Source: Psammoneis japonica (Eukaryota). Taken from it: a stretch of DNA of 64,000 nucleotides. Both the position numbers and the translations under genes were made by a program. Shown here piece by piece: positions 1-64,000 of the stretch. The notes below the pieces were generated by a model. That model was not told the origin of the DNA, made no database searches, and saw only the letters and a list, made by a program, of their open reading frames with translations. Every line of letters begins with the position of its first letter. Within the stretch, counting starts at the first letter, position 1. The DNA is taken from assembly GCA_008632985.1 (NCBI GenBank), contig QPGO01000041.1, positions 62,001-126,000 of the forward strand, given 5' to 3'.

Positions 1-135
1 ATATATGGTATTAATGAATCTATTAGATATAACGGAAGCCGTTGTAACGGGCTTCGCTGAAAGCGACCCTCGTTACCTCGGTCTTTCGCTCACAATTTTG
101 TTATCACTAAAGTCTTTATCTCGTTAGACCTTGCA
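1..135 (+). repeat. 5' LTR of Gypsy copy 1 (partial)
   Basis: Near-identical to 5223-5357; ends CCTTGCA. Confidence 0.95.
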
Positions 136-164
136 CTGTAATTACAGTCGATTCAAAGAACTGG

Positions 165-380
165 ATGGAGACTAGGAACAATACAAACAAATTGACTAAA
201 CGTGAGAAAAGAGAACTGCGCGCAAGAGCAGCAGTTTGGGCCATTGAGCACCAGAAACAAGTGCAACAGCGCAAACGACACGAGCAGAATTTGGCGAGCC
301 GAGTGCATCATTTGGAGTCAAAGGTAGAGTCCCTGGAAAGGACTATTGAACAATTGTATTCCCTTTTTCATGATGAGTGA
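165..380 (+). CDS. 71-aa upstream ORF of Gypsy element, basic region + leucine-zipper-like heptads
   Basis: Conserved in copy 2 (10344-10559). L-x6-L-x6-L-x6-L. Stop lies just past the gag ATG at 370. Confidence 0.55.
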   Translation: METRNNTNKLTKREKRELRARAAVWAIEHQKQVQQRKRHEQNLASRVHHLESKVESLERTIEQLYSLFHDE

Positions 381-1590
381 ATCGTTGAAGGAGCCTTGCA
401 TCAGCTGTGAAGCTAAATTTGAGCATTCTGACTTGGAGGACATGAAATTGACCCAATCGCATGATGACGGTAGCACTCGTACAAAAAAGTGTCCGCGTTT
501 TGATGGCACTCATGGTGTTGAAGCATTGTTATTCGTTGAGGATCGTTTTCGTAAAATTGCTGTGAAACTGGAGCACACTGCTGGCGAGGAGTTGTTCGAA
601 AATTTCGAGGAAGTGCTCACGGATGCGGCAGAGGACAAATGGGCGAATTTGACCAATGCAATTGACGATGCCGATAAAACTGTCGAGCGTTTTGATCAGG
701 AAATCAATCGTTTTTACTTGTCTTATTGTGACAATGAAGCGCGTGATACGATGATTGAATGTTTGCCAACTTTGAAAAAACCATTCAAATCTGAAGTGCA
801 GGCGCGCGCGGATCGCATGGAAACCTTGATTCGGTGCTCCAACAAACTTCCGGGAAATGCTCCTCAAGTCAACGAAGCTCAGAAGAAAAAGATGACATTT
901 GACAGCTTCCCTCGTCCGTGGCGTGAGATGTGTGCTCGAGCAGGACGAGCGACAGCGAATGACACTCTCGCTGAGATCATCAGTTGCGTGAACAATGAGA
1001 AATCTTTTGCTGACAAGAGCAGCAACAAGAAGCAGGACAAGAAGAGGAAAGACAGTGGTGCTTCGTCTCAAGCTTCAAGACGCTCTCGTGGCAACAGTGG
1101 CAGAACGGATCCAGAATCTAGATGCCCGGTGCACGCAAATCACGACCACAAGTGGAAGGACCGCACTTTGAATCCAGAAAGCCAAAACTGTCGGCCGAGG
1201 TCCAACCGTGGCGGTCATGGCGGAGGCCGTGGTGGAGGCCGAGGAAACTGCCAAGGCAGAGGACCCCAAGGTCGAGGCGGTCGTGGCAACTTCCAAGGTC
1301 GAGGACGTGGCAATTGTGGCAATCAAGGAGGATGTGGAGGCCGAGGTTATGGCAACCACAACAACTCCCAGAATTCTCAAGGGAATGGATCCCATTGTCA
1401 AAATCAAAACGGCACCCAAGCCAACGGTGATGCCCAAGGCTGTGGAAATCCGGCTGGAGCAGCTCCTCCTGGTGGCTGGCAAATGGAGTCGCACCATTTT
1501 GATCAAGGAGGGCCTCGTGAGATGCGAGGTGGAAATGGATGCGATCAGAACGGTCGTGCCCATCAAGGCCAACGAAGTTGGCGCAATTGA
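370..1590 (+). CDS. gag: Gag-like protein (capsid-like region, CxxH-x3-H knuckle remnant, RGG/GN-rich tail), TpA-mutated
   Basis: First long ORF after the LTR; CPVHANHDHKW motif; RGG repeats; paralogous to 9134-10354. Confidence 0.8.
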   Translation: MMSESLKEPCISCEAKFEHSDLEDMKLTQSHDDGSTRTKKCPRFDGTHGVEALLFVEDRFRKIAVKLEHTAGEELFENFEEVLTDAAEDKWANLTNAIDDADKTVERFDQEINRFYLSYCDNEARDTMIECLPTLKKPFKSEVQARADRMETLIRCSNKLPGNAPQVNEAQKKKMTFDSFPRPWREMCARAGRATANDTLAEIISCVNNEKSFADKSSNKKQDKKRKDSGASSQASRRSRGNSGRTDPESRCPVHANHDHKWKDRTLNPESQNCRPRSNRGGHGGGRGGGRGNCQGRGPQGRGGRGNFQGRGRGNCGNQGGCGGRGYGNHNNSQNSQGNGSHCQNQNGTQANGDAQGCGNPAGAAPPGGWQMESHHFDQGGPREMRGGNGCDQNGRAHQGQRSWRN

Positions 1591-4500
1591 CAAGGGACGG
1601 AAGCGCCCGAGTCAGAGCGTGTCGCTCAATCTTTTTATGTTTGTGTGATTGTGAAGAAAACACATGTTTTAATGTTGATGACAATGTGGGAGACCTGATG
1701 GAATCTTGTGCTGTGAATGAAGAAAAATTGGGCGGCGTTTTGGAGTGCGCTGCACCAACCCCTAAAACTGCGACTCCCAAACCATTGAGTGTGGTGCCAA
1801 TGACGTTGATGGCGGCGCGCACCATTCAAAATCAAGAGAGCAAGCGAGTGTCACGCGTGCCATTGGATTCAGGAGGTGCTGACACTCTTGTTCATTCTCG
1901 AGTTTTGCCGAAGGGAGCGAATCCGACCATGAACGATGAAGGATGGTTGAGCTTTCAGATGGCAGCCGGACGACATGAATCCTCCCGACACGTTGTCATG
2001 AAGGACTTGACATTGCCAGAATTTGACAAGTCAAAACAAGTCGACAGCATTGCGGCTCAAGTTTTTGACACCCCATGCAAGTGTGACTCAATTTTGGGAC
2101 AAGACTTTTTGTCGAAGGCCGGAATCGTGCTTGATTTTCGATTTGGAATGACAAAGTGGTTGGGAACGTCGATCCCAATGAAGCAATCCAATCATTGGAA
2201 CTCAGTTCAGAATTGGTTGGATGCACTGGAAGACGACGGAGAGGACGAAGACGATGAGGAAGCCTTCGGACAATCTTTTATGATGGACGCCAAATGCGAG
2301 AAAGCATCATCCGCGAAAGTGGCGCAAGCTCAAACTCACTTAACTCAAGAACAACGTGATGAGCTGCAGGCAGTGCTTGAAAAGCATGAAACCCTCTTTG
2401 ATGGAACGCTTGGCAAATGTCCGCATGAGACTGTTCACTTGGAAGTTGATCCCAACGCTGTCCCCTTCCATTCTAAGGCTTGTGAGGTGTCCAAGAGGGA
2501 TGAAGCCGTTTTTAAGAAAGAACTGCAGCATTCATGTGACATTGGCACACTGGAACCAGTGGGACCAACTGAATGGGCAGCCGGAACTTTTGCAACTCCC
2601 AAAAAGGATGGACGAGTTCGATGGGCATCGATTTTCGAGAGTTGAACAAGGTGCTCAAGCGAATGGTCCATCCTCTGCCGATCATTCAAGACGTCATTCA
2701 CCGACGCTCGGGATGCAAGTGCTTGACCAAATTGGACCTCACTGTGTTTTATCATCATGTCGAACTTGACGAAGAATCCAAGGATTTGTGTGCCATCGTT
2801 GCTCCGTTTGGAAAATTTGATGCTGTCGATTGGCCATGGGTTTGAAACCCTCTCCCGACATTGCTCAAGCCATCATTGAAAAAGTGGCAAACGGAATCGA
2901 TGTTGAAACTTACATCGATGATGTTGCTCAATTTGATGATTCGTTTGATGCTCACATGCATCGACTCAATGAGCTGTTGTCCAGACTAGAAGAGAACAAC
3001 CTGAAAATTAACCCATTCAAGTGCAAATGGTGTGTCCAAGAGACGGATTTTTTAGGCCATTGGCTCACGCCTGCAGGAGTCCGACCGTGGAAGAAGAAAG
3101 TGGAAGCGGTGCTACGAATGCAACCACCTAAAACTGTGACGCAATTACGATCGTTCATCGGTGCGGCAACTCATTGTCGCAACATGTGGCCTTGTCGCTC
3201 ACACGTGCTCGCTCCACTCACGAAGTTAACAGGCAAGAGCAAGTTGGAATGGACCCCTGAATGTCAACGAGCCTTTGAAGATGTGAAAACCTTGATGCTG
3301 GACGACACCCTTTGGGTCTACCCGGATCACAACAAACCATTCCATGTTCACACTGACTCTTTGGACTGTCAGATGGGAGCCGCAATTGTGCAAGACGGGA
3401 AACCAGTGGCTTGCTGGTCCCGAAAACTCAGCGCAGCACAACAGAACCACTCTACGATTGAAAAGGAATTGTTGGCGGTGGTGGTGTGTTTCAAAGAATT
3501 TCGGAGCATGTCATTCGGAGCTGACTGCACTGTTTTTACAGATCATAAAAATCTCACCTTTCGCACGCTCAATTCTCAATGAGTTCTTAGGTGGCGACTC
3601 TTCTTGGAAGATTTTGCCCCAACTTTCGAATGCGTTGATGGCAAAGACAACCTCTTGGCGGATTGTTTTTCAAGATTGCCGCGTGTGGACCCTCCTGCGG
3701 AAGGGAAGTGTGCTCCCAACAAGGGCAAACTGATTGATTTTAAGGCGATCGACCCTGCCATGCTGCCGCATGAAGAAGAGCTGGACGACCAAAACCGTGT
3801 GTCTCATTTTTCCTGTCGTCGTGAAGAACCATCTCCATTTCACTCTTCTGTCGTGGACGACCCCGAATTGCATGAATCATTTTTGAACTGTCCTTCTCTC
3901 GAGGAAATGCAAAACCCTGCAACTGTGCAACGAATTCAAGAATGCCAATTCATCGACGTGGAGCTGAACAACATGCGACAACAACATCCAGAACGCTTCG
4001 TGGTGAAACATGTGAATCAGCGTCCTGTAATTTGTCATCGTGCTCGACCGAATGATCCTCCGACTGCGTGGAAAATTTGTGTTCCAACGGCGTTGCTGCG
4101 TGATGTCATGCGATGGCATCATGGAATTTTGGGACATGCAGGAGTGCACCGAATGCATTCCACCATTGGCGCACATTTCCATCATCCTGCCCTTCGTCAA
4201 TCCTGTGAAGGATTTCATTGTGCTGATTGTCAACGTTTGAAAACTTTGGGCCCTGGACATGGGGACCTGCCTGAACGAGAAGCGCCTTTGTTGCCATGGA
4301 CGGAAGTTGCGGTTGATCTCATCGGTCCCTGGAAGATTGAAACTCAAAACCATGAAATCGAATTCAACGCTTTGACTTGCATTGATGCCGTTTCGAATGT
4401 GACTGAACTCATTTGCATCGAAAACAAAACCTCGTCTCACATTGCCCAACAATTTGAAAATTGTTGGTTGTCTCGTTGTCCTCGTCCCAACCGTTGCATC

Positions 4501-5082
4501 CATGACAATGGTGGAGAATTCATTGGAGAGGACTTCCAATTGCCATTGCAACAAGCGGGAGTGGAAGACGCTCTGACCACGTCGCGAAATCCACAAGCCA
4601 ATGCGGCATGCGAGCGCATGCATCAAACTGTTGGAAACATCTTGCGCACTTTGCTTCATGTTTGTCCTCCACAGAATGTTGAGCAGGCCAATCAACTGGT
4701 GGACAATGCATTGGCAACCGCCATGCATGCAATGCGATGTGCAGTTTCTCGTGCTCTCAAGATTTCACCCGGTGCCATGGTTTTTCAACGTGATGTGATT
4801 CTTGACTTGCCGGTCCCAGCCGATCTTGCCACCATTCAAGAACACCGACAAGCGATTGTCAATGCGAATCTCCGTCGAGCCAACGCCAAACGCCAATCCT
4901 GCGATTTTCAAGTTGGTGGACACGTTCTACTCAAGTCTGTCGATCCCACCAAGCTCAAACCACGAGCTCACGGTCCACATCCTGTCGTTCAAGTGCACGC
5001 TGACGGTGCGATTACGGTCCAACATGCACCTCATGTGACAGAACGATTGAACATTCGTCGCGTCGCACCGCATCGTACCTGA
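1591..5082 (+). pseudogene. pol: Pol polyprotein (PR-RT-RNaseH-IN), disrupted
   Basis: LDSGG, TPKKDGRVR, TYIDD, FLGHW, EKELLA, VDLIGPW, HDNGGEF, NPQANA-ERMH motifs. Frameshifts near 1640, 2630 and 2820. CGA->TGA stop at 3580-3582 relative to copy 2. Confidence 0.93.
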
Positions 5083-5195
5083 GGTTGAGGGTTTTCTCCC
5101 CAACATTTGGGTTTCCCTTCTATCCTCATCCATTGGAATTTGAAAATTTTTGAGTCCCGCATGATTCTCGACACTCGAATCATGGAAGGGAAGAG

Positions 5196-5357
5196 TGCAG
5201 TGTCTCGCACCCTATTTTTCTGATATATAGTATTAATGAACCTATTAGATATAACGGAAGCCGTTGTAACGGGCTTCGCTGAAAGCGACCCTCATTACCT
5301 CGGTCTTTCGCTCACAATTTTGTTGTCACCAAAGTCTTTGTCTCGTTGGACCTTGCA
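5196..5357 (+). repeat. 3' LTR of Gypsy copy 1 (162 bp)
   Basis: TGCAGTGT...CCTTGCA, preceded by the PPT. Confidence 0.95.
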
Positions 5358-5362
5358 AAACC

Positions 5363-5524
5363 TGCAAGGTCTGACGAGATGAAGACTTCAGTGATGACAA
5401 AATTGTGAGCGAAAGACCGAGGTAACGAGGGTTGCTTTCAGCGAAGCCCGTTGCAACGGCTTCCGTCACATCCAACAGGTTCATTAATGCTGTGTGTCAG
5501 AAAAACAAGGTGCGAGACACTGCA
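5363..5524 (-). repeat. 3' LTR of Gypsy copy 2 (heavily TpA-mutated)
   Basis: Aligns without gaps to 10589-10750; PPT complement CTCTTCCCTTCC follows at 5525. Confidence 0.95.
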
Positions 5525-5636
5525 CTCTTCCCTTCCATGATTCGAGTGTCGAGAATCATGCGGGACTCAAAAAATTTAAATTCCAATGGATGAGGATAGA
5601 AGGGAAACCCAAATGTTGGGGAGAAAACCCTTGACC

Positions 5637-8600
5637 TCAGGTGTGATGCGGTGCGACGCGGCGTACATTCAATCGTTCTGTCACATGAGGTGTGCGTTGG
5701 ACCGCAAGCGCACCGTTGGCATGCACTTGAACGACAGGACATGGACCGTGAGCTCGTGGCTCGAGCTTGGTTGGGTCGACAGCCTTGAGCAGAACTTGTC
5801 CGCCAACTTGAAAATCGCAGGATTGGCGTTTGGCGTTGGCTCGATGGAGATTCGCATTGACAATCGCTTGTCGGTGTTCTTGAATGGTGGCAAGATCGGC
5901 TAGGACCGGCAAGTCAAGAATCATGTCACGTTGAAAAACCACAGCACCGGGTGAAATCTTGAGAGCACAAGAAACCGCACATCGCATTGCATGCATGGCG
6001 GTTGCCAATGCATTGTCCACTGGTTGATTGGCCTGCTCAACATTCTGTGGAGGATAAACATGAAGCAAAGTGCGCAAGACATTTCCAACAGTTTGATGCA
6101 TGCGCTCGCATGCCGCATTGGCTTGTGGATTTCGCGACGCAGTCGGAGCGTCTTCCACTCCTGCTTGTTGCAATGACAATTGAAAGTCCTCTCCAATGAA
6201 TTCTCCACCATTGTCATGGACACACAGGTCAGGACGAGGATGACGAGACAACCAACAATTTTCAAATTGTTGAGCAATGTGAGACGAGGTTTTGTTGTCA
6301 ATGCGAATGAGTTCAGTCACATTCGAAATGGCGTCAATGCAAGTCAAAGCGTTGAATTCGATTTCATGGTTTTGAGTTTCAATTTTCCAGGGACCGATGA
6401 GGTCAACTGCAACTTCCGTCCATGGCAATGAAGGCGCTTCCCGTTCAGGCAGGTCCCCACATCCAGGGCCTAAAGTTTTCAAACGTTGACAATCAGCACA
6501 ATGAAATCTTTCACAGGATTGACGAAGGGCAGGATGATGGAAATGTGTGCCAACAGTGGAATGCATTCGGTGCACTCCTGCATGTCCCAAAATCCCCTGA
6601 TGCCATCGTATGATGTCATGCAGCAACGCCGTTGGAACACAAATTTTCCACGCAGTTGGAGGATCATTCGGTCGAGCACGACAACAAATTACAGGACGCT
6701 GATTTACACATTCCACAACGAAGCGTTCTGGATGTTGTTGTCGCATGTTGCTCAGCTCCACGTCGACGAATTGGCACTCTTGAATTCGTTGCACAGTTGC
6801 AGGGTTTTGCATTTCCTCGAGAGAAGGACAGTTCAAAAATGATTCACACAATTCGGGGTCGTCCACGACAGAAGAGTAAAATGGAGATGGTTCTTCACGA
6901 CGACAGGAAAAATGAGACACGCGGTTTTGGTCGTCCAGTTCTTCTTCATGCGGCAGCATGGCAGGGTCGATCGCCTTAAAAGTCAATCAGCTTGCCCTTG
7001 TTGGGGAGCACACTTCCCTTCCGCAGGAGGGTCCATGCGCGGCAATCTTGAAAAACAATCCGCCAAGAGATTGTCTTTGCCATCAACGCATTCGAAAGTT
7101 GGGGCAAAATCTTCCAAGAAGAGTCGCCACCTAAGAACTCGTTGAGAATTGAGCGTGCGAAAGGTGAGATTTTTATGATCCGTAAAAACAGTGCAGTCAG
7201 CTCCAAATGACATGCTTCGAAATTCTTTGAAACACATTGCCACCGCCAATGATTCTTTTTCAATCGTAGAGCAGTTCTGTTGTGCTGCGCTGAGTTTCTG
7301 GGACCAGCAAGCCACTGGTTTCCCATCTTGCATGATTGCGGCTCCCATCTGACAGTCCGAAGAGTCAGTGCAAATGTGGAATGGCTTGTCATGATTCGGG
7401 TGGACCCAAAGGGTGTCGTCCAGCATCAAGGTTTTCACATCTTCAAAGGCTCGTTGACATTCAGGGGTCCATTCCAACTTGCTCTTGCCTGTCAACTTCG
7501 TGAGTGGAGCAAGCACGTGTGAGCGACGAGGCCACATGTTGCGACAATGAGTCACCGCACCGACAAACGATCGCAGTTGCGTCATGGTTTTAGGTGGTTG
7601 CATTCGCAGCACCGCTTCCACTTTCTTCTTCCACGGTCGGACTCCTGCAGGCGTGAGCCAATGGCCCAAAAAATCCGTCTCTTGGACACACCATTCGCAC
7701 TTGAGTGGGTTAATTTTCAGATTGTTCTCTTCTAGTCTGGATGACAGCTCATCGAGTCGACGCATGTGAGTTTCAAACGAATCATCAAATTGAGCAATGT
7801 CATCGATGTAAGTTTCAACATCGATTCCTTTTGCCACTTTTTCAATGATGGCTTGAGCAATGTCGGGAGAGGTTTTCAAACCCATGGCCAATCGACAACA
7901 TCGAAATTTTCCAAACGGAGTGACAACAGCACACAAATCCTTGGATTCTTCGTCAAGTTCGACATGATGATAAAACACAGTGAGGTCCAACTTGGTCAAG
8001 CACTTGCATCCTGAGCGTCGGTGAATGACGTCTTGAATGATCGGCAGAGGACAGACCTTTCGTTTGAGCACCTTGTTCAACTCTCGAAAATCGGATGCCC
8101 ATCGAACTCGTCCATCCTTTTTGGGAGTTACAAAAGTTCCGGCTGCCCATTCAGTTGGTCCCACTGGTTCCAGTGCGCCAACATTACACAGATGTTGCAG
8201 TTCTTTCTTAAAAACGGCTTCATCCCTCTTGGATGCTTCGCAAGCCTTAGAATGGAAGGGAACAGCATTGGGGTCAACTTCCAAGTGAACAGTCTCATGC
8301 GGATGTTTGCCAAGCATTCCATCAAAGAGGGTTTCATGCTTTTCAAGCACAGCCTGCAGCTCATCACGTTGTTCTTGAGTTAAGTGAGTTTGAGCTTGCG
8401 CCACTTTCGCGGATGATGCTTTCTCGTATTTGGCGTCCATCATAAAAGATTGTCCGAAGGCTTCCTCATCGTCTTTGTCCTCTCCGTCGTCTTCCAGTGC
8501 ATCCAACCAATTCTGAACTGAGTTCCAATGATTGGATTGCTTCATTGGGATCGACGTTTCCAACCACTTTGTTGTTCCAAATCGAAAATCAAGCACGATT

Positions 8601-9133
8601 CCGGCTTTCGGCAAAAAGTCTTGTCCCAAAATTAAATCACACTTGCATGGGGCATCAAAAACTTGAGCCGCAATGCTGTCGACTTGTTTTGACTTGTCAA
8701 ATTCTGGCAATGTCAAGTCCTTCACAACAACGCATCGGGAGGATTCATGTCGTCCGGCTGCCGTCTGAAAGCTCAACCATCCTTCATTGTTCATGGTTGG
8801 ATTCGCTCCCTTCGGCAAAACTCGAGAATGAACAAGAGTGTCAGTGCCTCCTGAATCCAACAACACTCGCAACACTCGCTCACTCTCTTGATTTTGAATG
8901 GTGCGCGCCGCCATCAACGTCATTGGCACCACATTCAATGGTTCAGGAGTCGCAGTTTTAGGGGTTGGTGCAGCGCACTCCAAAACGCCGCCCAATTTTT
9001 CTTCATTCACAGCATGAGATTCCATCAGGTCTCCCACATTGTCATCAACATTAAAACACATGTTTTCTTCACGATCACGCGAAACATAAAAAGATTGAGC
9101 GACACGCTCTGACTCGGGCACTTCCGTCCCTTG
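5637..9133 (-). pseudogene. pol: Pol polyprotein of copy 2 (PR-RT-RNaseH-IN), one frameshift near 7000
   Basis: 712-aa and 449-aa ORFs with LLDSGG, DFRELN, YIDD, FTDHKNL, ADCFSRL, integrase core and a GPY-derived GPC. Confidence 0.93.
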
Positions 9134-10354
9134 TCAATTGCGCCAACTTCGTTGGCCTTGATGGGCACGACCGTTCTGATCGCACCCATTTCCACCTCGC
9201 ATCTCACGAGGCCCTCCTTGATCAAAATGGCGCGACTCCATTTGCCAGCCACCAGGAGGAGCTGCTCCAGCCGGATTTCCATGGCCTTGGGCATCACCGT
9301 TGGCTTGGGTGCCATTTTGATTTTGGCAATGGGATCCATTCCCTTGAGAATTCTGGGAGTCATTACAACTGCCGTAACCTCGGCCTCCACATCCTCCTTG
9401 ATTGCCACAAATGCCACGTCCTCGACCTTGGAAGTTGCCACGACCGCCTCGACCTTGGGGTCCTCTGCCTTGGCAGTTTCCTCGGCCTCCACCACGACCT
9501 CCGCTGCTGCCGCCACGGTCGGACCTCGGTCGATGGTTTTGGCTTTCTGGATTCAAAATGCAATCCTCCCACTTGTGGTCATGATTCGCATGCACCGGGC
9601 ATCCAGATTCTGGATCCGTTCCACCACTGTTGCCACGAGAGCGTCTTGAAGCTTGAGACGAAGCACCATTGCTTTTCCTCTTCTTGTCCTGCTTCTTGTT
9701 GCTGCTCTTGTCAGCAAAAGATTTCTCGTTGTTCACATGACTGATGATCTCAGCGAGAGTGTCGTTCGCTGTCGCTCGTCCTGCTCGAGTGTGCATCTCA
9801 TGCCACGGACGAGGAAAGCCATCGAATGTCATCTTTTTCTTCTGAGCTTCGTTGACTTGAGGAGCATTTCCTGGAAGTTTGTTGGAGTGCCGAATCAAGG
9901 TTTCCATGCGATCTGCATGCGCCTGTGCTTCAGATTTGAATGGTTTTTTCAAAGTCAGCAAACATTCAATCATCATATCACGCGCTTCATTGTCACAATA
10001 AGACAAGTAAAAACGATTGATTTCCTGATCAAAACGCTCGACAGTTTTATCGGCATCGTCAATTGCATTGGTCAAGTTCGCCCACTTGTCCTCTGCAGCA
10101 TCCGCAAGCACTTCCTCGAAATTTTCGAACAACTCCTCGCCAGCAGTGTACTCCAATTTCACAGCAATTTTACGAAAATGATCCTCAACAAATAACAATG
10201 CTTCAATGCCATGAGTGCCATCAAAACGCGGACACTTTTTTGTACGAGCACTGCCGTCATCATGCGATTGGGTCAGTTTCACTTCCTCCAAGTCAGAATG
10301 CTCAAATTTAGCTTCACAGCTAATGCAAGGCTCCTTCAACGATTCACTCATCAT
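9134..10354 (-). CDS. gag: Gag-like protein of copy 2
   Basis: Near-identical to 370-1590. Confidence 0.8.
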   Translation of the reverse strand: MMSESLKEPCISCEAKFEHSDLEEVKLTQSHDDGSARTKKCPRFDGTHGIEALLFVEDHFRKIAVKLEYTAGEELFENFEEVLADAAEDKWANLTNAIDDADKTVERFDQEINRFYLSYCDNEARDMMIECLLTLKKPFKSEAQAHADRMETLIRHSNKLPGNAPQVNEAQKKKMTFDGFPRPWHEMHTRAGRATANDTLAEIISHVNNEKSFADKSSNKKQDKKRKSNGASSQASRRSRGNSGGTDPESGCPVHANHDHKWEDCILNPESQNHRPRSDRGGSSGGRGGGRGNCQGRGPQGRGGRGNFQGRGRGICGNQGGCGGRGYGSCNDSQNSQGNGSHCQNQNGTQANGDAQGHGNPAGAAPPGGWQMESRHFDQGGPREMRGGNGCDQNGRAHQGQRSWRN

Positions 10355-10559
10355 GAAAAAGGGAATACAATTGTTCAATAGTCCTCTCCAGGGACTCTAC
10401 CTTTGACTCCAAATGATGCACTCGGCTCACCAAATTCTGTTCGTGTCGTTTACGTTGTTGCACTTGTTTCTGGTGCTCAACAGCCCAAACTGCTGCTCTT
10501 GCGCGTAGTTCTCTTTTCTCACGTTTAGTCAATTTGTTTGTATTGTTCCTAGTCTCCAT
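10344..10559 (-). CDS. 71-aa upstream ORF of copy 2
   Basis: Two amino-acid differences from 165-380. Confidence 0.55.
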   Translation of the reverse strand: METRNNTNKLTKREKRELRARAAVWAVEHQKQVQQRKRHEQNLVSRVHHLESKVESLERTIEQLYSLFHDE

Positions 10560-10588
10560 CCAGTTCTTTGAATCGACTGTAATTACAG

Positions 10589-10750
10589 TGCAAGGTCTAA
10601 CGAGATAAAGACTTCAGTGATAACAAAATTGTGAGCGAAAGACCGAGGTAACGAGGGTCGCTTTCAGCGAAGCCCGTTACAACGGCTTCCGTTATATCTA
10701 ATAGGTTCATTTATACTATATATCAGAAAAATAAGGTGCGAGACACTGCA
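10589..10750 (-). repeat. 5' LTR of Gypsy copy 2 (least mutated LTR)
   Basis: Retains TA-rich tract TTATATCTAATAGG...ATACTATATATC. Confidence 0.95.
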
Positions 10751-10887
10751 AAACCGCTCACACATTTTGCATCGCCGATCGCCGATCATGCCCAGAACAA
10801 AGTCAAGTCAAAGCAATGGCGAACCAATAGGCAGTATTCCCCTCCATTACATAGCAACGCTTAGGCTTTCAATCCCACAAAGTAACA

Positions 10888-11888
10888 ATGTTCATGCAAG
10901 GAAGTTTAACAACGAACAGGTTGCGAAAAGTTGGCTTTCATTTTCTACACAGTAATCGCTTTGCTTTGTCGACAATAATACGGCGTTCCAAAAGCATTCA
11001 AGCCGGTGGATTTGCTTGGCCACTTGCTTCCAAGGCACACAAGGGTGGCGAGGACGCATTTTTCATTCAAATAGATCGAGAGAATTATGAAATTGATCCA
11101 TCGACGACTGGAGCACAGAGACGTCTTGTTTGCGGTGTAGCGGATGGAGTTGGTGGGTCAAAACAACCCGACGTCTATGCTAATGCGCTCATGGAGTCTT
11201 GCAAGGCATTTGCTCGTGACAATCCGAGTGTACTGAATCCAAAAGAAATCCTGCAAGGAGTCTGGGAAGCTAACTCGGCATTACGGGATGGAACGATTGA
11301 TGGCAGTAGCACTGCTTGTTTGGTGTCGTTGGTTTTGCAAGAGAACTACAATCTCGAACTTCACTGTGCCAATGTGGGAGATAGTGGCTTTGTCATGATT
11401 CGTAAGAATCAAGGACTGTATCGATCCAAGCCTCAGTTACACGGACCCAACACGCCCTTTCAATTGGGACCGAATTCCGATACCCCAGCCGCTGCCGACG
11501 AAACCTCTGTTTTGTTGGAACCAGGTGACGTGATTGCCGTTTGCACCGATGGTATATTTGACAATTTGTTTTTGAATCACGTATCGCTCATTCTCCACGG
11601 GCTCAAAAAGGTACAAGAAGCCATTACGTGGCTTGAACAACAGCAAAATCAGCAAGACCCCACACCCTTGCAACAGGCAGCCAGTTTCCAAATTCCCGTA
11701 CCGGTACCGGGAAGTCGACAAGAGGGGACCCAGAATGTGTACAAGTGGCGCAAACATTATGTGCTCATGCCAAAGCAATATATCAATCCGAAAAATATTG
11801 CATGACGCCTTTTGATGCGGAGCAATTTCATTACTCTCCTGGTGGCGGGAAAATGGACGATGCCACGGCCGTGGTGATTCAAGTCTAG
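10888..11888 (+). CDS. Protein phosphatase 2C, PTC7-like
   Basis: GEDAFF, VADGVGG, GSSTAC, NVGDSGF, TPFQLG, TDGIFDNLF. The C-terminal TPF...GGKMDDATAVV* lies in another frame ending 11888 (indel or small intron near 11650-11730). Confidence 0.85.
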
Positions 11889-12199
11889 CTACGTATACCT
11901 GTTTGCGCCAGATTTTATCATGCAGTGCACGGTGGTGCAAAATCAGAAATGATTTGCAGCAGCAATGCTTGACGCGTTGTGTCGTTCAATGGAGCAAAAC
12001 AAAACAGATGATGTGTCACGGTAGTTTTTGAGGTCGAACTTCCTCCCGATCCACAATGCGCTCAGTTTGTCTTGCACATGTCAGCTTCTTCTTGTAAACA
12101 CTTGAGTACTTCTTGCTGTTGCACTGCTGGAGCACTGTTGGGTGTAGCCGCTGGTGACGGCAGCATCCTAAGTTTTGCTGCAGTGTTGCTCTCTGGATA

Positions 12200-12420
12200 C
12201 TTTCTATCTAGAGAGAGCATTAGAGAGCAGTTACTACAATAGTTGCTGTTATGGCCAATGTTGCTATTCTCTGCAAACTAGTCTAGGAACGTCTACTCTA
12301 GAGATAATAGAAACCCAAGCTAGTTACTAGCTAGTATTTGAGGTAGCTCTACTCTCTCTCTCTCTCTAGCTACTCTAGAGTAGTAGAGAGAGTAGCTCTA
12401 GCTAGCTAGAGAAAGGTACG
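12200..12420. repeat. Low-complexity TAG/CTAG/AGAG-rich tract
   Basis: Runs such as ctagctactctagagtagtagagagagtagctctagctagctagag. Confidence 0.6.
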
Positions 12421-12656
12421 AGGATGTACAGGTAGAGGATCATGGGTGTCATGAATTTTTCGCACGATCTCGGGGTTCTCTCAGAGCGAACCCCCATTAA
12501 AAGTAAAGTTTAAGATTCGTGGTTCTGATTGGCTAACAACACGAGACAATAGGGCGGCGGACAGGGCAATATTTCATTTTTCAACTGTTGCACCAAGCCG
12601 CAGCTACACCGCAAGCAGCACAGTCAGTCACAAAAAGCCTTTTATCAAGATTCAAG

Positions 12657-14210
12657 ATGGTGTGTTGCGGCTGTACATGGACTCGAACGCTCCTGTAAGT
12701 ACAAGAAGAATGCGTATGATTCATCTGAGAAAGAAGTGGGCGATGTCGTCTTGACGGTATCTTAGATTTTTATGTTTGTTTTTAAAAAGAGAAATACTGA
12801 CACCTTACCAATCCATGCTGTTTCTCTCCCCTCGTGTTTCTCAGGCACTGCATGGCACTGCTCTCCTGGCTGGCTCTTGCCTTTGCCATTGTTGCCGCTT
12901 ATGACTGTCGCTTTGTCGAGGTTGTTACTTTGGATGAAGGAAATTCGTATTTGTTGGGAATTTTTCGCTTCAGCTACCGTCACGATGTATGCGTAAGCTA
13001 CAACGAGATTGACGGAGTGGAGACACGGCTTAGCACGGCTAGTAAATCAGCTCAAGCTTTCGGGACACTTGCCGTGATTTTTGGCGGTGTAGCGGTTATA
13101 TTTCTCCTCGTTATGCAGTGCTGGGTGCTAAAGCCGGTGATGTGGAGAGTCTTGTGTCTTCTTTGCTTCTTTGCTATGGTTTCGCAGTCGCTGACCTTTT
13201 TGGTTTTCAAGGCCACGAATGACTCGTGGTGCTATCGATCGGAGATTGAGTGCAACCTGGGAATTGATGGCATCATTAGTATCTGTGCTTGCTGTTTCTG
13301 GTTTCTGTTGGCGTTGCTAGCATGTGTTCTGAAACCACCTGAATCATCCGCCTACCAGTGTGTTTTCATGAAGAAGGTTCTGGCCAAGATTGTTGGTGTG
13401 ACTGGCATCGAGGCGAAACAAACATTAAGCGCAGTATACGGTCCACCTCTTGGGTGCAAGTCCTTGTGCTTCTTATCTCTCTGGCATGCGTCGCCTTTTC
13501 GGGTTCGATTGCTTTCGGGTGTCGCTATTTCAAAACAAAATTTGAGGGAAGAACCTTCAAGTACGGCTTACATGGGTATTACTATCCGCCAGATGGATGT
13601 GAGTTTTTGTTGAACGCCGTTACTACCGTGTGTCTATCATAATAGGCTGAAAATGGATTCACTGACATTTTCACGTTTGTATTTTCTTTTTCGCCAGCTT
13701 GCCGCAACTATGATACGGAGATCGCGTTTCCTTTACTGCTTCTACGAAAGCAGCTCAAGTGTTTGGTTACATTACCTTTGTCATGTCATTGATTATATTG
13801 CTCTTGTTGTTTGGGCTTCTCTTTTTAAACTACCCAACACTCTTGCGGCGCTCCATTCCTGTTTTGGCATTCTTTGCGTTTATGTTTCAGTCCTTCACAA
13901 TGTTTGGATACATTGAATACAATGATTTGGTTTGTACTCAACCTGATCAGGACTGTGAAGTTGGCGAGGATTTCATCTTCACTTGCGTAGCCATGGGTTT
14001 GTACCTGATAATCGTTTGATGATTGCTTTTTGTGCTGGTGCCATTCCGAACCAAGAAGCTGAAATGGGGTATCCAGAAGAAGGTGGGGACAAGGGCTTTG
14101 AGGACGAGGACGAATCACTCAAAGAAGAGGCAGCTGAGGAACCTGTTGACGAGGAACCTGCTCCCGAGGAGCCGGTTGAAGTTGGCGACGATGGAATGCC
14201 TGAAGAATAG
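12657..14210 (+). CDS. Multi-pass membrane protein with two claudin-like/tetraspan modules and an acidic tail
   Basis: ATG 12657; intron 12695-12844 (GTAAGT...CAG); intron about 13599-13697; hydrophobic helices with Cys-containing loops; apparent frameshifts near 13360 and 14015. Confidence 0.6.
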
Positions 14211-14472
14211 GATGCAAATGTTGAAAAAAAAAAGGAAGTTGAGAGGAAATTGTTTCTGCAACGTGGCTGGTAGTTGCATACCGCCGGTCTTGCAGCTGTC
14301 TAATTGTCTGTGCTCTTTTAAAAGAAAACAGTAAATGGTAGTCACTTTGTTATTCAGATGGCACGTCTTTTTGGCTTCCGAGTGAGTAGAACCGAGACGT
14401 CTACAAAGGCTGAAACCAACACATTATTATCTAATAGTTTTCTAGTGTAATATCTTCTCCACACCAATGTCC

Positions 14473-16142
14473 TCAGCCATCATAACGCTCCAACAGACAC
14501 GCATGTCCCAATCCACCATCGGCACAGGCAGCCAAGAGGGCAAACCGTTCTCCCTCTTGCTGCAAACGTCTCGATGCCGTGGTGACGAGACGAGATCCAG
14601 TGGCACCAAAGGGATGTCCAATCGAAAGCGAGCCGCCCTTTGTATTGAGCTTGTCGAGTGGTACCTCGCCCACCAAGTGACCATCCAAATTGTCGTCGGC
14701 AAACTTTTGTGAATTCATAGCCGTCAAGTTGGAAAGGATCTGTCCAGCAAAGGCCTCGTGGATTTCAAACACACCAATGTCCGACAGAGTCATGTTGTTG
14801 CGTTTGAGCAGTTGCGACGAGCAATACGTGGGTCCCTGAAAGCAACGAGAACATCGATGAATCAGAAAAAAAAAATCAAAGAGGCAACAAACTGCAGACA
14901 CGTATAACTTACCAATAACACTCAGTGAAGGGATCACAAGCACCAAAGGACCAGTCATTGACATAGGAAAGGGGTTTCATGCCCAATGCCTTGGCCTTTT
15001 CTTCACTCATCAAAAGACAAACAGCAGCGCCGTCTGTCAAGTACGATGAATTGGCAGCTGTGTGGGTTCCGTGTGGCTTGATAAAGGCAGGCTTGAGCTT
15101 GGAAACCGATTCCATGGTGGAGTCTCCCTTGATGCCGTTTTCGTCAATGGAACCCTTGTACGGAACAATCTCTCCCTTGTAGAAACTGCAGTAATAGACA
15201 GAGATCACAAAAGTGAGTGAAACGCTTCAACCTCGAAGTCCACGTACGTGAATTTCCACAAACTTACCCATCCTCATGAGCTTTTGCAGCCAGAGTGTGG
15301 CTCCTCACGGTATACTCGTCTTGCTCCTGCCGAGACACTCCAAAGGTTGCTGATAACTTGTCACTCGACACTCCCATAACTTCGCCCGTTGTATAATTGG
15401 CAATCGCGGGTGTTTCCAAACTCAAATGTTTGCTCTTGAGTCCCTTGAAAAAGTGACGAGCTCCGCCAAGCGGTCCACCCTTTTTCATGGCCTTGGGCAT
15501 GGAAATGAGTTTCTGACGAATCGGCCTCGTCAAACGAATGGGAACATCGGAAAAGGTTTCGGTACCACCCGCAATCACCACATCGGCATGACCGTTAGAA
15601 TCTTTTCTGCTCCGGCACAAATGGCGGCACTAGCAGAAATACAAGCCTAGTGTGTAAGCATATAAAAAGCACAAAAAAAGGTGAGCACAGTGACTTCTTT
15701 ACAGTAGGAAGACTCATGATATCAATTCTTTCATAATTTTCCAGACACACCTGTGCAATGGTATGGGCACCAATATTGACTGGCAATCCGGCATTGATCG
15801 CTGCTTCCCGAGCAATGTTGGACGTTCGGACTTCTTGAATCACATTACCAGAAATCACATAATCCACCTCCTTTTTGTCGAGAGCCGTTTGCGTAAAGAG
15901 ACCCTGAATCGCCAAACGCTGCAAATCGACCGCCATTTCATCATTGTAAATGGTGGATGCCATGGAAAAGGGAAGACGAACACCCGAAACCAAAACGACG
16001 CGGCGATTGTTGTTGGTGTCATTCTTCGAGGCGGCCTTTGTGGAAAACAAAGATTTTTCCCGTCGTGCGTTGCCAAGGTCGTTTTTGCGAAACGAGACGA
16101 AAGCGCCGAGGTTGTTTTGGAAGAAATGACACGTCCAAGCAT
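14473..16142 (-). CDS. HADHB: 3-ketoacyl-CoA thiolase, mitochondrial trifunctional enzyme beta-subunit type
   Basis: [54 protein letters not shown]. Several introns. Two apparent single-base frameshifts (about 16050, 15600). Confidence 0.9.
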
Positions 16143-16575
16143 GATTTAGAATCTGATTAGAGCAGCAGCAACTGAACAACAATAACAGAAAACCAAAAGC
16201 GTTCTTGACACACAAAAAAGCCGTCAAAAAAATAAATGATTGGATGCGCCACAGCAAGTGCAAGAAGATCCGAAGTCGACACCCACGACTTATCACGTAG
16301 GAATACGTAGAACATGTACGAGTAAGAGTGGCGTCAAGTTTTGGAGCGCGTCACCTCACAAAAATCAGTCGTGTCACGAGTGAGTCACGAACGTCCGTCC
16401 TTCATTCCAATCCATCTTGCCTTCGCAAGAAAATGGCGGGAAGTGCTTCGCTCGTCGCTCGCACTTCAAACTTCAACACATCACACAAGGAAAGAAGAAT
16501 CATCCAATCCCCTTCATTTCATTGTGGTGGTTGTGGACTGGTGTGGAAAGTATTTCCAGAAGAATCACTGTCACC

Positions 16576-18057
16576 ATGGTTTTCGTGGATGCTGTCATCT
16601 TTCTATTTGTATCGTATAATTTATGCGTAGTTTCGGCCTGGAGCAACACCGGTCCTTTGATTTCATCGCTGCCCTTTCGAACGCAACATGTTCGTCACCC
16701 ATGGATTACAAGATTTGCGCAAGAAAAACAGGACGAAACATCCACCGAAAATGATCAGTCACCACCCAAGAAAAAGAAAAGAATCAGTACATATTCGTTG
16801 GGACTGGGAAAGAACCTTCCGGTAACGTCGTTGCGGCAAAAACAAGAAAAAGATCCATCATTACAACTACAACAAGACGAGAATAATGCTACATTGAATT
16901 GGATCGCACCAGAACCGGTCGAAAAGCCCCAAGTTGGTGCTGCAAAGCCTCCGTATGAAGTGGGAGAATCATCATCACAAATCAAAGGAAAGCCTATTCG
17001 AACCAAGCGTGTCATTACCAAAAATGATGAAGAGTCCTCCACGCTCAAGCGTGCGCTGTGGCACGAAGATCACTACTACGTGTCATCCGCAAGCGATGAT
17101 TCAGCAACGACAACTGCGAATGGAAGCTCTCAATCTATCAATACCGATGGTAGCTCTGCATCTATACCAGAACCTGCAGTGATGTATCCAGATATTGACT
17201 TAAGTATTCCTGAATCTGTCTACTCTCAAGACGGAAATGTTGATTTGGTGTGGGATATCCTGCGATACGAAGCGCTGTACGAGGCACAACGGGAACCACT
17301 TTTAGTAAGTTTCTTGCATTCCACCATTCTAAATCACAAGACTCTTGAATCCGCCTTGGCCTTTCACTTGGCAAACAAGCTGGCGTCACCCGCCATGATT
17401 TCGACGCAAATTCAGAGTCTCGTGTTGGAAGCCTTGCAAGAATTTGATTTTCGACGTTGTTTGCGTGCCGACATTATGGCGGTACGAGATCGGGATCCGG
17501 CCTGTACCTGTTTGCCGGATGTCTTTTTGTATTTCAAGGGATTTCACGCGCTTCAGACACACCGGGTTGGGCATTACATGTACAGTTCGGGACGAAAGGT
17601 GCTGGCGTTCTTTTTGCAGAGCCAAATGTCACAAAACTTTCAGATCGATATCCACCCCAACGCCACCATGGGTCGTGGGATCATGTTGGATCATGGGACC
17701 GGAATCGTGGTGGGCGAAACGGCTCGTGTTGGACACAATTGTTCCATTTTGCATCACGTCACGTTGGGCGGGTCGGGAAAGCAGGGCGTGGACCGCCATC
17801 CAAAAGTTGGAGACGGAGTCTTGTTGGGTGCCGGTGTGAGTGTGCTGGGAAACGTTAAAATTGGCGATGGCTGCCAAGTTGGGGCGGGAACACTGGTGAT
17901 TACGGATTTGCCGCCACATTCGGTTGCTGTCGGTGTTCCTGCGCGCATTATCGGATCCTTTGTGGATGTTACCGTACAGCCAAGTCTCGATATGAATCAA
18001 ATGATGGGCAGTCAAGACTTTGATCAAAATATTCTTTTTGAGTCTGAAGGAATATGA
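16576..18057 (+). CDS. cysE: Serine O-acetyltransferase, probably plastid-targeted
   Basis: RDPAC, KGFHALQ, IDIHP, LDHGTG, RHPKVG plus hexapeptide repeats; signal peptide ending VVSA-W. Confidence 0.95.
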   Translation: MVFVDAVIFLFVSYNLCVVSAWSNTGPLISSLPFRTQHVRHPWITRFAQEKQDETSTENDQSPPKKKKRISTYSLGLGKNLPVTSLRQKQEKDPSLQLQQDENNATLNWIAPEPVEKPQVGAAKPPYEVGESSSQIKGKPIRTKRVITKNDEESSTLKRALWHEDHYYVSSASDDSATTTANGSSQSINTDGSSASIPEPAVMYPDIDLSIPESVYSQDGNVDLVWDILRYEALYEAQREPLLVSFLHSTILNHKTLESALAFHLANKLASPAMISTQIQSLVLEALQEFDFRRCLRADIMAVRDRDPACTCLPDVFLYFKGFHALQTHRVGHYMYSSGRKVLAFFLQSQMSQNFQIDIHPNATMGRGIMLDHGTGIVVGETARVGHNCSILHHVTLGGSGKQGVDRHPKVGDGVLLGAGVSVLGNVKIGDGCQVGAGTLVITDLPPHSVAVGVPARIIGSFVDVTVQPSLDMNQMMGSQDFDQNILFESEGI

Positions 18058-18229
18058 CACACAAGGAGCTTTATCGTGCTATGTTGTTTAAGTTAATAAT
18101 TGCACTGTCGCCAGGATTTAATCAAGTACGTTTACCGAATGTGGAGCGGCTTGAAGCCGTGACATGCAGCAGCGAATGAGCTCTAGAGTGGGGCCCTACT
18201 ACTAGAGAGTAGCTTGATGGCTTACAGTG

Positions 18230-21200
18230 GGCAGCGAGGTGTCCGTTGGGACATATGGACAATCTGGGAGACCCAGACTCCCCTCTTCAGTAGAACAAGA
18301 GGTTCTCTTTGTGCACTCTACCAGCAACACCAGCAGCTACCTGCGACAGTTTGTTTTCTTGATTGACAAGTTTAACCGAGTCAGGAGCAAAATTTCTTTG
18401 AGCTCTTGCCACCAGAGGCAGCCATGTGGAACACGCCATTGATTGACAATTGTTTTTGGTGGTTGGTTCAAATGGCATTGCAGCAGCCATTTCAGCTGTG
18501 TGTTGAACTTTTTTTTTTGTTCTCATCTTGGAGGGTGCACCACTCCAACTTTCATTGCAGACCATTTCCCATTGAAGCTCATGTGTGAGAGGCCATCTGA
18601 TTCCAGTGCTGCAGGTTCCAGATGTGACTTTTCCCTGGCTGGGCCCAGGCTCTGGGGTGTCAGACCCTCAAATTTGGGGGCACATGCCCCAGCAGTTGCA
18701 GCTCTGCTGCCAAGAAGACAATTTGGCACAACACACAACATGAAAATTGAAACATTTGCCTTGAGTCCAGAGATGCCTTGCAAACAGCAGGGGTGCTTGT
18801 GAGCAAATCTCAGTCAAACAACTCAGCTTTGCTGTGGCATGCAGATGACTTTAAGTCTTCCCCCCCTGCTGTTGCTGCTGCTGAAAAACACAACTTTGCT
18901 CCACCATGGCAAATGAACTGCAATGGCAGTGATGCTTGCACCACCTTGTGTGAAACACGTGCAGTTGCTGCACCTTGTGTGCTTTCAAGTGACAAAAAAT
19001 GGCAGGTTGTCAAAAGTTGCATTGTGGAAAATGTGGTGCTGGCTTGTCTCTGGGAAAATGAAATCATGTGAACAGAGAATCACACAAATTTTCTGTTGGC
19101 TTGCACTTTGGATCACATGCAATTGATTGCACTGCAGTTTCTTTCACCCCATTTGCTTGTCACCACATGCATGGGTGCAAGTGGCACACTTTTGTTGTGG
19201 ATTGTCACACTGTTTGTGCTGATGGCCTGTCAACTCATGTGCCACATGCACAGATGCTCACTTCTAAAATGCCTCTGAGTTGCCAAGCAACAGCCTCCCC
19301 CACCTGTGCCTGTGCAGCATGTGCTGAAACTGTGCAGTGTGCACACACCTGGGATTTGTGCAGCTTTGCTTTGTTGCTGGCAGCACAGAACATGCTGCAT
19401 TGCAACAACGCAACAAAAACAAAAGAAAGAGCAGGCTCCTTCCTGGCAACACAAGCAGCCAATTCACAGCTGATTTTGGGAAAAGTTTTGCAACAAGTTG
19501 GCAGCAAACATCATGCCTTGAGCCTGACCCACACTGCATTTGACAATCTGTGCTTGCTGTGTTGTGGTCTGGTTGGGCCAAGTGTTGGCAGCTGCTGTGC
19601 ACCAGCCATGAGCCTTGGCAGTTGACCCCAGCACATGCTGCATCATGGTTGTCATGGTTGACAACATCAAGGTTGGTGAAAGCACATTCTTGCATGTGAG
19701 CGCACAAAACCAAACAGAAAAAACAATTTTCTCAATGGACAAAACAGAGAGCAATTTTTCTCACAATGAACCCCAGCTTTGGCAACTTGTGTCATAAAAA
19801 AAGGCTGATTAAAGGCTGGTTCCAACTCCAGATGTCATGCATGGGCCCATTTTGTGTTTGACAAAGCAAGCTCCTTCAATTTTGTAACTTTCCCAAATTG
19901 AAGGGCAAGCAGTGCACACAAAGCCTTGCTTTGTTCATGTGCTCTTGCCTTTGACCTTGGAAAAACCCAAAATTGAAGGAGCTCATTGTGCCAAATGTGA
20001 CATGGCATCAGTTGACAATGTTGGTTGATGTGATCTGCACATTTTGACTTCAGAGACCAACCTCAGCCCCCATGTGTGGTGTTTTTGCCCATGCTCTTGC
20101 ACTGATGTTGCCCTTTCTCAGACGGCATTTTGCTGGGTCTCACAAGACCATTCTGACCATTTCAGCATGATGTCAAGCAATGTTTCTAAGCAGTGGAAAA
20201 TTGCTGGCATTGACTCCTTGTGGTTTGCATGCTGATTGATCTTTTTTGCAATTTCCTGCAACTCAACAAATTTTCTGCATGGATTCCAGGACAAATTCTG
20301 TGTGCTTCAATGCTTTGTCAAATCTCTGAGCCACTCACACCCATGCCCATCTGCCCTCAACATCTCATTCTTTGTTCCCATTGGCCAATCAAGTCCTTCA
20401 CTCTGTTGGGTGAACGCACTGCCTCTGTTGTGGCACTGATGAGCATGAGAATGAGCCCCCCTTTGGCACCAATTGACAATCCTCCATTTGCTGCATGCAC
20501 CAGCATTTCCATGCAAGATCTGGCACATGGTTTCTGCTTGTGAAACATGTTTTTTCCAATGACCGACTTGTCACATCATCAAGCACTCCCATTTTTTGTC
20601 TCCCAGTCCTGGACAACCCTTTCCTCACTTGCCAGCAAATCAAGCTCCCTGTTCTTTGCAGTGATCTTTCCACCATTGTTCCATTGCTTGGAGGTGTGAA
20701 AGTGCCCCCCTTTTTGATGACAGAGCCAGCAGCTTGGCAATCATGTTTTGATCTCATTTCTTTTGCTGTTCTTAAACCAAGCTCTGGAAGCAATTGTTCT
20801 TGGCCATTGTGACATGGCAGCCACATGTTTCCAGCCCATGCAAAAGCAGCAAACTCTGCAATGTGTTCTCAGATGTTCCCCAGTTGCCTCAGTTGGTCTT
20901 TGCTGCAAGGTGGCACCAACCTTGGCCAGTCTGTGTCCCTTTCTGCTGTGCTCATTTTGTGTGCTGGAAGTGTGGGTGGCTGGTGCCAGCATGTCTGGCA
21001 AAGGAGCAATGGCACTTGCAAATTAGATCTGGTTTGATGGTTGATGTGATCTGCAGTGCAAGAACAGACATTGCACAATGTGAGATGGCTCCTGAGCAGA
21101 GTGCCAGGTGCAATTGATCGTTGCTGTTTTTGTGTGTCATGTGTCACAACAAACAGAAGCCATGGGGCATTTGCTGGCAGCAGAGTGAAGGCCAAGGCAA

Positions 21201-23400
21201 AAGTGAGACTGTGTGTGGCCAATGAAAAAAATGGCAGATTGAACAGCCCCATTTGTTCTTCCTTTTAACACGCCTCATGGTGTGCAGAGTGCAGTGGATT
21301 GTTTTGTCATTCTTGTGAGCCAGCAGTCACACAAATGCAAGCCACAAAAGGGCTCTGGAGCAAAGGCTGGCACACAAAAGTGGAGCTGTGCATGAGCAAT
21401 GTCAGCTTGACTGACTCAGTGAAAAGTTTGTCCTCCCCTCTGATGTGCTGTGGGTGGTGTTGCAGTGCTTCTCCAAGTGCCATTTTTTAAACCCCATTTT
21501 TCATTCTGCCTGTCATCCCAACTCATCAACAGCGCCAATGGGGTTGACTCACTCTGTTGAAATTTGGGGCTTTCAGTCAACTGGTGGAGGGTTTGACAAG
21601 CAACCATCAGGTTTGGTTCCTTAAACTGGCTCATGTTAAAAAGCTGCAGACGGAGAAGTTTTTTCCAATTCAACAAATCCACCCTGCACACCCATCACAT
21701 GATCCAGAGGCATTGCAGTGACAAGCTGTGGACCACCAACATTGTTGTGGCAGCCATGCTTGTGGCTCCAGAGGGGGATCAACAGAGTGCCAAGACATGG
21801 TCACTTTTCAGCCCTGATTCTTCATGACTCATTGAGTCAACTTGACCATTCTTGGAGTCAACTCAATCTTTTGTCATTCACAAGTTGCAAATGAAATGTG
21901 ACTTTGCTGCACTCCACCATTGCTCTTGCTGCTGCACTCTGAAAGGGGTCCAATCGACCACAACGGGTGGCCCAAGTCAGCTGAGCATGTTTCAATGACT
22001 CTTCCTTTGTGTGCCCAAGGACTCATCAAGGACAATTGGTTCCTTGGATGCAATGTGTTGCCTGTGAAAGTCACTTTGCCCATTGCCCCTGCTTTCCTGG
22101 TGCTCCAAAAAAAAAAAAACAAGGAAAACCTGCTCAAGGGTTTCCCTTGACTGTCCATTTCACAAAACCCAAAACAGTTTTTGACTCTTTCCAAAAAACA
22201 TGGAGCTTTTGAGCTTTAAAATCCAGCCCTGTTTCATCATTTGAATGTTGCATTGGTGACAGAAGTGCCACAAGCTTTGCAGTTTGTTGTTGCTTGTGAG
22301 GCAAAAGATTGCCATCAGATGGCATTTTTTCACCACTGGGGCCTTTGTTGGTGTTGTCTGAAGCCTCCAAACTGATTTTGATCAAATTTGATTGTCCCAA
22401 TGCAAGCTTGAGCTCCTCAGCCACAGAGTTGAGGTTTTCTAGATCACCATGGCAAAACTCTTCCCTGAGGGGAGATCCATTTGCTCAAATGCATCTGCTT
22501 GCCTGGCACTTCAGCTTTCTGCCCATTTCTTTCAACCAGCTTGTTGCATGGTCTGTGTGTTTGTCTTTAATCTGTGCTGCCAGCTTGGCTTGGACAAGGT
22601 TGGTTGCTTTTTGTTTGTCCACATGATGTGTGCACACTCATTTGAAGCCTGTTTTTCCAGGAAAGAAATGTTGGGCAGGGCTGATTTTTCACTGTTGACA
22701 TCTCAGCTTGGAATGTCTTTTTCATTTCATGACATTGGGCAACAACTTGGCACTTTTTTCATGTGCTGCCGGCACCTCCTCCTTGTTTGCATCAACAACC
22801 ACCCATGCAAGGACATCCCAAGCTCTGTTTGGGTCTGAGTGTCTTTGAACCAGAGCTCATTCATGAGTGCTGTTTTGTGCCACCACTGTTTTGAGTGTGT
22901 GTTTTGCAGTCTTTTTGTTGCCGTCGGCTTTGGCGCCAAGCGGAAGAGACAAAAATCTGGCACAGCACTTTTCAGCACACCAGCAACAGAAGCACCAGAA
23001 TCATGCCATTTGCTTGTGCATGTCACAGCTCAGCCGCCAACCCAAGAGCAAGGTGACACTCACAGGGCTGTCTCCATCAATTGAATTGTCTTCGTCAACA
23101 CATTGTGAGACATGGTCACACTTCAAAGGTGCGCGGTGCTGCCCAGCACAAAATTCCAATTGACAGCAGTGTCGCCATCACAGTTGCACACCAGTTTGAT
23201 GAAATTTCTTTGCAACATGCCATGGCAAAAAGCAGATGCTGACTGGTGCAAATTCAACATCAGCAGATTTTTTTTTGTGCCACTTGAGTGCTGGCACCCA
23301 CAGCTGCTGAGTCCCTCAGCTCTCAGCAGCCATCAAATCAACAATGTCTTCAATTTTTTTGTTGGTTGTCTCATTTTTCCACTTTTTTGTGGTGACGGTG
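18230..23400 (-). mobile_element. Highly decayed repeat relic, almost devoid of TpA and CpG; possibly Ty1/copia (CoDi-like)
   Basis: No coherent ORF. Faint GA(N/K)GG and INQ(Y/H)A-like traces on the minus strand near 20100-20500. Composition sharply differs from flanking genes. Confidence 0.35.
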
Positions 23401-23921
23401 GTTCAGTTCGCGCCTTGGCTGCTTGCAGCACTGCCCGTTTTCTTCATCGTCTGCCCCCATGATGGACGGTGGTTTGCCTTGCTCATCTCGTGACTCACTC
23501 GTGCGCGTTTCCTTCCCGCAAGCGAGCACAGGTGACGAACATTGTGTGTCTGTTTATTTTTTTTACACACACACACAAAAAAGAGGAGAGTCATTTCGAT
23601 TGTGCCGCACCATAGTACATTTTTTCTTTTTTGTCATTATGACAGAGTCATCGTGGCATAAAAACGAAGTCGGCGAGGATTTATGCCAAGATGGTCATCA
23701 ATTCAAAGAGACATTTTATTTATGCATACATTTTTGTATGTAGTGGGCTTAAATATTTTTCGACATTTTGATTAGTTATGACCTTTCGAATTGGCTCACA
23801 TTTTGTTTACGACTACTCCTCTCGAGTAATTTTCCAGTGCCCGAGCGTTCCGCAGTTTCGTGCAGACTGCAGGCCTCATTTTCTACGAAGGACGAAGCTT
23901 ACGAAAGGCCAGTCGTAAACA

Positions 23922-25709
23922 ATGAGGGTTCTTCCTATGGTTGTTGCCTTGCTATCCATGTTGCCGTCCGCATTCGGAAAAGGATTCAAGGCCAAGGATT
24001 GCTACGGAGACTACGGAGAGAAGTGTGACCTTGACGAAACAGATCTCGGAGACTTTCTAAATGAAGATGCAATCGACGTGGAATTGTTAGGCTTGAAGAA
24101 GCACTTTCGGCAAGTTAGAACAGAAAGACGCGATCAAGGAAAACCGAGCCGTAACGGAAGAAGAAAACGAAGTTGGCACGGCATTGACGGAGACGCCTCT
24201 ATTACTCTTGTCGAAGAAATCGGTCCCGATAATCAGAGGCAGGTTTTTGGCACAGTTCAGGATGAAAAGTTTGTTCATCACATCGGGCAAGATGGTCAAG
24301 GTAAGCCACGAGTAGTCTCAAAGCCTTTCTCAGCATTCCCAAGGGAGGCAGAAGCAAGGCCTATTGGCACTGTAAAGACGCCGAAACGTGTCAGGACCCG
24401 TGCTGTGCCTGGAGGTCGAAAACTGAGTGGCGAGAAAACCGAAATTGATGTCATGGTCGTCTGGACAACATGGGCTGAATGCAAGAATTCCGAAATGGAG
24501 CAGGGCTGTACACCGACAGCCCAAACCGAGACAAGCATGAGGGGCCTTATCGACGTTGCAGTTGACGAAACCAACGAAGCCTACGTACTGTCAGGAATAG
24601 ATGCCCGGTTGCGCCTCGTTCATTCGTATCGCCAAGAAAATTTCGTAGAGGAAGGTTTTGGGCATGCACTTGATACCATCTCCTTTGCAGAAGGTGCCAT
24701 GAGCGACGTTCACCAACAAAGGGAGAGTTGCGGAGCAGATGTTGTCGTGTTCCTGATCCATGACGAACTTTATTGTGGAATGGGATGGCTAGGCCCGGAC
24801 AAGGATTAGTAAGTTTGAAACAAAAGATTGTGCTTGTGTGTCCTCAAAATTTTGTGAGAGTTTCCGCTCAACGAACTTCATTGTCGGAATCGTGACTTTC
24901 TTGAATGTCTTGAAGCATGTACTCGGCCGTAGCATGGAATTGCGCAACAGGTTACTACAGTTTCGGACACGAGATAGCCCACAACATGTAAGTTGCAGAT
25001 GATGTGATTTGTATATCGATCGCTGTCCAGAGAGAGCAGGAACTCACGAATGCGCTGCTGACTTTTTGGGGCTCAGGGGTGCCAACCACGACCGTGGAAC
25101 GTCAGACATGTGTAATGAAAGCGGTGGTAACTTTGGCTTTCGGGATAAACAGTCTAGATTCCGCACCATCATGTCATATGATTGTAACACCGACCAGTGC
25201 GATAGTCTTGGTGGTACCAGAGGCTGCCAAAGGATCAAACGTTTCTCCACTACTGTGGTAGGTCAAGAGAAACTCGGTCTCACTTTTCTGAATCTGCGTC
25301 ACTTTACTAATGCTACTCTCTTTCGCTTTCTTCTAATAATGCTCTTTTATAGTACACTTACAATGGCGAGAGTATCGGAGACGCAAAGAACGATAACGCC
25401 TCACACATTAACAGCGTCGTAGAGGAAATAGCCGCATACTATCCAACAAGAGTCTTCGACCAGGAAAACATACCCGAGCCTACAGGTCCAACTGTTGTAA
25501 ATATGCCTTCCTCAGTCAATTGCCAGGATAGCACCGAGTGGAAATGTTTTAGAAGGCGAAGAAATGATTTTAAAGGATGTGATTGGGTTTCAAGAGCCAA
25601 GAATGACAAAGCGAGAAAGAGGCGATGCAAAAAGAAATCAAGTGCGAAACAACCTGCCAGTGAAGCATGTATTGCAAGCTGCCATGATGAATGTGTCTCG
25701 AAGTCTTAG
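23922..25709 (+). CDS. Secreted zinc metalloprotease, M12B/reprolysin-like (peptidyl-Asp metallopeptidase type)
   Basis: Signal peptide; spliced HEIAHNM-GANHD (HEXXHXXGXXH); RTIMSY Met-turn; Cys-rich C-terminus; three introns. Confidence 0.88.
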
Positions 25710-26019
25710 ACAAGTTAATTAGAATTTTTTAGCAATGAAGTCATGTCAGTTTCTTGTTCCTGGTGCTGCAATGAATTCTACAAGCTCTCTTTCTTTTTGC
25801 ACTGTGAATTTTAAAAACCAAGTTTCTTGTGATGTGTGCCAAGAGCTGCCGGTGCTGTGAATGATGGAAGCCATGTGATTCCCCCACAAACTGAATGTCC
25901 AACACCACTTGAAGAGACAAGTGGATGCATCATGTGATGCCAAGGATGATCACAAACAAGGTTGCTTCTTGTTGACTCTTTGCAACTTTTGCCAAGCTTT
26001 TGTGCATGTGACGCATGTG

Positions 26020-27020
26020 TCAATTGGGTCATTTTGTGAGTTGCTCCAATCAAACAACGCCGTTGTTGGAATCATGGCTTCCTTGAACATCTTGAGCATG
26101 CACTCTGCTGCAGCATGGAATTGTGCAACCAGTTGCAGACACAAGACAGCCCCAACATGCAAGTTGCAGATGGCGCAACTTGCAGCTCAACCACCATCCA
26201 GAGAGAGCAGGAGCTCACAATTGTGCTGCCACTGGCTTCTGTTGTTAGAGCTCAGGGGTGCAACCCCCCCCACACACACACACACATGGCTGCTGGAATG
26301 TCAGACATGTGTGGTGAGAGCAGCGGCAACTTTGGCTTTTGGGATGAACAGTCTAGATTCTGCACTGTCATGTCACATTGTTGCAAAGCTGATCAGTTTG
26401 AGTGGCACCAAAGGCTGCCAACAGATCGAACACTTTTCCAATGCTGTGGCAGGTTGAGAAAAGCTCCATTTTGCTTTTCTGAATCTGCGACCTTTTGCCA
26501 GCACAGCTCTCTTTTGTTTTCTTCCTTGTTCCAGCACACTCACAAGCAAGAGTGTCGGAGACTCAAAAAAGAATGATGCCCCACATGTTGACAGCATTGC
26601 AGAAGAAATGGTCACATGCCATCCAAAACAAGGCATTGAGCCAGGAAAATGCACCCAAGCCAACAGCTCTGGCTGTTGCAAATGTGCCTTCCTCAGTCAA
26701 GTGCAAGGACAGCATCAAGCGGAAATGTTTTAGAAGGCAAAAAAATGATTTGAAGGATGTGATTGGGTTTCAAGAGCCAAGAACAACAAAGCAAGAAAGA
26801 GGCAATGCAACAAAATGTCAAGTGCAAAACACCCTGCCAGTGAAGCATGCATTGCAAGCTGCTGTGATCAATGGCCAACTGGAAAAGCCCGCCAGCAATG
26901 AGGCAATGACAATTTCTTGTTCCTGATGCTGCAACAAATTCCACAAAAGCTTTTTCTTTTTGCGCTGTGAATTTCACAAACCAAGTTTCTTGTGATGTGT
27001 GCCAAGGGCTGCCAGTGAGC
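26020..27020 (+). pseudogene. Decayed tandem duplicate of the 3' half (with introns and 3' flank) of the upstream metalloprotease gene
   Basis: Colinear with about 24850-25860, e.g. catgtactcggccgtagcatgg vs catgcactctgctgcagcatgg. Confidence 0.9.
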
Positions 27021-28582
27021 TGTGCAGTCATGCAGGCATGCATGTGCTCAACATTTTTTGGTCATTGCCCATGATGACCACCATGCCACATGACGAGATG
27101 CTCCATTGAATGAGAGCGGTGGTGCTTCCAAATGAGACTGCCTTGCCAAAATTGTGGTGCCTTCAGACAATCCTCTGTTAAATTGCCGTTGGACATGTTT
27201 GTTTCAAGGGTGGTGAACCACATGCTTCTCACTCACCATCATCTGACCATCTCCTTGTTCATGCCACCTCCCACCACATTGATTGCATCCACACCTGACA
27301 CAGCATCAATGTTCAAATGATGCTTCCCAAAGGTGCAAATTTTACATCCAACATGTCCTCACTCTCCAGGTGGCTCAACAAAACCAAGGGCATGCCACAT
27401 CTCAGCATCAAAGATCTCTAAAAAATGTTCTTGTTGTTCCTGCTGGGCTTTGAGTCAGAGCAACATTTGAACAACTCACAAACTTGTTCTGTGCACAAGC
27501 AAAAATGTCCAGCTGAGAAATGCACAACAGCATTGTGGCATGTTCTGCATCATTTTGTGGGTGTGAATTTCAAACAATCACCTTTTTCAACAGACAAACA
27601 CACTCTTCTTTAACCTCTTCTGAAAGTCTGCATCAATTTGATTGAGCTCAGCACCCAAGCAATGTGTTTGCTGCTCTTTGGTCTTTCAACCACACAGAAG
27701 AGTGGGCACATGCTCACATCACTTGCTTGCCATGTTGCACAAAAGGCACCTCTTAGCACACATGTCTCTGGTGGTGTCTTGAGAGCATGTGTCAGAACAC
27801 TCGAATTTTGTCCTGTGTGGTGGTGCACGGCAAACAGGCTTGAGATTGTGGTGTCAGAGGCGAGCAGCATGATGCAGAACAATGGCGTGCTGTGGTTGTT
27901 CATGAAAATGGTTGTGAAACTTGCCATGAGCTGATCTCACCCTGACAAGGCCAACAATCTTCATGAACAAAGTGTTTCTGAGAATCTTTTTCTGCCAGAA
28001 AATCAAACACAAAGCTTGCGCTTTTCTGCCCAAACATTGTGGTCTCACTTTTCTAGAGTCATTGGAACTCAGGCAATTGTTGGTGTTGGCAACAAAGCAA
28101 AAGCCAAAGCAACATCTTGTTCTCTTGTGCACTGAGCGAGGGAGTCTCTCTTTCTCACCACACACCCTCCACAATGAAGTGCCATGCTGTCTGCCACACA
28201 AAAGTCTGTGTTGTTGCTCTCCAACAAATTTGCAAACTTCTGTTTTTTCCATGTCATCATGGAGATTGTGCAGCAACAGGAATGGGATGTTCTCCCCCAG
28301 AGACATCTTGAGAAATTCTTGGGCTCTTTGTCCAGGCGGGGCAGCACGTTGCTGGGCCTGGCCAATTCTTCCAATTCGAGTGGTTGAAGTGTTCATCTAT
28401 GAGGCCAGAGCAAAACTGAGCGACCGTCTGGCATGCGCCATGCGCCATGCGGCTGCGATCTTTTTTCGCGATTTGGGTGCGGATTTTCCCGGCACAGGCA
28501 GCGCATGCAACAAGGCAACAGGCAACAATAAAAGCGAAAGCATCAGAGCCATCGTGCAGTCGAGAGTAGACCGGATCATCTG

Positions 28583-29131
28583 ATGATGATGTGCTGTCAG
28601 AAAGAATCGGGTGTTACTGCTGTGGCTACGGTTGACATAAAGGCACCTGCAGAGCTAGTTTGGGATGTCATTGCAGATTTAGATGCGGCTCCATCCGTTC
28701 TTTCTTCCGTGCTGTCGCTCAAGCGTGACGTTGATTCACCGACTTTGGATGTCGGTACACGGTGGGCCGAAACCCGCCAATACAAGGACGACAAACTGAC
28801 GCTTCATAAAACAATAACCAAAATCCATTTGGCTGATGCAATGGATAATTCTTACATGATCAAGATTCATGTGAGTTTCAGTGGTTATGAAAAGTACGAG
28901 CGAATCATCAACACAAGTACTTTGACAATCACACCGTTGCCAAACAGCGATAAGGAATCTCCGTCGTGTCGTCTGATTGGGACTTTTGCGGTGGTTTCGG
29001 AAAGTTATTTCAGCTGGATAGTGGAATTCTTTGCTGTGATTTCTGGACAGCTCAAGTCTGCGAGAAAAGATTTCCAGTTGGAGATGGAGGAGTATGCGAT
29101 GGCAGCTATGAAGCGACAAGGGGGAGAATAA
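28583..29131 (+). CDS. SRPBCC / polyketide cyclase-dehydrase (START-like) protein
   Basis: IKAPAELVWDVIADLD...VGTRWAETR pattern. Confidence 0.8.
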   Translation: MMMCCQKESGVTAVATVDIKAPAELVWDVIADLDAAPSVLSSVLSLKRDVDSPTLDVGTRWAETRQYKDDKLTLHKTITKIHLADAMDNSYMIKIHVSFSGYEKYERIINTSTLTITPLPNSDKESPSCRLIGTFAVVSESYFSWIVEFFAVISGQLKSARKDFQLEMEEYAMAAMKRQGGE

Positions 29132-29962
29132 CGGTTTCAGAAACAAAAGTCTGATGCAAGGAGATCGCTGAGGGATTGACTTTTATTGTTTGCTGTGGCT
29201 CAATAATTCTGCAACCGGGACCTCTTGTTGCTAGCTCTGTTTCTTCTCATCTGACAACATGAAGCAAAACAGTTGGGCACCAGCCAGTCTGGATTGCGAC
29301 TTGGTCCTTCCAAAGTCACTTCTTTCTACAGTTACTGAGTTTTTAGTAAGGTTGTGGATAGCCGAGGTGGTACGGTAAGACTGCAGCGCAGTGGGATTGC
29401 CAGTAACCTGAAAGGCTTCGACAACGATAATTACTGTATCTCATGAATCTTTGTTACACCTATGGTTTTTTACTCCCTGATTATCTGTGTGAATGACAGA
29501 GTCAAATAGCACGGTAGAGGAAAGAATGAATAACAGAAAGAATCTAATGCCAAGTTGCTTTGCCCACATGAGATCGTTGCTCAAACTGCTGCTCGTACCG
29601 GTGAAGTGGAAATCACGGTGGGGGCGGCAGAGTCGTGTTGTGGGACTCAAAACACGACCTTCAAAGCATGCGTCAGCCGTTGAACAACAAACGCAACGCG
29701 ACCAACGACCAACGCGACGGGATCGATCAGCGATCAGTGCCGATGTTCGGATGTTCGTTGTTGCCATCGATTGTCGGATATCGCAGTCACCACAACATCC
29801 GTCAGATAATCGTGATCCTCTCCTTGATTGGAGACAGATATTAGCTTGAGGGTACGATAGTCTAGAGCGGGTGTCAAGTGTCAACAACCGTACAACAGCC
29901 TGAATTAGCTCCCGAGCAACAGAACCAGCTGCGTACTCTCGTACAGTTAGCGTCTTTCACCC

Positions 29963-30481
29963 ATGGCCCTCTCCAGTGCTTCTAGCATTACCATTGAAGC
30001 TCCATGCGAAACAGTGTGGGGAGTGATTTCAGACTTGGACTCTCTACCGTCCATCCTTACTGCGGTTGTTTCAGTGGAACGAACAGAAGGTCCAGATTTC
30101 GGAATTGGGACTCGATGGCGCGAAGTGCGGAGTTACAAAAAAGGAGAAGAGATTTCGTTTTCAAGAGTGATTACTGACATGAGCGAGAAAGATGACGAAC
30201 CTCATTACAGGGTTCAAATGGGCGTCATTCAGAAAAAGACAACGTACACAAACACCCTCATGTTGGAGCCGCTGGACGACGGCAAATCATGCCAATTGAT
30301 ATGCACCTTTGCATTTGCATCGGAGAGTTGCTTTAGTAAGCTCTTCTACGCATGGTGTGGGCGCTTTCTTTTTCAAAAACAAATACAAAGTGGCATGGAA
30401 ACAGACTTGGAGGAGTTTGCGAAAGCTTCTTTGAAGCGTCAGAAAGAAAGGGAGACCCACGAGGAGACCAACTTGGAGTAA
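29963..30481 (+). CDS. SRPBCC family protein, paralog 2
   Basis: IEAPCETVWGVISDLD...IGTRWREVR. Confidence 0.8.
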   Translation: MALSSASSITIEAPCETVWGVISDLDSLPSILTAVVSVERTEGPDFGIGTRWREVRSYKKGEEISFSRVITDMSEKDDEPHYRVQMGVIQKKTTYTNTLMLEPLDDGKSCQLICTFAFASESCFSKLFYAWCGRFLFQKQIQSGMETDLEEFAKASLKRQKERETHEETNLE

Positions 30482-31559
30482 TTTGGCTGGGCTTACCCGA
30501 CGTAAAAAGAATTCATTCGCCCCCCGATACCTCAAATCCACTTGCTTTCGTGGACAATATTGAGAAACAGTAAGGTCTGGAAAAGAGCATTTGAATCGGA
30601 CTCCTTTTCCAGGTTTGCGCCCTTTACACTGAACGCACAGAAAACTGAAGGCAGTTATTCACTCTTACTGTTCTTGAGTTTTCCACTAAAAAAAAGTGAA
30701 AAAAAGTGCGTACTCTGTACGTGTACTCTGGGTCGAGACTTACCCTTCTAAGTACTTTAGAAGTAAGTCTGGTGACTAGCTAAACAGCATCCCTGAGCCC
30801 GGCGCAAATAAAACAGTTACCGATAGTTCACTGTAGCAAATTTCATCTGGCCTAATTTCACAGTTGCCACAATTCTCTGTAGAATAATCGGCAATAGACT
30901 TCATGAATCTCATTCACACGGGCGTTTTTGAAAACCACCTGATCCAGTGTACGGCCATTCCACTGGCCAATTTCGATTTCTACTCGTAGGGCTACTGGCA
31001 TGCCGGAACATCGTTGTGCAGTAGTCCTAGACTCGCGTGACGCACTCGCCTCGGCTGCCTGATGTAGACCTTACTGGTACTGGATGTCCCCCGTCTAGGA
31101 AGGTGTATCAGGCAAAACAACAAGTAGAGATGTTATACTAACTCGTAGTAAACTGCCATTTAGCCAAGTGCCCTTCACACAATTGCACTGACTAAAATTG
31201 ATAGCTGTCTCAGGCAAATCTGGCGAATGCCACGAAAAGGCCTCTTTTCTCGTGCACCTCCACTAGAAACCAGTGCATTCACGGATACCATAACCAACTC
31301 CACAACAAGCAACCCCATACTTCTGAAGCAGAATAGTATTGTTTCCAACATATAGGTTCATAACTGCTTTCACAGCTCAATAACGAGATCAACGCGGCGC
31401 GAAAATATTGTCGATTCGAAATACGATGGATGGATGGACAGACACAACAGACAGGGTTGCTGGACAGACGACACAAGACGCCTTTGCGCGCGCGCGCGCC
31501 TCGCTCGCCTCTCATCGGTAGTTTGTAGTTTCAATTTTCAATAAGTTCGAAGTTCGACC

Positions 31560-32080
31560 ATGGCGGCTTCTTGCTGTTTATCGTGTTCTGGAATCACAGC
31601 TGTGGAAGCCTTGTCATAAATGCCTCATGTGAAGCCGTGTGGGAAGTGGTCTGTGACTTGGACGCTACTCCGTCATATCTATCATCCGTGAATCTGTTGA
31701 GCGAAAAGACGGTCCAGAGTTTGGCGTTGGTACAAAGTGGCGAGAAAAGCGTGTGGAATCGGATGGCCATACCTATTTGGTTAGTAAAAAATCATAAGCA
31801 TATCAAATACTGAACCTTATTCTGTACAGATTGTGGTTACGTTTAAGAAATGGGATTCATCCTGCGAGGTGCGGTCAACACGGCAACGTTGGAACTCAGC
31901 ACGCTTTCTAGTCAGAAAAAGTGTAACTTGGCTTGTACGTTTGCGTTTTCGCCCTCCAATTGGCTTACAAGAATCTATTGGACTTGCCTTGCAAATTGTT
32001 GCTTTCTCAGGACGGCACAACGAGGCGTCGAATCTACTTTGCAAGACATCAATGATGAAGTGCTGAGACGCGCGCAATAG
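31560..32080 (+). pseudogene. SRPBCC paralog 3 with apparent frameshifts
   Basis: INASCEAVWEVVCDLD...GTKWRE, NTATLE, CTFAF spread over different frames. Confidence 0.6.
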
Positions 32081-32101
32081 CAAACGCGAACTCAGTGAGC
32101 G

Positions 32102-32947
32102 ATGAGTCGTGCTTTGCATCATGCAGAATCTTTCGCGAAAGCAGTCATACTTTTTCAAAATGTCGACAGCACCACTCGTGTGTTTCAAGTTCCTCTCGAA
32201 TGGGACAAGAGTGCTTTTCTTGCTGTTGTGATTGAGAATGTTTTCACGGATCAAGAATGCAAGGATCTCATTGCTCGGTCCGAAACGCAGGGCTACGAGA
32301 GAGCACTCGTGAACATCGGTCCTGGGCAGCAGCAGCGCATGGACAGTGTGCGCAACAATGATCGTTGTATTATTGATGATCATGCCGTTGCGGCCGAATT
32401 ATGGAAGCGCGTTCTAAAAGCCGTTCATGAGGTTAACTCTGGCGCCTTTGAATCCATGCGTCTGTACAAGTTGTTGGAATCGAAGAGGAGCACGACTTGG
32501 CATGCTGTGGGACTCAACGAACGCCTTCGGATTCTCCGATATGATCCGGGCACATTCTTTGCGTCACACTTTGATGGTCGCTACGTCCGTGGCAATGAAG
32601 CCGGTGTGGATCGTTGTGGCGAAACATCCTTTGTCACGTGTCAGCTGTACTTGAATGACGGGTTTGAAGGAGGCGAAACGCAGTTTCAGAACCCATACTG
32701 CCGCAACTTGTCCGAGTCTGACGTGTGCAATGTTGTGCCAAAGACAGGATCAGTCCTCCTGTTTCAGCACAACTTGCTTCATGAAGGTGTTCCCATCGTT
32801 TCGGGACGCAAATACGTGGTTCGCACCGACGTCATGTATTCCGACAAAGGCCCAGGTAACGAATACAGCGTCAAGCCCATTGTAGCACCTCTGTCCACGA
32901 CCAAACCAAAGTCAGCGGAGAATCTACAGGATATGGATATGACGTAG
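32102..32947 (+). CDS. 2OG-Fe(II) oxygenase (prolyl 4-hydroxylase alpha-like domain)
   Basis: GLNERLRILRY, HFD, LYLND-GGET, HEG, KYVVRTDVMY. Confidence 0.9.
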   Translation: MSRALHHAESFAKAVILFQNVDSTTRVFQVPLEWDKSAFLAVVIENVFTDQECKDLIARSETQGYERALVNIGPGQQQRMDSVRNNDRCIIDDHAVAAELWKRVLKAVHEVNSGAFESMRLYKLLESKRSTTWHAVGLNERLRILRYDPGTFFASHFDGRYVRGNEAGVDRCGETSFVTCQLYLNDGFEGGETQFQNPYCRNLSESDVCNVVPKTGSVLLFQHNLLHEGVPIVSGRKYVVRTDVMYSDKGPGNEYSVKPIVAPLSTTKPKSAENLQDMDMT

Positions 32948-33050
32948 CTTAAGAGTATAAATGCGTGCTATTTATCATGTTGTTAATCTATACAAGTGTA
33001 TTCACTGATACCGGTAGTATAATACATGAACAGAAAGTAGAGATCAACAA

Positions 33051-35282
33051 TCAAGCAGCATTTTCTCCACGGAGATCTTCTGTATTTAACGAAGAAGCAG
33101 CGTCTGTATAAACTGCCTCGCTGCCGCTTGACTCCATTGGTGAGGGCGGGTCATTATTGTCTGTGTAGTGGTATTCTTGGGTGGTTTCTTCTGTTATCCT
33201 TCGAGAGCATCGGACCGTATCTCTTGCAGTCGAGGACGTGTCATGTTCATCGTGTTCGGTATGCCACCGTGAGGAAAACGCCTTCATTAAATCAACCTCA
33301 TCCTCCAGCTCGCGCTCCATTCTCATACCCCATTGATCTTGACGATACACCGGCTGGTACTCTGGTTTGTGTCGTTTGAGCCATGACGGTCGCAGACATG
33401 TGACAAGGAGACCGAGAAAGGCAAATCCAAAGGTAACAACCCATATACCCATGAGTTGTTCAATAGAAAGAGCACTGCCTTCACCTCCTTCGGGTGCTGG
33501 ACATCGACTGTCGGGTCTGGATGTGATGAGCTCCTTGTCGTAAACTCCATCATTTTTCAGCTTTAAGAAGAATGCAATCACTTCTCGAGATATTGTTTCC
33601 GTGACGGGAACTCCGGACTGCACAAACCGAATCGGCTGACCGACTATTGTTTTGTTGCAATGAATGCCAGTGGCCTGAAAAACATCCAAGTCCTGGACTG
33701 GCGCAATTGCGGCATGACAATAGTTTGGGTCGTTTGCAGCCTTTTTTGCATCTAAAAAGTCAAAGACCCGAGCGCGGCTTTTGCACTTGCCACAATTGAA
33801 TCCGGCAGCTCCGTCTCCTCCAATCTCGACAGGGTCCACAGCAAACACGGAATCATCAATCCCGTATATGCTTTTCAAGTCTTCAATATTCTTCCTCTCG
33901 CCACAAATGCGATAGCCCAGTGTTAGAGCATCGTCCAAACTTTCCACATTGGTCACCAGCCCTTGTTGAGTCAAAATGGCTGCAAGGTTTGCCGTGTAAA
34001 CCGCAATGATCGTCAGAATGAAAAAGGAAATACCCAAATGGTGAATTTTAGCGCCGTAGGTAATGGCTGGAGCCTCATATGTCTGATGCATTGTCGACAA
34101 CAATGTAATGTATATGCTCTTGATGACATGTTGATACAATGGAATCTTTTGCAATGTCGGTTGCTGATCTCGTCGAATGGCACTTCTGACACTACTGCCC
34201 CCATTCTCTCCTACAACTTGTGGTGGCTTATAAGGTACAACCGGCTGAGTCTTTTGAAAAATGGTTCCACGATGATTGTACTCGTGTACAAGCATGAGCA
34301 AACCCAAAACTGGAATGACAGCCAAAATGATAAATAGCCACGCCGAAAGCGTAAAGGGCTGAAAGATAGTTGCAACATTGCTCACAGTCTCGGACCAAAC
34401 CGATCCTCCAAGATCTGTCTGCACAACCAGATAGAGTGCCTCTGTACCCAACAAGAGCCAGTCGGTGGATGCCGCTCGTTCTTCCGTCACTGTGTAGTCC
34501 GCGACGCACATGTCCAAGAATCCGAGTGCTGTCGCGTACACGCAATAATCAAACATGCTGGAACTGAAAAACTCCACGGATTTGTTTCGCAAAATGTCTC
34601 TTGGTTCGGTCAGCTCCACCTTGAACCCCCCTTGCAGCGCACCCTCCGACACAAAGTTGACGGCCGGCCCACTCCATTTAGACGGCGGACCCAGAAAGTG
34701 CTTTCCGTCTCGAGCATACGCCCCCGTCCAACCACCACTGTTGCTGTTGAAACCAACCTTTAAGGTCCGCCCATTGAGCGATCCAAGAAGCGTTTGTTGT
34801 GAAAAGGAATCCATATCATAACACGTGGCATACGAATAGTACCTTCCCGATCGAGGAAAAAAGGTCGATCTTCGATTCAGCAGACTGCAATTGAGCGGAT
34901 CGACCCAACAGAACGAACGCTTACACCAGGATTGATCACAGGAACCCACCGGAGAGGGAATGGTAAAGGGTTCGACGCATTCGCCCGTGGTGCATTGCGC
35001 TGTAAACTCATCGTGTCGACCACACCCAATCCCATAGGTACCGTTGGGACTTGCATTCTCTATACCAATTTGTTCCAAAACTTCAGCAGTAATGTCTTGT
35101 TCATCAATCGGCTGTAAACCGTCTTGGAGACCCATCAAACACGGACAGGCCTCGTCACCTGTCAAGGGAGGTTCTTGGGCAACCACCACGACAAGTAGTA
35201 TGAGCAGTCGTGTCAACAACAAGACGAAGAAAACGGTATGTTGTTGTTGTGCTCTGTGAGAGTGCTGTATGATTTTAGTCAT
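33051..35282 (-). CDS. Ionotropic glutamate receptor-like ligand-gated channel
   Basis: Signal peptide, Cys-rich N-domain, TVTEERA, FQPFT-W M1, VYTANLAAILT gating motif, M4 helix. Confidence 0.85.
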   Translation of the reverse strand: MTKIIQHSHRAQQQHTVFFVLLLTRLLILLVVVVAQEPPLTGDEACPCLMGLQDGLQPIDEQDITAEVLEQIGIENASPNGTYGIGCGRHDEFTAQCTTGECVEPFTIPSPVGSCDQSWCKRSFCWVDPLNCSLLNRRSTFFPRSGRYYSYATCYDMDSFSQQTLLGSLNGRTLKVGFNSNSGGWTGAYARDGKHFLGPPSKWSGPAVNFVSEGALQGGFKVELTEPRDILRNKSVEFFSSSMFDYCVYATALGFLDMCVADYTVTEERAASTDWLLLGTEALYLVVQTDLGGSVWSETVSNVATIFQPFTLSAWLFIILAVIPVLGLLMLVHEYNHRGTIFQKTQPVVPYKPPQVVGENGGSSVRSAIRRDQQPTLQKIPLYQHVIKSIYITLLSTMHQTYEAPAITYGAKIHHLGISFFILTIIAVYTANLAAILTQQGLVTNVESLDDALTLGYRICGERKNIEDLKSIYGIDDSVFAVDPVEIGGDGAAGFNCGKCKSRARVFDFLDAKKAANDPNYCHAAIAPVQDLDVFQATGIHCNKTIVGQPIRFVQSGVPVTETISREVIAFFLKLKNDGVYDKELITSRPDSRCPAPEGGEGSALSIEQLMGIWVVTFGFAFLGLLVTCLRPSWLKRHKPEYQPVYRQDQWGMRMERELEDEVDLMKAFSSRWHTEHDEHDTSSTARDTVRCSRRITEETTQEYHYTDNNDPPSPMESSGSEAVYTDAASSLNTEDLRGENAA

Positions 35283-35900
35283 TTTGTTCGTGTACAACTC
35301 TATAGGTATCTCCTTAGCAATAGTGGCCTTGTAGTGGCAGAAGCGACATTCAACAAGTGTTGCAAGTGAAACGAACAACGTGGACAAGAGGCGGTCGACA
35401 GTTCTGGTTCGCTGGTATGAGCTTGCTGCTTGCCAAAGAGAGTGACCTACTGGCAGAGCACGCGGCGCGCATCGCAAGGGGAGATGATCGAACATGATTA
35501 TTTGGCGAGTTCATTCACGAATGATTTTTATCAAAGATGCACTGCTGTATATAGTCATTACATAGACTAATACTTAGAGGGACAATCAAAGACTTACCTA
35601 AATGAAAAAAATCGTTATTTTGATCTCATTCTGTACACATATTCCAATGTCTTTTCTACTGAGAAACATATGACTCTTACAAGAGACATTCCCGCTGGAC
35701 ATTCTAGTCGTGAAATTTTCAATTTTCAAAAACTCGATCGCTGTCATCTTACTCTCTAGACCGTAAAGGTAAAGGTCTCTGTAATGTACATATTGGTAGC
35801 TACGTAAGAGAGCCGAACAATGAAAAGAGAAGACAGAACTGGAGCAACATGATCCAGAAGAACAAGGCTGGGTATTATTCTCTACTAGCTATCATCCATG

Positions 35901-38039
35901 TTATAGCCCAGATAAAGCATCAACGCATGATTTCTTGCAAAATTGGCGGCACTGCACTGCAGCTGTCTTGTTGAACAAACCCATCTTTGGACACCGTCTT
36001 TCTGGCCGGCGTCCTACCCATCCACACTTTTTGATCCTTCCGTGCTTGTTCTTGATGGCAAACTTTCTGTTTTTACACCCTTTTGGGATAGGAATCTTAA
36101 TCTGTTGAACTTGTGCCGGCGGCACTGTTGTCAATGGACTTGTGGGCGCTTTAGTCGGCGGATTTGTTGGGGGATTCGTCGGAGGATTTGTGGGAGGATT
36201 CGTCGGAGGATTGGTTGGAGGATTAGTTGGCGGATTAGTTGGAGGATTCGTTGGAGGATTCGTGGGCGGATTTGTTGGCGGTGGTGTCGGTGGAGCTGTT
36301 GGCGCTTTTGTGGGTGCATCCGTGATGGAAATCAGTGGGTCCTGCAGGGCTGCATAATACGCAGCAACTTCAGCGCGAACGCTGTTGATTTGGGCAGCAT
36401 TGTCATTTTGTGCATTTCCGATTCGGACGCCATTGTAAAGATACTTAGAGGCGGGAAAAAGTCAGTTGAAAAGAAAAAATGTCATTGGATTGGGTTATTG
36501 AAGTATATGACACGCATTGGCGTCGTCTTCCGGCCATCACTTACCCTCGTGTTGGAAAATCGCATTACGCGTTCACATCTTGTTTTCGCTGGTGCATCGC
36601 AATCTGCTGGGTCGCAGTCGTATGCCATTATTGTTCGGAACGTTCCATCTGGGTCCCTGTATCCATAGTTGGAATTGGATGTATCGCTGCATAGACCCAT
36701 TGATCCTCGGTCGTGATTGCAACCCTGTACCACCCAAAAGACAAGTGCGTAATCGTGAGTCCCTCCTCTAGACAGGGGTCGTGATACTACAACTCGCGCA
36801 TCATCTGCTACTTACGAGGTTGTGGGAAACCTCATGTCCAAAGCTGTAGTAACCAGTAGCGCAACTCCAGGAACTGACACTAAACATGTAGTCTGGATGC
36901 GGTCCGAGCCATCCCAATCCGCAGTCTATAAGCAGCAAATAAAAACAAGACGTGAGCAAAGCTACGCGTTGAAATCTATTCGGGTGTGAAGCACGCTTAC
37001 AGTCGTCGTCGTGAATGAGCAACGACACTTGGTCAGCTCTAGCTCTTGTTCGTTCAAAGTGCACGTCAGCAAAGGTTCCGGTTTTGTTGGTTATTTCTTG
37101 CAGAGCATGTGAAAGCCTAATGCCCTCACTTGGCTCATCGTAAGTGGGATGACGATAGGCATGAACAAGTCGTAACTCCACATCGATTCCGCTCAAAGCA
37201 AAAGCCGTGTTGGTTTCTTCAACTGCCAGTTTGATTAGCCCCATCATCTTTTGCTGTGTTGCAGCTGTGAGGGTGCAACCACGAGCCATATCTGAGTACC
37301 TGCATTCAGCCTCTTTTGTCCATACTGTCATGACATCAATTACACTTCGATCATCACTCGCAGGTAGACGGCGCCGGCGATTATTGTCATTTATCGACGT
37401 GGCGTCACTTGAGTTTGAGTATATTCTTTCATGTTTGGAGGATGTCCCCCTCAAATGAGCAGGCGGATGCGCCAACGCATCGGATTGGTCTGGATGGTTG
37501 GAGGACGTCCGTCTCGAATGAGTAGGTGGAAGCGGCAATGCATCGTATTCGTCAGGAAATTCGTCCATGCGCTTATAGGTGGCTACAGGTGCACCATTCT
37601 GGTCCGGAGAAATATGAATGACGGCTCCATTCTCGTGAATGTTTCCGAACATCCATTTCTTATTGTCCGGCCCTGTTCGCGTTACAAGCATCATTGTGGC
37701 ATCTCCATCTGTTCCATACCAACTGGAATCGTCCTTATCGTCGTCATCCTCATGTGCAATGCCGTCTCGTACATCCAGCATTCCAATGGGTGGACGTGGA
37801 CGACGCGGCTTCGTTCTGACCCTCTTAAAGTGTCTTGCGGATCCTTGAAATAGACCTACATCAATAATCTCAGTACGTTCTATGTCACCAAGCGATGCAT
37901 CGTCTACTTTACACTTTCTCCCCTGGCATACAGTCGTGTGCATCTCACTGGCAGGACTTTGTGCGCCCTCCAATGATGTTGTCATTGGCAATAGCACGAA
38001 GAGTAGAAGCCAGAGAGTCTTGTGTTTCAGAAGCTTCAT
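35901..38039 (-). CDS. Secreted M12B-like zinc metalloprotease with Pro/Thr linker
   Basis: HEVSHNL-GCNHD, FRTIMAY, (TNPP)n linker, Cys-rich C-terminus; introns; paralog of 23922-25709. Confidence 0.85.
36150..36300 (-). repeat. 12-bp coding tandem repeat encoding (T-N-P-P)n
   Basis: GGAGGATT(C/T/A)GT(C/T/G) units. Confidence 0.8.
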
Positions 38040-38745
38040 CGTAATGGGAGGAGAGAGTTTAGCATAAACAAAATGAGCTACAATCTGCGAACGTAACGCA
38101 ATGTTTTCATTCTTGATTGAGACACATCCACCAGGACAGCTCGTCCAGCAAAAAATGAGGCCATAACATCGCAATGACATCCCTAAACAAAAACTGAGCT
38201 TGTCGATCATATTTAAGCCTATCTATGCCCCTATTATTTACAAGTACGATCAGAATAACGTAATGACTCCATTGACATCGTATTGTTTAGTGTGGTTGTT
38301 CTTTTGATGACCCAATGACCTGTCAATTTCCCCGATGTTTCCTAATGACATAAATCTCTCTTGTCTTGACGTCGTTGGTTGGATGGAAGGATGACCTCGA
38401 CTTTTTGTGAAATTATGCGGCGCGCCGGGAAACTTAGTCCATGTATGCCCTGACAATGACTCGTACAATACAGTAGCGCGCGCTTTGCGTCAGCGAAAAT
38501 TGAATGACCCTGCTATCGGTGGCTGGTCCGTTTTGCGCTGGATTTAGTCGCACTACCAGTATGCACCGTCGGTGCTCAATTAGTAGCCGAAGTTGACAAA
38601 CTCTAACTTTGGTGTTCAAAGTGGGAGTTTTGTGCTACACGTCGTATTTGGGTTTGGATTGGCTGGTTACTGGTTAGTAAGGCCGAGATAAGGATTTGGT
38701 CCGAGAAGCAGACATGACTGCTACTCTAGTAGCACGCGTTCTCTA

Positions 38746-40590
38746 TTATTGCATGTAGTCCCACTCTACGAAACAAGAGTGGAGTCCATATGGAACATGG
38801 TACGGCAGGTTCACCGACCACACAGGTCCATCACTCAGGCGGTCGGTGTCCAAAATGGACACTCTCGATTTTAGGGCATTCTCCTCGGCAATCTTTTCCG
38901 GAGGCGGAACATCCTCGGGAACGTGAGTCTCGATGAAAACAAGATAAGACCCAGGTTTTAATTCACCCTTCTTACTTCGTTTGGGCACAACAGTAGGTTC
39001 TGATACAGGATACCAAGAATCTGGTAGAATGTACCTATCAACAACATCCCCCCTTTTCCACTCCTTCTTATTATCGTCTCGCAATGCCATTTTTGTGTAT
39101 CCATTGTACAAGCATCCCTCCCTCGGTGCTGAGTATAGCTTGAGTGTCCCTCCAATGGCACCAACGTTTAGGGTGTACAATTCTTCCATGGACTCTTTTC
39201 CAACAAAACGTGGATCCACAATGGGAAAGTCAACGAGACATCGCGCATTGAGACAACCCTCTGAGACAAGTTCGCCGGTGACCGTATCCATCACCCATTC
39301 ATAAAGATACGGTTGGCTGTACTGCGATAGATAGCTCTCCTCTTGGCTGGGTTCGCTTCGAAGAGCTTGAAGAACAACCTTGTCGTCGGACGTTTCGTAT
39401 GCGTTAACAGTGTGCAAAATGACGGAAGGCTCACATTCAAACCACATGGTGTCTCCACTATCTCGCCGAACCAGTCCGATACGAGCGCCATGCTCTGGCT
39501 CGTACTCCACCGGAAAGGAATCATACAGTATTCTAGAAGGTCGAATAGTGAGTGGAAAGTCCAGAACAACGGCAAAGTTTTCTGTAATCGCACTGTCGTG
39601 AACCATGACTGGGACCGGAACGTCCACGCCAATCGTTTTCTTTAGATGAAATCCACTTTGATTGTTGCCACTGTTTGCCTCATCAAACACATCCACTCGC
39701 ACAAAAGGCGGAGAAGAGGAGCAATAGCTGACCACGATGCGTTCTCCTGTTTCTGGACATGTTCTGCCATGAGCGCTAAACGAGCCACCCGTAATGGGGT
39801 CATTATTGGGGACTGCACCGTCCAGTCGACTCATGCACTCCACCGTATCGAGAGACCCATCCCTGTTTACTCGAATCTCCGTGGGAGGACATTGTTCCAT
39901 ACAAGCCAAAATCCTTTCGCCGTGTATCGCCAGTGCCGTGTTGCAGGTGTCCTTTTGAGCTTGAATCGTACGAAACGAAACGGCGTTTCGAATCAAGGAC
40001 GCAATGAGTGGAAATCCCTTAGGTGCACCACCCAAACTACCTTCGAAACGTTTGTGTTGCGGATTCTCCTTTTCCAGTCGCCTCCCGTTTGTTTCTACGT
40101 AGGTGGAAGAAAACATGTGTTGGTACTCTTTGTTTTGGTTTGGAGGAAACGTGATGCAGTGAATCATGCCATCGCCATCCAGAAATCCATCCGTGACGGA
40201 TCCACCATTGGGACCAAGTCTTAGCAAACAGCCGGGCGGAAAATCAGCAGGCAGTGGCTTTGTTGTTGCCTTGGTATTGCAAGGCGTTGGGATGGGTCGC
40301 TCGGGCACCGACACAAACAAGGCATTCCACGTTTCGGCGTCAAAATTCGTACGAGCCTGTTGCTCCTGTTCTTGCTGGAGTCGCCGAATCTCACTCGACG
40401 ACAACCCACCGCAATGTTGAAAAAATGTACCCTCTTTTTTCTTGGATGTACTTTGAATTGCAGTTGAAAAGAAAGGCGCACTAAACCCACAAACAAACCG
40501 ACACGATCCAAGGAGTGCCGCGCAGCAAAACAGGAAAAACGTTGACTGTCGAAACAACGACGTGAAAACCAGGGTTCGTGGCCTTGTCAT
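38746..40590 (-). CDS. Carotenoid cleavage oxygenase (CCD/RPE65 family), probably plastid-targeted
   Basis: RLGPNG, DGDGMIH, SAHG, MVHD, LHTVNAYE, DFP, PYGLH; presequence VCG-F. Confidence 0.92.
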   Translation of the reverse strand: MTRPRTLVFTSLFRQSTFFLFCCAALLGSCRFVCGFSAPFFSTAIQSTSKKKEGTFFQHCGGLSSSEIRRLQQEQEQQARTNFDAETWNALFVSVPERPIPTPCNTKATTKPLPADFPPGCLLRLGPNGGSVTDGFLDGDGMIHCITFPPNQNKEYQHMFSSTYVETNGRRLEKENPQHKRFEGSLGGAPKGFPLIASLIRNAVSFRTIQAQKDTCNTALAIHGERILACMEQCPPTEIRVNRDGSLDTVECMSRLDGAVPNNDPITGGSFSAHGRTCPETGERIVVSYCSSSPPFVRVDVFDEANSGNNQSGFHLKKTIGVDVPVPVMVHDSAITENFAVVLDFPLTIRPSRILYDSFPVEYEPEHGARIGLVRRDSGDTMWFECEPSVILHTVNAYETSDDKVVLQALRSEPSQEESYLSQYSQPYLYEWVMDTVTGELVSEGCLNARCLVDFPIVDPRFVGKESMEELYTLNVGAIGGTLKLYSAPREGCLYNGYTKMALRDDNKKEWKRGDVVDRYILPDSWYPVSEPTVVPKRSKKGELKPGSYLVFIETHVPEDVPPPEKIAEENALKSRVSILDTDRLSDGPVWSVNLPYHVPYGLHSCFVEWDYMQ

Positions 40591-40899
40591 TTCCACGAAT
40601 GGGAGAGGTGTATAATGGTCTAGTTTGCAGGTGCACAGGAAGTCAATAATCTAATCACAGTGTTGAGGTCGGCATATTCATATCGTCGGCACAACACAAA
40701 ATCGCTTCCACAGTCCACACACTACTACGAATTCGGAAACAATTGCGCGTTTTCTTGCGAGAAGCTCAAATTTTCATCCCGAAGCAACGATCGGAGCTTC
40801 GCGCAAGATTTGTGTAGAATTGCGTAGAAAACATACCAGAGAGAGACTTTTTCCTGGGGCGTGGATTTTTTTTTGACATGGCGCAGCGCCGATCCACAC

Positions 40900-41860
40900 T
40901 CGGCCTTGTTTGAGCTATTCTTGATCGTTTTCGTTCATTGAAGACATGGACATTACTTTTAGGAGGTCTGATTGTTAGGTAAGCCCCTTGGTTTGGCGAA
41001 AAATGGAGTTGTCGTTGTGTTGAAATCAAAAAATGGGTGTTTTCCAATTTTGAGCGGCAAAACCCATGCTTTGATCTTTTTTCGTTAAAGACACCTCCTC
41101 TGTTGCCTGCCATTGCTGGTGTCTCTCTATTGTAGATACGAAAGGCACTCACTGTCTTGGGCATGCTGTGCATTTGATCTGTGGTGAGAAACAAGGCACT
41201 GTCACATTGACTGGATTGACCGGATGAGACGGGTTCCAGCCCCAGGTGGGACTTTTTGTGACATTGGGCCCGCAGAATTCTACGTGCGAGCTCCGTAGTA
41301 AAATTGTTAAGCAATGGACATGTGAATGATCGCCAACAGAAAAAGAGGCAATTTTGCGAACGCATCTCCTCCTCCACACTTGAAGCACATTCTTTGCAGC
41401 ATGCCCGGGTGTGTTCTTTAGACATCAAACAATGTGCCCAGCACACTTTTGTTGACGTGAGTGCAGACAACAGAAAGCCTTTGGCTTCGCAAAACAGGCA
41501 GTGTGGAACAATTTTTTACAATAGAACACGCAGAAATGCACGCGCGAAACATGCGACAGATGACAAAAAACAATCATGTCACAGTTCAGCAGTGCGAGGT
41601 CCCACCCAGAGCTGGAACACGTCATGATCAGGAATGGTCACGACCCATGCTTTGATGTCATTTCGTTCAATGCACCTCCTCTGTTGCCTCCCATTGCTGT
41701 CATCTCTTTGTCACAGACACGAAAAGTGTCTCCTGTCTTGGGTGTGCTGTGTGTGTGATCTGTGGCGAGTGACATCGGCCGCACATGTGTGGTCTCGCAC
41801 CGGTGTTTTGAGACTGCCGCTGACCCACACTTTGATGTTTGTTCGTTCATTTCGTCTCTT
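40900..41860. repeat. Degenerate tandem repeat (unit roughly 170-180 bp) interrupted by a MITE
   Basis: ccatgctttgat...cacctcctctgttgcct..ccattgct...ctgtcttggg at about 41065 and 41646; related partial units near 40920 and 41830. Confidence 0.6.
41228..41623 (-). mobile_element. MITE family A, divergent subfamily (396 bp), TSD ATGA
   Basis: GACGGGTTCCAG...CTGGAACACGTC termini; ATGA at 41224-41227 and 41624-41627. Confidence 0.85.
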
Positions 41861-41991
41861 TGCTCACACTTTTTTTGTCGAGAACAGCACGTGCAACACA
41901 CTTCCAGCAGTTACGAAATCTGTTCGTGTTCAAACCAATCAGCATCATTTGAGGATGAGATTCTTGTGGGGCCCTTTTCATTCCCCCCCCT

Positions 41992-42387
41992 GACGCGTTC
42001 CAGCCCCAGGTGGGAGCTCGCAGCACTGACGTGTGACAACAACAATTTTTGTCATCCGTCGCATGTTTCGCACACAGATTTCTACGTGTGACATTTAAAA
42101 AAAATTGTCCAGACTCGCTGTTTTGCAAAGCCCCAGACGTTTCACACAACAAATTTGTAGAAACAACAATGCGCCAGTTACATTCTTCAATGTCTGAAGA
42201 ATGTAACTGGCTGAGTAAAAAATGATGTGCTTCAATCATGTGCGAGTTTGTGCGTTCGCAAAATTGCCTCATTTTCTGTTGGCGATCATTGACATTTTAA
42301 TTGCCGTGTGATTTTACTGCGGAGCTCGCACGTAGAAGTCCATGGGCCCAATGTCACACGGATTCCCACCTGCGTCTGGAACGCGTC
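41992..42387 (+). mobile_element. MITE family A copy (396 bp), TSD CCCT
   Basis: TIR GACGCGTTCCAG/CTGGAACGCGTC; CCCT on both sides. Confidence 0.92.
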
Positions 42388-43924
42388 CCCTTCTTGCATT
42401 TCACCGAACCTGCTCAATCTTCTTCTTTGACTTCTGTTTGTCAGCTTTTCCTTCATTTTTGGCAGGGGTTGGATGCACTTGGTGCATTGGCATTGGAAGC
42501 ACATTTTTGCTGGTTGATCTCTTTGGCCAAACCTCACCAACAGGAGCAGAGCAAGCTGTCCATTGAAAAAGGATCACCAGCAGAGCAGCTGCAACAAGGC
42601 TGGCATGCAACAAACTGCCACAGAAATTGCCACAGTGATGACAAGAACAGGAGGTTGCATTTGATGCAAAAAATTGCTCCATTGGATGGACACATGCAGA
42701 CTTGCAGGGGTCCCTGCTGGCGAAATTGATTTTGTGATGGGTCTTGTTTCAAGATTGGTGCCAGCACAATGTGGTCAAATGAGGTTGACAGCCTTTCAAA
42801 ACTCCATCGATCATCATTCATTTGCACATCTGGTGAGTTGGTTTGCAGCCAAACATGCAGCACTTTCTAAAAGCTCCAAATGTGCACATTCAAAAAGCAG
42901 GGAAAAATCAAGAGAAAAAACCATTTTTGCAGAAACCAGCAACAAGGGCCTCACAACAAAAGCCAGAGCTCAATGACCACTTGCTTTTTGACTTTTCTTT
43001 TGGGGATCTGCTGAGAGCCAATGGGCGAGAACAAGCTGGCAAGGGTGCCAGGCCAGCAAGATGCCATGTGCTGCCAGAGAAAGGGCAGGCACCTGGACTC
43101 ACCATGGGGCTCTGCAGCAGTGGTGCACAACAAAAAAGTGCACATGGGAGGAAGAAATGGGCGGGAACGGAGGGCAAAGAGGATGACAGCAGCAGTGGAG
43201 AAAAGAGATCAAGTGAAGAAAGAAGGCTGCAAGGCTGCCGCGGTGCGCCGGGAGGCTGCTTTGAGAGACGCAGCATGGTGCTGCTGTGCCTGCAAAAGGG
43301 GGCACGATGACCCCCCATCGCTGCGGTCATCATCATCAGTCCTCACACTTGAAGTTCATCTTATTTTCATGTTTTGGAACTTCTCTGATCTCTGAGCGAG
43401 GAGTTGTCGTCACATCACAGAGGTTGGAGAAGCCTGTGTAGAAATGAATGTGTTCGTGTTGAGGATTGGTGAGGAACTCCATGCTTTCTGGGGGTGACGA
43501 TGCGAGGAGATACCGGCACTTACTGTACAGTGGGCGGGGAGAAGGCGCGTCGCGTGGCGGCGGGCAGGGTGGAGGAATTGTCCAATCAAATCATTCCCTG
43601 GTGGAAGATTTCTGAATTTTGCAGATTCTGTACATAAGGTACCATGATATTATGGCGCAACAATGACGTCACATGTACTCTTGAAACGACGTACGCGTAG
43701 TGCGACAAGAAGCATTCGTCAGCGAAAGATCGTGTCACGAGTTTAGTCGTAGTTTGACGTCTGGCACAAGGAACAACACGTCGAACACATCACTCCATAC
43801 ATACACCACATGCCACAGGCATCTATCAACGACACCTAACGAGAACGTCTTTTGGCTTCAGTATCACAGCTAATTACCCTCTTTGTGTGATTGGAGCTGA
43901 TCTAAGAATTGTTGCTGGGTGTTC

Positions 43925-44875
43925 ATGGCGAGTGTCGTTAGCTCATCTCCAAGCCGAAAGGGATTTGGTCGTTTTTCCGGAGGGAAACGTAGAGACCGGG
44001 TCGAAGTTAACAAAGATCCCATGTCGCTCTCCGAAAAGGCTTTCGTTTCTACGGCGAACCCTCCTCTAAAAAGTTGCCTATCATCCAACAACTTGTCTTC
44101 CATGAACACCGGTAGCAGTGACAAAATGATGAGGCGCAACGTGTCGTTTCACCAGATTGAAATTCGCGAGTACGAACGGACTCTCGGTGACAATCCTTGT
44201 GTCAGCTCGGGGCCTCCGATTGCTCTTGGATGGCAGTATGATCCATCCCATACGGTACTCAATGTGGAGGAGTACGAAGCGGAACGCCCTACCAGAAGAA
44301 CAAGGTCGCAATTCGTAATGAGCCATGATGCTCGCACGGCCACCTTGAAGAAGGAATGGGGTGTCACGGGTCAAGAAATGATGAAGACCATCAAGGATGT
44401 GAATATCACAAAGCGACAGAGGCGTGCAACAAAAAAGACACCGCGTTCGGCGGACAAGCGACACGAACTTCTCGAAAAGGCAAGGCGAAAAGCGAAACGC
44501 CTTGTTTCGTCAACCCCTAGCACAGAGGAGGAAATTGAACAACTCTGGAGGGATGCCCAAACGTACGAGTATTCAACAAAGAAGAATGAGGATATGCGTA
44601 GGACTATGTCATTGAATGATCTCGAGAATGCTGCGCAAGTGGTTGACTCCCTTGAAACGGCTACCAACAGCTGTATGAAGACAGCGGCTGACTGTTCTGT
44701 GACGCAATCGTGTAATGACTTACGGTTGTTGTCTCTGGAGGAGTGCCAAGAAGAAGAGGATGATTCAAATTTAATTCCGAATCACGACCAAAGCTTGGAT
44801 ACAAGTGACGATTGGTTTATCAAGGACGATGACGGTGATGAGGATGAGTGGGGCTTTGGTCTAGATGAGGAATGA
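43925..44875 (+). CDS. Conserved diatom-type protein of unknown function
   Basis: VSFHQIEIREYERTLGDNPCVSSGPPIALGWQY motif; normal codon composition. Confidence 0.75.
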   Translation: MASVVSSSPSRKGFGRFSGGKRRDRVEVNKDPMSLSEKAFVSTANPPLKSCLSSNNLSSMNTGSSDKMMRRNVSFHQIEIREYERTLGDNPCVSSGPPIALGWQYDPSHTVLNVEEYEAERPTRRTRSQFVMSHDARTATLKKEWGVTGQEMMKTIKDVNITKRQRRATKKTPRSADKRHELLEKARRKAKRLVSSTPSTEEEIEQLWRDAQTYEYSTKKNEDMRRTMSLNDLENAAQVVDSLETATNSCMKTAADCSVTQSCNDLRLLSLEECQEEEDDSNLIPNHDQSLDTSDDWFIKDDDGDEDEWGFGLDEE

Positions 44876-46333
44876 TCTCAACTGCCGTATAAGCCCAATA
44901 ATCGTGAAACGAGTGGAGCAAGGGCTGGTTTATTGTTAACAAATTGAAAGCTGCTTCACTTCTTTTTGGTGTTTCTGTGACACCATGCTAAGAAATATTT
45001 AGGTAACTGCTATGCTTTTTCGCTGCTGACAAAGTGTGCAGTGTCTACCATGCTCTGTTGGCTACTAGCTACGTCTTCGCTCTACTCGACTTCTGAGTAG
45101 GTTCGAGTAGATTTATAGATATCTTGGATTAATTATTGCACTCATCTATCACGGCATTGCTGTTCTTCAGAATCAAAAGTTGGGAGCATGTGTGAACAAA
45201 TTCCAACCCTTCTTTTGCAAACTACTCACTTGACCAAACGTTCTGAAGATCATCTCTCGCATCATCAGCCCGTGTTATAACCTTATGAGTGGTAGACTGA
45301 TACCAGGTAATGGTGCATCTCTCTGGCACCGGACATTTTTTTTCTAACTAGAGTCGAGGAGGTCCAAGGTCAAATCGAGTGGGTCAACTGCACATCCAAG
45401 CTCCCATTAGAGCTAGAGAGTTGAGCAGCTACACTGGCTAGAGAGCGAACCTCTGGTGCTCTCTGGCAGAGCTCTCTACTGTGGAGCTTGAGCTGAGAGG
45501 GCCCTGCACACGCTAACCTGCCTGCTGTGCAACAGTGGCGCCAACTGCACGTGCGACTCTTCAACCACACTCTAACGTCAAAGTGCCACAGTGTGGGCAG
45601 ATGTTTGTGTCCCTGGTGGGCGGCAGGTGGTGCGTTCTTCAAAAGCGGCAGAGACCCAACGAACGAGTGACTGCCAGACCTTTTCTTTCAAAAGAGCACG
45701 TGCGCATGCATGCATGACACCGGTGCCGGGGAGCTGCTGGAAAAAACGATTGTGCTGCTGTGGCACAACTTGATGACACGTGGCGCCAGGCGCCATGTGC
45801 GTCCTGTGCATTGGGGGTGCAGACAGATGCCACCCGCAGCAGCACATGCATTGCCACAGATGCCAAACACCCAAATCACAGCCTCGATGTGAAAAGCCTT
45901 CAACAACACCAATGTTGTCTGATTTCATTTCCAAAAGCATTCGCTTGTCCACTCGTGTCGGCAAATTTCAAGATTCTCTTGCTGGCTCGATCGCGTCTGC
46001 ATCTCAAGAACAACAACCAAAAGCACAAAAGCCCAAAACAATCGAGTCAGGTCCCTCATGCTGGACACACCCAGCATGAGGAATCGCAGACAAGCCGGCC
46101 AGGCAGATGATGTTGTCAACATTGCAGCATGATGACGCTTGGGGCAACAAGCAGGCGCAACAATCGCGTCATCGGTGCATTTTCAAATTTCCCGCCAGCC
46201 ACATGGCGCGCAACAGGGTCGGTTCTCGGCTCTCTTTCCTTGTGCTCGCTCGCGAGAGCGTCGCAGCGACGATGAGATTGAGAAACGTTCACGGCAACAA
46301 TGCTTTGGCAAAACAATGCTTTTTGCTGTTGTT

Positions 46334-47330
46334 TCAACCGTCAAAATGCTCGGCATCAAATGGTGAGCAGCTCATCATGAGGGCCAACTGTGTGATGTTG
46401 GCCACATCATGAAACACATGGTGATGTGTTTCCTTCGCGTGGCGGCATCTTTTCTGAAGCATTCCAAAATGCTTGAGCCATCCATTCACAGCCTCATGCC
46501 TTGCCCTTGCCGCTGTTTTCATGGCCTCGTCTGCATTTCTCAGGCCGGATGGAGTCAAGCTGTGCTGGCAGCCGTCACTGCAGCCACCGTCGGCCAGGTG
46601 CATCTCGCCGTCTTCAAGCTCTTCAATGATCCATTCGCGAGCAATGCTCAGATCCGGCAACCCAGCTGGGTGTGGTCCATTGACCCAAACAATCCACCCT
46701 GTTTGAATGCACACTCCAACTTCATGCCGCAGCCCAGCACCGTGGAATTTGTGGGAGAACCATGTTGGATCGAACAGCGACGGCTCGTAGATTCTGAAAT
46801 CAGCACCATCGAGTGTCACCAAACAAGTGCTGCCATTGTCACCAATGAAGCGGTCTTCCCAGTGAATCTAAAAAAGGTGCCAGTTCACTTGCTTCATGTG
46901 TGGGATCTTGTCTGGAATGGCGTGCACCAAATCCAACTGTCCAATGAGTTGAGCGCCAGCCCAAACCCATTTTCTCAGTGTGTCTTCATGAATTTTATCA
47001 CAGATTCCGGCAACGACTGTCTCAGATTCATGCAATTTGAGAAAGCAAAGGGTGCACAGCAGGTGAATGGGCAAAAATCCTCACCGTGTTTTTCCGTCGT
47101 CTTCCAGAAGCCCTCACAACTCAGATGCTGCTTCTTGCAGGGCACAGAAGTGTGAAGCAAACCGTTGTTTCCATGCTGCGGGTGACCCTTTTGGCTTCTG
47201 AATTGTCATCTGTGCCAAGTGCTCTGGCGCCTCTTTGGGTGGACGCATGATCAGTGACCACCAGTGCACACCATCAAGCATCATTTTAGACTTTTGTCAA
47301 TTGCACTGTGTGTGCCACTGGTCTCTGCTG
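46334..47330 (-). pseudogene. Harbinger DDE_Tnp_4 transposase
   Basis: LDGADF, WFSHKF, GLR(Y>H)EV, WVNGP, LADGG(Y>C), RARHEAVNG-LK-F. Confidence 0.85.
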
Positions 47331-48163
47331 TTAGAGCAGTTGTTTGTTGAGAGTTGTGTTTTGTCGTCTTGGCACAGTTGGGGTTCTCATTTGAAGAGGC
47401 CTTTCGTGAGATTCCCTGGTGCATGACGAAAGTGCGAAAAAAGTGCGATTCGGGCATGGTTTCAGAATGGTGACTTCAAAGCGAACGCAAAAGGCAAGTT
47501 TGGGTGTCCTCATCTCAACCGGAACCAGCACACTGACTGCTCCAAGGCATGCTGTTGGCTCAACTGACACAGCAGCAGAGCTGCAACATGTGACACAGCA
47601 TTTTGGTCCCCATGATCCATCAATGTCGGGGCTTAAAAGAAACATGTTTTTCTGCAAATCAAAATGAAAACGACTTTTCATGGATGAAGAGTGCACGTAA
47701 ATGTGCCGCTGAAAAGACAGAATGAAACTGCATGCCAAAGTTTGCTGTCAGTGCTGTTGTTGTCACAAGCTGTGGCTGCATTTAAGCCAATCATTCCTCA
47801 TTTGAGACGGCCCAAAGTCATCGTTCTGGAGCCGGAAATCGTTTTGTGTGTGATTTGCGAACGATTTTAGTGTGGTCTCGGAGCGTTTTTAGGGTGGACT
47901 TGAGGGAATCTAGGGCCCCCCACAATGTCAAGAGGCCCTTTCTCACTTTTGGCAGTTGGGATTCTCTCAAATCTCATTTTGACGGTTGGGGTTTTCAGAT
48001 TTGAAAAGAGCAGCATCCCGCGGAAAGCAGTGAGGTGGGTTGGCCGTGACCCATTCAAAAATGGGGTTCTCATTGCTGACCATCAATGCGAACACAGATC
48101 TTGATGCCTCTTGACTTTGCACCATCCATCCTGTCATAAAAAAGAGAAAACAAAAAAAACAAC

Positions 48164-49330
48164 ATGCCCAAACTCAATCAACGAACCAAATCGGTTCTTG
48201 ACACGGAAACCGCCGGTCCCCTTGTTCGTCCACAATGGTGCAAGGGATCCGCCGCCTGCAAAGTCCTGAAGGAGATGTTGATGGAGGGCAAGATCAGCCC
48301 TGGCGCGATGCCAAAAGAGATCCAGCAGATGCGCGCAGAGTTCATGCGCCATCCACTGGACAGATTCCGCACTGGCTTGTGCAGGCTCAAAGATGAAACC
48401 GGGTTCAATCTTCGTCGTGCGATGAATGAGAACCCTGACGGTGAGTGTCGATTGTTGATTGCATTCCTGCATGAATGTTTGACAATTGGAGCTGACGTCA
48501 CATCATTGCTGATGCTTGCATTTTCATTTTGACCGCGCGCTGCGCGCACTGTTGTTGTTCTCGCCGTGCATTCACCAGACACCGATGATTCCGACGACGA
48601 GCAGCTGTTCTCCGGCGGCCCAGACAGCACTCGTCAGATGAGTGCGTTGGCTCCAACTCCTGCCAACAACAATGACACAAATGGCATTGTGGGTGGAGCT
48701 GGTGTTGCTCTTGTGGTGGAGGGACGTGGTGGTGGGCAAGGAGGAGGTTGGAAGAGCTTCAAGCCCATGGTCTTGCAAGCCACTTGCAAGGATTCTGTCA
48801 CCAAGACCAATCACGTCATGTTGCTCATTGTGGCTCCATCTGGTGTTTGCACCACGGACCTTTCTGGCACTCAGCTGTCTGTTGTGGGCAATGGAATGAT
48901 GCTCAGTTGCGTCCCCCAATGGCCTCAGCACTCCATGGACATGGGTGCTCTCCACGCAGTTCTCCTCTCTGAAGCTTCTGCTGAAGGGGGCGGCCACGGT
49001 GGCGATGATGAACTGCACGACGTGTGCAAGCACCTTGAAGCTCTTTTGGATGAGCTGGCTTCAATGAGGCAGTCTGACTCTGAGGTCCTGTCTTCCACGG
49101 CCATCACTCCCTTGCCAATCCAGGTCTCTGGGAAAGTTAACAAGGTCCGTTTGTTGGGTGGGCGCGATGGGTCCAGGATCATTTATGTGGACCTCAAGAC
49201 AGAAGATTCGACATGCTGCGTGATGGAGAATCCAAAAGTCAAGTTGATTGATGCTGCAGGCGGCGGTCTTGGACTCATTGGTGACAACTGGGAGCCTTCA
49301 TGTTGGCGGATGGGATGCACACGCATTTGA
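48164..49330 (+). pseudogene. Harbinger accessory (putative DNA-binding) ORF, with intron near 48441
   Basis: Position divergent from the transposase; Tyr-depleted ORFs 48164-48532 and 48566-49330. Confidence 0.45.
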
Positions 49331-51057
49331 CTCAATGCACAGATTAGGATTTAGGATTATCAGTGACTGATTAGCATGAGAAAACACTACTTTAGACAAT
49401 AGTCTTAGTGCAACTAGTTGTTCGTGTGAAATACACAACTCGGCTCAATCTTCGGCTTACGATTCGTCGGCATGTGGTGCCGGTGCGGTAACATGCAGTC
49501 GTCGTCTGCTCGTGTTTTTCACCCAAAAAACGCGCGAAACGATGCAAGACGTTTTTTCCAGCAGCTTTCCGTCCCAGCTCCATGATGCCACGTGTAAAAA
49601 TTAACCCCCCGTTTTAAACCAAATACCCACCTCGATCGACTAACAATATACAGATACGAAGTTCATGACCCTTTTGGGGGCCTAGAATGGGGGTGAACGT
49701 TAGTTACTAACCAATCACTGAAAATCGTCCCTCGTACTTGCCCGTGTAATAAAGGTGCTCCACGAAAAGTTGGTTCTATTTTGAAATACCAGATACCATG
49801 AACAATACATACCTATTACATTCTTGCAAGACATCGGTTTAATGAGGATGAGACCGATAATGCTCATATCTTGTGTATTTTGTTGCTCTAGCAGGGGTCA
49901 AAGTCTAGCTAAAACTTCCAAAAATTTCGAGTCGAGTGGGTCATACGGGATTCAAGACACGTGACTCGCTGTACGATGAAGTGAAATTGACCCGTTCTCG
50001 ACACCGAGATTAGATGATAACATCATCACAAACCGATTTTATGGCAATGTTCTACTTTCTAATTTGTCTTTGACCTCGTGACAACTATATCTGACCTCTT
50101 TCATGCTATAAATGGGTGAAGCAATCCACAAATACTCATTCACAAGCCACACTTTTCTATTTTCAGATTTGACATTTGTGTCTTTGCGATCAATCTAGAG
50201 TATATACAAGCCAGGGAGGAGCTCTATTCACTATTATTTATCATTCTATAGAAGAACAGCATCAGAATATTTTTTCAACCATGTTTGACTGCTTTTTTTC
50301 TTGAACCGTACGCCAACTTCATTCTTCATTTTCACTCTCATCCGCCCGACTCTCTCCCATCTCCCCATTCAAGAATACTTGGCTGAATGCATTACAGTTG
50401 CTTTATCAAAGTCTTCAAAAATAATCGTCTGGTCAATACCATTAGTCAAATGGGTTTGACGATGTGACGACGACGTTATATTCGTCGATGTGCTCATGCT
50501 AGGAAAGACAACAAGAATTGGCTGCATCCGCAAGAAAGTTGAGTGAGACAACAAGTGGTGAGCCTTGGATACATTGATAGCACCATTTTGATTTTCAATT
50601 CACTTGCCTTTTTAAAAACTCGGACTTCAACTCAGTGGGTGCCGAATATCCGGCAAATGGATGCGTCGTCTGCATGCAACATGGCGTCACGAACGGGTGC
50701 AACGGTATGTTTGCATAAAACTCGACTCTCCGCCGTTCTCTGATGGTCCCTTTACAACCCCAAACGAAACATAGTGTAATAAACCTGCTGTAGTAATGGG
50801 ACTAAAAACGACGATTGTTTAGACACCTTATCTACCGCGTCAATGTCATCGTCGGCTCCGGCGGTTTTNNAAAACATACTAAGCTCTACGTGCGTAGAAT
50901 CTGGCCCACTTTTGTACCCGTAGGAATACCACCTTAAGGCCTGGGTCTCATAGCAGCTCCCGGTACCGGTAGATGCATGGCTGCGCGCGATGGTGGCCAC
51001 GCACGCAAGAGTGTCGAAGTGCGCGAACCAAGCAGGAAACTTCCCACCGCAAATTGA

Positions 51058-51873
51058 GACCCGTCGTACTCGTGGCGGAGGGGTGTAATTCGGGGTGTAA
51101 TTTTGGGGTGTAAAAACGCGCGACGCGCGTTTTTACACCCCTCAAAAAAAATTACAGCCAACAAATAGGCCGCCAGAGGCATGTATTTTTTTCCTGTAAA
51201 AAATTCTGCGAGCCTGTAATTTTTCGTACGAAAACAGACTCATCATCGTCCATGACGGCAGATAACATCAGAATTGTCGAACAACAATGGCAACCAACAA
51301 TCAACAACGAACGTCAGTCAATAAGAGATGTGAAAAATCGTTGCTGGGGAGCTATTATGATGTGTTTATGAAAGAAAGAACGGCGAAAAACGATGAGATT
51401 GAAGTCAACGGAGAACAAAATGATGGCAACTCCATGCCTTTTCAGAAGAAAAACACGTCATATGGTTGCTGATACCTTAGATATGGATACAGCAGTAACA
51501 CATAATATTAATCACGTTATTATACATCGATTAGGCTTGTCAGAACAGTGTTTTGATATGTGTAAGGTCGCAGCGGAGCCGCCGAACGCCATGGTGGTTT
51601 GATGCAGTCAATAGCATGTTCAACCTCGCGTACAGATGAGTTGATTAAAAATGGATATATGGTATTATTCCTGATTGAATATCAACATTTTTTCAGGAGT
51701 ATATATTCAACGCATATATCATTGCTCGCAGATTTACAGATGCCAAGTTTCACACTCTCGTACTCGTGCGAAAAATGGGTGTAATTTTGGGGTGTAAATT
51801 CGCGCGATGCGCGTTTTTACACCCCCAAATTACACCCCGAATTACACCCCAATTTCCACGAGTACGACGGGTC
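51058..51873. mobile_element. MITE family B (816 bp), long TIRs, 3-bp TSD TGA (Harbinger/Tourist-like)
   Basis: GACCCGTCGTACTCGTGG...CCACGAGTACGACGGGTC; subterminal GGGGTGTAA repeats; TGA at 51055-51057 and 51874-51876. Confidence 0.88.
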
Positions 51874-51975
51874 TGAAAATAACGCCAACGCAACGAAAAA
51901 CGAAAACCGCCGCCGCTGTTGACGACACTTTTCTGGTTGCAGGTTGTTTAGAACGTTTACCAGTAAGGGTTCAAG

Positions 51976-54444
51976 ATGAATGCAATCAAGGCGTACTTCA
52001 AACCAAAGGACCCCCAGAAACTGGAGGTTCTTTGTCGAATCACAATTGCTGCCACGTTGTCATTTATTCTGTCTGTGGCGGATGTTCCATCGATTGTGCC
52101 TCCTTCGCTCTCGTTCGCAGTGGGCCTCGTGGGAGGTGTAGCTGGTTTCGCCTTTCCTTATCTCATATTTGCACTCGGCGCTGTTTTCTCTAGTTTGATT
52201 GTCAATATCACTGTGGCCTTGCTAGGGCAGAGCGCCCTCTTGGCAGCGGCTTCTGTATCGGATGGGCTCATGGTGGCAATATTTGCGCTGTACACATCAT
52301 GGTGTACTTGTCTTTACTTTGGACCCAACTTTGACAAGACCTCCTCAGCCATGGGACTTCTCTGCTCCATGGCAGGACTCTTGACACTCTCCTATAAGCC
52401 ACTTGTGCAAGAGGCAGATGATGGGTTGGCGGTTGTTCGAGCTCTCTGGACGGAAAAGGGACTGGAAAACCCGCTTGCTGCGAATCGAAATTTTCTTATT
52501 GTATTTTTGTGGGGAATGGCGTGCGTCGCAGTGGCGATTCTTATACCTCCTTTTCGTACGGCACGAGCTGCACTAACGCGAACCGTGATCCCTGGAGCAA
52601 TCATGAATACAGCCGCTTCGATTCAAGGAGACTCAGGAAGTGAAGAAGCCTACAAAAACGCGGGACACTTGTTGAATGTATTGTCACCGTCTGCTGCAGG
52701 GTTGATCTTGTTTGAACCTAGGTTAATCAAGGCTCCGTTAGAGAATGCAGTGCCGAAACTGCAGGCACTTTTGAAATCAACGGCACTTGCTATTCTTGCA
52801 TCCTTGCTCATATCGTCCAGCAAGAGGGAGAGCTGGTCTGAAACCGAAACCGATCTTGCTGATCAGGCCAAGACGTCTCTCAGCAAGGCGGCAAAGGCGC
52901 TAGCAACTTGTGATACAGAAGAGAAAGGCAGCTCTAAAAAGCTTGAGGGGGAACAGAGCGATGATGACGTATCACCCTCTAAGTCCTATGCTTATACTGG
53001 CTACCAGTGTGTCCGCATCTTTTCGGATCGTCTCTTGGATTCTGCCTTGGCTTGGAATCATGCAATGAACCACCCTGATTCACCGTCACCTTGCAGCAAA
53101 GAAGGAATTTCGAACTTGTCAAAGGCAGTTCTACCGTGGGTGCTGGCTCCCTTTGGACCTCTCATCCGGCTGTTGACCTTCCCGTTGGTGCTGTTTCGTC
53201 CAAAGGAATGGAATTTATGGCCGGTTCTGTGGAGCATGAAATATACGGCTGGTCTTGTAGCATTGTTTTCAATGTCTGTGTACTGGGAAGGGTGAGAATC
53301 TGTTTCGCAGGTTAGATAGAATTTCTCAGGATGGTGTATCTTACAACTTGAAACTGTAACGTCCTCTTTTTTTTTTTTAGCTACTCAAACTTTGCTCTGA
53401 AGGAGAATCCCGACGATCAGGTTGGAGCCGGTACGTTATGCTCTACAAGATGTTTTCTGCCAATGAAGCTACGCGCCTGCCACGTCTCACGCTCTTTGTG
53501 TCATTTACCCTATGCATTCATTGTCGATAGTATTCAATGGTTGGAATCTCATGTCGTATACAATTGCCTGGACCGCAACAGTGGAAGGAACGGTGAAAAT
53601 GGCACTGATGCGAATTCTTGGAACTTGTATTGGTGGATTTTGGGGATGGATTGGCGTAATGCTTTGCAGCTTGAGCTACAACCCTGCCCCGGAAGATATT
53701 AATGAGTACGGCTTGGTGGTGTTTCTAACGGTGTCAACCGTCTTTCTAGCCTACTTTTCTCTTGGATCTGGGTTCACATCATATCTTGGACCTAGCGGTA
53801 GCTCGGCGAAGGTTGAGACTTGGACTGTCCTTACGTTCGGAAAAGGTCCCGTGAACGATCTTGTTGCCAATCGCGTCGTTGCAACAGTGTCTGGCGTTGT
53901 CATGGCAGCGATTGTTGCGGCCATTCCGCCTTACACTCTAGGATCAGATCCTAAACACGCAAGGGAGTACTTGGATAGAGTAAAGGACGCCTTCAATTTT
54001 CTTTTGACAGACCTATCAAGTGACGAGGAAAACGACAAGCTTATTGATAAGGATGCGTTCGTGGAATCGTTCAAGGATATACCAACCAAACGAAGAATCG
54101 CCGTGTATCTCCTGAAAGACGCCTCAAAGGCAGAGTGGTTCCCTTTCTACAAGGTTGACGGGCGTCTGATGCCGCTCATAGAAGAAATAACAATGACAGA
54201 GGCCTTGGTGGCCCAGCTTCTCGAAGTTGACATCGCTATGCCAGCTTCCGAAAAGGACCATGCACAAAAGCATGCTTTGCGTATTCTTTCATCGTTGGGC
54301 ACTAGTGAACTAGAGCCATCAAGTCCTTCGGAGAATGACAGAAAAATTTCGTCGCAGTCGGCCGGACATCTTGTGATTACACTCTGCGACAATATTTTCA
54401 GTCGAATCAACCAACACGAGGCAGTGTTTTCAGAACTTGCGTGA
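51976..54444 (+). CDS. Polytopic membrane protein, FUSC/ALMT-like transporter
   Basis: Two hydrophobic bundles; TVEGTVKMALMRILGTCIGG and ANRVVATVSGV motifs; introns near 53292-53380 and 53430-53530. Confidence 0.7.
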
Positions 54445-54599
54445 CTCAATCATGCTCTCACCGGCGGCCGGTAGTGTCATCATGTTGAATCAGGTTACCA
54501 GCAGATATTCTCTGTGAGGAGATAATGACGGATCAGAAGTTAGGAGCCGTCATTGTCATCGGAGCATGAATTGAGGGACCGCTGTTTAACTTGTGGGCT

Positions 54600-56600
54600 G
54601 TATGCACCTTTTTCCTGTAAGTAAAACGAAATGTTCGATTTTGTTCAATCGTTTAGTGAAAGAACAGTAGGAGCGGCGCTATTTCGCATGAAACACTTGC
54701 ACGACCTGAAACCGTCTTCAAACACAAGAGTGCAGCGATTCGGGTCCCGCAACGTGGGAGCACCCCGTTTACAGTCAACCACCAGCCATTCGTCAGCAAC
54801 GACATCGTGGTACTTCCCTTCGATACATCGCGGATGCTCTCCAATGCCATCTCCGTCGCGTAGCAATTCGATCGCCCATTTTTTGCAATTCTTGATGTAA
54901 AAGTAATGCCCCCGTAACCACTTTCCCGTCAACTTCCGCTTCAGTGCCGAGCACTGGGATTATGGTTTAATCGATCGGCAGCAACGTTGCAATCGCCTCG
55001 TGAAACAATTGCTGGTACACGGTCTCCTTGGGGCTCTTCTTTTCACCATCCTTTACCTCGCATGAATTGCGAAGACGACGCGCGGACAAGAACTTGGTTG
55101 CCTGAACGGCAAGCTCGTCAATGTCTTCTGGTTCCCTTGTTGCTGTCCGCGGGAACATGTTGCTGTAGTAGAACCGTTCTGCCGCTGCTAGAGATGTGAA
55201 CTGGCACCTTTCGGTCAAAATTCCAGCCTTGATCAGTCTGTTGGGGGGGGGGGCGCTGTTGGCACTGCTGGCCTTCTTTAGCGTGACGTCTGACTGATCC
55301 TTTCTCAGAGATGACAAAAGAAGTGAAAAGACAACATCATGGGACTGGTGGTCCATTGGGGAGCAGGGGAAGCATCTTTCCAGATTGTCAATGAACTCTT
55401 GATTTTCAACAACCTCGGACATTGCAGCAGCAGCTTCTTCAGCCAGGGCTCGCTTCACTCGAGGTGGGTCTTGCAGTCAAAAACGGATCACACTGGCAAG
55501 AAGACAGTGAGATCTGAAAAATGCTTTTGTGCAGTTCATTGCAGATGCCATCATTGGAAATGATGATGGCTGTTTGTTTGTGGCCAGAGAAGTTTTGATT
55601 GGTGCAGCTCTTGGCAGCAACAAATTCTCTTGGAACTTGAAAAAAAAACAACTGCTGCGTGTTTTGGCATTGTGCACAGCAATTTTGGGTGCTTGTCAAA
55701 GCACGGAAGCACAAAAGTGCAAGCAGCTGGCAGTGTGATGTTGAGCAGTGTGCAAATTGCCTTGTGTTGATTGCACCCTTCTCAAGCAAAAGCTTCTCGT
55801 TTTGTTGAGTGACAAGAAAGACAAGCAGCGCTTGAGTCTTTGATGATGTTCATGCATGCAGAGCCATGGCAGCTGTTGAAAAAGATGACATTTGAGCTGG
55901 CAAAGACTTGCCCAGCCAAAGCAGTTGGAAAATTGAGCTGCTTGCCAATGGGTGGAATGTCTGGGTCCATGTGCTGATGGCAGACACTTGGGGGGTGACT
56001 CGCCATGCACATCTGCCCTGTGGCAGCAAGCCAAGCTTTCAAAGATGTTGCTCATGCTGCAAACAGAGGCACGTGTGGCAGCTCCAACAAAATGTCAAAG
56101 ACATTGTGGGGCAGCAACAAAGCAAAGAGCTTGGCCAGAAAAAAAACATTTGGCTGTGAGAAAAAGGCCCGCCAGGGTGCTTGTGTTAAAAAAAGCCAGT
56201 GGGGCCACAGCATCATCCAGCAACTGCTTTTGTGAGGCTTTTTTCCACACGCACCATTGCTGGACTAACTTTTCACCCATGTGGTGACTGGGAGGAGATG
56301 CCTGCCTGACTCCAAGCAACAAAGCTCAAGCTGCTTGGGGGGGGGGCAAAGGGTCAGCAAAGGAAAAATGTGACTGGGTTTGTTGCAGCAGCAGCTCTTG
56401 TGAAGCCAGGGATGCTGCCACTGGCTGTGGTTGGCTTTGCAGGCACTCTTGCTTCTTGCTGTTCCATGTTGGGTGCCAAAAATTCAGTGTCCACATCTGG
56501 GACACCAGTGATCCAGGTGTCGCACTGGCCATCAAGATTTCTTGAAACAAAACCCGACATTCTCTCCCTTTGGTCCAAGATTGTGCTGATTTGTCAAGTC
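54600..56600 (-). pseudogene. Crinkler (CRN)-like effector gene remnant with C-terminal PD-(D/E)XK REase-like domain
   Basis: ETVYQQLFHEAI, FYI...WAIELL-DG--IGEH...GKY...VVD resemble the CRN C-terminal nuclease-like module; frameshifted; upstream half decayed. Confidence 0.45.
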
Positions 56601-57974
56601 AGCTTTTCTGAAACATTCAACAACAAACATCTGTGTTCCTCAACCCAGCCATTTGCCCCCCCCATCCAACAAGCCTTGTGTGTGTGTTCAACTCCATTTT
56701 AATTTCTGGATTGTGTGTCAATCAACTTTCTGGATCAAAATCGCCGCCCATGTCCATCAATCTAGATTCCAACTGTCTTCTCAATTTTCTCTCCCTTCCC
56801 ATTCCATCCTTCCTTCCCGTCCATCCACGATGCCTTCCATGTTGATCGCACGTTGTTTCTCTGTGTTTCTGCCCTCACTGTGTCCCCAAGTGATTGTTGC
56901 TGCACCCGCTGTTTCCTTTCGATTCTCTTCTCAACTCCTTCGTCTGTGTGCATCGGCCATGTTGTCTGATGGTCTTGTTTGTCCATGGTGCAAACGAACT
57001 GGTTTCTTTTCCAAACGTGGTCTCAGCAGGCACATCGCAACCAACTGCCTCCGTTCCACCATTTCCACCAAGTCTTTCAGTTGTCCTCGTTGCGGACAAC
57101 ATGGACTTGACTCCAAAAACAACGTGCAGCATCACCCATCTCATCACTGCACCGCAGCATCTGGTCTCCATCCCCCGTTGACACAGTTGCGCCGCACAAC
57201 CCAATCATCTTCTTCATCTGGTGGAACATCTCTTTCCTCTCATCCTCTGGATTCCGCCTCCATTGGCTCCCTTGGATCCAACACCAACAAACCCAAATGC
57301 CCCCATTGCCATGTCCCCTTTTCCAACATCACCCTTCATCTGCAGAAGCACTTGCCCTGCCATGAAAAGGAGGAAATGTCCCTTTGCCTGCATGCCGCAT
57401 CTTCTGCTGCCACCAATGCACTTCCCCCTCCAGACGATGAATCGCTGGACAACCATGATGAATCACTGGACGACCATGATGATCCTGCTGGATTTGGTTT
57501 CTCCAACGATGAGCCCCATCCTCCCCTCCCCAAAGTCCTTTGGAATCCAGCTCCATCTCCTCCCACACCAACGGACAATTCTTCTCCAGCTTGTCCTCCC
57601 TCTGCCAGAAATGGGCTGTGCCCACCCTCCGTCAGATGCTCTGGTCGATTGCGTTCAGCCGCCAACGTTGCTGCCACCAGTGCAGCGCCTCCCAAAACAC
57701 CCACCGATTTGTTTTCATTGGAGCCGACCGTCGCGATGGTGGTTGTGGGCCCCCCTCAATTTCCCGTCCGACAGAAGAGCCTGTGTCCTCCCTCGATCCA
57801 CGCAACCCTCTTGGCCCGCCGCATGACATCGCACCCCATGAGGATTTCGATGCACCTCCAGTCTGCTCACCCAGCATTGCACCCATGGTGCATTTGCCAC
57901 ATTTGTGTCGTCGGTCAGGTGTTGCAATTGACTTTGTTGACAAAGCAATGAGAATTTTGCATGAAGAGCATGCA

Positions 57975-58369
57975 GACGCGTTCCAGCCCTAGGTGGGAGC
58001 TCGCAGTGCTGACGTGTGACAACAATAATTTTTATCATCCGTCGTATGTTTCGTACGTAGATTTCTACGTGTGACATTTAAAAAAATTGTCCAGACTCGC
58101 TGTTTTGCGAAGCCCCAGACGTTTTATATGACAAATTTATAGAAACAATAATGCGCCAGTTACATTCTTCAATGTCTGAAGAATGTAACTGGCTAAGTAA
58201 AAAATGATGTACTTCAATCATGTGCGAGTTTGTGCGTTCGCAAAATTGCCTCATTTTCTGTTGGCGATCATTGACATTTTAATTGCCGTGTGATTTTACT
58301 GCGGAGCTCGCACGTAGAAGTCTACGGGCCCAATGTCACACGGATTCCCACCTACGTCTGGAACGCGTC
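57975..58369 (+). mobile_element. MITE family A copy (395 bp), TSD TGCA, least mutated
   Basis: Same TIRs; TGCA on both sides. Confidence 0.92.
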
Positions 58370-58869
58370 TGCAGAAAAAAGACTGGATTTGTCAAAGCCA
58401 CCCGTCACAACCGCCGTGGCGATGAAGCAACTCCTGGGGCCATTTCCCAATGTTCCTCTCCCCCGCACTGCTGCTGCGATGCTAGAGTGTGACAATCCAA
58501 CACAGCAACAGAAGGATGGACCCAAATGTCGTCGCTCCCCACCTTTCCCAGTTTGCAGTTTCACCGAGACCTTGCAGGATCTCTTCACCGAGCCAGTGTT
58601 CCGTGATCTTTCCAAGTTGCAGGCCAGTCCAAATGATGTCTGGTCACCTTGTGTGCCACCCCCCACTGACGGCGATTTGGATCCCAGCGCTGGCCAGGCT
58701 GACGGTTTTGACAAGGCTGCGGAGGACAAGAGATGGAGTTGCCCAAACGTCATCTGTTTGCTGCTCAACATGAGTTGATCAGCGACTTGGACAAGATTCG
58801 GGAGAATGTGGTTAGCTGCGGGAGATGCACTTTGTGTCATGATGATGTGCAGGCTGGCATCAAGTGTGT

Positions 58870-59045
58870 GAACAAAACAGTGATGCCAAAGGCACATGTC
58901 AACAGAAACATGTGTTGATGAAAAACTGATGCCAAATTCTTCTGTTGACAAATGTGCACAATGACAGAAAAGTGATGCCAAATTGCTTTGTCAACACACA
59001 GTTGTGACAACAAAAAAGTGATGCCAAATTGCTCTGTCAACAGAT
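58870..59045 (+). repeat. Four degenerate repeats with core AAAAGTGATGCCAAATTGCT-TGTCAACA
   Basis: Cores near 58875, 58921, 58968 and 59015. Confidence 0.65.
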
Positions 59046-59300
59046 GGGGGCATTGCTGAAAAAGTGACACCTGTCATTTGCAATTGTTCATCATGCACAT
59101 TCTTCCAAAAGAGTTTGTTTGTGGTGCAGAATGAACGGTGGATGGCAGCTGTTCCTTTGTGTCTGCCGCGGCGGCAATGTGAAAATGTCTCACAACAGCA
59201 CCAACAGGACAGTGTGCAACAAAATTGTTTTCCACTCTTTTGAGATGGCTGGGATGACCCATTTGATGAGATCATGCAGCAAACAGGATCGACGAAGATC

Positions 59301-59443
59301 ACATCACATGGGACTGTTTAAGAAAAAAACGTCTGTGGTGCACCCGACAGATGGACTGCCGTTGACAACACATCACATGGGACCATTTATGAAAAAAACG
59401 TCTGTGGTGCACACAACAGATGGACCGCCATTGGCAACACATG
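59301..59443 (+). repeat. Two-copy tandem repeat of about 69 bp
   Basis: acatcacatgggac..ttta.gaaaaaaacgtctgtggtgcac...acagatggac occurs twice. Confidence 0.85.
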
Positions 59444-59829
59444 TCCAGTGAGAAAGCCGTTTTCATTGCACAGCAATGGATGTGGACTTTTGCTAGATTG
59501 GGTCTGTTCCACCTAAAAAAAAGACTGGGTGCCATTTGATTTGGTGGAGCAAGCATTTTCAGAGAATGGCGCGGAAGTGTTCTGCGAACGGATGCTGGAA
59601 ATTTGCCCGTTGACCAACAACGTTGTGTCAGAAACATGGCAAGTTGCTGACACAACCTGGCGAAATGAAATCTCATGTCGTCAAGAGTGAGACGGCCAGG
59701 TCCAAAGAAAGAGTGCACCAGGAAGGAAAAAAAGGCTGCTTGCAAAAATTCAAAACACCACTGCCCCTGCTCAACCAGATGACAACACTGGCAAACAAGG
59801 CACCAAGCAGCAAGCGAGAGAAGGAAGGA

Positions 59830-60330
59830 CACTGCTTTGTTGGTGAGTTCGCCATTGGCAAAAAGGACAAGGTGGAAGGTGTTGGGTTGGCAGAAAAAAT
59901 GTTGGAGTTAATTCCTGGCTTTCCCCCAGCACAGGTGATTTGTGCAGAAAGACATCCCGGCACACAGCAGCAAACGCTCCTGCTTCAAGTTCAAGATCAA
60001 ACTTCTTGTCAAAGGGGGAAATTCATCGCGATCACTTGGAAACAAAATTGTCACCTGGTGACAAAATTTTCACCATGTTTCTGTTCCTCGATGACACAAC
60101 GGAGCACAATGGTGCAGTTGAGACATGGCCGGATGGTTGTGAGGTGACATTGAATGAGAAGGAATGTGAAAGACACTTGGTTGGGTTGGGTTTGGAAAAA
60201 CAAAATTGCTGGTTGGAGAAGCAGGCACTGCATTTGTTTTTGATGCAAGAATGTTGCACCGAGCTTTGCCCAACAAAACGAATTCGGATCGAAGGAACAT
60301 GGTGTGTCTGGTCCACAATTTTGACATGGC
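59830..60330 (+). pseudogene. PhyH-like 2OG-Fe(II) dioxygenase remnant within the decayed element
   Basis: GEIHRD...FTMFLFLDD-T--NGA---WP then, after a frameshift, GEAGTAFVFDARMLHRALPN-T---R. Confidence 0.6.
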
Positions 60331-60993
60331 AAGCATGTGAACACAGTGAGCATGTGAACAAGTGGTTGTTGGAATGCAAAACCAGTGAAGCAGCAAGTTG
60401 GCAGAGGCAAAAAGTGGGTTTGTGCAAAGGGCCAATTGAAAATGCATTGCTTGCACAGAAGAAAGTCACATCACAAACAAAGGGGAACTGCAAAGTCACC
60501 CACTTTTGGCAGGCTTGAATTTTCATTTGATGTCAGACCCCAGGTCGTTCCTGGTGGAATGCCTTGGCTCCACGGCATCGTCTCTTTTCTTGGTGCACTT
60601 GTGAAGCAGGTGCCCATCAACACCACCTCCCCATGATGGATCGTCTGGACAGGCAGGAACAAAGAATGCTCCATGCCTCCATTTGTGGGCATGCACACAA
60701 AACATCACGTCCAGCAAAATGACAATGGCACCTTCAGGACACTCGTTGGACAGCATCTCCTTGAGTTGGTTCTGTGTCGCATTGTTGTCAAAAAGCATTC
60801 GCCCATTGCAGTTGTTGAAGAAAATCTTTAAGTTGTTCAGACGGTGCAACCGACGCACAGCATCATCTTCAGAGAGGAAGTCCTGTTTGATCAGGGTGGG
60901 ACAGCGACTGGTGTGGTCATGCCAGATGGCATTGCACCACTGAGAGCCCAAATCATGACGGGGGCTGTGGAACTCGATGCTGCAGGCATTGCA

Positions 60994-61389
60994 GACGCGT
61001 TCCAGACGCAGGTGGGAATCCATGTGACATTGGGCCCGTAGACTTCTACGTGCGAGCTCCGCAGTAAAATCACACGGCAATTAAAATGTCAATGATCGCC
61101 AACAGAAAATGAGGCAATTTTGCGAATGCACAAACTCGCACATGATTGAAGTGCATCATTTTTTACTCAGCCAGTTACATTCTTCAGACATTGAAGAATG
61201 TAACTGGCGCATTGTTGTTTCTATAAATTTGTCACATGAAACGTCTGGGGCTTCGCAAAACAGCGAGTCTGGGCAATTTTTTTTAAATGTCACACGTAGA
61301 AATCTGCGTGCGAAATGTGCGACGGATGACAAAAATCATTGTTGTCACACGTCAGTGCTGCGAGCTCCCACCTGGGGCTGGAACGCGTC
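60994..61389 (-). mobile_element. MITE family A copy (396 bp), inverted, TSD TGCA
   Basis: Reverse complement of 57975-58369; TGCA on both sides. Confidence 0.92.
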
Positions 61390-64000
61390 TGCAGGCAGGA
61401 ACAAGCAAATGACAGGCAATCGCAAAACCGCCAACACCACCACCAACGTCGAGGAAATTAAAGGGGCTTCGAATTTGGGCCGCAAGGAGAGCGGGGTTAC
61501 AAATGACCTCGGCGAAGAAGGCAAAGCTTGTCGCACCACCGTGTGATTCCACACCACCACCAGCAAAACGACCAATTTGATCATCAATTGGCGGCATGTG
61601 ATTGCAACAGAGGGAGTGCATGTTCCTGTGATGGGAGCGACTCACAACAACCACATCTCAGTGAAAATGAAACCCTTCAGTGGCCATTGAAAGTGGATTG
61701 GATGATTTGGGTGACAGAGAGAGCAGTTGGAGAGACACGGCATTGGGGAAGCAGAGAGAATGACCTGTTGAGACAGGGACAAATTAATGTGAGACAATGA
61801 GCGATGTGGATTTGCACAAACAAATGGGAGGTTTGACACGACTTGACAAACCAAACGAAACTGATGTTGCATCAGGAAGCAGGCGCAATGCATGCATCAA
61901 TGTGAGAAGATGCAACACATTGTTTGACATTGATTTGAGTGACACTGCAATCTTCTTCATTGGTGCGCCAGATTGCCTGGCAAAGGTGCACAATTCAAAA
62001 CAGTGGAACGTTGACAGAAATTCAAACATGGGGTTGGGAATGAGCACTCAAAAATGATGCAAAGACCTGTTTGAATCAAGAGAGGACATGCGAGCAACAA
62101 CAAAACCGAGAAAATCACATGCAAAGTGCGTTCATTTCGCAACTTGCCTTTCACAAAGCAACAGGAAAGGACGGAAGTTCCAAATGAGAGGAAGCCATTG
62201 GGAAGGTGAAAAAGATGGAAGATGCAGTTCTCACAGGAGCAACGGAGGGAGGAAGTGCAACTTCCAGCAGCAAGTGAGGTTGAGAAAGGACATGACAAAG
62301 AGTTGCTGATGAGCCAACAGAATTGGATTTGTCTGTGTGGTGTCACATGAAGTCACCATGAGTCCTGCGGTGGTGGCCTTGTTGCACTCACAAAGAAACA
62401 AACATGGGGAATTAAACAGATTCCAGCACGCAGGTGGGGATTCAAGTTTGGCGGTGACTCCCACAGAGGGGTGTCTTGCGTTGGATCATGCACCAGTGGT
62501 GGGCAAGAAATTGACAGCATCGATGCTCACAAAGGCAGTCAATGAGAGTGTTTGGCCACATCGCAAGTTCGCAATCTTTGATCAAGAACTCGCCGCAGGA
62601 GGAGATTGCATGAAATTGGTTCTGCAGGAGTTGAGGAGCATGGCGTCTTCACCGGAGGCATTCTGGGAAGAATGCAAAGAGGTGTTCAGGACCAAACTCA
62701 ACCAAAAGAGGAACAATGTGCAGGACAACACATTGGGAGGAGAATGACAGGCAAGCAGATGTGTGCGTGCCGCTGATTGTGTTGGAGGCGATTGTCTGAC
62801 GGGATGAGTGTTGCTTCCTTTGCTTCCATCTGTGCAGTTGCTGCTTTAGAGGGATCGCTGGTGGGTTGCAAAGATTTGACAAAGGGAAGAAATGACAAGG
62901 ACACATGCCCGTGGTTCTTGGAAACTGTGGTGCCGACGTTGGTGGGACAAGCGCAGTTTGGCAGAAGCACAACCAACATGCTTCAGGAGTGGCTTTCCAT
63001 TTTGTCGGAGGCATTTGCTCTGCCAGCGGCCGCACTTGAGCTGCTGCGACAAGGTGAAGGACATGGCAGAGAAATTGGAAAAGGAAGAAAATGTTGCAAG
63101 GAGAAGAAAGCTGACTGTGAAAGACGCTGCTCCTGCAAAGTGGACAGCACAGGCAGCAGGGGAATCGGCAAAGAGGAGCCAAGGATGGAGCAAGGAGGGG
63201 ATCAAGAAGCACAATGATCCATGTCAGTGGGTGGTGAAAGACAGAGAGAACAACCAGGGATTTGGTGCATGGTTCAAGGAGAGAAGGCGAGAGAAGACAA
63301 GCTTGTCCAAGGGGGAAAACAAGAAGTGCAAAAGAGAGGAAAAGAGAAAGGAGAGAGAGGAAGGATGGGCGGCGCCGATGGGAGAGGACCTGCCATTGCA
63401 GGCGGTGGCTGCAGGCAATGGAGCGGCAGCAAATGCTGCAATGGCCGCCAACCAAACTGGTGTGCAAAAGCAATTTGAAACAAACAACAAAATCTGGAAA
63501 AGCGAGAACACAAAAAAAAATGTTCTGCAGTGCGGCTTGGATGCAAGAACGTGCGGCAATTGGGAACTTTGATTTGAAAATGACATGGCAAAGAGACAAA
63601 ATGCAGGACAAGTTGGCAGACAAGGAGGGTGGATTGCAAGTGGCAACATTTGTGCTGAAAGAACGAGAAACCGCAAATGTCAATTGGGGCGCAGGTGTCA
63701 GCATTGTGTGAAAAGAATGACCGTGCTTAAAAGTGGGAAGCGATTTGGGTTTTGGAAGCTTGTGAACTTGCACAGTTCTCACATCACATTCAAGAGAGAC
63801 TTGGCTCACAAGCCAACAACAATCTGGCATCAAAGTCAACAAATGCCCAGATTGTGGCAGACGGTCAGACCCAGATTGTTGGCGTCCCAGATGAAGGGGT
63901 TTTCACAAAGACAGCAGTGCAAAGCAGGAGTTTCCAGTGCTGCCCCCCAGGTGCACAGCGCACCACTTGCCTGGCACTCTCTCATCCCAAACTGCGCCAA

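Follow-up and report, generated by a model that had tools for sequence, protein, structure and literature searches.

About half of a 64,000-nt stretch of nuclear DNA from a diatom (hereafter the window) consists of silent, mostly transposon DNA in which nearly all TA dinucleotides have been rewritten to TG or CA. So far, this signature had been reported only in one 2026 preprint on the unrelated alga Bigelowiella natans (10.64898/2026.01.13.699255), so that the diatom case extends a very recently described kind of process, here on transposons; judged by the available part of that preprint, the first-pass annotation's statement that no system of this kind had been described is out of date. To explain the pattern, we lean towards localised, in-place TA>TG/CA hypermutation of silent DNA by an adenine deaminase recruited through chromatin.

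Domains depleted of TpA

Across the whole window, the observed/expected ratio (O/E) was 0.35 for TA, 1.41 for TG, 1.41 for CA and 0.75 for CG. In 1-kb windows, TA O/E fell to 0.01–0.1 within the domains named below versus 0.4–0.85 outside. A two-state HMM on TA positions called nine sharp-edged depleted segments, which agreed within ~100–300 bp with the TpA-poor, TG/CA-rich domains outlined in the first-pass annotation. Together, these segments comprise 31,202 bp with 138 TA (4.4 TA/kb), while ~1,320 would be expected at the rate of the normal segments (32,798 bp, 1,387 TA, 42.3 TA/kb); the normal TpA content ascribed earlier to the intervening DNA was thus borne out, and TG and CA were raised in the depleted segments to match the TA deficit. 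The longest TA-free gaps in the window measured 1,227 and 1,215 bp, the longest one within normal segments 228 bp. The features are as follows; "depleted" marks the HMM segments.

1..135, + strand: 5' LTR of Ty3/gypsy element A, incomplete as the window begins inside it; rich in TA and essentially unmutated (LTR alignment)
136..747, + strand: PBS/leader and gag start of element A; spared, TpA normal (HMM)
748..5212, + strand: depleted body of element A with gag, PR-RT-RNaseH and IN; TA O/E 0.10, CG 0.90
5196..5357, + strand: 3' LTR of element A; 5' half (5213-5296) an unmutated island, 3' half mutated
5297..9975, - strand: depleted body of Ty3/gypsy element B; TA O/E 0.12; Pfam matches
5358..5362, no strand: target-site duplication AAACC of element B, second copy at 10751-10755 (read from the sequence)
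5363..5524, - strand: 3' LTR of element B; 2 of 15 TA left after heavy mutation
9976..10588, - strand: gag start, leader and PBS of element B; spared, TpA normal (HMM, alignment)
10589..10750, - strand: 5' LTR of element B; unmutated, 15 TA
18374..23554, no strand: depleted, TpA- and CpG-free domain; TA O/E 0.04, CG 0.13, TG 1.83, CA 1.93
24849..25859, + strand: 3' part of an expressed host gene, the unmutated parent; 40 TA, 41 CG
25258..25352, + strand: 95-nt GT..AG intron of the host gene; splicing is seen from the loose end of a contig (X2) at 25257, which continues at 25353
25813..28528, no strand: depleted domain containing the gene duplicate; TA O/E 0.05, CG 0.24
26031..27024, + strand: hypermutated tandem partial duplicate of 24849-25859, intron included; 73% identity over 1,042 columns
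41309..43510, no strand: depleted domain holding the MITE-like copies M1 (41227-41623, old) and M2 (41992-42387)
45574..49344, no strand: depleted domain with sharp edges; TA O/E 0.06; 1,215-bp TA-free gap from 45573
55190..64000, no strand: depleted domain reaching the window end, broken by two young MITE insertions into three segments (55190-57989, 58354-61038, 61298-64000); TA O/E 0.03-0.05
57975..58370, + strand: MITE-like M3, 396 bp, ~24-bp TIRs; almost unmutated, 23 TA
60993..61389, - strand: MITE-like M4; partly mutated, 11 TA

Element A exhibited Pfam matches to RVT_1, RT_RNaseH and rve, and Tyr accounted for 0–0.8% in its ORFs. Positions 1-747 were normal according to the HMM (TA O/E 0.50), with 14 TA in 1..135 versus 11 in the corresponding part of the 3' LTR of A, and sites carrying TA in both copies of the A/B alignment were dense up to position ~783. 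Element B was inserted immediately adjoining the 3' end of element A. In the domain at 18374..23554, a Pfam search with 23 ORFs gave no match and no internal repeats were found, even by transition-blind comparison; in the read contigs, ~2 kb on its left side and ~2.3 kb on its right are unique at k=31, as both parts lie in long unitigs continuous with the flanking genes. The domain at 45574..49344 holds a probable PIF/Harbinger remnant, given a weak match to the PIF/Harbinger-type transposase family DDE_Tnp_4 (PF13359; 46337-46867, - strand; E 3.2e-5, 24.0 bits, just below the 24.8 cut-off), and a search for homologues of the long ORFs in 55190..64000 revealed none that were convincing. TG and CA O/E were nearly equal in the non-gypsy domains. 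CG O/E fell to 0.13–0.65 in the older depleted domains, where a slower CpG>TpG/CpA decay is superimposed on the loss of TA.

Polarity, timing and site preference

Since a TG-versus-CA difference between two copies is equally expected from CpG decay, pairwise spectra alone prove nothing, whereas polarised comparisons do, and these identified TA as the ancestral state. The LTRs of element B differ at 15 of 162 positions, 13 of which are TA in the 5' LTR and TG (five) or CA (eight) in the 3' LTR, the others being one CG>CA change and one transversion. Both strands were thus affected about equally, even inside a single LTR. Element B carries Cys at 11, His at four and Tyr at three of 18 columns in which 60 homologues have a conserved Tyr, while Arg was kept in 18 of 20 and Trp in 9 of 9 cases. 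Moreover, 78 related gypsy loci from metagenomes showed TpA O/E values of 0.45–1.08 and a longest TA-free gap of 291 bp, so the gypsy elements were not TpA-poor originally. Instead of consensus elements that were themselves TpA-free, a case the first-pass annotation had raised, these loci and the conserved Tyr columns indicate TpA-bearing ancestors.

The host gene and its tandem duplicate gave the same picture. Of 40 parental TA, 23 became CA, 11 became TG and two were kept, so that 34 of the 38 changed sites are TG or CA; among 41 parental CG, 19 became CA, 13 became TG (32/41 to TG/CA) and two were kept. Every other dinucleotide was retained at 47–81%. Per A, the A>G frequency reached 0.43 at TA versus 0.09–0.14 at AA, CA and GA (AA 0.10), demonstrating that rates are unequal across dinucleotide contexts. 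Of the 29 columns that vary in the MITE trio, 28 fall on YR dinucleotides. The earlier observation that alignable copies differ mainly by TA>TG/CA therefore applies to the LTRs, the MITEs, the A/B pair and the gene with its duplicate. Likewise, the claim of action on chromosomal DNA on both strands stood, with an LTR retroelement, short TIR elements, the probable PIF/Harbinger remnant and an intron-containing duplicate all affected.

Support from reads, which the first-pass annotation had called for, was obtained only through contigs of a public read set, possibly the assembly's own. The contigs carried the substitutions and showed the identical TpA-free sequence, with allelic TG/CA pairs. Two of them (X1), of 5,018 nt (15385-20398) and 4,377 nt (from 21225), both extend into flanking genes and differ from the window at 12 positions in 5,018 nt and at six in 4,136 aligned nt, respectively. 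Adjacent TG>CA double differences between contigs and window occurred at four places in 18374-23554, within the k=31-unique parts. Together with the divergent LTRs of a single element, these double changes indicate that mutation took place in situ after insertion.

In the young gypsy pair, TA O/E had dropped to 0.10–0.12 while CG O/E remained at 0.88–0.90, and only 22 of 338 A/B mismatches were transversions. Each copy shows a background divergence of 0.85% and a CpG loss of ~13%, with convertible TA almost gone. Assuming at least 95% conversion, we estimate that TA was converted at ~350-fold the local background or more, a rate at which convertible sites would be nearly exhausted. Over 4,394 aligned nt, A and B are discordant (TG versus CA) at 64 sites, a number that would fit a normal TA density only if most conversions had occurred independently in each copy.

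Conversion proceeds site by site: seven of seven runs tests matched the permutation means, revealing no tracts, and the outcome at a CG was not linked to that at the nearest TA (17/32, 11/29, 20/38). Its rate is highest at 5'-TAY-3' and lowest at TTAA. Surviving TA were mostly YTAR and above all TTAA, which made up 39 of 138 survivors versus 54 of 1,396 TA in normal DNA (chi-square P 5e-31). In the polarised sets, the mutated fraction was 25/29 for RTAY, 53/94 for mixed sites and 19/45 for YTAR, and in 35 of 53 mixed sites it was the A before Y that had mutated (P 0.027). Estimates of the TAY preference disagree, amounting to ~2:1 by strand choice and to between 4:1 and >15:1 by survivors.

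Chemistry and targeting

The favoured mechanism would start with an enzyme that deaminates adenine in DNA to hypoxanthine, at the A of 5'-TA-3' on either strand. Hypoxanthine would be read as G in the next replication, yielding TG or CA. As a leading candidate for the enzyme, to judge from the sequence pattern, we propose an adenine deaminase, perhaps TadA/ADAT2-like or another deaminase-fold protein; TadA/ADAT enzymes naturally edit an A preceded by U/T. Recruitment would depend on the chromatin state of silenced or foreign DNA rather than on homology between repeats, as suggested by which sequences escape. A TA>TG/CA change cannot generate a stop codon, and elements would be inactivated by missense changes (Tyr>Cys/His and others). 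Several features count against this model. The outer ~750 bp are spared in both gypsy elements, as is an 84-bp island in the 3' LTR of A. ADAR prefers a 3' G and the natural site of TadA is UAC, so that the preference for a 3' pyrimidine would be unlike the former and only partly like the latter, which may speak against a deaminase. The discrepant estimates of the TAY preference and the derived states shared by M2 and M4 (see below) weigh on the same side.

Since TA is self-complementary, A-directed and T-directed (R-T*-A) chemistry give identical outcomes. An enzyme modifying T in R-T-A to a 5hmU-, 5fU- or base-J-like form that mispairs with G, leading to T>C, would fit every sequence result equally well, the favoured context corresponding to R-T*-A on the opposite strand. 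In some protists, silent DNA is marked by hypermodified thymine, and 5-formyluracil promotes T>C mutations. However, near-complete conversion would demand a very efficiently mispairing lesion, and the sole published discussion, in the part of the preprint available, favours A-deamination, albeit without proof (10.64898/2026.01.13.699255). We thus regard thymine chemistry as possible but unlikely.

Quite unlikely is also the recognition of repeats by homology as in fungal RIP, combined with A:T>G:C chemistry. Those targets that could be identified are transposons and a duplicate, and the gypsy elements appear to belong to a multi-copy family: ~1,700 read-contig pieces with 85–100% likeness fell on a 20-kb stretch, and the summed word depth of gypsy bins, which is not a copy number, was 25–60x that of neighbouring genes. 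Furthermore, RID-related DNMT4 genes of unknown function occur in many diatoms, according to the portion of the survey at hand (PMC9998398). Nevertheless, only one copy of the tandem duplicate pair is mutated; the LTRs of element B, identical at insertion, now hold 15 versus 2 TA; M3, from a multi-copy MITE, is nearly intact, keeping its 23 TA despite ~95% identity to M2 and M4 and depleted surroundings; and much of the 18.4–23.6 kb domain is k=31-unique without internal repeats found. The B. natans target is single-copy as well, as far as the preprint's accessible text goes (10.64898/2026.01.13.699255). Homology-based targeting is therefore not supported: the domain-restricted TA>TG/CA process of the first-pass annotation stood, while its repeat-targeted, RIP-like part did not.

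The other candidate named there, Pol-eta-like error-prone patch repair that miscopies T at WA while repairing deaminated 5mC in methylated transposons, appears improbable. A>G at WA, strongest at TA, is the signature of Pol-eta, and TA loss accompanies CpG loss in several domains. Yet the AA context was not raised (see above), transversions were rare in the A/B pair and the changed TA of the duplicate were nearly all TG or CA, in the young gypsy pair TA loss had progressed much further than CpG loss, and CG and TA outcomes were not strand-linked.

Very improbable, in our view, is editing before integration, in which retroelement RNA or single-stranded cDNA would be edited in the style of ADAR or APOBEC3 and mutated copies would then insert. 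Both gypsy copies spare the 5' LTR, leader and early gag but are mutated beyond, a pattern similar to the editing gradients of APOBEC3-edited retroviruses. M2 and M4 also share ~10 identical derived states, as would be expected had a mutated copy transposed; some mutations may thus predate insertion, or strand choice may be set partly by context. On the other hand, both strands are hit about equally even in one 3' LTR, the intron-bearing duplicate, the TIR elements, the probable DNA-transposon remnant and the largely k=31-unique domain are affected as well, and allelic TG/CA pairs exist at one locus.

Finally, some platforms systematically miscall modified bases (A>G and C>T), and the assembly may have been built from the very read set used here. 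Still, an artefact in which modified bases of silent DNA were misread in sequencing or assembly, with the TA really present, is hardly credible, as contigs built from reads alone carry the TpA-free sequence and show fixed TG/CA pairs relative to the window, copies of one element show different, stable outcomes, the Tyr>Cys/His signature recurs in 4 of 270 unrelated database proteins, and de novo mutations of the same type were seen in Illumina data of B. natans, according to the accessible part of the preprint (10.64898/2026.01.13.699255).

Comparison with known systems

The process resembles fungal RIP in that in-place transition hypermutation ruins mobile DNA and shifts dinucleotide frequencies in sharply bounded domains. 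RIP, however, makes C>T changes mostly at CpA, creates TpA and stops, requires duplicated sequence and affects all copies, whereas in the window A>G occurs at TpA, TpA is removed, no stops arise, and one duplicate copy and one of two LTRs escape. With AID/APOBEC editing it would share deaminase-type hypermutation as a defence, along with a short sequence context; AID/APOBEC enzymes act on cytosine in single-stranded cDNA with one-strand bias and strand-coordinated clusters, in contrast to the two-stranded, run-free pattern found here. ADAR of animals, ADAT2/3 (TAD2/TAD3, acting on fungal mRNAs) and TadA-derived adenine base editors likewise cause A to be read as G and favour a preceding U/T. 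Natural ADAR and ADAT2/3 act on RNA, though, while the change observed here is fixed in the chromosomal DNA of non-retro sequences, and the 3' base is G for ADAR versus C/T in the window. Deamination of 5-methylcytosine also yields TG/CA, and the resulting CpG decay is present in the window, but it cannot remove TpA and is much slower here (~13% of CpG lost per gypsy copy).

The closest counterpart is B. natans, as described in the available part of the preprint (10.64898/2026.01.13.699255). In mutation-accumulation lines of this alga, de novo TpA>TpG/CpA changes arose in silent integrated viral DNA, and 230 of 231 SNMs in two regions were A>G or T>C. These regions represent integrated giant-virus and virophage DNA; TpA-poor, CpA+TpG-rich clusters were enriched in RT/DDE domains, and ADAT2 was proposed as the enzyme. 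Both cases share A>G/T>C changes only at TpA, on either strand, confined to particular foreign or silent regions, at rates far above background (~1000-fold in B. natans versus our estimate of ~350-fold or more). They differ in host (a rhizarian versus a diatom) and in targets, which are viral DNA in B. natans and transposons, a gene duplicate and unidentified DNA in the window. The B. natans mutations are de novo, in regions that still hold TpA (Rho 0.45), whereas the window displays a near-saturated end state (O/E 0.03–0.12). While the accessible text gives no 3'-base rule for B. natans, the window shows TAY >> TAA.

The TpA-depleted domains and their occupants

The window was recognised as eukaryotic nuclear DNA with few and short introns. 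Pfam searches identified host genes for a PP2C phosphatase, a thiolase, a serine acetyltransferase, a glutamate-receptor-like channel, a carotenoid oxygenase and others. All named matches of the carotenoid oxygenase were diatoms (best identity ≤62%), and the closest atlas clusters of the channel protein were mostly Bacillariophyta. Over the whole window, the observed/expected ratio (O/E) of TpA was 0.35, and both TG and CA stood at 1.41. When calculated in 1-kb windows, TpA O/E ranged from 0.01 to 0.1 within the domains delimited by the first-pass annotation and from 0.4 to 0.85 between them. Segmentation by an HMM on TA positions yielded nine depleted segments, which together comprised 31,202 bp and 138 TA (4.4/kb; about 1,320 expected), versus 32,798 bp and 1,387 TA (42.3/kb) in the normal segments. 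The initial description of TpA-poor, TG/CA-rich domains with normal genes between them was thus confirmed. The longest TA-free gap measured 1,227 bp in depleted DNA compared to 228 bp in normal segments. The gain of TG and CA matched the TA lost, with the lost CG added wherever CpG had disappeared as well. The intervening host genes were spared (TA O/E 0.54–0.66). Hypermutation was restricted to certain regions, as delimited by the HMM, and gypsy, MITE and weak Harbinger identities occurred among the depleted domains; three of the six domains were without identifiable origin. The following features were assigned:

1–10750: two full Ty3/gypsy LTR elements, tail to tail (A, plus strand, about 1–5357; B, minus strand, 5363–10750), based on Pfam reverse transcriptase, RNase H and integrase
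26031–27024: tandem partial duplicate of the 3′ part of an expressed gene, inside the depleted segment 25813–28528; parent segment at 24849–25859
41227–41623, 41992–42387, 57975–58370 and 60993–61389: four copies (M1–M4, M1 being old) of a 396-bp MITE-like element with terminal inverted repeats (TIRs), in or beside depleted DNA
45574–49344: candidate PIF/Harbinger remnant, based on a sub-threshold DDE_Tnp_4 match in one ORF

This match suggests a PIF/Harbinger remnant. Together with a weak DUF7385 hit, it was all that Pfam returned for the 107 ORFs of at least 90 aa in the five domains other than the gypsy pair. Pfam, atlas and homologue searches revealed no identity for 18374–23554 and most of 55190–64000; 56590–57948 gave low-score leads only in the atlas search, and 62652–63902 gave no match in the homologue search. 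A search for TIRs or LTRs at the domain edges in purine/pyrimidine coding found matches of 14–18 nt only, a length expected by chance, and no further repeats of at least 80 nt were found in the window. Inverted repeats of about 105 bp (51054–51160 and 51776–51877, 83% identity, about 620 bp apart) were located in normal-TpA DNA, near two N at 50869–50870.

Depleted DNA contained 213 TAA plus TAG but 1,466 TGA, and ORFs were long on both strands. The long ORFs in 18374–23554, 55190–64000 and the other depleted segments are thus explained by the near absence of TAA and TAG, and since such ORFs gave no homologues, their length is no evidence of a gene here. For annotation, this means that TpA-free DNA gives rise to long spurious ORFs, as only TGA stops remain. 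Conversion of TA to TG or CA cannot turn a sense codon into a stop.

Contigs of the public read set X2, listed as "DNA?", contained spliced joints and behaved like RNA or transcriptome. One of them, at 12845–16219, skipped stretches of 82–115 nt marking introns of the genes there, namely 13598–13714 (with 17 other letters between), 14836–14920, 15185–15268 and 15645–15750, the latter two with CT..AC ends. X2 contigs were without cover at 5361–10696 and 18.7–23.4 kb, where lack of cover does not equal silence. A third read set, X3, yielded nothing.

Sequence context and strand of the substitutions

Because an ancestral CG explains TG-versus-CA differences between copies no less than an ancestral TA does, we relied on polarised comparisons, i.e., LTRs, parent gene and duplicate, tyrosine columns and MITEs. 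Substitutions were almost exclusively A>G/T>C, with C>T decay at CpG on top. The gypsy LTRs are 162 bp long and end in TG..CA. A 5-bp duplication (AAACC at 5358–5362 and 10751–10755) brackets element B, showing that B inserted directly beside the 3′ end of A. The two LTRs of B, identical at integration, have since accumulated 15 differences over 162 positions (five TA>TG, eight TA>CA, one CG>CA and one transversion), which places these mutations after integration; 15 TA are present in the 5′ LTR and two in the 3′ LTR. Repeat finders and LTR dating will mis-age such copies, the 9% divergence between the LTRs of B being almost wholly due to hypermutation. Between A and B, 316 of 338 mismatches were transitions, and identity in purine/pyrimidine coding reached 99.47%.

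The duplicate includes the 95-nt GT..AG intron of the parent gene, as delineated by a spliced contig end, and therefore originated at the DNA level. Of the 40 TA in the parent segment, 23 had become CA and 11 TG, while two were kept, so that 34 of 38 changed sites were TG/CA. The 41 CG had turned into CA (19) or TG (13), with two kept; the remaining dinucleotides were kept at 47–81%. The mutated A was preferentially preceded by T, both in the duplicate (A>G per A: TA 0.43 versus AA 0.10, CA 0.14 and GA 0.09) and in 13 of the 15 LTR differences. A diverged paralogue of the gene with the duplicated 3′ part (23922–25860) lies at about 36.7–38.2 kb (36704–37341), on the minus strand, and matches it in two blocks at 68–75% identity. 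In the young MITE trio, 28 of 29 variable columns were located at YR (pyrimidine–purine) dinucleotides, and the number of TA kept was 23 in M3, 9 in M2 and 11 in M4. M2 and M4, which differ in place and orientation, share about ten identical derived TG/CA states, which would be explained either by renewed transposition of a partly mutated copy or by a choice of strand dictated by the sequence context.

The same signature was found at the protein level. At 18 columns with Tyr in at least 70% of 60 homologues, element B encoded Cys (11), His (4) or Tyr (3), and other conserved residues were kept (Arg 18/20, Trp 9/9, Asp 22/23). The share of Tyr is 0–1% in transposon ORFs versus 2.2–3.6% in host genes, and annotation has to allow for transposon proteins that lose Tyr. 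As a control only, and not as evidence on spread, we inspected 78 related gypsy loci from metagenomes: none showed TpA depletion (O/E 0.45–1.08; longest TA-free gap 291 bp). Judged by these relatives, the elements of the window were not TpA-poor originally.

TG and CA outcomes were nearly equal in the non-gypsy domains and followed each other in random order: the number of runs corresponded to the permutation mean in seven of seven tests (e.g., 33 vs. 31.6, 65 vs. 59.5, 70 vs. 66.2), indicating that sites were mutated one by one. The outcome at CpG was not linked to that at the nearest TA (17/32, 11/29, 20/38). These runs and linkage tests lent no support to two ideas prompted by M2, namely tracts coordinated by strand and a dual A/C deaminase working on a single strand. 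An apparent sense-strand bias in gypsy (TG 1.55/CA 1.28) was dropped as well, because related unmutated elements already have more TG than CA and ascertained sites gave CA 46/TG 42 in A and TG 51/CA 42 in B.

The 138 surviving TA were mostly of the YTAR type (survivor motif, chi-square P = 5e-31). TTAA made up 39 of the 138, compared to 54 of 1,396 in normal DNA, and no ATAT-type site survived. Nine of ten site classes were closely fitted by a model in which the rates of the two strands add up and TAT ≥ TAC > TAG >> TAA. In the polarised sets, 25 of 29 RTAY, 53 of 94 mixed and 19 of 45 YTAR sites were mutated. The A before a pyrimidine was hit in 35 of the 53 mixed sites (P = 0.027), and 3′ C had prevailed in 25 of the 34 cases of a smaller first analysis (P = 0.009). 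Survivor and polarised estimates agreed in direction and differed in size. GpC O/E was 1.2–1.4 in domains that had also lost CpG versus about 1.0 in normal DNA, as expected if GTA>GCA and TAC>TGC were favoured conversions.

Independence, rate and targeting

In the depleted part shared by A and B (4,394 aligned nt), 64 TG/CA sites were discordant, while TA persisted in a single copy at 20 sites and in both copies at a further 20. CpG was polymorphic at 61 and shared at 203 sites; other transitions amounted to 56 and transversions to 19. With an about even choice of strand, 64 discordant sites correspond to about 128 fully converted ones, which together with the other 40 yield about 39 TA/kb. 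This equals the normal density, which argues that most conversions arose independently in each copy. Background divergence per gypsy copy was 0.85%, CpG loss per copy about 13%, and convertible TA were nearly exhausted. The rate at convertible TA would thus be about 350-fold background or more, an estimate rather than a measured rate, and well above that of CpG decay. About 1,700 read-contig pieces matched a 20-kb stretch, and the gypsy bins had a summed word depth 25–60x that of neighbouring genes, suggesting a multi-copy family, although word depth is not copy number.

In both gypsy copies, the 5′ LTR, leader and early gag (about 750 bp; 1–747 and 9976–10750) were spared. A and B have different flanks and opposite orientation, and the sparing looks either intrinsic to the element or due to its position at the block edge. 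Furthermore, an 84-bp island in the 3′ LTR of A (5213–5296) retained 11 intact, highly mutable TA amid depleted DNA; the same stretch was fully converted in the 3′ LTR of B. The island suggests patchy protection at about nucleosome scale.

An artefact is disfavoured: contigs of X1, a read set seen as contigs only and possibly from the assembly's own sample, carry the TpA-free sequence of 18.4–23.6 kb. Two of them (5,018 nt and 4,136 nt aligned) showed 12 and 6 differences from the window, and both extend into flanking genes, which makes the corresponding parts of the domain unique at k=31. The 12 listed difference events in 18.4–23.6 kb include four adjacent TG>CA pairs, two TA versus TG/CA and one CG versus TG; they resemble alleles of a single locus that were resolved independently. 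In ordinary genic DNA, three of 14 listed contig–window differences (16087, 16343, 13980) were TA versus TG/CA, which, in this small sample, may be a sign of weak activity beyond the depleted domains.

The first-pass annotation had proposed repeat-induced mutation of chromosomal DNA. While the TA>TG/CA signature and its action on chromosomal DNA held, targeting by repetition did not. The duplicate was hit and the parent segment left untouched (2 versus 40 TA), one of two originally identical LTRs of B was untouched, and M3 was nearly intact, though multi-copy and within a depleted domain. These comparisons, together with a domain at 18.4–23.6 kb that appears largely unique at k=31, do not support RIP-like homology recognition. 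The common traits of the targets, a mobile or non-genic nature and a position between expressed genes, lead us to infer that a chromatin-state signal may guide the process. Loss of CpG in the older domains (O/E 0.13–0.65) fits long-term cytosine methylation. In Phaeodactylum, transposons are methylated by DNMT5a, and many diatoms carry the RID-related DNMT4 (PMC9998398).

Candidate mechanism and comparison with known systems

Adenine deamination at T-A-Y in silent chromatin is the best mechanism we can offer, and we consider it moderately probable. Its main rival is thymine-directed chemistry, in which the T of the step would be the base attacked. Pol-eta-type repair, as in AID/Pol-eta mutagenesis at WA, is disfavoured: AA would be hot as well and A>T and A>C substantial, whereas AA reached 0.10 against 0.43 at TA, and transitions outnumbered transversions 316:22. 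Editing before integration is likewise disfavoured, since the intron-bearing DNA duplicate and TIR elements were hit and the LTRs of B diverged after integration. ADAR editing fixed by retrotransposition would affect retro-copies only, while here the locus largely unique at k=31 was affected, too. ADARs moreover prefer G as the 3′ neighbour, in contrast to the 3′ C/T observed here, with TAG and TAA being slow. GC-biased gene conversion was rejected because the changes depend on context, are limited to domains and occur together with C>T at CpG.

Among 270 gypsy polymerase homologues examined, four were nearly Tyr-free (0–0.8%), with Cys or His at conserved Tyr columns and 48–53% identity to the gypsy element of the window (P0173 among 120; P0253, P0292 and P0294 among 150). 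This signature points to the same footprint elsewhere in public data.

Hypermutation defences based on cytosine are represented by RIP and APOBEC. The first-pass annotation knew of no adenine-directed, TpA-specific counterpart; this view is superseded by one recent preprint on a single rhizarian alga, Bigelowiella natans (10.64898/2026.01.13.699255). Full-text searches found no description of the signature in diatoms, which form another major lineage and one of high ecological importance. The window adds near-saturation on transposons and a gene duplicate. Beyond what the available preprint text describes, it also provides the T-A-Y rule, refractory TTAA, independence between sites, symmetry of the strands, the pace of the process compared with CpG decay, and results that speak against targeting by homology. 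The search for the enzyme, which could be a natural DNA adenine deaminase and as such of practical use, is thereby narrowed.

We tentatively propose that diatoms and chlorarachniophytes might have in common an enzyme guided by chromatin, which would serve as a genome defence by deaminating adenine at 5′-TAY-3′ in double-stranded chromosomal DNA, a possibility we hold with less confidence than the deamination itself. If true, two distant SAR lineages would possess a natural adenine base editor that strips transposons, duplicates and viral inserts of Tyr codons and of other information containing TA, and never creates stops. The Tyr-free gypsy polymerases in public metagenome data (4/270) would then be footprints in further organisms.

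Fungal RIP converts C:G to T:A and thereby creates TpA, whereas here A:T is converted to G:C and TpA is removed. RIP also mutates every copy of a duplication, unlike the process described here, which the parent segment, the 5′ LTR of B and M3 escaped. Further hallmarks of RIP are its premeiotic timing and its dependence on RID/DIM-2. APOBEC-like deamination of single strands leaves strand-coordinated clusters, in contrast to runs at the permutation mean in all seven tests. The closest parallel is B. natans. Two integrated viral regions received 231 of the 302 single-nucleotide mutations that arose in its mutation-accumulation lines; 230 of these 231 were A>G/T>C, and all GC-biased ones occurred at TpA (10.64898/2026.01.13.699255). 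The rate in these regions was about 6e-7, approximately 1000-fold background, in some lines only; the genome contains 124 TpA-poor, CpA- and TpG-rich clusters, and RT and DDE domains are overrepresented among its coding sequences with low TpA (10.64898/2026.01.13.699255). ADAT2 was proposed as the enzyme, as a hypothesis, and the preprint text available gives no trinucleotide context (10.64898/2026.01.13.699255). As far as that text allows comparison, both systems share A>G/T>C changes at TpA only, confinement to foreign or mobile regions and a rate, estimated here, orders above background, and the one-by-one hits in the window resemble the scattered de novo mutations in B. natans. The diatom represents a second lineage, in which transposons are the main prey and the process has run to completion.

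Follow-up and report, generated by a model that had tools for sequence, protein, structure and literature searches.

The window, a stretch of 64,000 nucleotides from the diatom Psammoneis japonica (contig QPGO01000041.1, positions 62,001 to 126,000), opens with a Ty3/Gypsy (Metaviridae) LTR retrotransposon that is present twice, with the two copies lying tail to tail. Copy 1 lies at 1-5357 (+) and copy 2 at 5363-10750 (-), and they are 93.7% identical (Table 1). The sequence-only reading of this DNA had rightly recognized the pair, but its span of 346..10378 is too narrow: the elements cover 1-10750, followed by the TSD at 10751-10755. The LTRs are 162 nt long and run from TGCAG to TTGCA, and AAACC flanks copy 2. 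The 5' LTR of copy 1 is cut by the window start, and its left flank falls outside the window. Immediately 5' of both 3' LTRs stands GGAAGGGAAGAG, the PPT; the PPT and the PBS-side sequence are the same in both copies. Pfam matches follow the order Asp_protease_2, RVT_1, RT_RNaseH_2/RT_RNaseH, Integrase_H2C2, and rve, which corresponds to PR-RT-RNase H-integrase. The rve matches (24.8 and 26.2 bits) are under the Pfam cut-off of 32.6, as are those of the intact relatives P0003 and P0004 (27.1 and 28.3 bits). The diatom Ty3/gypsy elements GyDi share the host group and the PR-RT-RH-IN order (Maumus et al. 2009, PMC2806351, in the parts available). The same parts of that paper do not mention "degenerate" or "point mutation." Among the 120 listed homologs, one bears the source name Cyclotella meneghiniana.

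Table 1 Features of the element pair, in window coordinates
Feature	Position	Strand	Evidence or remark
Copy 1 5' LTR, ~27 nt missing	1..135	+	direct repeat 1-135 / 5223-5357, 95%
Copy 1 internal region: leader/PBS side, gag, PR-RT-RNase H-integrase	136..5195	+	ORFs, Pfam
Copy 1 gag, ends TGA	about 370-1590	+	ORFs
Copy 1 hypermutated tract: nearly all recognizable ancestral TA are TG or CA; TA o/e 0.0-0.18	767..5091	+	site list, 1-kb profile, 400-nt bins
Copy 1 PPT	5184-5195	+	
Copy 1 3' LTR, TGCAG...TTGCA, 162 nt	5196..5357	+	
AAACC spacer between both 3' LTR ends, left TSD of copy 2	5358..5362	.	same 5-mer at 10751-10755
Copy 2 3' LTR	5363..5524	-	four-LTR alignment
Copy 2 hypermutated tract (sense ~767 to 5352; coordinates approximate to a few nt)	5371..9957	-	site list, 1-kb profile
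Copy 2 internal region	5525..10588	-	ORFs, Pfam, indels/stops
Copy 2 integrase	6986-5637	-	
Copy 2 PR-RT-RNase H, 716 codons open	9133-6983	-	
Copy 2 gag, ends TGA, in frame with pol	10396-9134	-	
Copy 2 5' LTR	10589..10750	-	four-LTR alignment
AAACC, right TSD of copy 2	10751..10755	.	
QNHST/QNCST	3442 / 7279		copy 1 / copy 2
SRCPRP/SRHPRP	4471 / 6248		copy 1 / copy 2
GPHP/GPCP	4972 / 5747		copy 1 / copy 2
GKCP/GKHP	2412 / 8311		copy 1 / copy 2
GHG/GCG	4255 / 6464		copy 1 / copy 2
EHT/EYT	571 / 10153		copy 1 / copy 2
AKCEK/AKYEK	2289 / 8434		copy 1 / copy 2
WVYP/WVHP	3313 / 7408		copy 1 / copy 2
HVCPP/HVYPP	4657 / 6062		copy 1 / copy 2
PFHS/PFYS	3835 / 6884		copy 1 / copy 2

The alignment of the two copies has 5358 columns with 338 mismatches (316 transitions) and 6 gap columns. 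Most often, the copies differ at two adjacent nucleotides, where one reads TG and the other CA; there are 72 such sites. Both senses are represented (34 and 38 sites) and interspersed (runs test z = 0.26). In 1000 permutations in which the transitions per base were kept, such sites numbered 3.15 on average and 9 at most, compared to the 72 observed. Differences of the CG type are also frequent (CG/TG 35, CG/CA 32), and 78 are neither CpG nor TpA. On the protein level (1588 codons), there are 18 Cys/His, 3 His/Tyr, 2 Cys/Tyr, 9 His/Arg, and 6 Cys/Arg pairs; the same nucleotide change appears in Met/Thr (5), Leu/Ser (7), Leu/Pro (5), and Ala/Val (6) pairs. The ten peptide pairs listed by the sequence-only reading are all present at homologous places in both copies. 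Only 7 and 10 Tyr codons (0.4 and 0.6%) are left in the copies, next to 62 and 60 Cys and 68 and 65 His codons. The Pol homologs (119 of the 120 listed) have 2.6-4.7% Tyr, 0.8-2.8% Cys, and 1.6-4.2% His.

The ancestral residue was read from the columns of these 119 Pol homologs and of 18 Gag homologs. Tyr is the top residue at 12 of the 18 Cys/His positions, as the sequence-only reading had supposed for Gypsy motifs. Eight of them are among the 12 positions in Pol/Int (112/119, 113/119, 97/119, 118/118, 55/98, 83/98, 95/96, and 54/83 homologs with Tyr) and four of the six Gag positions are topped by Tyr (15/18, 9/18, 12/18, and 12/17); the remaining 6 of the 18 are variable or sparsely aligned columns. 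The same reading had named Arg in homologs as the sign of plain CpG decay, and Arg is the top residue at 0 of 18. Hence, the ancestral codon was TAY rather than CGN, and an origin of the Cys/His pairs from CGY (Arg) is rejected. At the 34 columns with at least 60% Tyr, the 68 codons of both copies encode Cys (31), His (21), Tyr (10), Phe (4), Trp (2), and Arg (0). About 76% of the conserved Tyr is missing. Other residues at columns conserved to at least 70% are largely kept: Arg at 29/32, Cys at 8/8, His at 14/16, Phe at 18/22, and Trp at 14/14.

Tyr codons are thus rewritten, but Tyr is not the target as such. The target is the TpA dinucleotide, as Leu, Ile, and Val codons and the non-coding LTRs are changed too. 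The changes are almost only A>G or T>C (18 of 23 in the LTRs and 52 of 68 Tyr-column codons), with a component of CpG decay beside them. None of the 68 Tyr-column codons has become Arg (CGY); therefore, a site is immune after one hit. Likewise, CA>CG is absent among 14 isolated polarized non-synonymous changes, 9 of which are CG>TG/CA. In Gag, there are two or three cases of CA/TG>CG, including codon 160 (CAT>CGC, an A>G outside TpA; His in 17/17 homologs) and codon 279 (TGC>CGC, also outside TpA; Cys in 16/16 homologs). The earlier proposal that the proteins are disabled by missense changes instead of stops holds as well. A>G or T>C at TpA never turns a sense codon into a stop, and hence the process creates none; all in-frame stops are TGA. 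The sole premature one (copy 1, 3580) is due to CpG decay because copy 2 reads CGA. The frames are also disrupted by six 1-nt indels. Copy 1 is broken by 1-nt gaps after 1642, 2628, and 2818 in addition to the TGA at 3580, and two extra C (7006 and 6982) shift the frame of copy 2 between RNase H and integrase.

On top of this process lies a slower, ordinary CpG decay, which runs opposite to it in GC direction. It accounts for the Arg/Cys and Arg/His differences, as Arg is the top residue at their conserved columns (71/119, 77/96, 59/86, and 47/83), and for the sole premature stop, but not for the Cys/His class (0/18). Over the first 800 nt of the element, CpG loss is somewhat less frequent (4/40 vs 63/277; Fisher p = 0.095).

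In the two copies, TA o/e amounts to 0.20 and 0.19, and CG o/e to 0.94 and 0.90. At 78 related metagenome loci, TA o/e is 0.45-1.08 (median 0.73); none of these environmental relatives is TA-depleted, in a set ranked by protein similarity, which disfavors mutated copies. In terms of density, the element bodies have 7.1 TA per kb vs 55.8 in the relatives, corresponding to a loss of about 87% of TA steps. Its outer boundary is sharp and lies near sense position 760 in each copy. Within the window, it is confined to mobile DNA: 1-kb values of TA o/e are 0.03-0.18 in the tract vs 0.49-0.85 in the flanking genic DNA at 10 to 13 kb, and the neighboring gene is untouched. The flanking bases matter, as ATAT was converted at 24 of 24 sites in the bodies vs TTAA at 4 of 16 (Fisher p = 3e-7). 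The other TA-poor islands of the window show the same ranking, as survival relative to genic density is 0.94 for TTAA, 0.26 for CTAA, 0.19 for CTAG, and 0 for ATAT. In older islands of the window, depletion of CG accompanies that of TA (CG o/e 0.04-0.2).

All evidence on the process comes from end states in one assembly, and the four LTRs give these a direction. Their alignment has 23 singletons, namely TA>TG (9), TA>CA (9), CG>CA (2), and others (3); the reverse change from TG or CA to TA is absent among the 23. The 3' LTR of copy 2 is the most changed of the four, with 14 singletons, 13 of them TA>TG/CA. Its 5' LTR has kept TA and has a single singleton, a transversion. In copy 1, the 3' LTR has 6 singletons (4 TA>TG/CA; most TA sites kept) and the 5' LTR has 2, with nearly all TA kept and a TA o/e of 0.99 over the first 200 nt. 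LTRs of one copy are the same at integration. As they now differ by singletons (14 vs 1 in copy 2), the hits fell on DNA after integration.

The copies were also mutated independently, as the sequence-only reading had concluded, because opposite products at one site require two events. At columns with at least 70% Tyr, both copies are changed in opposite ways at 8 of 22 and in the same way at 14 (C/C 10, H/H 4); the 8 are close to the 10.2 of 22 that independent hits would give. The surplus of same-way changes may mean that about one fifth of the hits predate the separation of the copies or that sites have a preferred direction. A homogeneous independent-hit model (TA/TA 50, TA/x 37) predicts about 3 discordant sites vs the 72 found and does not fit. 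To fit, a model would have to allow for spatial and context heterogeneity; this is present in the data, but was fitted post hoc.

We consider it likely that the sister copies were each hit independently after insertion by a process that turns the A:T pairs of TpA into G:C. The copies would have been nearly identical at insertion and afterwards hit separately as chromosomal DNA. A hit on the A of either strand would turn TA into TG or CA and never go on to CG, because one hit destroys the TpA site. Tyr codons (TAY) would become Cys (TGY) or His (CAY) at random in each copy, which would give the reciprocal Cys/His pairs, and long open frames would persist because the chemistry makes no stop codons. 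A targeted enzyme would fit this picture, most likely a DNA adenine deaminase directed at silenced or foreign DNA by analogy with the proposal for Bigelowiella natans, and its role would be genome defense. We see about an even chance that diatoms have an active chromatin- or RNA-guided DNA editor which converts TpA to TpG/CpA in new retrotransposon inserts, acts on ATAT most and on TTAA least, and has a sharp limit beyond which LTR and leader are left intact.

Plain CpG decay would derive the Cys/His pairs from CGY (Arg) by deamination of methyl-cytosine, one copy ending up with TGY and the other with CAY. The numerous CG/TG and CG/CA differences, the ancestral Arg of the Arg/Cys and Arg/His pairs, and the CG depletion of the older islands speak for it. 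However, Arg tops none of the 18 Cys/His positions and Tyr 12, CG o/e is 0.90-0.94 vs 0.19-0.20 for TA, and the LTRs hold 18 TA-type changes vs 2 of the CG type. With 67 single CpG losses vs 250 kept sites, about 2 oppositely double-decayed sites would be expected vs 72, and this origin appears next to impossible. ADAR-like A-to-I editing of the element RNA, with its preference for U before the edited A, fixed by reverse transcription, would mean that the copies were born mutated. In the LTR replication scheme, edits of the genomic RNA end up in both LTRs. Sense A>G changes alone, the same in both LTRs of a copy, would be the signature, and it is absent: 13 TA-type changes separate the LTRs of copy 2, TA>CA equals TA>TG in the LTRs (9:9), and His (21) stands beside Cys (31) at the Tyr columns. 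The inverted copies could yield double-stranded RNA, the 5' neighbor preference resembles that of ADAR (Mettrop et al. 2026, Discussion, in the passages available), and column 166 of the LTR alignment is common to both LTRs of copy 2 and may predate integration. Nevertheless, with 0 of 68 Tyr codons changed to Arg, the one-hit rule at TpA is stricter than a graded neighbor preference, and copies without about 76% of the conserved Tyr could not be made by their own proteins. RNA editing is therefore extremely unlikely.

The same TpA-targeted DNA process might use another chemistry, in which a modified thymine (e.g., of the hydroxymethyl-uracil type) miscodes or is misrepaired to C. In dinoflagellates, hydroxymethyl-uracil occurs preferentially at TpA. 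As TA is self-complementary, T>C and A>G lead to identical end states, and the LTR and context data do not separate them. We rate this chemistry as unlikely, since we found no evidence in the literature consulted for such a base in diatoms, and the one experimental precedent proposes a putative ADAT2-like adenine deaminase (Mettrop et al. 2026, in the passages available). Untargeted TpA damage, such as a light-induced TA lesion repaired in transcribed genes and accumulating in silent transposon chromatin with no need for a dedicated defense enzyme, would agree with a tract that avoids the LTR/leader end and the neighboring gene, and with the lower CpG loss in the first 800 nt (p = 0.095), as if chromatin set the boundary. 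It is very unlikely given the sharp boundaries and a loss of about 87% of TA vs 78 non-CpG, non-TpA differences in 5358 columns. In addition, the signature in B. natans arose in some laboratory lines only, which its authors read as regulated (available passages of the preprint). Finally, the genome could still carry TA and have been miscalled or wrongly polished at modified TpA. This is exceedingly improbable: the two copies have opposite products at 72 same sites in near-identical context, old islands show the same loss plus CpG decay, and Tyr-poor relatives occur in protein databases (P0053 and P0135). Modified bases do give systematic long-read errors. Contigs of the public run X1 nevertheless reproduce the stretch (357 of 685 at least 99% alike, 30 of 30 bins covered), in a run that may be the assembly's own source, and its variant contigs agree with copy 1's own states.

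With its four LTRs, known TSD, and intact relatives, the sister pair would be a calibrated natural experiment for the rate and rules of such an editor. Diatoms are ecologically dominant and genetically tractable, and the putative enzyme could be searched for by knock-out. As no stop codons are made, long frames survive in dead copies, which then turn up in protein databases as Tyr-poor, Cys/His-rich "proteins" such as P0053 and P0135. TA-poor, TG/CA-rich islands could likewise pass for unusual native sequence.

For cytosine, fungal RIP and the APOBEC enzymes are well-established cases of targeted DNA hypermutation that defends against mobile DNA. RIP in Neurospora and other Pezizomycotina changes C>T at CpA (G>A at TpG) and makes TpA and stop codons. 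Like RIP, the process described here consists of dense dinucleotide-specific transitions on both strands, kills mobile DNA in place, acts on sister copies independently, and spares neighboring genes. Its direction is opposite, as TA is lost and TG/CA gained, A:T becomes G:C, and no stops are created. RIP itself is rejected, since TpA is depleted instead of enriched and the in-frame stops are all TGA, none of them from the process. Both members of the duplicated pair were hit, yet in this one pair each member was spared over the outer 760 nt of the duplication. Diatoms have DNMT4 proteins which are related to RID and without known function (Hoguin et al. 2023, PMC9998398, in the parts available). 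A cytosine enzyme of the RID type or DNMT4 does not account for adenine/thymine changes.

APOBEC3 editing and ADAR hyper-editing act on cDNA or RNA during replication, with a single-stranded outcome common to both LTRs; such editing of retroelements by deaminases was reportedly covered by Knisbacher and Levanon in 2015. Our pair would share with them a deaminase-type hypermutation by the host that restricts retroelements, and it likewise has a dinucleotide signature. In contrast, the changes here occurred post-integration and on both strands and are unlike between the LTRs of one copy.

Judged by sequence, the signature of the pair matches the TpA hypermutation of B. natans, as far as the available passages of the preprint describe it (Mettrop et al. 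2026, bioRxiv 10.64898/2026.01.13.699255). Mutation-accumulation lines of this alga gained 231 changes in integrated viral DNA, 230 of them A>G/T>C, all at TpA. The mutation rate rose about 1000-fold in real time in some lines only. The targets are integrated giant-virus and virophage DNA, and an ADAT2-like deaminase is proposed. In both hosts, nearly all changes are A>G/T>C, lie at TpA, yield TpG or CpA according to strand, and fall on foreign or mobile DNA within a normal nuclear genome, for the diatom as far as this window shows. The long-term trace in B. natans consists of clusters that are poor in TpA and rich in CpA+TpG, and reverse-transcriptase Pfams are enriched in its TpA-poor coding sequences. 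The available passages mention neither diatoms nor "flanking" or "trinucleotide," and we found no report of TpA hypermutation in diatoms in the literature. B. natans is a chlorarachniophyte (Rhizaria) and our host a diatom (Stramenopila), the target here is an LTR retrotransposon pair, and depletion is much deeper (TA o/e 0.03-0.18 vs a Rho of 0.45 for the viral region). Events in B. natans were seen in real time, whereas the diatom pair is known from end states alone. Compared with those passages, the pair adds the LTR-pair proof of post-integration hits, the flanking-base rule, a sharp internal boundary common to two copies, and the Tyr>Cys/His read-out. The process has so far been reported in one unrelated alga, in one preprint, and the same signature in a diatom, a different lineage, would make it older or more widespread than thought. 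If both algae use the same system, it would be an old genome defense of the SAR supergroup, the A:T>G:C mirror image of RIP.

The first 10.75 kb of the window form a near-perfect palindrome of two sister Ty3/Gypsy LTR retrotransposons lying tail to tail (see table). Global alignment of copy 1 with copy 2 over 5358 columns gave 93.7% identity, with 338 mismatches (316 transitions) and six one-base gaps. Because AAACC flanks both its sides, copy 2 has a normal 5-nt target-site duplication. The arrangement of the pair on one AAACC reflects either two integrations at the exact same target or a fold-back duplication with its junction exactly at the LTR end. Searches of the rest of the window with the element as query (blastn and tblastn) found no further copy, and hence there is no outgroup within the window.

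Features of the retrotransposon pair and of the surrounding window
Feature	Position	Strand	Description
Copy 1	1-5357	+	pairs end to end with copy 2, 89-95% identity
Copy 2	5363-10750	-	pairs end to end with copy 1
LTR, each arm			162 nt, TGCAG...TTGCA
Polypurine tract, each arm			immediately 5' of the 3' LTR
Coding region, each arm			gag frame of 420 codons, TGA, then in the same frame protease, RVT_1, RT_RNaseH, Integrase_H2C2, rve (ORFs and Pfam)
Gag/Pol stop	1588-1590 / 9134-9136	+ / -	TGA in both copies
Pol end stop	5080-5082 / 5637-5639	+ / -	TGA in both copies
AAACC	5358-5362		5 nt, between the 3' LTR ends of copies 1 and 2; adjoins the 3' LTR of copy 1
AAACC	10751-10755		beyond the 5' LTR of copy 2
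Coding 1-nt indels	9081, 8094, 7903, 7006, 6982		C in copy 2, missing in copy 1 (after 1642, 2628, 2818, 3714, 3737)
Sixth 1-nt indel	5142		additional G in copy 1
Premature stop	3580	+	copy 1; CGA in copy 2
Converted tract	~767 to ~9957		spans the centre of the pair; 3' LTR of copy 1 mostly spared, as a pocket
PP2C/SpoIIE-like ORF	10855-11805	+	~100 nt past the 5' LTR of copy 2
Further TA-poor islands	18500-23000, 26000-28000, 41000-43000, 46000-49000, 55000-64000		TA o/e 0.01-0.2
Carotenoid-oxygenase ORF	38746-40650		in clusters with Bacillariophyta as commonest phylum (lead only)
Ambiguous bases (N)	50869-50870		the only two in the window; surrounding TA content normal

Three of the five coding C indels immediately precede G. 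By reading frame, three of the five appear to be losses of C from copy 1 and the other two gains of C in copy 2; an assembly error behind the 1-nt indels is possible. Contigs of the public sequencing run X1 share 0.47 of the sampled words from the stretch, those of X2 and X3 next to none, and no RNA run containing the stretch was present among the runs listed. When X1 contigs were mapped on copy 2, the apparent polymorphisms (e.g., at 5942-5943 and 5969, and 1-nt omissions near 7003 and 6982) proved to be the states of copy 1, that is, of the paralog.

The two copies differ most often by a double change, with TG in one and CA in the other. There are 72 such sites, and TG lies in copy 1 at 34 of them and in copy 2 at 38, intermixed. 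In 1000 permutations with the number of transitions per base held constant, such sites averaged 3.15 and never exceeded 9. Long-range strand runs were absent among the 72 sites (runs z = 0.26); neighbouring sites had the same direction in 23/35 cases at up to 10 nt but in 14/47 at 11-30 nt, which is mutually inconsistent. Where other pyrimidine-purine steps differ, CG stands opposite TG or CA 67 times and TA opposite TG or CA 37 times; the steps alike in both copies comprise 50 TA, 250 CG, 429 TG, and 356 CA. The observed/expected ratio (o/e) of TA is 0.20 and 0.19 in the two copies, that of CG 0.94 and 0.90. Beyond CpG and TpA, only 78 differences occur in 5358 columns, so the copies were near-identical when they separated.

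At the protein level, 1588 codon pairs were compared in the frames of copy 2. They include 18 Cys/His, 5 Tyr/(Cys or His), and 15 Arg/(Cys or His) pairs; the two copies contain 7 and 10 Tyr, 62 and 60 Cys, and 68 and 65 His codons. All ten peptide pairs quoted by the sequence-only reading, which had proposed that Tyr codons of both copies became Cys or His by TA>TG/CA, were located at homologous places of copies 1 and 2. Reciprocal pairs from further TA-containing codons are also present, namely Met/Thr (5, from ATA), Leu/Ser (7, TTA), Leu/Pro (5, CTA), and Ala/Val (6, GTA). Tyrosine is therefore merely the most visible victim.

A TG/CA pair can be derived from TA or from CG, and the rival to a tyrosine ancestor is thus CpG decay of Arg codons (CGN). 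Hence, we examined the residues of homologs at the Cys/His positions. The 716-codon Pol frame of copy 2 gave 553 matches at E ≤ 1e-10, of which the best 120 (43-63% identity) were used. Tyr makes up 2.6-4.7% of residues in 119 of these best 120 of 553; the Pol-like homolog P0053 (0.8% Tyr, 3.6% Cys, 3.6% His) was excluded from the Pol column counts. Eighteen Gag homologs were all included in the Cys/His column counts, and the Gag-like P0135 (0.3% Tyr) was left out of all later counts. With the best 120 of 553 homologs minus P0053, Tyr leads at 8/12 Cys/His positions of Pol/integrase (112/119, 113/119, 97/119, 118/118, 55/98, 83/98, 95/96, and 54/83) and Arg at 0/12; the other four are variable or thinly aligned columns. 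In Gag, Tyr is the commonest residue at 4/6 positions (15/18, 9/18, 12/18, and 12/17) and Arg at 0/6. The 34 columns with at least 60% Tyr comprise 68 codons, which the copies read as Cys (31), His (21), Tyr (10), Phe (4), Trp (2), and Arg (0). In control columns (at least 70% conserved), the residue is kept for Arg in 29/32, Cys in 8/8, His in 14/16, Phe in 18/22, and Trp in 14/14 cases.

Decay from Arg thus fails for the Cys/His pairs, where Arg leads at 0/18 positions, but it holds for the Arg/Cys and Arg/His pairs, for which Arg is the residue of the homologs wherever the column is conserved (71/119, 77/96, 59/86, and 47/83). Among 14 polarised isolated non-synonymous changes, nine are CG>TG/CA, three TA>TG/CA, one CT>TT, and one a transversion. 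Two processes are therefore overlaid on each other: TA loss (A:T to G:C) that is close to saturation, and an ordinary CpG decay (G:C to A:T) that is far slower. By our own arithmetic, ~13% of TA and ~88% of CG remain, a roughly 15-fold faster loss per site for TpA in the same DNA.

In the Tyr columns, the outcome is Cys in 31 and His in 21 cases, to which Met (2) and Thr (2) may be added; a sense-strand bias is unsupported (binomial p = 0.23), as is a difference between TAT and TAC codons (Fisher p = 0.13). Gains of product tetranucleotides, considered for the strand struck in each context, were noisy and confounded by CpG decay and adjoining sites. At Gag codons 160, 279, and 389 (copy 1 at 805 and 1162, copy 2 at 9232), we observed CA>CG or TG>CG changes, i.e., A:T>G:C outside TpA, where His or Cys is invariant or nearly so in the homologs; one of these residues is a zinc-knuckle-like Cys. 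Either background transitions or a low activity of the same process at CpA could explain the three changes.

The LTRs date the changes. By the established scheme of LTR replication, the LTR pair of a copy is identical when it integrates, so a change seen in just one of the four LTRs arose later, in chromosomal DNA. In the four-LTR alignment (162 nt), 23 columns have a single deviant: nine are TA>TG, nine TA>CA, two CG>CA, and three other, and none is TG or CA>TA. One more column divides two against two. These singleton changes fix the polarity TA>TG/CA without any protein alignment, and changes private to single LTRs exclude, as the main source, editing of the RNA ahead of reverse transcription. 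The load is very uneven, with 14 singletons in the 3' LTR of copy 2, six in the 3' LTR of copy 1, two in the 5' LTR of copy 1, and one in the 5' LTR of copy 2.

That the copies were mutated independently, another claim of the sequence-only reading, is supported, since a site with opposite products in the two copies must have been hit twice. In columns with at least 70% Tyr, eight sites changed in opposite ways and 14 in the same way (Cys/Cys 10, His/His 4). With Cys as 64% of outcomes, independence predicts 10.2/22 opposite by our own arithmetic. The counts agree with hits that were mostly independent, of which about a fifth may be shared or site-biased.

As a baseline for TA content, we used 78 related metagenome loci, taken from the best 80 of 452 confirmed; as this ranking favours unmutated relatives, they are a baseline and not a survey. 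Their TA o/e is 0.45-1.08 (median 0.73), and TA density is 7.1 per kb in the copy bodies against 55.8 per kb in these 78 loci. Conversion is confined to the body of the element. TA sites common to both copies are clustered (28/50 within the first 800 nt); in both copies, recognisable TA is mostly retained up to sense position ~750, counted from the 5' end of the element, and nearly all converted from 767 onward. Accordingly, TA o/e falls from ~1.0 in the first 200 nt to 0.0 at 801-1000. The switch lies at window positions ~750-767 and ~9957-9975, the same internal position in both copies, ~760 nt from the 5' end. Sequence homologous to the spared 5' end is converted in the 3' LTRs, heavily in copy 2; the boundary is set by position within the element rather than by local sequence. 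Outside the pair, the PP2C/SpoIIE-like ORF and the next genic DNA have a TA o/e of 0.49-0.85.

Flanking bases matter as well. Among recognisable copy-sites in the bodies, conversion reached 24/24 for ATAT, 16/18 for ATAG, 14/16 for ATAC, 8/18 for CTAA, and 4/16 for TTAA (ATAT against TTAA, Fisher p = 3e-7). Relative to the 78 relatives (best 80 of 452), the element bodies kept TTAA at 0.42 and ATAT at 0. Each site is struck once, as CGY was reached in 0/68 Tyr-column codons.

The remaining TA-poor islands of the window, 18.5 kb in all, independently show the same context order. Survival there, relative to the genic density of the window, is 0.94 for TTAA, 0.26 for CTAA, 0.19 for CTAG, 0.10 for CTAC, 0.09 for GTAA, 0.04 for ATAA, and 0 for ATAT, so that TTAA is the sole TA context at genic density. 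Several islands also have a CG o/e of 0.04-0.5 and TG/CA up to 2.1, and those at 19-23 kb and 26-28 kb are depleted of both TA (0.03-0.07) and CG (0.04-0.2). Because older islands lost both, the retrotransposon pair represents an early stage of the process. A Pfam search of 16 island ORFs returned no domain at E ≤ 0.001, the two matches obtained (E = 0.0018 and 0.029) being at chance level.

The proposal that proteins are disabled by missense rather than by stops agrees with the code: A>G or T>C at TpA makes no sense codon a stop, while TAA can become only TGA or CAA and TAG only TGG or CAG. In the reference frames, 4/4 in-frame stops are TGA, and over three sense frames there are 144 TGA in copy 1 and 147 in copy 2, against 34 and 36 for TAA plus TAG. 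As TAA>TGA is an allowed change, the original Gag/Pol stop codons are unreadable from the two copies. The sole premature stop is due to CpG decay, and the other frame breaks are the six 1-nt indels. Since the TpA process makes no stops, long open frames of up to 716 codons survive.

Pfam domains are still detected, with modestly lower scores than in P0003 and P0004, the closest intact relatives (among the best 120 of 553). These natural sequences were used in place of a TA-restored one. RT_RNaseH_2 scores 87-89 bits in the window copies and 107-108 in these relatives, RT_RNaseH 78-83 and 101-105, and RVT_1 78.6 and 77-85. The Tyr of the RT motif YIDD is kept in both copies; those of NY[ST] in RNase H and GPY/F in integrase are lost. 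P0053 (751 aa, 50% identity) and P0135 (391 aa, 33%) are likewise Tyr-poor and Cys/His-rich; hypermutated copies retain open frames and are annotated as proteins.

Taken together, the pair records a DNA-level, post-integration, TpA-specific one-hit A:T>G:C process that acts on either strand. A dedicated, targeted enzyme would carry out the conversion. Because TA is its own complement, adenine deamination and a thymine-modification route are indistinguishable from sequence. The edge ~760 nt inside the 5' ends suggests, speculatively, that a cue within the element itself, for example chromatin near the promoter or targeting linked to the transcript, sets the boundary, and the somewhat lower CpG loss in the spared 5' stretch (p = 0.095) points the same way. 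A diatom host appears likely from the carotenoid-oxygenase ORF (see table), from the long, intron-poor ORFs of the genes flanking the pair, and from one Pol homolog (among the best 120 of 553) that is labelled by its source as Cyclotella meneghiniana.

Full-text literature searches found no description of TpA hypermutation in diatoms. The SPLASH paper (PMC9258296) mentions hypermutation for immunoglobulins only. The process resembles a mirror image of RIP but lacks its defining chemistry; diatom DNMT4 proteins are described in PMC9998398 as RID-related and of unknown function, and as cytosine enzymes they are a side note only. The single precedent found is a preprint on Bigelowiella natans (Mettrop et al., bioRxiv 10.64898/2026.01.13.699255), whose available text does not mention diatoms. 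According to that text, two integrated viral regions acquired 231 mutations, 230 of which were A>G or T>C and lay at TpA without exception; the rate was ~1000 times that of the background, and only some lines were affected. An ADAT2-like adenine deaminase was proposed there without a test. Every feature of the B. natans hypermutation that can be checked in sequence is found in the diatom pair. Thus, a very recently described kind of process gains a diatom case, the value of which lies in its clean internal controls: two sister copies, four LTRs, a target-site duplication, and abundant intact relatives.

Follow-up and report, generated by a model that had tools for sequence, protein, structure and literature searches.

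Two adjoining Ty3/gypsy retrotransposons in the diatom Psammoneis japonica have lost about 85% of the TpA steps that related elements carry over pol, the direction of change being TA to TG or CA, as is fixed by the pol protein. Most of the hits came after insertion and separately in each copy, they show strict TpA specificity with equal use of both strands, and the process is not confined to retroelements, for MITE-like elements and the duplicate of a gene fragment show it as well. It is highly probable that a host mutator working on the double-stranded chromosomal DNA of silenced repeat domains turns the A:T pairs of TpA steps into G:C. All coordinates refer to the window, which is the whole stretch of 64,000 nucleotides of contig QPGO01000041.1 that was analysed.

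The two elements lie at the start of the window and carry TG...CA LTRs, a polypurine tract and the domain order protease, reverse transcriptase, RNase H and integrase, and R has a 5-bp target duplication, all as in Ty3/gypsy elements. Copy R (5363-10750, minus strand) was delimited by its LTRs, target duplication, polypurine tract and pol domains. The AAACC target-site duplication stands at 5358-5362, where it is the sole spacer between R and its neighbour L, and again at 10751-10755. Since R is on the minus strand and its polypurine tract, which fixes the orientation, is at 5525-5536 (minus), the eroded LTR at 5363-5524 (minus) is the 3' LTR and that at 10589-10750 (minus) the 5' LTR. Between them, also on the minus strand, are a gag-like ORF of 420 aa (9137-10396, Tyr 0.95%) and pol in two frames (5640-9133) in the Ty3/gypsy order, with domain matches to protease, RT and RNase H at 6986-9133 and to integrase at 5640-6986. 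Copy L, on the plus strand, consists of a 5' LTR (1-135, clipped by the window start, with 14 TA kept and one lost), an internal gag-pol region (136-5195) that is about 94% identical to that of R and includes a polypurine tract (5184-5195, plus), and a 3' LTR (5196-5357) with 12 TA kept and four lost; its left flank lies beyond the window. The gag-like ORF of L, the twin of that in R, had no Pfam match. The two copies differ at 336 of 5,342 compared positions, 248 of which are transitions at pyrimidine-purine steps. LTR position 27 is C in both LTRs of R and T in both LTRs of L, and the sequence points to two separate insertions, not a fold-back duplication, the second of which appears to have gone into a target site bordering the first copy. 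Most of the named pol relatives come from diatoms, and the best homolog of the neighbouring serine acetyltransferase is 67% identical, the names among the 120 listed being all diatom. Lying tail to tail with the 5-bp AAACC between them, L and R form an inverted repeat of 5.3 kb. The 5' LTR is followed in both (136-147 and 10577-10588) by a 12-bp palindrome, CTGTAATTACAG, which is not a tRNA-type primer site starting with TGG; Rfam found nothing in positions 1-12000. A 1-bp frameshift in the pol of R near 6982-7004 is missing from most of the depth of the sequencing contigs considered below.

The two LTRs of one element are identical at insertion, so that, gene conversion aside, differences between them arose later. 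Compared without gaps over 162 bp, the LTRs of R (5363-5524 and 10589-10750) show 15 mismatches, comprising 8 TA/TG, 5 TA/CA, 1 CG/TG and 1 A/T transversion, which reproduces the count of an earlier sequence-only reading that had listed the last simply as one other; both of the example sequences it quoted are present in the DNA. The derived state of the transversion is in the 5' LTR (10712), the three other LTRs and the contigs having A. Thirteen of the 15 TA steps of the 5' LTR are thus TG (8) or CA (5) in the 3' LTR, which retains two TA steps, in GTAA and TTAA contexts, and the earlier statement that one LTR was hit far more than the other holds good. TA steps make up 30 of the 162 positions but hold 13 of the 15 mismatches (binomial p=2e-8), and changed A/T bases amount to 13/30 at TA steps and 0/65 elsewhere (Fisher p=3.4e-8), with no change among 63 adenines outside TA (AA 0/29, CA 0/13, GA 0/21). 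The LTR at 1-135, which had been cited as support for TA as the ancestral state, covers 12 of the 13 TA-type sites and does have TA at 11 of them, with CA at one, and the LTR at 5196-5357 has TA at ten and CA at the three where 5363-5524 has TG. Alignment of all four LTRs, as the earlier reading had proposed, gave 17 positions bearing TA, and at those three, with TG in the 3' LTR of R, CA in the 3' LTR of L and TA in the two 5' LTRs, TA is the sole intermediate. The pattern on which that reading had rested its case is therefore real, but the direct proof of direction that it saw in the LTR pair was supplied instead by the protein and sibling-copy comparisons.

For the protein comparison a set of 120 pol homologs was used, and conserved columns were scored in L and R. 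Cysteine and histidine are the products of TAY to TGY and TAY to CAY changes. Conserved tyrosine was kept at only 3/21 columns in L and 3/23 in R (6/44), and had become Cys or His at 17 and 19 respectively (36 of the 44), whilst conserved arginine was kept at 30/33 and 31/32 (61/65) and other conserved residues at 399/459 and 404/460 (803/919; p=2.6e-26 against tyrosine). The direction claimed earlier, TA to TG or CA, is borne out by these columns, the 120 homologs having tyrosine where L and R have Cys or His, and the family state is accordingly not TG/CA: TA density over pol is 7.5/kb here against 49.4/kb in related elements, the latter baseline being drawn from 32 GC-matched loci among the best 78 of 459 confirmed stretches. 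The observed/expected ratio (o/e) of TA over pol is 0.11 and 0.12 in the two copies and between 0.41 and 1.07 in all 78 of those best related loci. A comparison of L with R yields 72 sites with CA in one copy and TG in the other, and the 48 of these that are testable in pol divide into 34 from TA, two from CG and 12 ambiguous. Both copies are changed at 22 conserved Tyr codons, at 14 of them in the same way and at eight in opposite ways (p=0.29 against 50:50), which fits independent hits, since inheritance from one eroded parent predicts no opposite changes. That sibling copies changed the same sites oppositely also upholds the earlier claim that the changes post-date integration.

Other DNA has been affected in the same manner. 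The 3' part of a host peptidase-like gene (24849-25859, plus strand), with 48 TA and an in-frame HExxH motif, is the parent of an eroded tandem duplicate (26031-27024, plus) in which three TA remain; 34 aligned TA are now CA (23) or TG (11), and 32 CG have been lost as well. The duplicate shows a bias towards CA (23:11 among TA changes, 19:13 among CG changes) that is not seen in the retroelements. A MITE-like element of 400 bp is present in three copies, the least eroded of which (57968-58373, strand unassigned) has short terminal inverted repeats and 23 TA. Copy two (60990-61396, minus) has 11 TA and departs from the 58-kb copy at 20 places, 12 of them TA to TG or CA; copy three (41992-42387, plus), with nine TA, departs from it at 21, of which 14 are of this type. 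TA-rich though the domain around it is free of TA, the 58-kb copy seems to be a recent insertion that has still to erode, and it might serve as a clock for the process. Its two ends, TG|CAG...CTG|CA, could be an eroded TA target duplication.

On a larger scale the window is divided into eroded domains, with 126 TA in 28,947 bp, and gene-rich domains, with 1,258 TA in 30,005 bp, the switch from one to the other occurring within one or two 500-bp bins. The process is restricted to repeat domains and host genes are spared, although one affected block is the duplicate of a host-gene fragment. Tyrosine makes up 2.4-3.5% of three host ORFs and 0.7-1.0% of gag. Almost no TA or CG is left in an older domain at 18373-23555 (TA o/e mostly <0.1, CG o/e mostly <0.2), which had no Pfam match in the scanned ORFs and no partner within the window and represents the end state of both decay processes; further TA-free domains, recognised by TA content, lie at about 25800-28400, 41500-43400, 45600-49100 and 55300-64000. 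The 76 ORFs scanned from eroded domains, out of 100 listed, gave no Pfam match above the cut-off; there was one weak capsid-type match below it (E=0.008), which does not count as evidence, and the window yielded no identified viral insert. DNA transposons seem to be hit too, as a remnant of a DDE_Tnp_4 transposase (46337-46867; E=3e-5, just under the cut-off) lies in a TA-free block. An eroded domain also contains a tandem duplication of 74 bp with 89% identity (59300-59442). Exposure to the process is patchy along the copies. Both 5' LTRs, together with roughly the first 800 bp of L and R, are partly spared, and the 3' LTR of L has lost 4/16 TA, all four at most 35 bp from its junction with R, against 14/16, including one inherited site, in the adjoining 3' LTR of R (p=0.001).

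The two LTR pairs have only two differences outside TA and CG steps, and thus both insertions are young. The 3' LTR of R has taken about 1.0 hits per TA adenine against a background of about 0.004 per site, a rough 250-fold excess in which the background consists of two differences. CpG decay is a second, slower process in the same DNA, with 67 changes in 567 CG copies of L and R, or 12% per copy compared with about 85% for TA, and CpG accounts for 14 of the 15 polarised G>A changes. The naive K2P distance of the R LTR pair is 0.102, falling to 0.015 when TA sites are masked and to 0.0075 when CG sites are masked as well, so that LTR dating is inflated 7-14-fold but is rescued, on very few sites, by masking. 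The earlier reading was right about the inflation; that dating is thereby invalidated does not follow. LTR ages in this genome will be about tenfold too high unless TA and CG sites are masked.

No TA to CG double change was found in five polarised comparisons, and as either product, TG or CA, destroys the target, each TA step is hit once. The strands are used equally (CA against TG: 46/42 in L, 42/51 in R), and a runs test for long same-strand runs found none (p=0.55 and 0.76). Survival of TA depends on the surrounding 4-mer, from 0 for ATAT and 0.02-0.04 for GTAC to 0.49-0.85 for TTAA, the values depending on the baseline, whilst the ranking is unchanged under a retroelement baseline; with gene-rich DNA as baseline, survival fits the product of two flank terms (deviance 5.25, 6 df). 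The choice of strand is weakly affected by the flanks, with ratios of 46:31 in paired copies (p=0.11) and 15:23 at Tyr codons. The flank effect thus acts mainly on the whole duplex step and the edited strand follows it weakly. A single-strand TAY target was considered and rejected, as it predicts about 20:1 at TTAY/RTAA where paired copies gave 21:13 and Tyr codons 9:7.

These features can be brought together in a mechanism in which the mutator would act on double-stranded chromosomal DNA in silenced repeat domains, a hit on one strand giving TG and a hit on the other CA. It would be directed by silent chromatin, that is by CG-methylated transposon domains, and not by repeat pairing. The reasons are that the eroded blocks also show CpG decay, that DNMT5 methylates diatom transposons, and that promoter ends have escaped, as has one partner of a duplication, the argument from parent and duplicate against pairing being a single case. 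Transposons of Phaeodactylum are subject to DNMT5-dependent methylation and silencing (PMC9998398; PMC12344493), and CpG decay beside TA loss fits this. Adenine would be deaminated to inosine by a TadA/ADAT-type enzyme and read as G at replication, and the whole may play a role in defence. Natural ADAT2/3 has been described as able to deaminate A in DNA, but the natural DNA-editing ADAT2 described there favours GAA and hairpin loops, not TA (PMC10354150), which counts against the deaminase step. The full chain, from mutator through silent-chromatin targeting to adenine deamination by such an enzyme, has about an even chance of being correct.

As TpA is palindromic, chemistry aimed at A and chemistry aimed at T leave the same sequence, and a thymine target has to be weighed. 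A TET/JBP-type dioxygenase would mark TpA with 5-hydroxymethyluracil (5hmU) or a further oxidised base that is later mispaired or mis-repaired to C, so that the loss of TpA would record an epigenetic mark in the way that CpG loss records 5mC. Oxidised T may mispair, the sequence outcome would be the same, and a symmetric, site-level flank effect with CpG decay alongside would suit a writer that reads the duplex. Dinoflagellate 5hmU silences transposons and is reported to favour T in TA and TC (PMC11572971), but TC steps here are unhit (GA changed at 0/21 in the LTR and at 1/46 and 0/44 in the MITE-like copies), near-saturation at less than 1% background divergence would require a very mutagenic mark, and diatoms are absent from the main text of that paper. 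Thymine oxidation is considered unlikely, though it comes next after adenine deamination in preference.

Another possibility, and a rather improbable one, is that TpA steps in repeats carry N6-methyladenine or some other adenine mark, which is afterwards deaminated or misread as G. Methyltransferases typically act on both strands of a palindromic dinucleotide, and the site-level flank effect fits. Eukaryotic symmetric 6mA, however, is found at ApT and tied to active genes, and ApT o/e shows no specific depletion here. Slightly less probable still is an error-prone polymerase of the Pol eta type that resynthesises methylated repeat patches in the course of repairing T:G mismatches. CpG decay in the same domains is what this would predict, as is some short-range clustering on one strand, which is weakly present (within 10 bp 19/28 neighbours agree in strand, p=0.044, and at 20 bp the signal is gone, p=0.50). 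The motif of Pol eta is WA to WG, with both TA and AA mutated, yet AA adenines are never hit (0/29 and 0/25 in the LTR pairs, 0/73 and 0/73 in the MITE-like comparisons), and a TA loss of about 85% so far exceeds the CpG loss of 12% that repair of CpG lesions cannot be the main trigger.

Editing before integration, by an ADAR- or APOBEC-like activity on RNA or cDNA, or conversion of the 3' LTR from an older eroded copy is also improbable. The CA at LTR position 27, which is derived from TA and common to both LTRs of R (the 5' LTR, with its 15 TA, included), was probably inherited from the parent copy, so some hits have passed through transposition and lightly hit copies can still transpose. 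Contig depth is mostly 2,000-4,000 over the element and about 60 in the flank; this is not a copy number, but it suggests that the family has tens of copies, which could act as donors for conversion. RNA editing predicts one direction of change and identical LTRs, but the directions are equal and the LTRs differ, and non-retro DNA has been hit too; a recombinant element would not be expected to have an intact target-site duplication, and gene conversion would merely carry over the same mutations from another chromosomal copy.

That the changes are a long-read base-calling artefact at modified bases, fixed in the assembly, is very improbable. Contigs from run X1, apparently of the short-read type, contained 57% of sampled exact 31-mers, though single-copy sequence makes up only about a quarter of the query, and 368 of 1,611 aligned contigs were at least 99% alike. 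At the conserved Tyr codon at 8304-8305 they have CA, not TA, at a depth of 566/597, and between contigs and window there are 253 differing places, made up of 215 transitions in near balance and 38 transversions. A loss of tyrosine also recurs in proteins from other collections. The contig runs come from one sample and one study, possibly the source of the window itself, the contigs drop rare variants, and run X2 covers the flank only, while nothing from run X3 aligned. At five listed places (11726, 11840, 11849, 11917 and 12029) both covering runs are unlike the window, with two 1-bp insertions and three substitutions. These lie in single-copy flank, in or just past a PP2C-like ORF, and are likely to be assembly errors or another haplotype. 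An origin in ordinary RIP or CpG decay, with CA and TG ancestral or derived from CG, can be set aside almost entirely, for although CpG decay is real (14/15 polarised G>A changes) and 2/48 discordant sites fit CG, the 120 homologs have tyrosine, arginine is kept at 61/65 columns, 34/48 discordant sites come from TA, the parent gene fragment keeps its HExxH and TA o/e stands at 0.11-0.12.

Repeat-targeted hypermutation in eukaryotes, as known so far, is mostly a matter of cytosine chemistry (RIP, APOBEC, CpG decay). RIP mutates both partners of a linked duplication and depends on RID/DIM-2; here the parent at 24849-25859 is untouched, in one case only. As described for Neurospora crassa, RIP resembles the present process in producing dinucleotide-specific transitions in repeats, with loss of coding capacity and most genes spared, but it is premeiotic, changes C to T, mainly CpA to TpA, so that TpA rises, and its mutations bunch on one strand (PMC7296669), whereas here A:T becomes G:C, TpA falls and there are no long same-strand runs. 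The CpG decay of DNMT5-methylated diatom transposons likewise shares TG and CA products, repeat domains and a palindromic target (PMC9998398; PMC12344493), but it begins at CG instead of TA and has reached about 12% per copy against about 85%. Dinoflagellate 5hmU, made by TET/JBP enzymes, is again a transposon-associated base change with a TA preference in a SAR lineage, although as described it is a silencing mark without T to C hypermutation that is also found at TC (PMC11572971), a step unhit here.

The closest parallel is the TpA-only hypermutation of integrated NCLDV and virophage DNA in Bigelowiella natans (Mettrop et al., bioRxiv 10.64898/2026.01.13.699255). According to the main text of that preprint the rate was measured directly by mutation accumulation at about 6e-7 per site per generation, some 1000-fold over baseline, and activity was intermittent between cell lines, with which the patchiness between LTRs here would be compatible; ADAT2 was proposed as the enzyme, unproven, and RT and DDE domains were enriched in TpA-depleted genes, transposons being named as possible targets. 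In both organisms A changes to G after T and T to C before A, on both strands, in a patchy fashion, in blocks of foreign DNA and, on a rough estimate here, far above background, and by signature and targeting the process in P. japonica belongs to the same kind, extending it to another supergroup branch and to far deeper erosion. P. japonica is a stramenopile, not a chlorarachniophyte rhizarian, and the targets seen in it are LTR retrotransposons, MITE-like elements and the duplicate of a host-gene fragment, where those in B. natans are NCLDV and virophage inserts. TA o/e is 0.11, near saturation, against 0.45 in the NCLDV block of B. natans; the flank effect and the joint CpG decay seen here do not appear in the main text of the preprint, from which the words "diatom" and "LTR" are also absent; and the evidence here is comparative where that in B. 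natans is a directly measured rate. A literature search, with most subscription journals outside its scope, returned this preprint as the sole match and no diatom report.

It may tentatively be proposed that diatoms and chlorarachniophytes share an old genome defence, a dsDNA editor or writer of A:T pairs at silent chromatin that would recognise TpA in the duplex and erase coding capacity. Such recognition would explain the symmetric flank effect. If the proposal is true, there exists an A:T counterpart of RIP that works without repeat pairing and hits stray host-gene copies too, and its enzyme is a natural dsDNA adenine (or thymine) editor. A natural duplex-DNA adenine editor would matter both to genome defence and to base-editing tools. 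The near-saturating diatom case suggests that the TpA process is wider and offers another organism in which the enzyme might be sought, with retrotransposons and stray gene copies as direct targets. Loss of TAA and TAG stops should moreover lengthen spurious ORFs in dead repeats.

The conversion of tyrosine to Cys or His provides a cheap protein-level screen for the TpA process elsewhere. Among the best 78 of 459 related metagenome loci, a sample that favours intact or collapsed copies, TA o/e over pol was below 0.4 in 0/78 and none had more than two Tyr to Cys/His changes. Repeat pairs within these 78 loci, many of them old or assembly overlaps, showed no pooled TA excess (88/731 differences). 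Two pairs of terminal repeats among them, L018:4131-4337/9092-9291 and L067:1-228/5646-5880, have 3/4 and 5/7 differences of the TA/CA type, in both directions and with no net TA loss, numbers too small to carry a conclusion. All 16 fragments from Nitzschia inconspicua, Cylindrotheca closterium, Ditylum and Cyclotella had at most two Tyr to Cys/His changes, and the process would thus not seem evident in every diatom, the samples favouring intact copies. At least four such changes were found in five of the 132 homologous proteins examined, namely P0214 (12/13), P0051 (13/19), P0250 (7/10), P0230 (4/10) and P0173 (7/23), which come from Logan, JGI and ENA and may or may not belong to other species. 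The first four are candidates for the same process in other organisms; P0250 has lost 9/10 conserved arginines too. The pol of P0173 differs from that of P0171 by 19 Thr to Ala, 13 Val to Ala, eight Tyr to Cys, five Tyr to His and five Tyr to Arg changes, and may reflect another process, a broader A:T to G:C hypermutation with double hits.

Follow-up and report, generated by a model that had tools for sequence, protein, structure and literature searches.

A hypermutated partial duplicate of a metalloprotease gene beside its spared parent in the diatom Psammoneis japonica

A partial duplicate of a metalloprotease gene in the diatom Psammoneis japonica was found to have lost nearly all of its TpA and most of its CpG dinucleotides, while the parental sequence, 171 bp away, retains both. 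The window analysed is a stretch of 64,000 nucleotides of contig QPGO01000041.1; the features discussed are collected in Table 1. Self-BLAST aligned the parent-side segment (24849-25859) with the copy (26031-27024) over 1042 columns, 72.9% of them identical (E 7e-174). The TA observed/expected ratio fell from 0.61 in the parental segment (48 TA against 78.9 expected) to 0.04 in the copy (3 TA against 68.7 expected from base composition); for CG, the corresponding counts were 42 against 49.0 and 10 against 55.3. The initial annotation of this DNA had reported that the 3′ exons, introns and flank of the gene were copied with TA and CG converted and that the functional parent kept its TAs. Both statements hold, only the copy is mutated, and the four example strings given in their support all lie within the alignment of parent and copy. 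The duplicate had been placed at 26020-27020; its existence stands, and its limits are corrected here.

Table 1. Features of the parent and copy locus and of the paralogue used as outgroup (positions are those of the window).
Feature	Positions	Strand	Details
Upstream TA/CG-depleted block, 5.2 kb	18377..23552	.	ends at the promoter side of the gene; HMM and TA positions
Spared island, normal TA and CG	23555..25813	.	HMM: TA/YR 0.184, CG/YR 0.210
Parent gene, secreted metzincin-type zinc metalloprotease, 498 aa	23922..25709	+	stop-free gene model
Parent exons	23922-24808, 24916-24987, 25077-25257, 25353-25709	+	GT..AG introns
Parent-side duplicated segment	24849..25859	+	3′ part of intron 1, exons 2-4, introns 2-3, 150 bp of 3′ flank
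Spacer between parent segment and copy, 171 bp, TA-free	25860..26030	.	no homologue after 27024
Downstream TA/CG-depleted block, 2.7 kb, holds the copy	25819..28527	.	HMM: TA/YR 0.015, CG/YR 0.052
Hypermutated non-processed partial pseudogene copy	26031..27024	+	TA o/e 0.04, CG o/e 0.18
Intact metalloprotease paralogue, outgroup	36354..37922	-	tblastn, 36-60% amino-acid identity, three pieces

The spliced translation of the parent, which ends at a stop codon at 25707-25709, carries the zinc-site motif HEIAHNMGANHD and the Met-turn IMSY, that is, an HExxHxxGxxH(D) zinc site followed by a Met-turn, the arrangement by which it was assigned to the metzincins. Single exons gave no Pfam match of their own; distant homologues of the protein carry the Reprolysin-like families PF13582, PF13688 and PF13583. 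The gene is transcribed and spliced, on the basis of one 1088-nt contig of run X2 (a run whose kind was guessed as 'DNA?') that skips all three introns, each bounded by GT..AG. Contigs of this run align to 23897-25678 and from 28523 onward, and none to 22500-23765 or 25876-28407.

Judged by its alignment to the parent, the copy duplicates the 3′ portion of this host gene, introns included but promoter absent. It starts inside former intron 1, is without exon 1 and the promoter, and keeps equivalents of all three introns (intron 1 in part). Because the intron equivalents were retained in what is a DNA-level duplicate, a route through edited mRNA is excluded, as had been argued initially. Disabling lesions accompany the kept introns and the 5′ truncation, completing the picture of a non-processed pseudogene: the HExxH motif is destroyed, both GT donors have become GC, all six aligned Tyr codons are changed (five to His, one to Cys), and there are deletions of 1, 2, 8 and 9 bases, with frameshifting lesions among them. 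A 21-base insertion in the copy includes a short CA-repeat run. Simple tandem duplication of a 1182-bp unit was considered and ruled out, since 25860-26030 is without a counterpart after 27024; local alignment of this spacer to 27025-28400 scored no better than shuffles. From its divergence at non-YpR sites (12.1% overall, 56/464, and 15.6% in introns), the duplication is old, and the sequence therefore cannot tell whether duplication triggered the first hits.

Divergence between parent and copy was concentrated at YpR sites (29.3%, against 12.1% at other sites), and collapsing all YpR dinucleotides to one symbol raised their identity from 72.9% to 81.6%. The 48 parental TA dinucleotides correspond in the copy to 23 CA, 11 TG, 2 kept, 7 in deletions and 5 other; thus 46 (96%) were lost, 34 of them to CA or TG. 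Of the 41 aligned parental CG, 32 likewise became CA (19) or TG (13), 2 were kept and 7 changed otherwise. For comparison, 65 of 82 TG and 53 of 71 CA were retained. Direction was assigned with the window's own paralogue as outgroup, 16 distant homologues being left out. At the 71 parent/copy differences that could be aligned to it, the paralogue agreed with the parent at 42, with the copy at 12 and with neither at 17; for differences in TA context the counts were 12, 2 and 6. By this polarisation, which the initial annotation had proposed, the changes are placed on the copy. The reverse arrangement, TA in the copy against TG in the parent, was seen at one aligned site only. There were 13 TG↔CA double differences, of which exons and introns held six each and the flank one. 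Products in the copy were asymmetric, 42 CA to 24 TG, whereas the block as a whole is balanced (305 TG, 324 CA).

Sequence context at the TA dinucleotides that survive supports a target motif of TAY, that is, a rule requiring a 3′ pyrimidine. Residual TA in depleted segments (n = 126) included 78 YTAR and 3 RTAY, compared with 234 YTAR and 395 RTAY among the 1320 TA of normal segments, and the two TA that survive in the copy have the YTAR context. A TAY rule would also predict which strand is hit. At RTAR sites in the copy the products were 10 CA and 4 TG, as predicted, and at YTAY sites 2 TG and 3 CA; the prediction is weakly borne out in the copy.

The copy is one part of a larger depleted region. 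The HMM recovered 10 depleted segments over the window (TA/YR 0.004-0.032) and normal segments at 0.13-0.30; the long normal segments, covering ~31 kb and including DNA between genes, stood at 0.16-0.20. The spared island comprises the gene, 367 bp 5′ of its ATG and ~100 bp beyond its stop codon, with block borders on either side at 23552/23555 and 25813/25819. Within the two flanking blocks TA observed/expected ratios were 0.04-0.06 and those of CG 0.05-0.18. Depletion is continuous across the borders of the copy, and the non-duplicated parts of its block are as depleted as the copy itself (no TA against 16.2 expected in 25813-26030; 6 against 97.8 in 27025-28336). The introns of the parent, where depletion equal to that of the copy would have counted against a spared parent, had a TA ratio of 0.49 (12 TA in 291 bp), against 0.04 in the copy; exon 1 had the same level (0.47), and exons 2-4 had 0.77. 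Selection therefore does not explain the asymmetry between parent and copy, and strong purifying selection, initially offered as an alternative, is set aside. The boundary suggested at about 25730 also gives way: the TA boundary 3′ of the parent lies instead at 25813-25860, resolved to ~50 bp only. A claim that the parent's own end (25813-25859) falls inside the depleted zone was dropped, as 0 TA in 12 YpR steps is not significant alone.

The flanking blocks could be old repeats. ORFs of at least 60 aa were scanned from 18300-23650, 25800-26100 and 26950-28600 (67 ORFs); no Pfam family was found among the 11 ORFs of the downstream block, and the 56 of the upstream block gave a single chance-level line (DUF2946, E 0.045). 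Pfam scans of 42 long ORFs likewise returned nothing for these blocks. Terminal inverted repeats and tandem arrays were looked for in them and neither was found, tblastx of depleted against normal segments recovered nothing beyond the duplicate already described, the LTRs and the 41-kb repeat, and no look-alikes of the blocks occurred among the other DNA windows compared.

Ty3/Gypsy elements account for other depleted blocks in the window. The interiors of these elements are depleted and their 5′ ends are spared. The LTR pairs of two of them are 91-95% identical as they stand and 98-99% identical after YpR collapse, and the interiors of these two have TA/YR ~0.03 with normal CG/YR (0.22-0.23). 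The front of CG loss falls ~630 and ~190 bp short of the front of TA loss; at the edge of the upstream block CG is back at 22922 and TA not before 23555. Because the fronts differ and young Ty3/Gypsy elements have lost TA and not CG, the two losses look like two processes rather than one. The Ty3/Gypsy interiors, presumably transcribed when active, are depleted all the same, and a rule that transcribed means protected is therefore too simple. Three MITE-like repeats, with mutual identity of 94-95%, have TA-normal cores and show less conversion than the DNA around them.

Within 22500-28800, 12 bases of the window are different in the contigs of X1, a public DNA run. Every one of them falls in depleted DNA, which makes up 3770 of the 6301 bases (P ~0.004 for 11 independent events), and 11 of the 12 lie at YpR steps: 5 TA↔TG, 4 CG↔TG/CA and one TG↔CA double. 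X1 retains the parental TA at 26346, one of these bases, and shows at 26455-26456 the TA intermediate of a TG↔CA double. This confinement to the blocks, mostly at YpR steps, suggests that the mutating process is recent or ongoing; X1 may share a sample with the assembly, so that the differences may be between haplotypes and yield no rate.

Our preferred reading, to which we assign a probability of roughly 0.6, is that silent domains are subject to an A-to-G mutator of DNA, regional in its action and specific for TpA(Y), and to a slower decay of CpG, and that active transcription units are spared. The copy would have been located in such a silent domain, where the mutator would convert the A of 5′-TA(Y)-3′ to G on either strand and so turn TA into TG or CA; deamination of adenine to inosine would be the most plausible chemistry. 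The loss of CpG there, slower and distinct, would probably reflect deamination of methylated cytosine. The mutator would be aimed at domains in which active transcription units form protected holes, and would be guided neither by repeat homology nor by foreign origin, so that the parent would be spared, introns included, and the neighbouring block erased whether host-derived or not. That chromatin or transcription state might serve as the aiming signal, as proposed in the initial annotation, is suggested by the coincidence of the spared island with the limits of one gene.

A mutator of the whole genome, with its lesions removed by transcription-coupled or transcription-associated repair and no aiming at silent domains, would also leave an island consisting of a gene and its short flanks. 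It fits a parent that is spliced and expressed (by the X2 contig, with the run's kind guessed), as well as the next normal segment, which begins at 28529 where an X2 contig begins at 28523. We consider it improbable, however: 367 bp 5′ of the ATG are spared and 22922-23554, further upstream, are not; the ~31 kb of long normal segments include intergenic DNA at background TA/YR; and retrotransposon interiors are depleted though transcription is needed for their movement. A much poorer candidate is that an old pseudogene simply decayed neutrally, under a context bias shared by the whole genome and without any special process. The copy is indeed old, at 12-16% divergence outside YpR sites, and CpG decay is common in methylated DNA, but such decay would not give 29.3% divergence at YpR sites against 12.1% elsewhere or reduce TA from 48 to 3 while the parent's introns and the long normal segments retain theirs; nor would it fit LTR pairs that differ by ~1% after YpR collapse and belong to elements whose interiors have lost ~97% of the expected TA share.

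Because the hypermutated sequence duplicates a gene segment 171 bp away, a mutator triggered by homology or pairing suggests itself, similar to RIP with reversed chemistry, in which the parent is clean because lineages with damaged parents were lost; the 13 TG↔CA doubles could then mean that some parental sites were also mutated. Such doubles can, however, arise in the copy alone by way of a TA or CG intermediate, as the X1 bases at 26455-26456 illustrate, and selection cannot preserve TA in introns. Pairing is a poor explanation, as initially held, since the unduplicated DNA flanking the copy on either side shows the same depletion, since variation persists at 73% identity with 46 of 48 TA already gone, and since MITE-like copies that are far more alike retain normal cores. 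The target of the TpA hypermutation described in Bigelowiella natans, moreover, is single-copy (Mettrop et al., 10.64898/2026.01.13.699255). We therefore rate pairing as quite unlikely. Least credible of all would be RNA editing of the ADAR or ADAT-like kind, A to I after U, with the edited transcript then reverse-transcribed and inserted. ADAR does prefer U-A. Fungal A-to-I editing is reported to have U at -1 (PMC11156358). Yet a copy that begins inside intron 1 and retains three intron equivalents and a non-transcribed flank contradicts an origin from processed RNA, the depletion runs on into unrelated DNA, the LTR pairs acquired their YpR differences once inserted, sites vary in situ, and the loss of CG would be left unexplained; we give this route next to no weight.

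In the literature searched, TpA-directed A-to-G hypermutation of nuclear DNA is the subject of one 2026 preprint, on the distant alga B. natans, and no report of it in a diatom was found. The present locus forms a natural control, in which the same sequence occurs twice, once spared with its introns and once converted along with the DNA around it. The pair, together with the erasure of unrelated DNA, argues that position or chromatin state is recognised and not foreignness or repetition, and that genes do not owe their clean state to selection. The locus further sets TA loss apart from CG loss, both spatially and temporally, and the TAY motif narrows the search for an enzyme; a natural, sequence-specific A-to-G mutator of DNA with its aiming system would be of interest to genome-defence biology and to base-editing research. 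A bolder version, which we advance tentatively and would not bet on, is that a DNA adenine mutator with the target 5′-TAY-3′ erases by default every TpA in DNA that lacks the mark of an active transcription unit, 'self' being set by chromatin state alone. If so, a promoter-less piece of a host gene would be destroyed exactly as a transposon is, working genes would be protected holes a few hundred bases wider than their transcripts, and the still variable parent and copy would constitute a ready-made reporter for the aiming signal and the enzyme.

Among known systems, RIP of ascomycete fungi changes C:G to T:A and creates TpA; it is triggered by duplication, normally mutates both partners, depends on RID/DIM-2-type cytosine methyltransferases at a premeiotic stage, and can spill over beyond the repeat. 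The present case resembles it in its dense, dinucleotide-specific, in-place transitions in non-genic or repeated DNA, which inactivate the copies. Unlike RIP, it destroys TpA through A:T to G:C changes, leaves the parent and its introns at background TA and CG, and has mutated flanks that were not duplicated. As a non-processed partial pseudogene the copy is conventional in its kept introns, missing exon 1 and promoter, frameshifts, lost splice donors and position adjoining its parent; its decay differs in being dominated by two dinucleotide-specific processes rather than balanced neutral drift. Decay of CpG through deamination of 5-methylcytosine, as in methylated transposon DNA, matches the conversion of 32 of 41 CG to TG or CA, but leaves the loss of TA unexplained, and the CG front stops short of the TA front.

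The nearest parallel is the hypermutation, restricted to TpA, that affects integrated DNA of giant viruses and virophages in B. natans, described in a bioRxiv preprint (Mettrop et al., 10.64898/2026.01.13.699255). There, the hypermutable regions had 231 mutations, of which 230 were A to G or T to C and all of these fell on TpA; the main region is transcriptionally silent as well as single-copy; and an adenine deaminase was suggested as the agent, in a defence against viral DNA (10.64898/2026.01.13.699255). Both systems confine A:T to G:C changes to TpA, yielding TpG or CpA, act regionally on targets that need not be repeated, and show sharply bounded regions with normal DNA outside, as do the HMM borders flanking the gene here. 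Rates in B. natans are orders of magnitude above background (~1000x de novo), whereas ours is a comparison of sequences. The lineages differ, and depletion is deeper here, with TA ratios of 0.04-0.06 against a Rho of 0.45 in the viral region there (10.64898/2026.01.13.699255). A rule requiring a 3′ pyrimidine (TAY) is supported here, and a term search of that preprint found no mention of trinucleotides or neighbouring bases; in P. japonica the depletion is coupled in space, inexactly, with CpG loss. Finally, the target in B. natans is foreign, whereas here it is an intron-containing copy of a host gene, with the intact parent beside it as an internal control.

Self-BLAST of the window found 24849-25859 recurring at 26031-27024 in direct orientation (72.9% identity over 1042 columns, E 7e-174). 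This partial, non-processed, DNA-level copy begins within intron 1 of the metalloprotease gene, spans exons 2-4 together with introns 2-3, and takes in 150 bp of 3' flank. The 171-bp spacer between the parental segment and the copy has no counterpart after 27024. The window is eukaryotic DNA; its introns are short, with GT-AG ends, and it carries Ty3/Gypsy elements. Translation of the parent gene model gave a 498-aa product with a zinc site, HEIAHNMGANHD, and a Met-turn; its hydrophobic N-terminus resembles a signal peptide by eye, and reprolysin-like Pfam families were found in distant homologues. A contig from a public run of guessed kind ('DNA?') skips exactly the three parental introns, with GT..AG ends; the gene model is therefore right and the parent is expressed. 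That run behaves like a transcriptome set, its spliced metalloprotease contig lying on window 24300-25678.

Coordinates of the main features
Feature	Position	Description
Parent gene exons	23922-24808, 24916-24987, 25077-25257, 25353-25709	four exons
Spared island	23555-25813	parent gene, 367 bp upstream of ATG, ~100 bp past stop
Depleted block holding the copy	25819-28527	TA/YR (TA share of YpR steps) 0.015; one continuous HMM segment
Second depleted block	18377-23552	abuts parent gene on its other side
Ty3/Gypsy elements, one family	1-5357 and 5363-10750	tail to tail; RT, RNase H, integrase domains
MITE-like element	41992-42387, 57975-58369, 60993-61389 (minus)	396 bp
MITE-like element, older copy	41227-41623

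The initial annotation held that TA and CG had been converted in the copy, and the alignment agrees. Only 2 of 48 parental TA steps are kept; the others became CA (23) or TG (11), were deleted (7) or changed otherwise (5). Likewise, 2 of 41 aligned parental CG steps are kept, with 19 now CA, 13 TG and 7 other. The control steps TG and CA are kept at 65 of 82 and 53 of 71 sites. Overall, the copy contains 3 TA (68.7 expected) and 10 CG (55.3 expected). Parent and copy differ at 29.3% of YpR sites (146/498) versus 12.1% of other sites (56/464), and reading all YpR steps as one symbol raised their identity to 81.6%. As an outgroup we used a paralogue from within the window (minus strand, 36354-37922), which at 71 parent/copy differences sided with the parent in 42, the copy in 12 and neither in 17; for differences in TA context the counts were 12, 2 and 6. 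All six aligned Tyr codons are changed (five to His, one to Cys), both GT donors are now GC because they read G-TA, the catalytic motif is lost, several indels shift the reading frame, and a 21-base insertion includes a short CA-repeat run. By these lesions the copy is dead.

The initial annotation had allowed for strong purifying selection on the parent, and counted equally TA-poor parental introns as evidence against its own reading. The introns are not so poor: their observed/expected TA is 0.49 (12 TA in 291 bp), a level within that spanned by normal segments of the window. Exon 1 has the same level (0.47), and the 5' flank (0.65) and exons 2-4 (0.77) are not far off. TA retained in the introns rules out selection as the cause of the parent/copy asymmetry. 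With intron TA at background, and a single aligned site where the copy has TA opposite parental TG, the parent was left untouched by the mutator.

A two-state HMM on the TA share among YpR steps divided the whole window into 10 depleted segments and a normal remainder. The copy is no target of its own, as unduplicated DNA of its block is just as empty (0 TA versus 16.2 expected at 25813-26030; 6 versus 97.8 at 27025-28336). Searches of the blocks found no terminal repeats, nothing resembling them elsewhere in the window and, among 67 ORFs, no Pfam family beyond one chance-level line. TA-free DNA excludes TAA and TAG stops, and blocks such as 18377-23552 and 55195-63999 are full of long overlapping ORFs, which occupy all six frames, match no family and could mislead gene callers. 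The large TA-depleted blocks at 45519-49341 and 55195-63999 have intermediate CG (0.11-0.17 of YpR steps) and no recognisable protein domains, bar a sub-threshold DUF7385 line. Two N stand at 50869-50870, and an inverted repeat (51054-51160 and 51776-51877; 107 bp, 83% identical) lies in TA-normal DNA. In window 28523-28800, the first base of one contig of the transcriptome-like run, 28523, is no more than 6 bp from the resumption of normal TA at 28529, although contigs cannot show true transcript starts; the gene there has polyketide-cyclase/START-like domains.

TA loss and CG loss look like two processes, not one. Upstream of the parent, CG is back at 22922 and TA not until 23555; at the far end, CG is back at 28337 and TA at 28398/28529. 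The TA front thus lies closer to the neighbouring genes by ~630 bp (22922-23554) and ~190 bp (28337-28527), both stretches being upstream of plus-strand genes; the former holds 0 TA versus 39.6 expected and 22 CG versus 38.8. The Ty3/Gypsy interiors have lost TA (~0.03 of YpR steps) with CG normal (0.22-0.23), and raw identity within their LTR pairs is 91-95%, rising to 98-99% after YpR collapse; TA erasure is therefore fast and highly specific, and CG loss slower. Each element keeps normal TA over the first 600-770 bp at its 5' end (2-748, 9976-10750). The copy, whose introns differ from the parent's at 15.6% of non-YpR sites, was hit by both losses, in keeping with its age. Terminal inverted repeats, GACGCGTTCCAG...CTGGAACGCGTC, bound the MITE-like element, which also contains an internal palindrome. 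Raw identity among its three younger copies is 94-95%, against 99.0-99.7% after collapse; their cores are TA-normal despite depleted surroundings. Two of these copies are converted at one end, and the third is almost free of conversion.

Depleted segments retain 126 TA, of which YTAR accounts for 78 and RTAY for 3, versus 234 and 395 of 1320 in normal segments; TTAA is the most over-represented surviving context. The abundance of YTAR and rarity of RTAY imply that the substrate is an A with a 5' T and a 3' pyrimidine, 5'-TAY-3', on either strand. The two TA that persist in the copy both have the YTAR context. As to strand, the prediction of this rule agrees at RTAR sites (CA 10, TG 4) and not clearly at YTAY sites (TG 2, CA 3).

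A public DNA run, which may itself come from the sample behind the assembly, has contigs that cover the locus from end to end and span both spacer junctions; more than one assembly thus shows this layout. All 12 bases differing from the window fall in depleted parts (3770 of 6301 compared bases; P ~0.004, taking 11 independent events), and 11 are at YpR steps: five TA/TG, four CG to or from TG/CA, and one TG/CA double. At 26346, in the gataaac example of the initial annotation, the parental TA persists in this run. Variation also affects an 8-base deletion of the copy, the contig retaining the bases (depth 19.4) having TG for parental TA. Alternative contigs at 26372-26486, within the copy (depths 19.4 and 33), differ by the 8-base indel and two G/A sites, and look like two haplotypes of one sample. 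The variable sites suggest that conversion in the blocks is recent or ongoing.

Most likely, a DNA-level mutator acts on putatively silent domains and is excluded from active transcription units. The agent would most plausibly be an adenine deaminase acting on DNA, and a promoter-less gene fragment inside a silent domain would be erased like all else there. The duplication is too old to reveal what initiated mutation. Triggering by pairing between the duplicates, which the initial annotation rightly doubted, is unlikely given the spared parent, introns included, and the equally hit unduplicated flanks. Conversion is moreover near-complete, with variation persisting, at 73% parent/copy identity; three MITE-like copies with 94-95% mutual identity keep TA-normal cores within depleted DNA; and the Bigelowiella natans target is single-copy (bioRxiv 10.64898/2026.01.13.699255).

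Somewhat less improbable, but still doubtful, is that lesions arise genome-wide and are removed by transcription-linked repair; against this, TA is kept between genes in long normal segments, and retrotransposons are depleted internally but spared at their 5' ends. Origin of the copy from an edited transcript is very improbable: it retains introns, as the initial annotation had argued, and the LTRs diverged after insertion.

Our literature search, with most subscription journals outside its coverage, found no published report of TpA hypermutation in a diatom. RIP is a functional analogue, but both of its defining features tested here, direction of change and mutation of both partners, fail. 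The closest known relative is found in B. natans, where integrated DNA of giant viruses and virophages undergoes TpA-restricted hypermutation and TpA-poor genes also include transposon types and some of likely host origin (bioRxiv 10.64898/2026.01.13.699255). The two share chemistry, regional action and independence from repeats. The 3' neighbour rule seen here has no counterpart in the searched text of that study, nor the CpG component in its Results and Discussion (bioRxiv 10.64898/2026.01.13.699255). The B. natans lineage is separate and its depletion shallower, and the internal parent/copy control is particular to the present locus.
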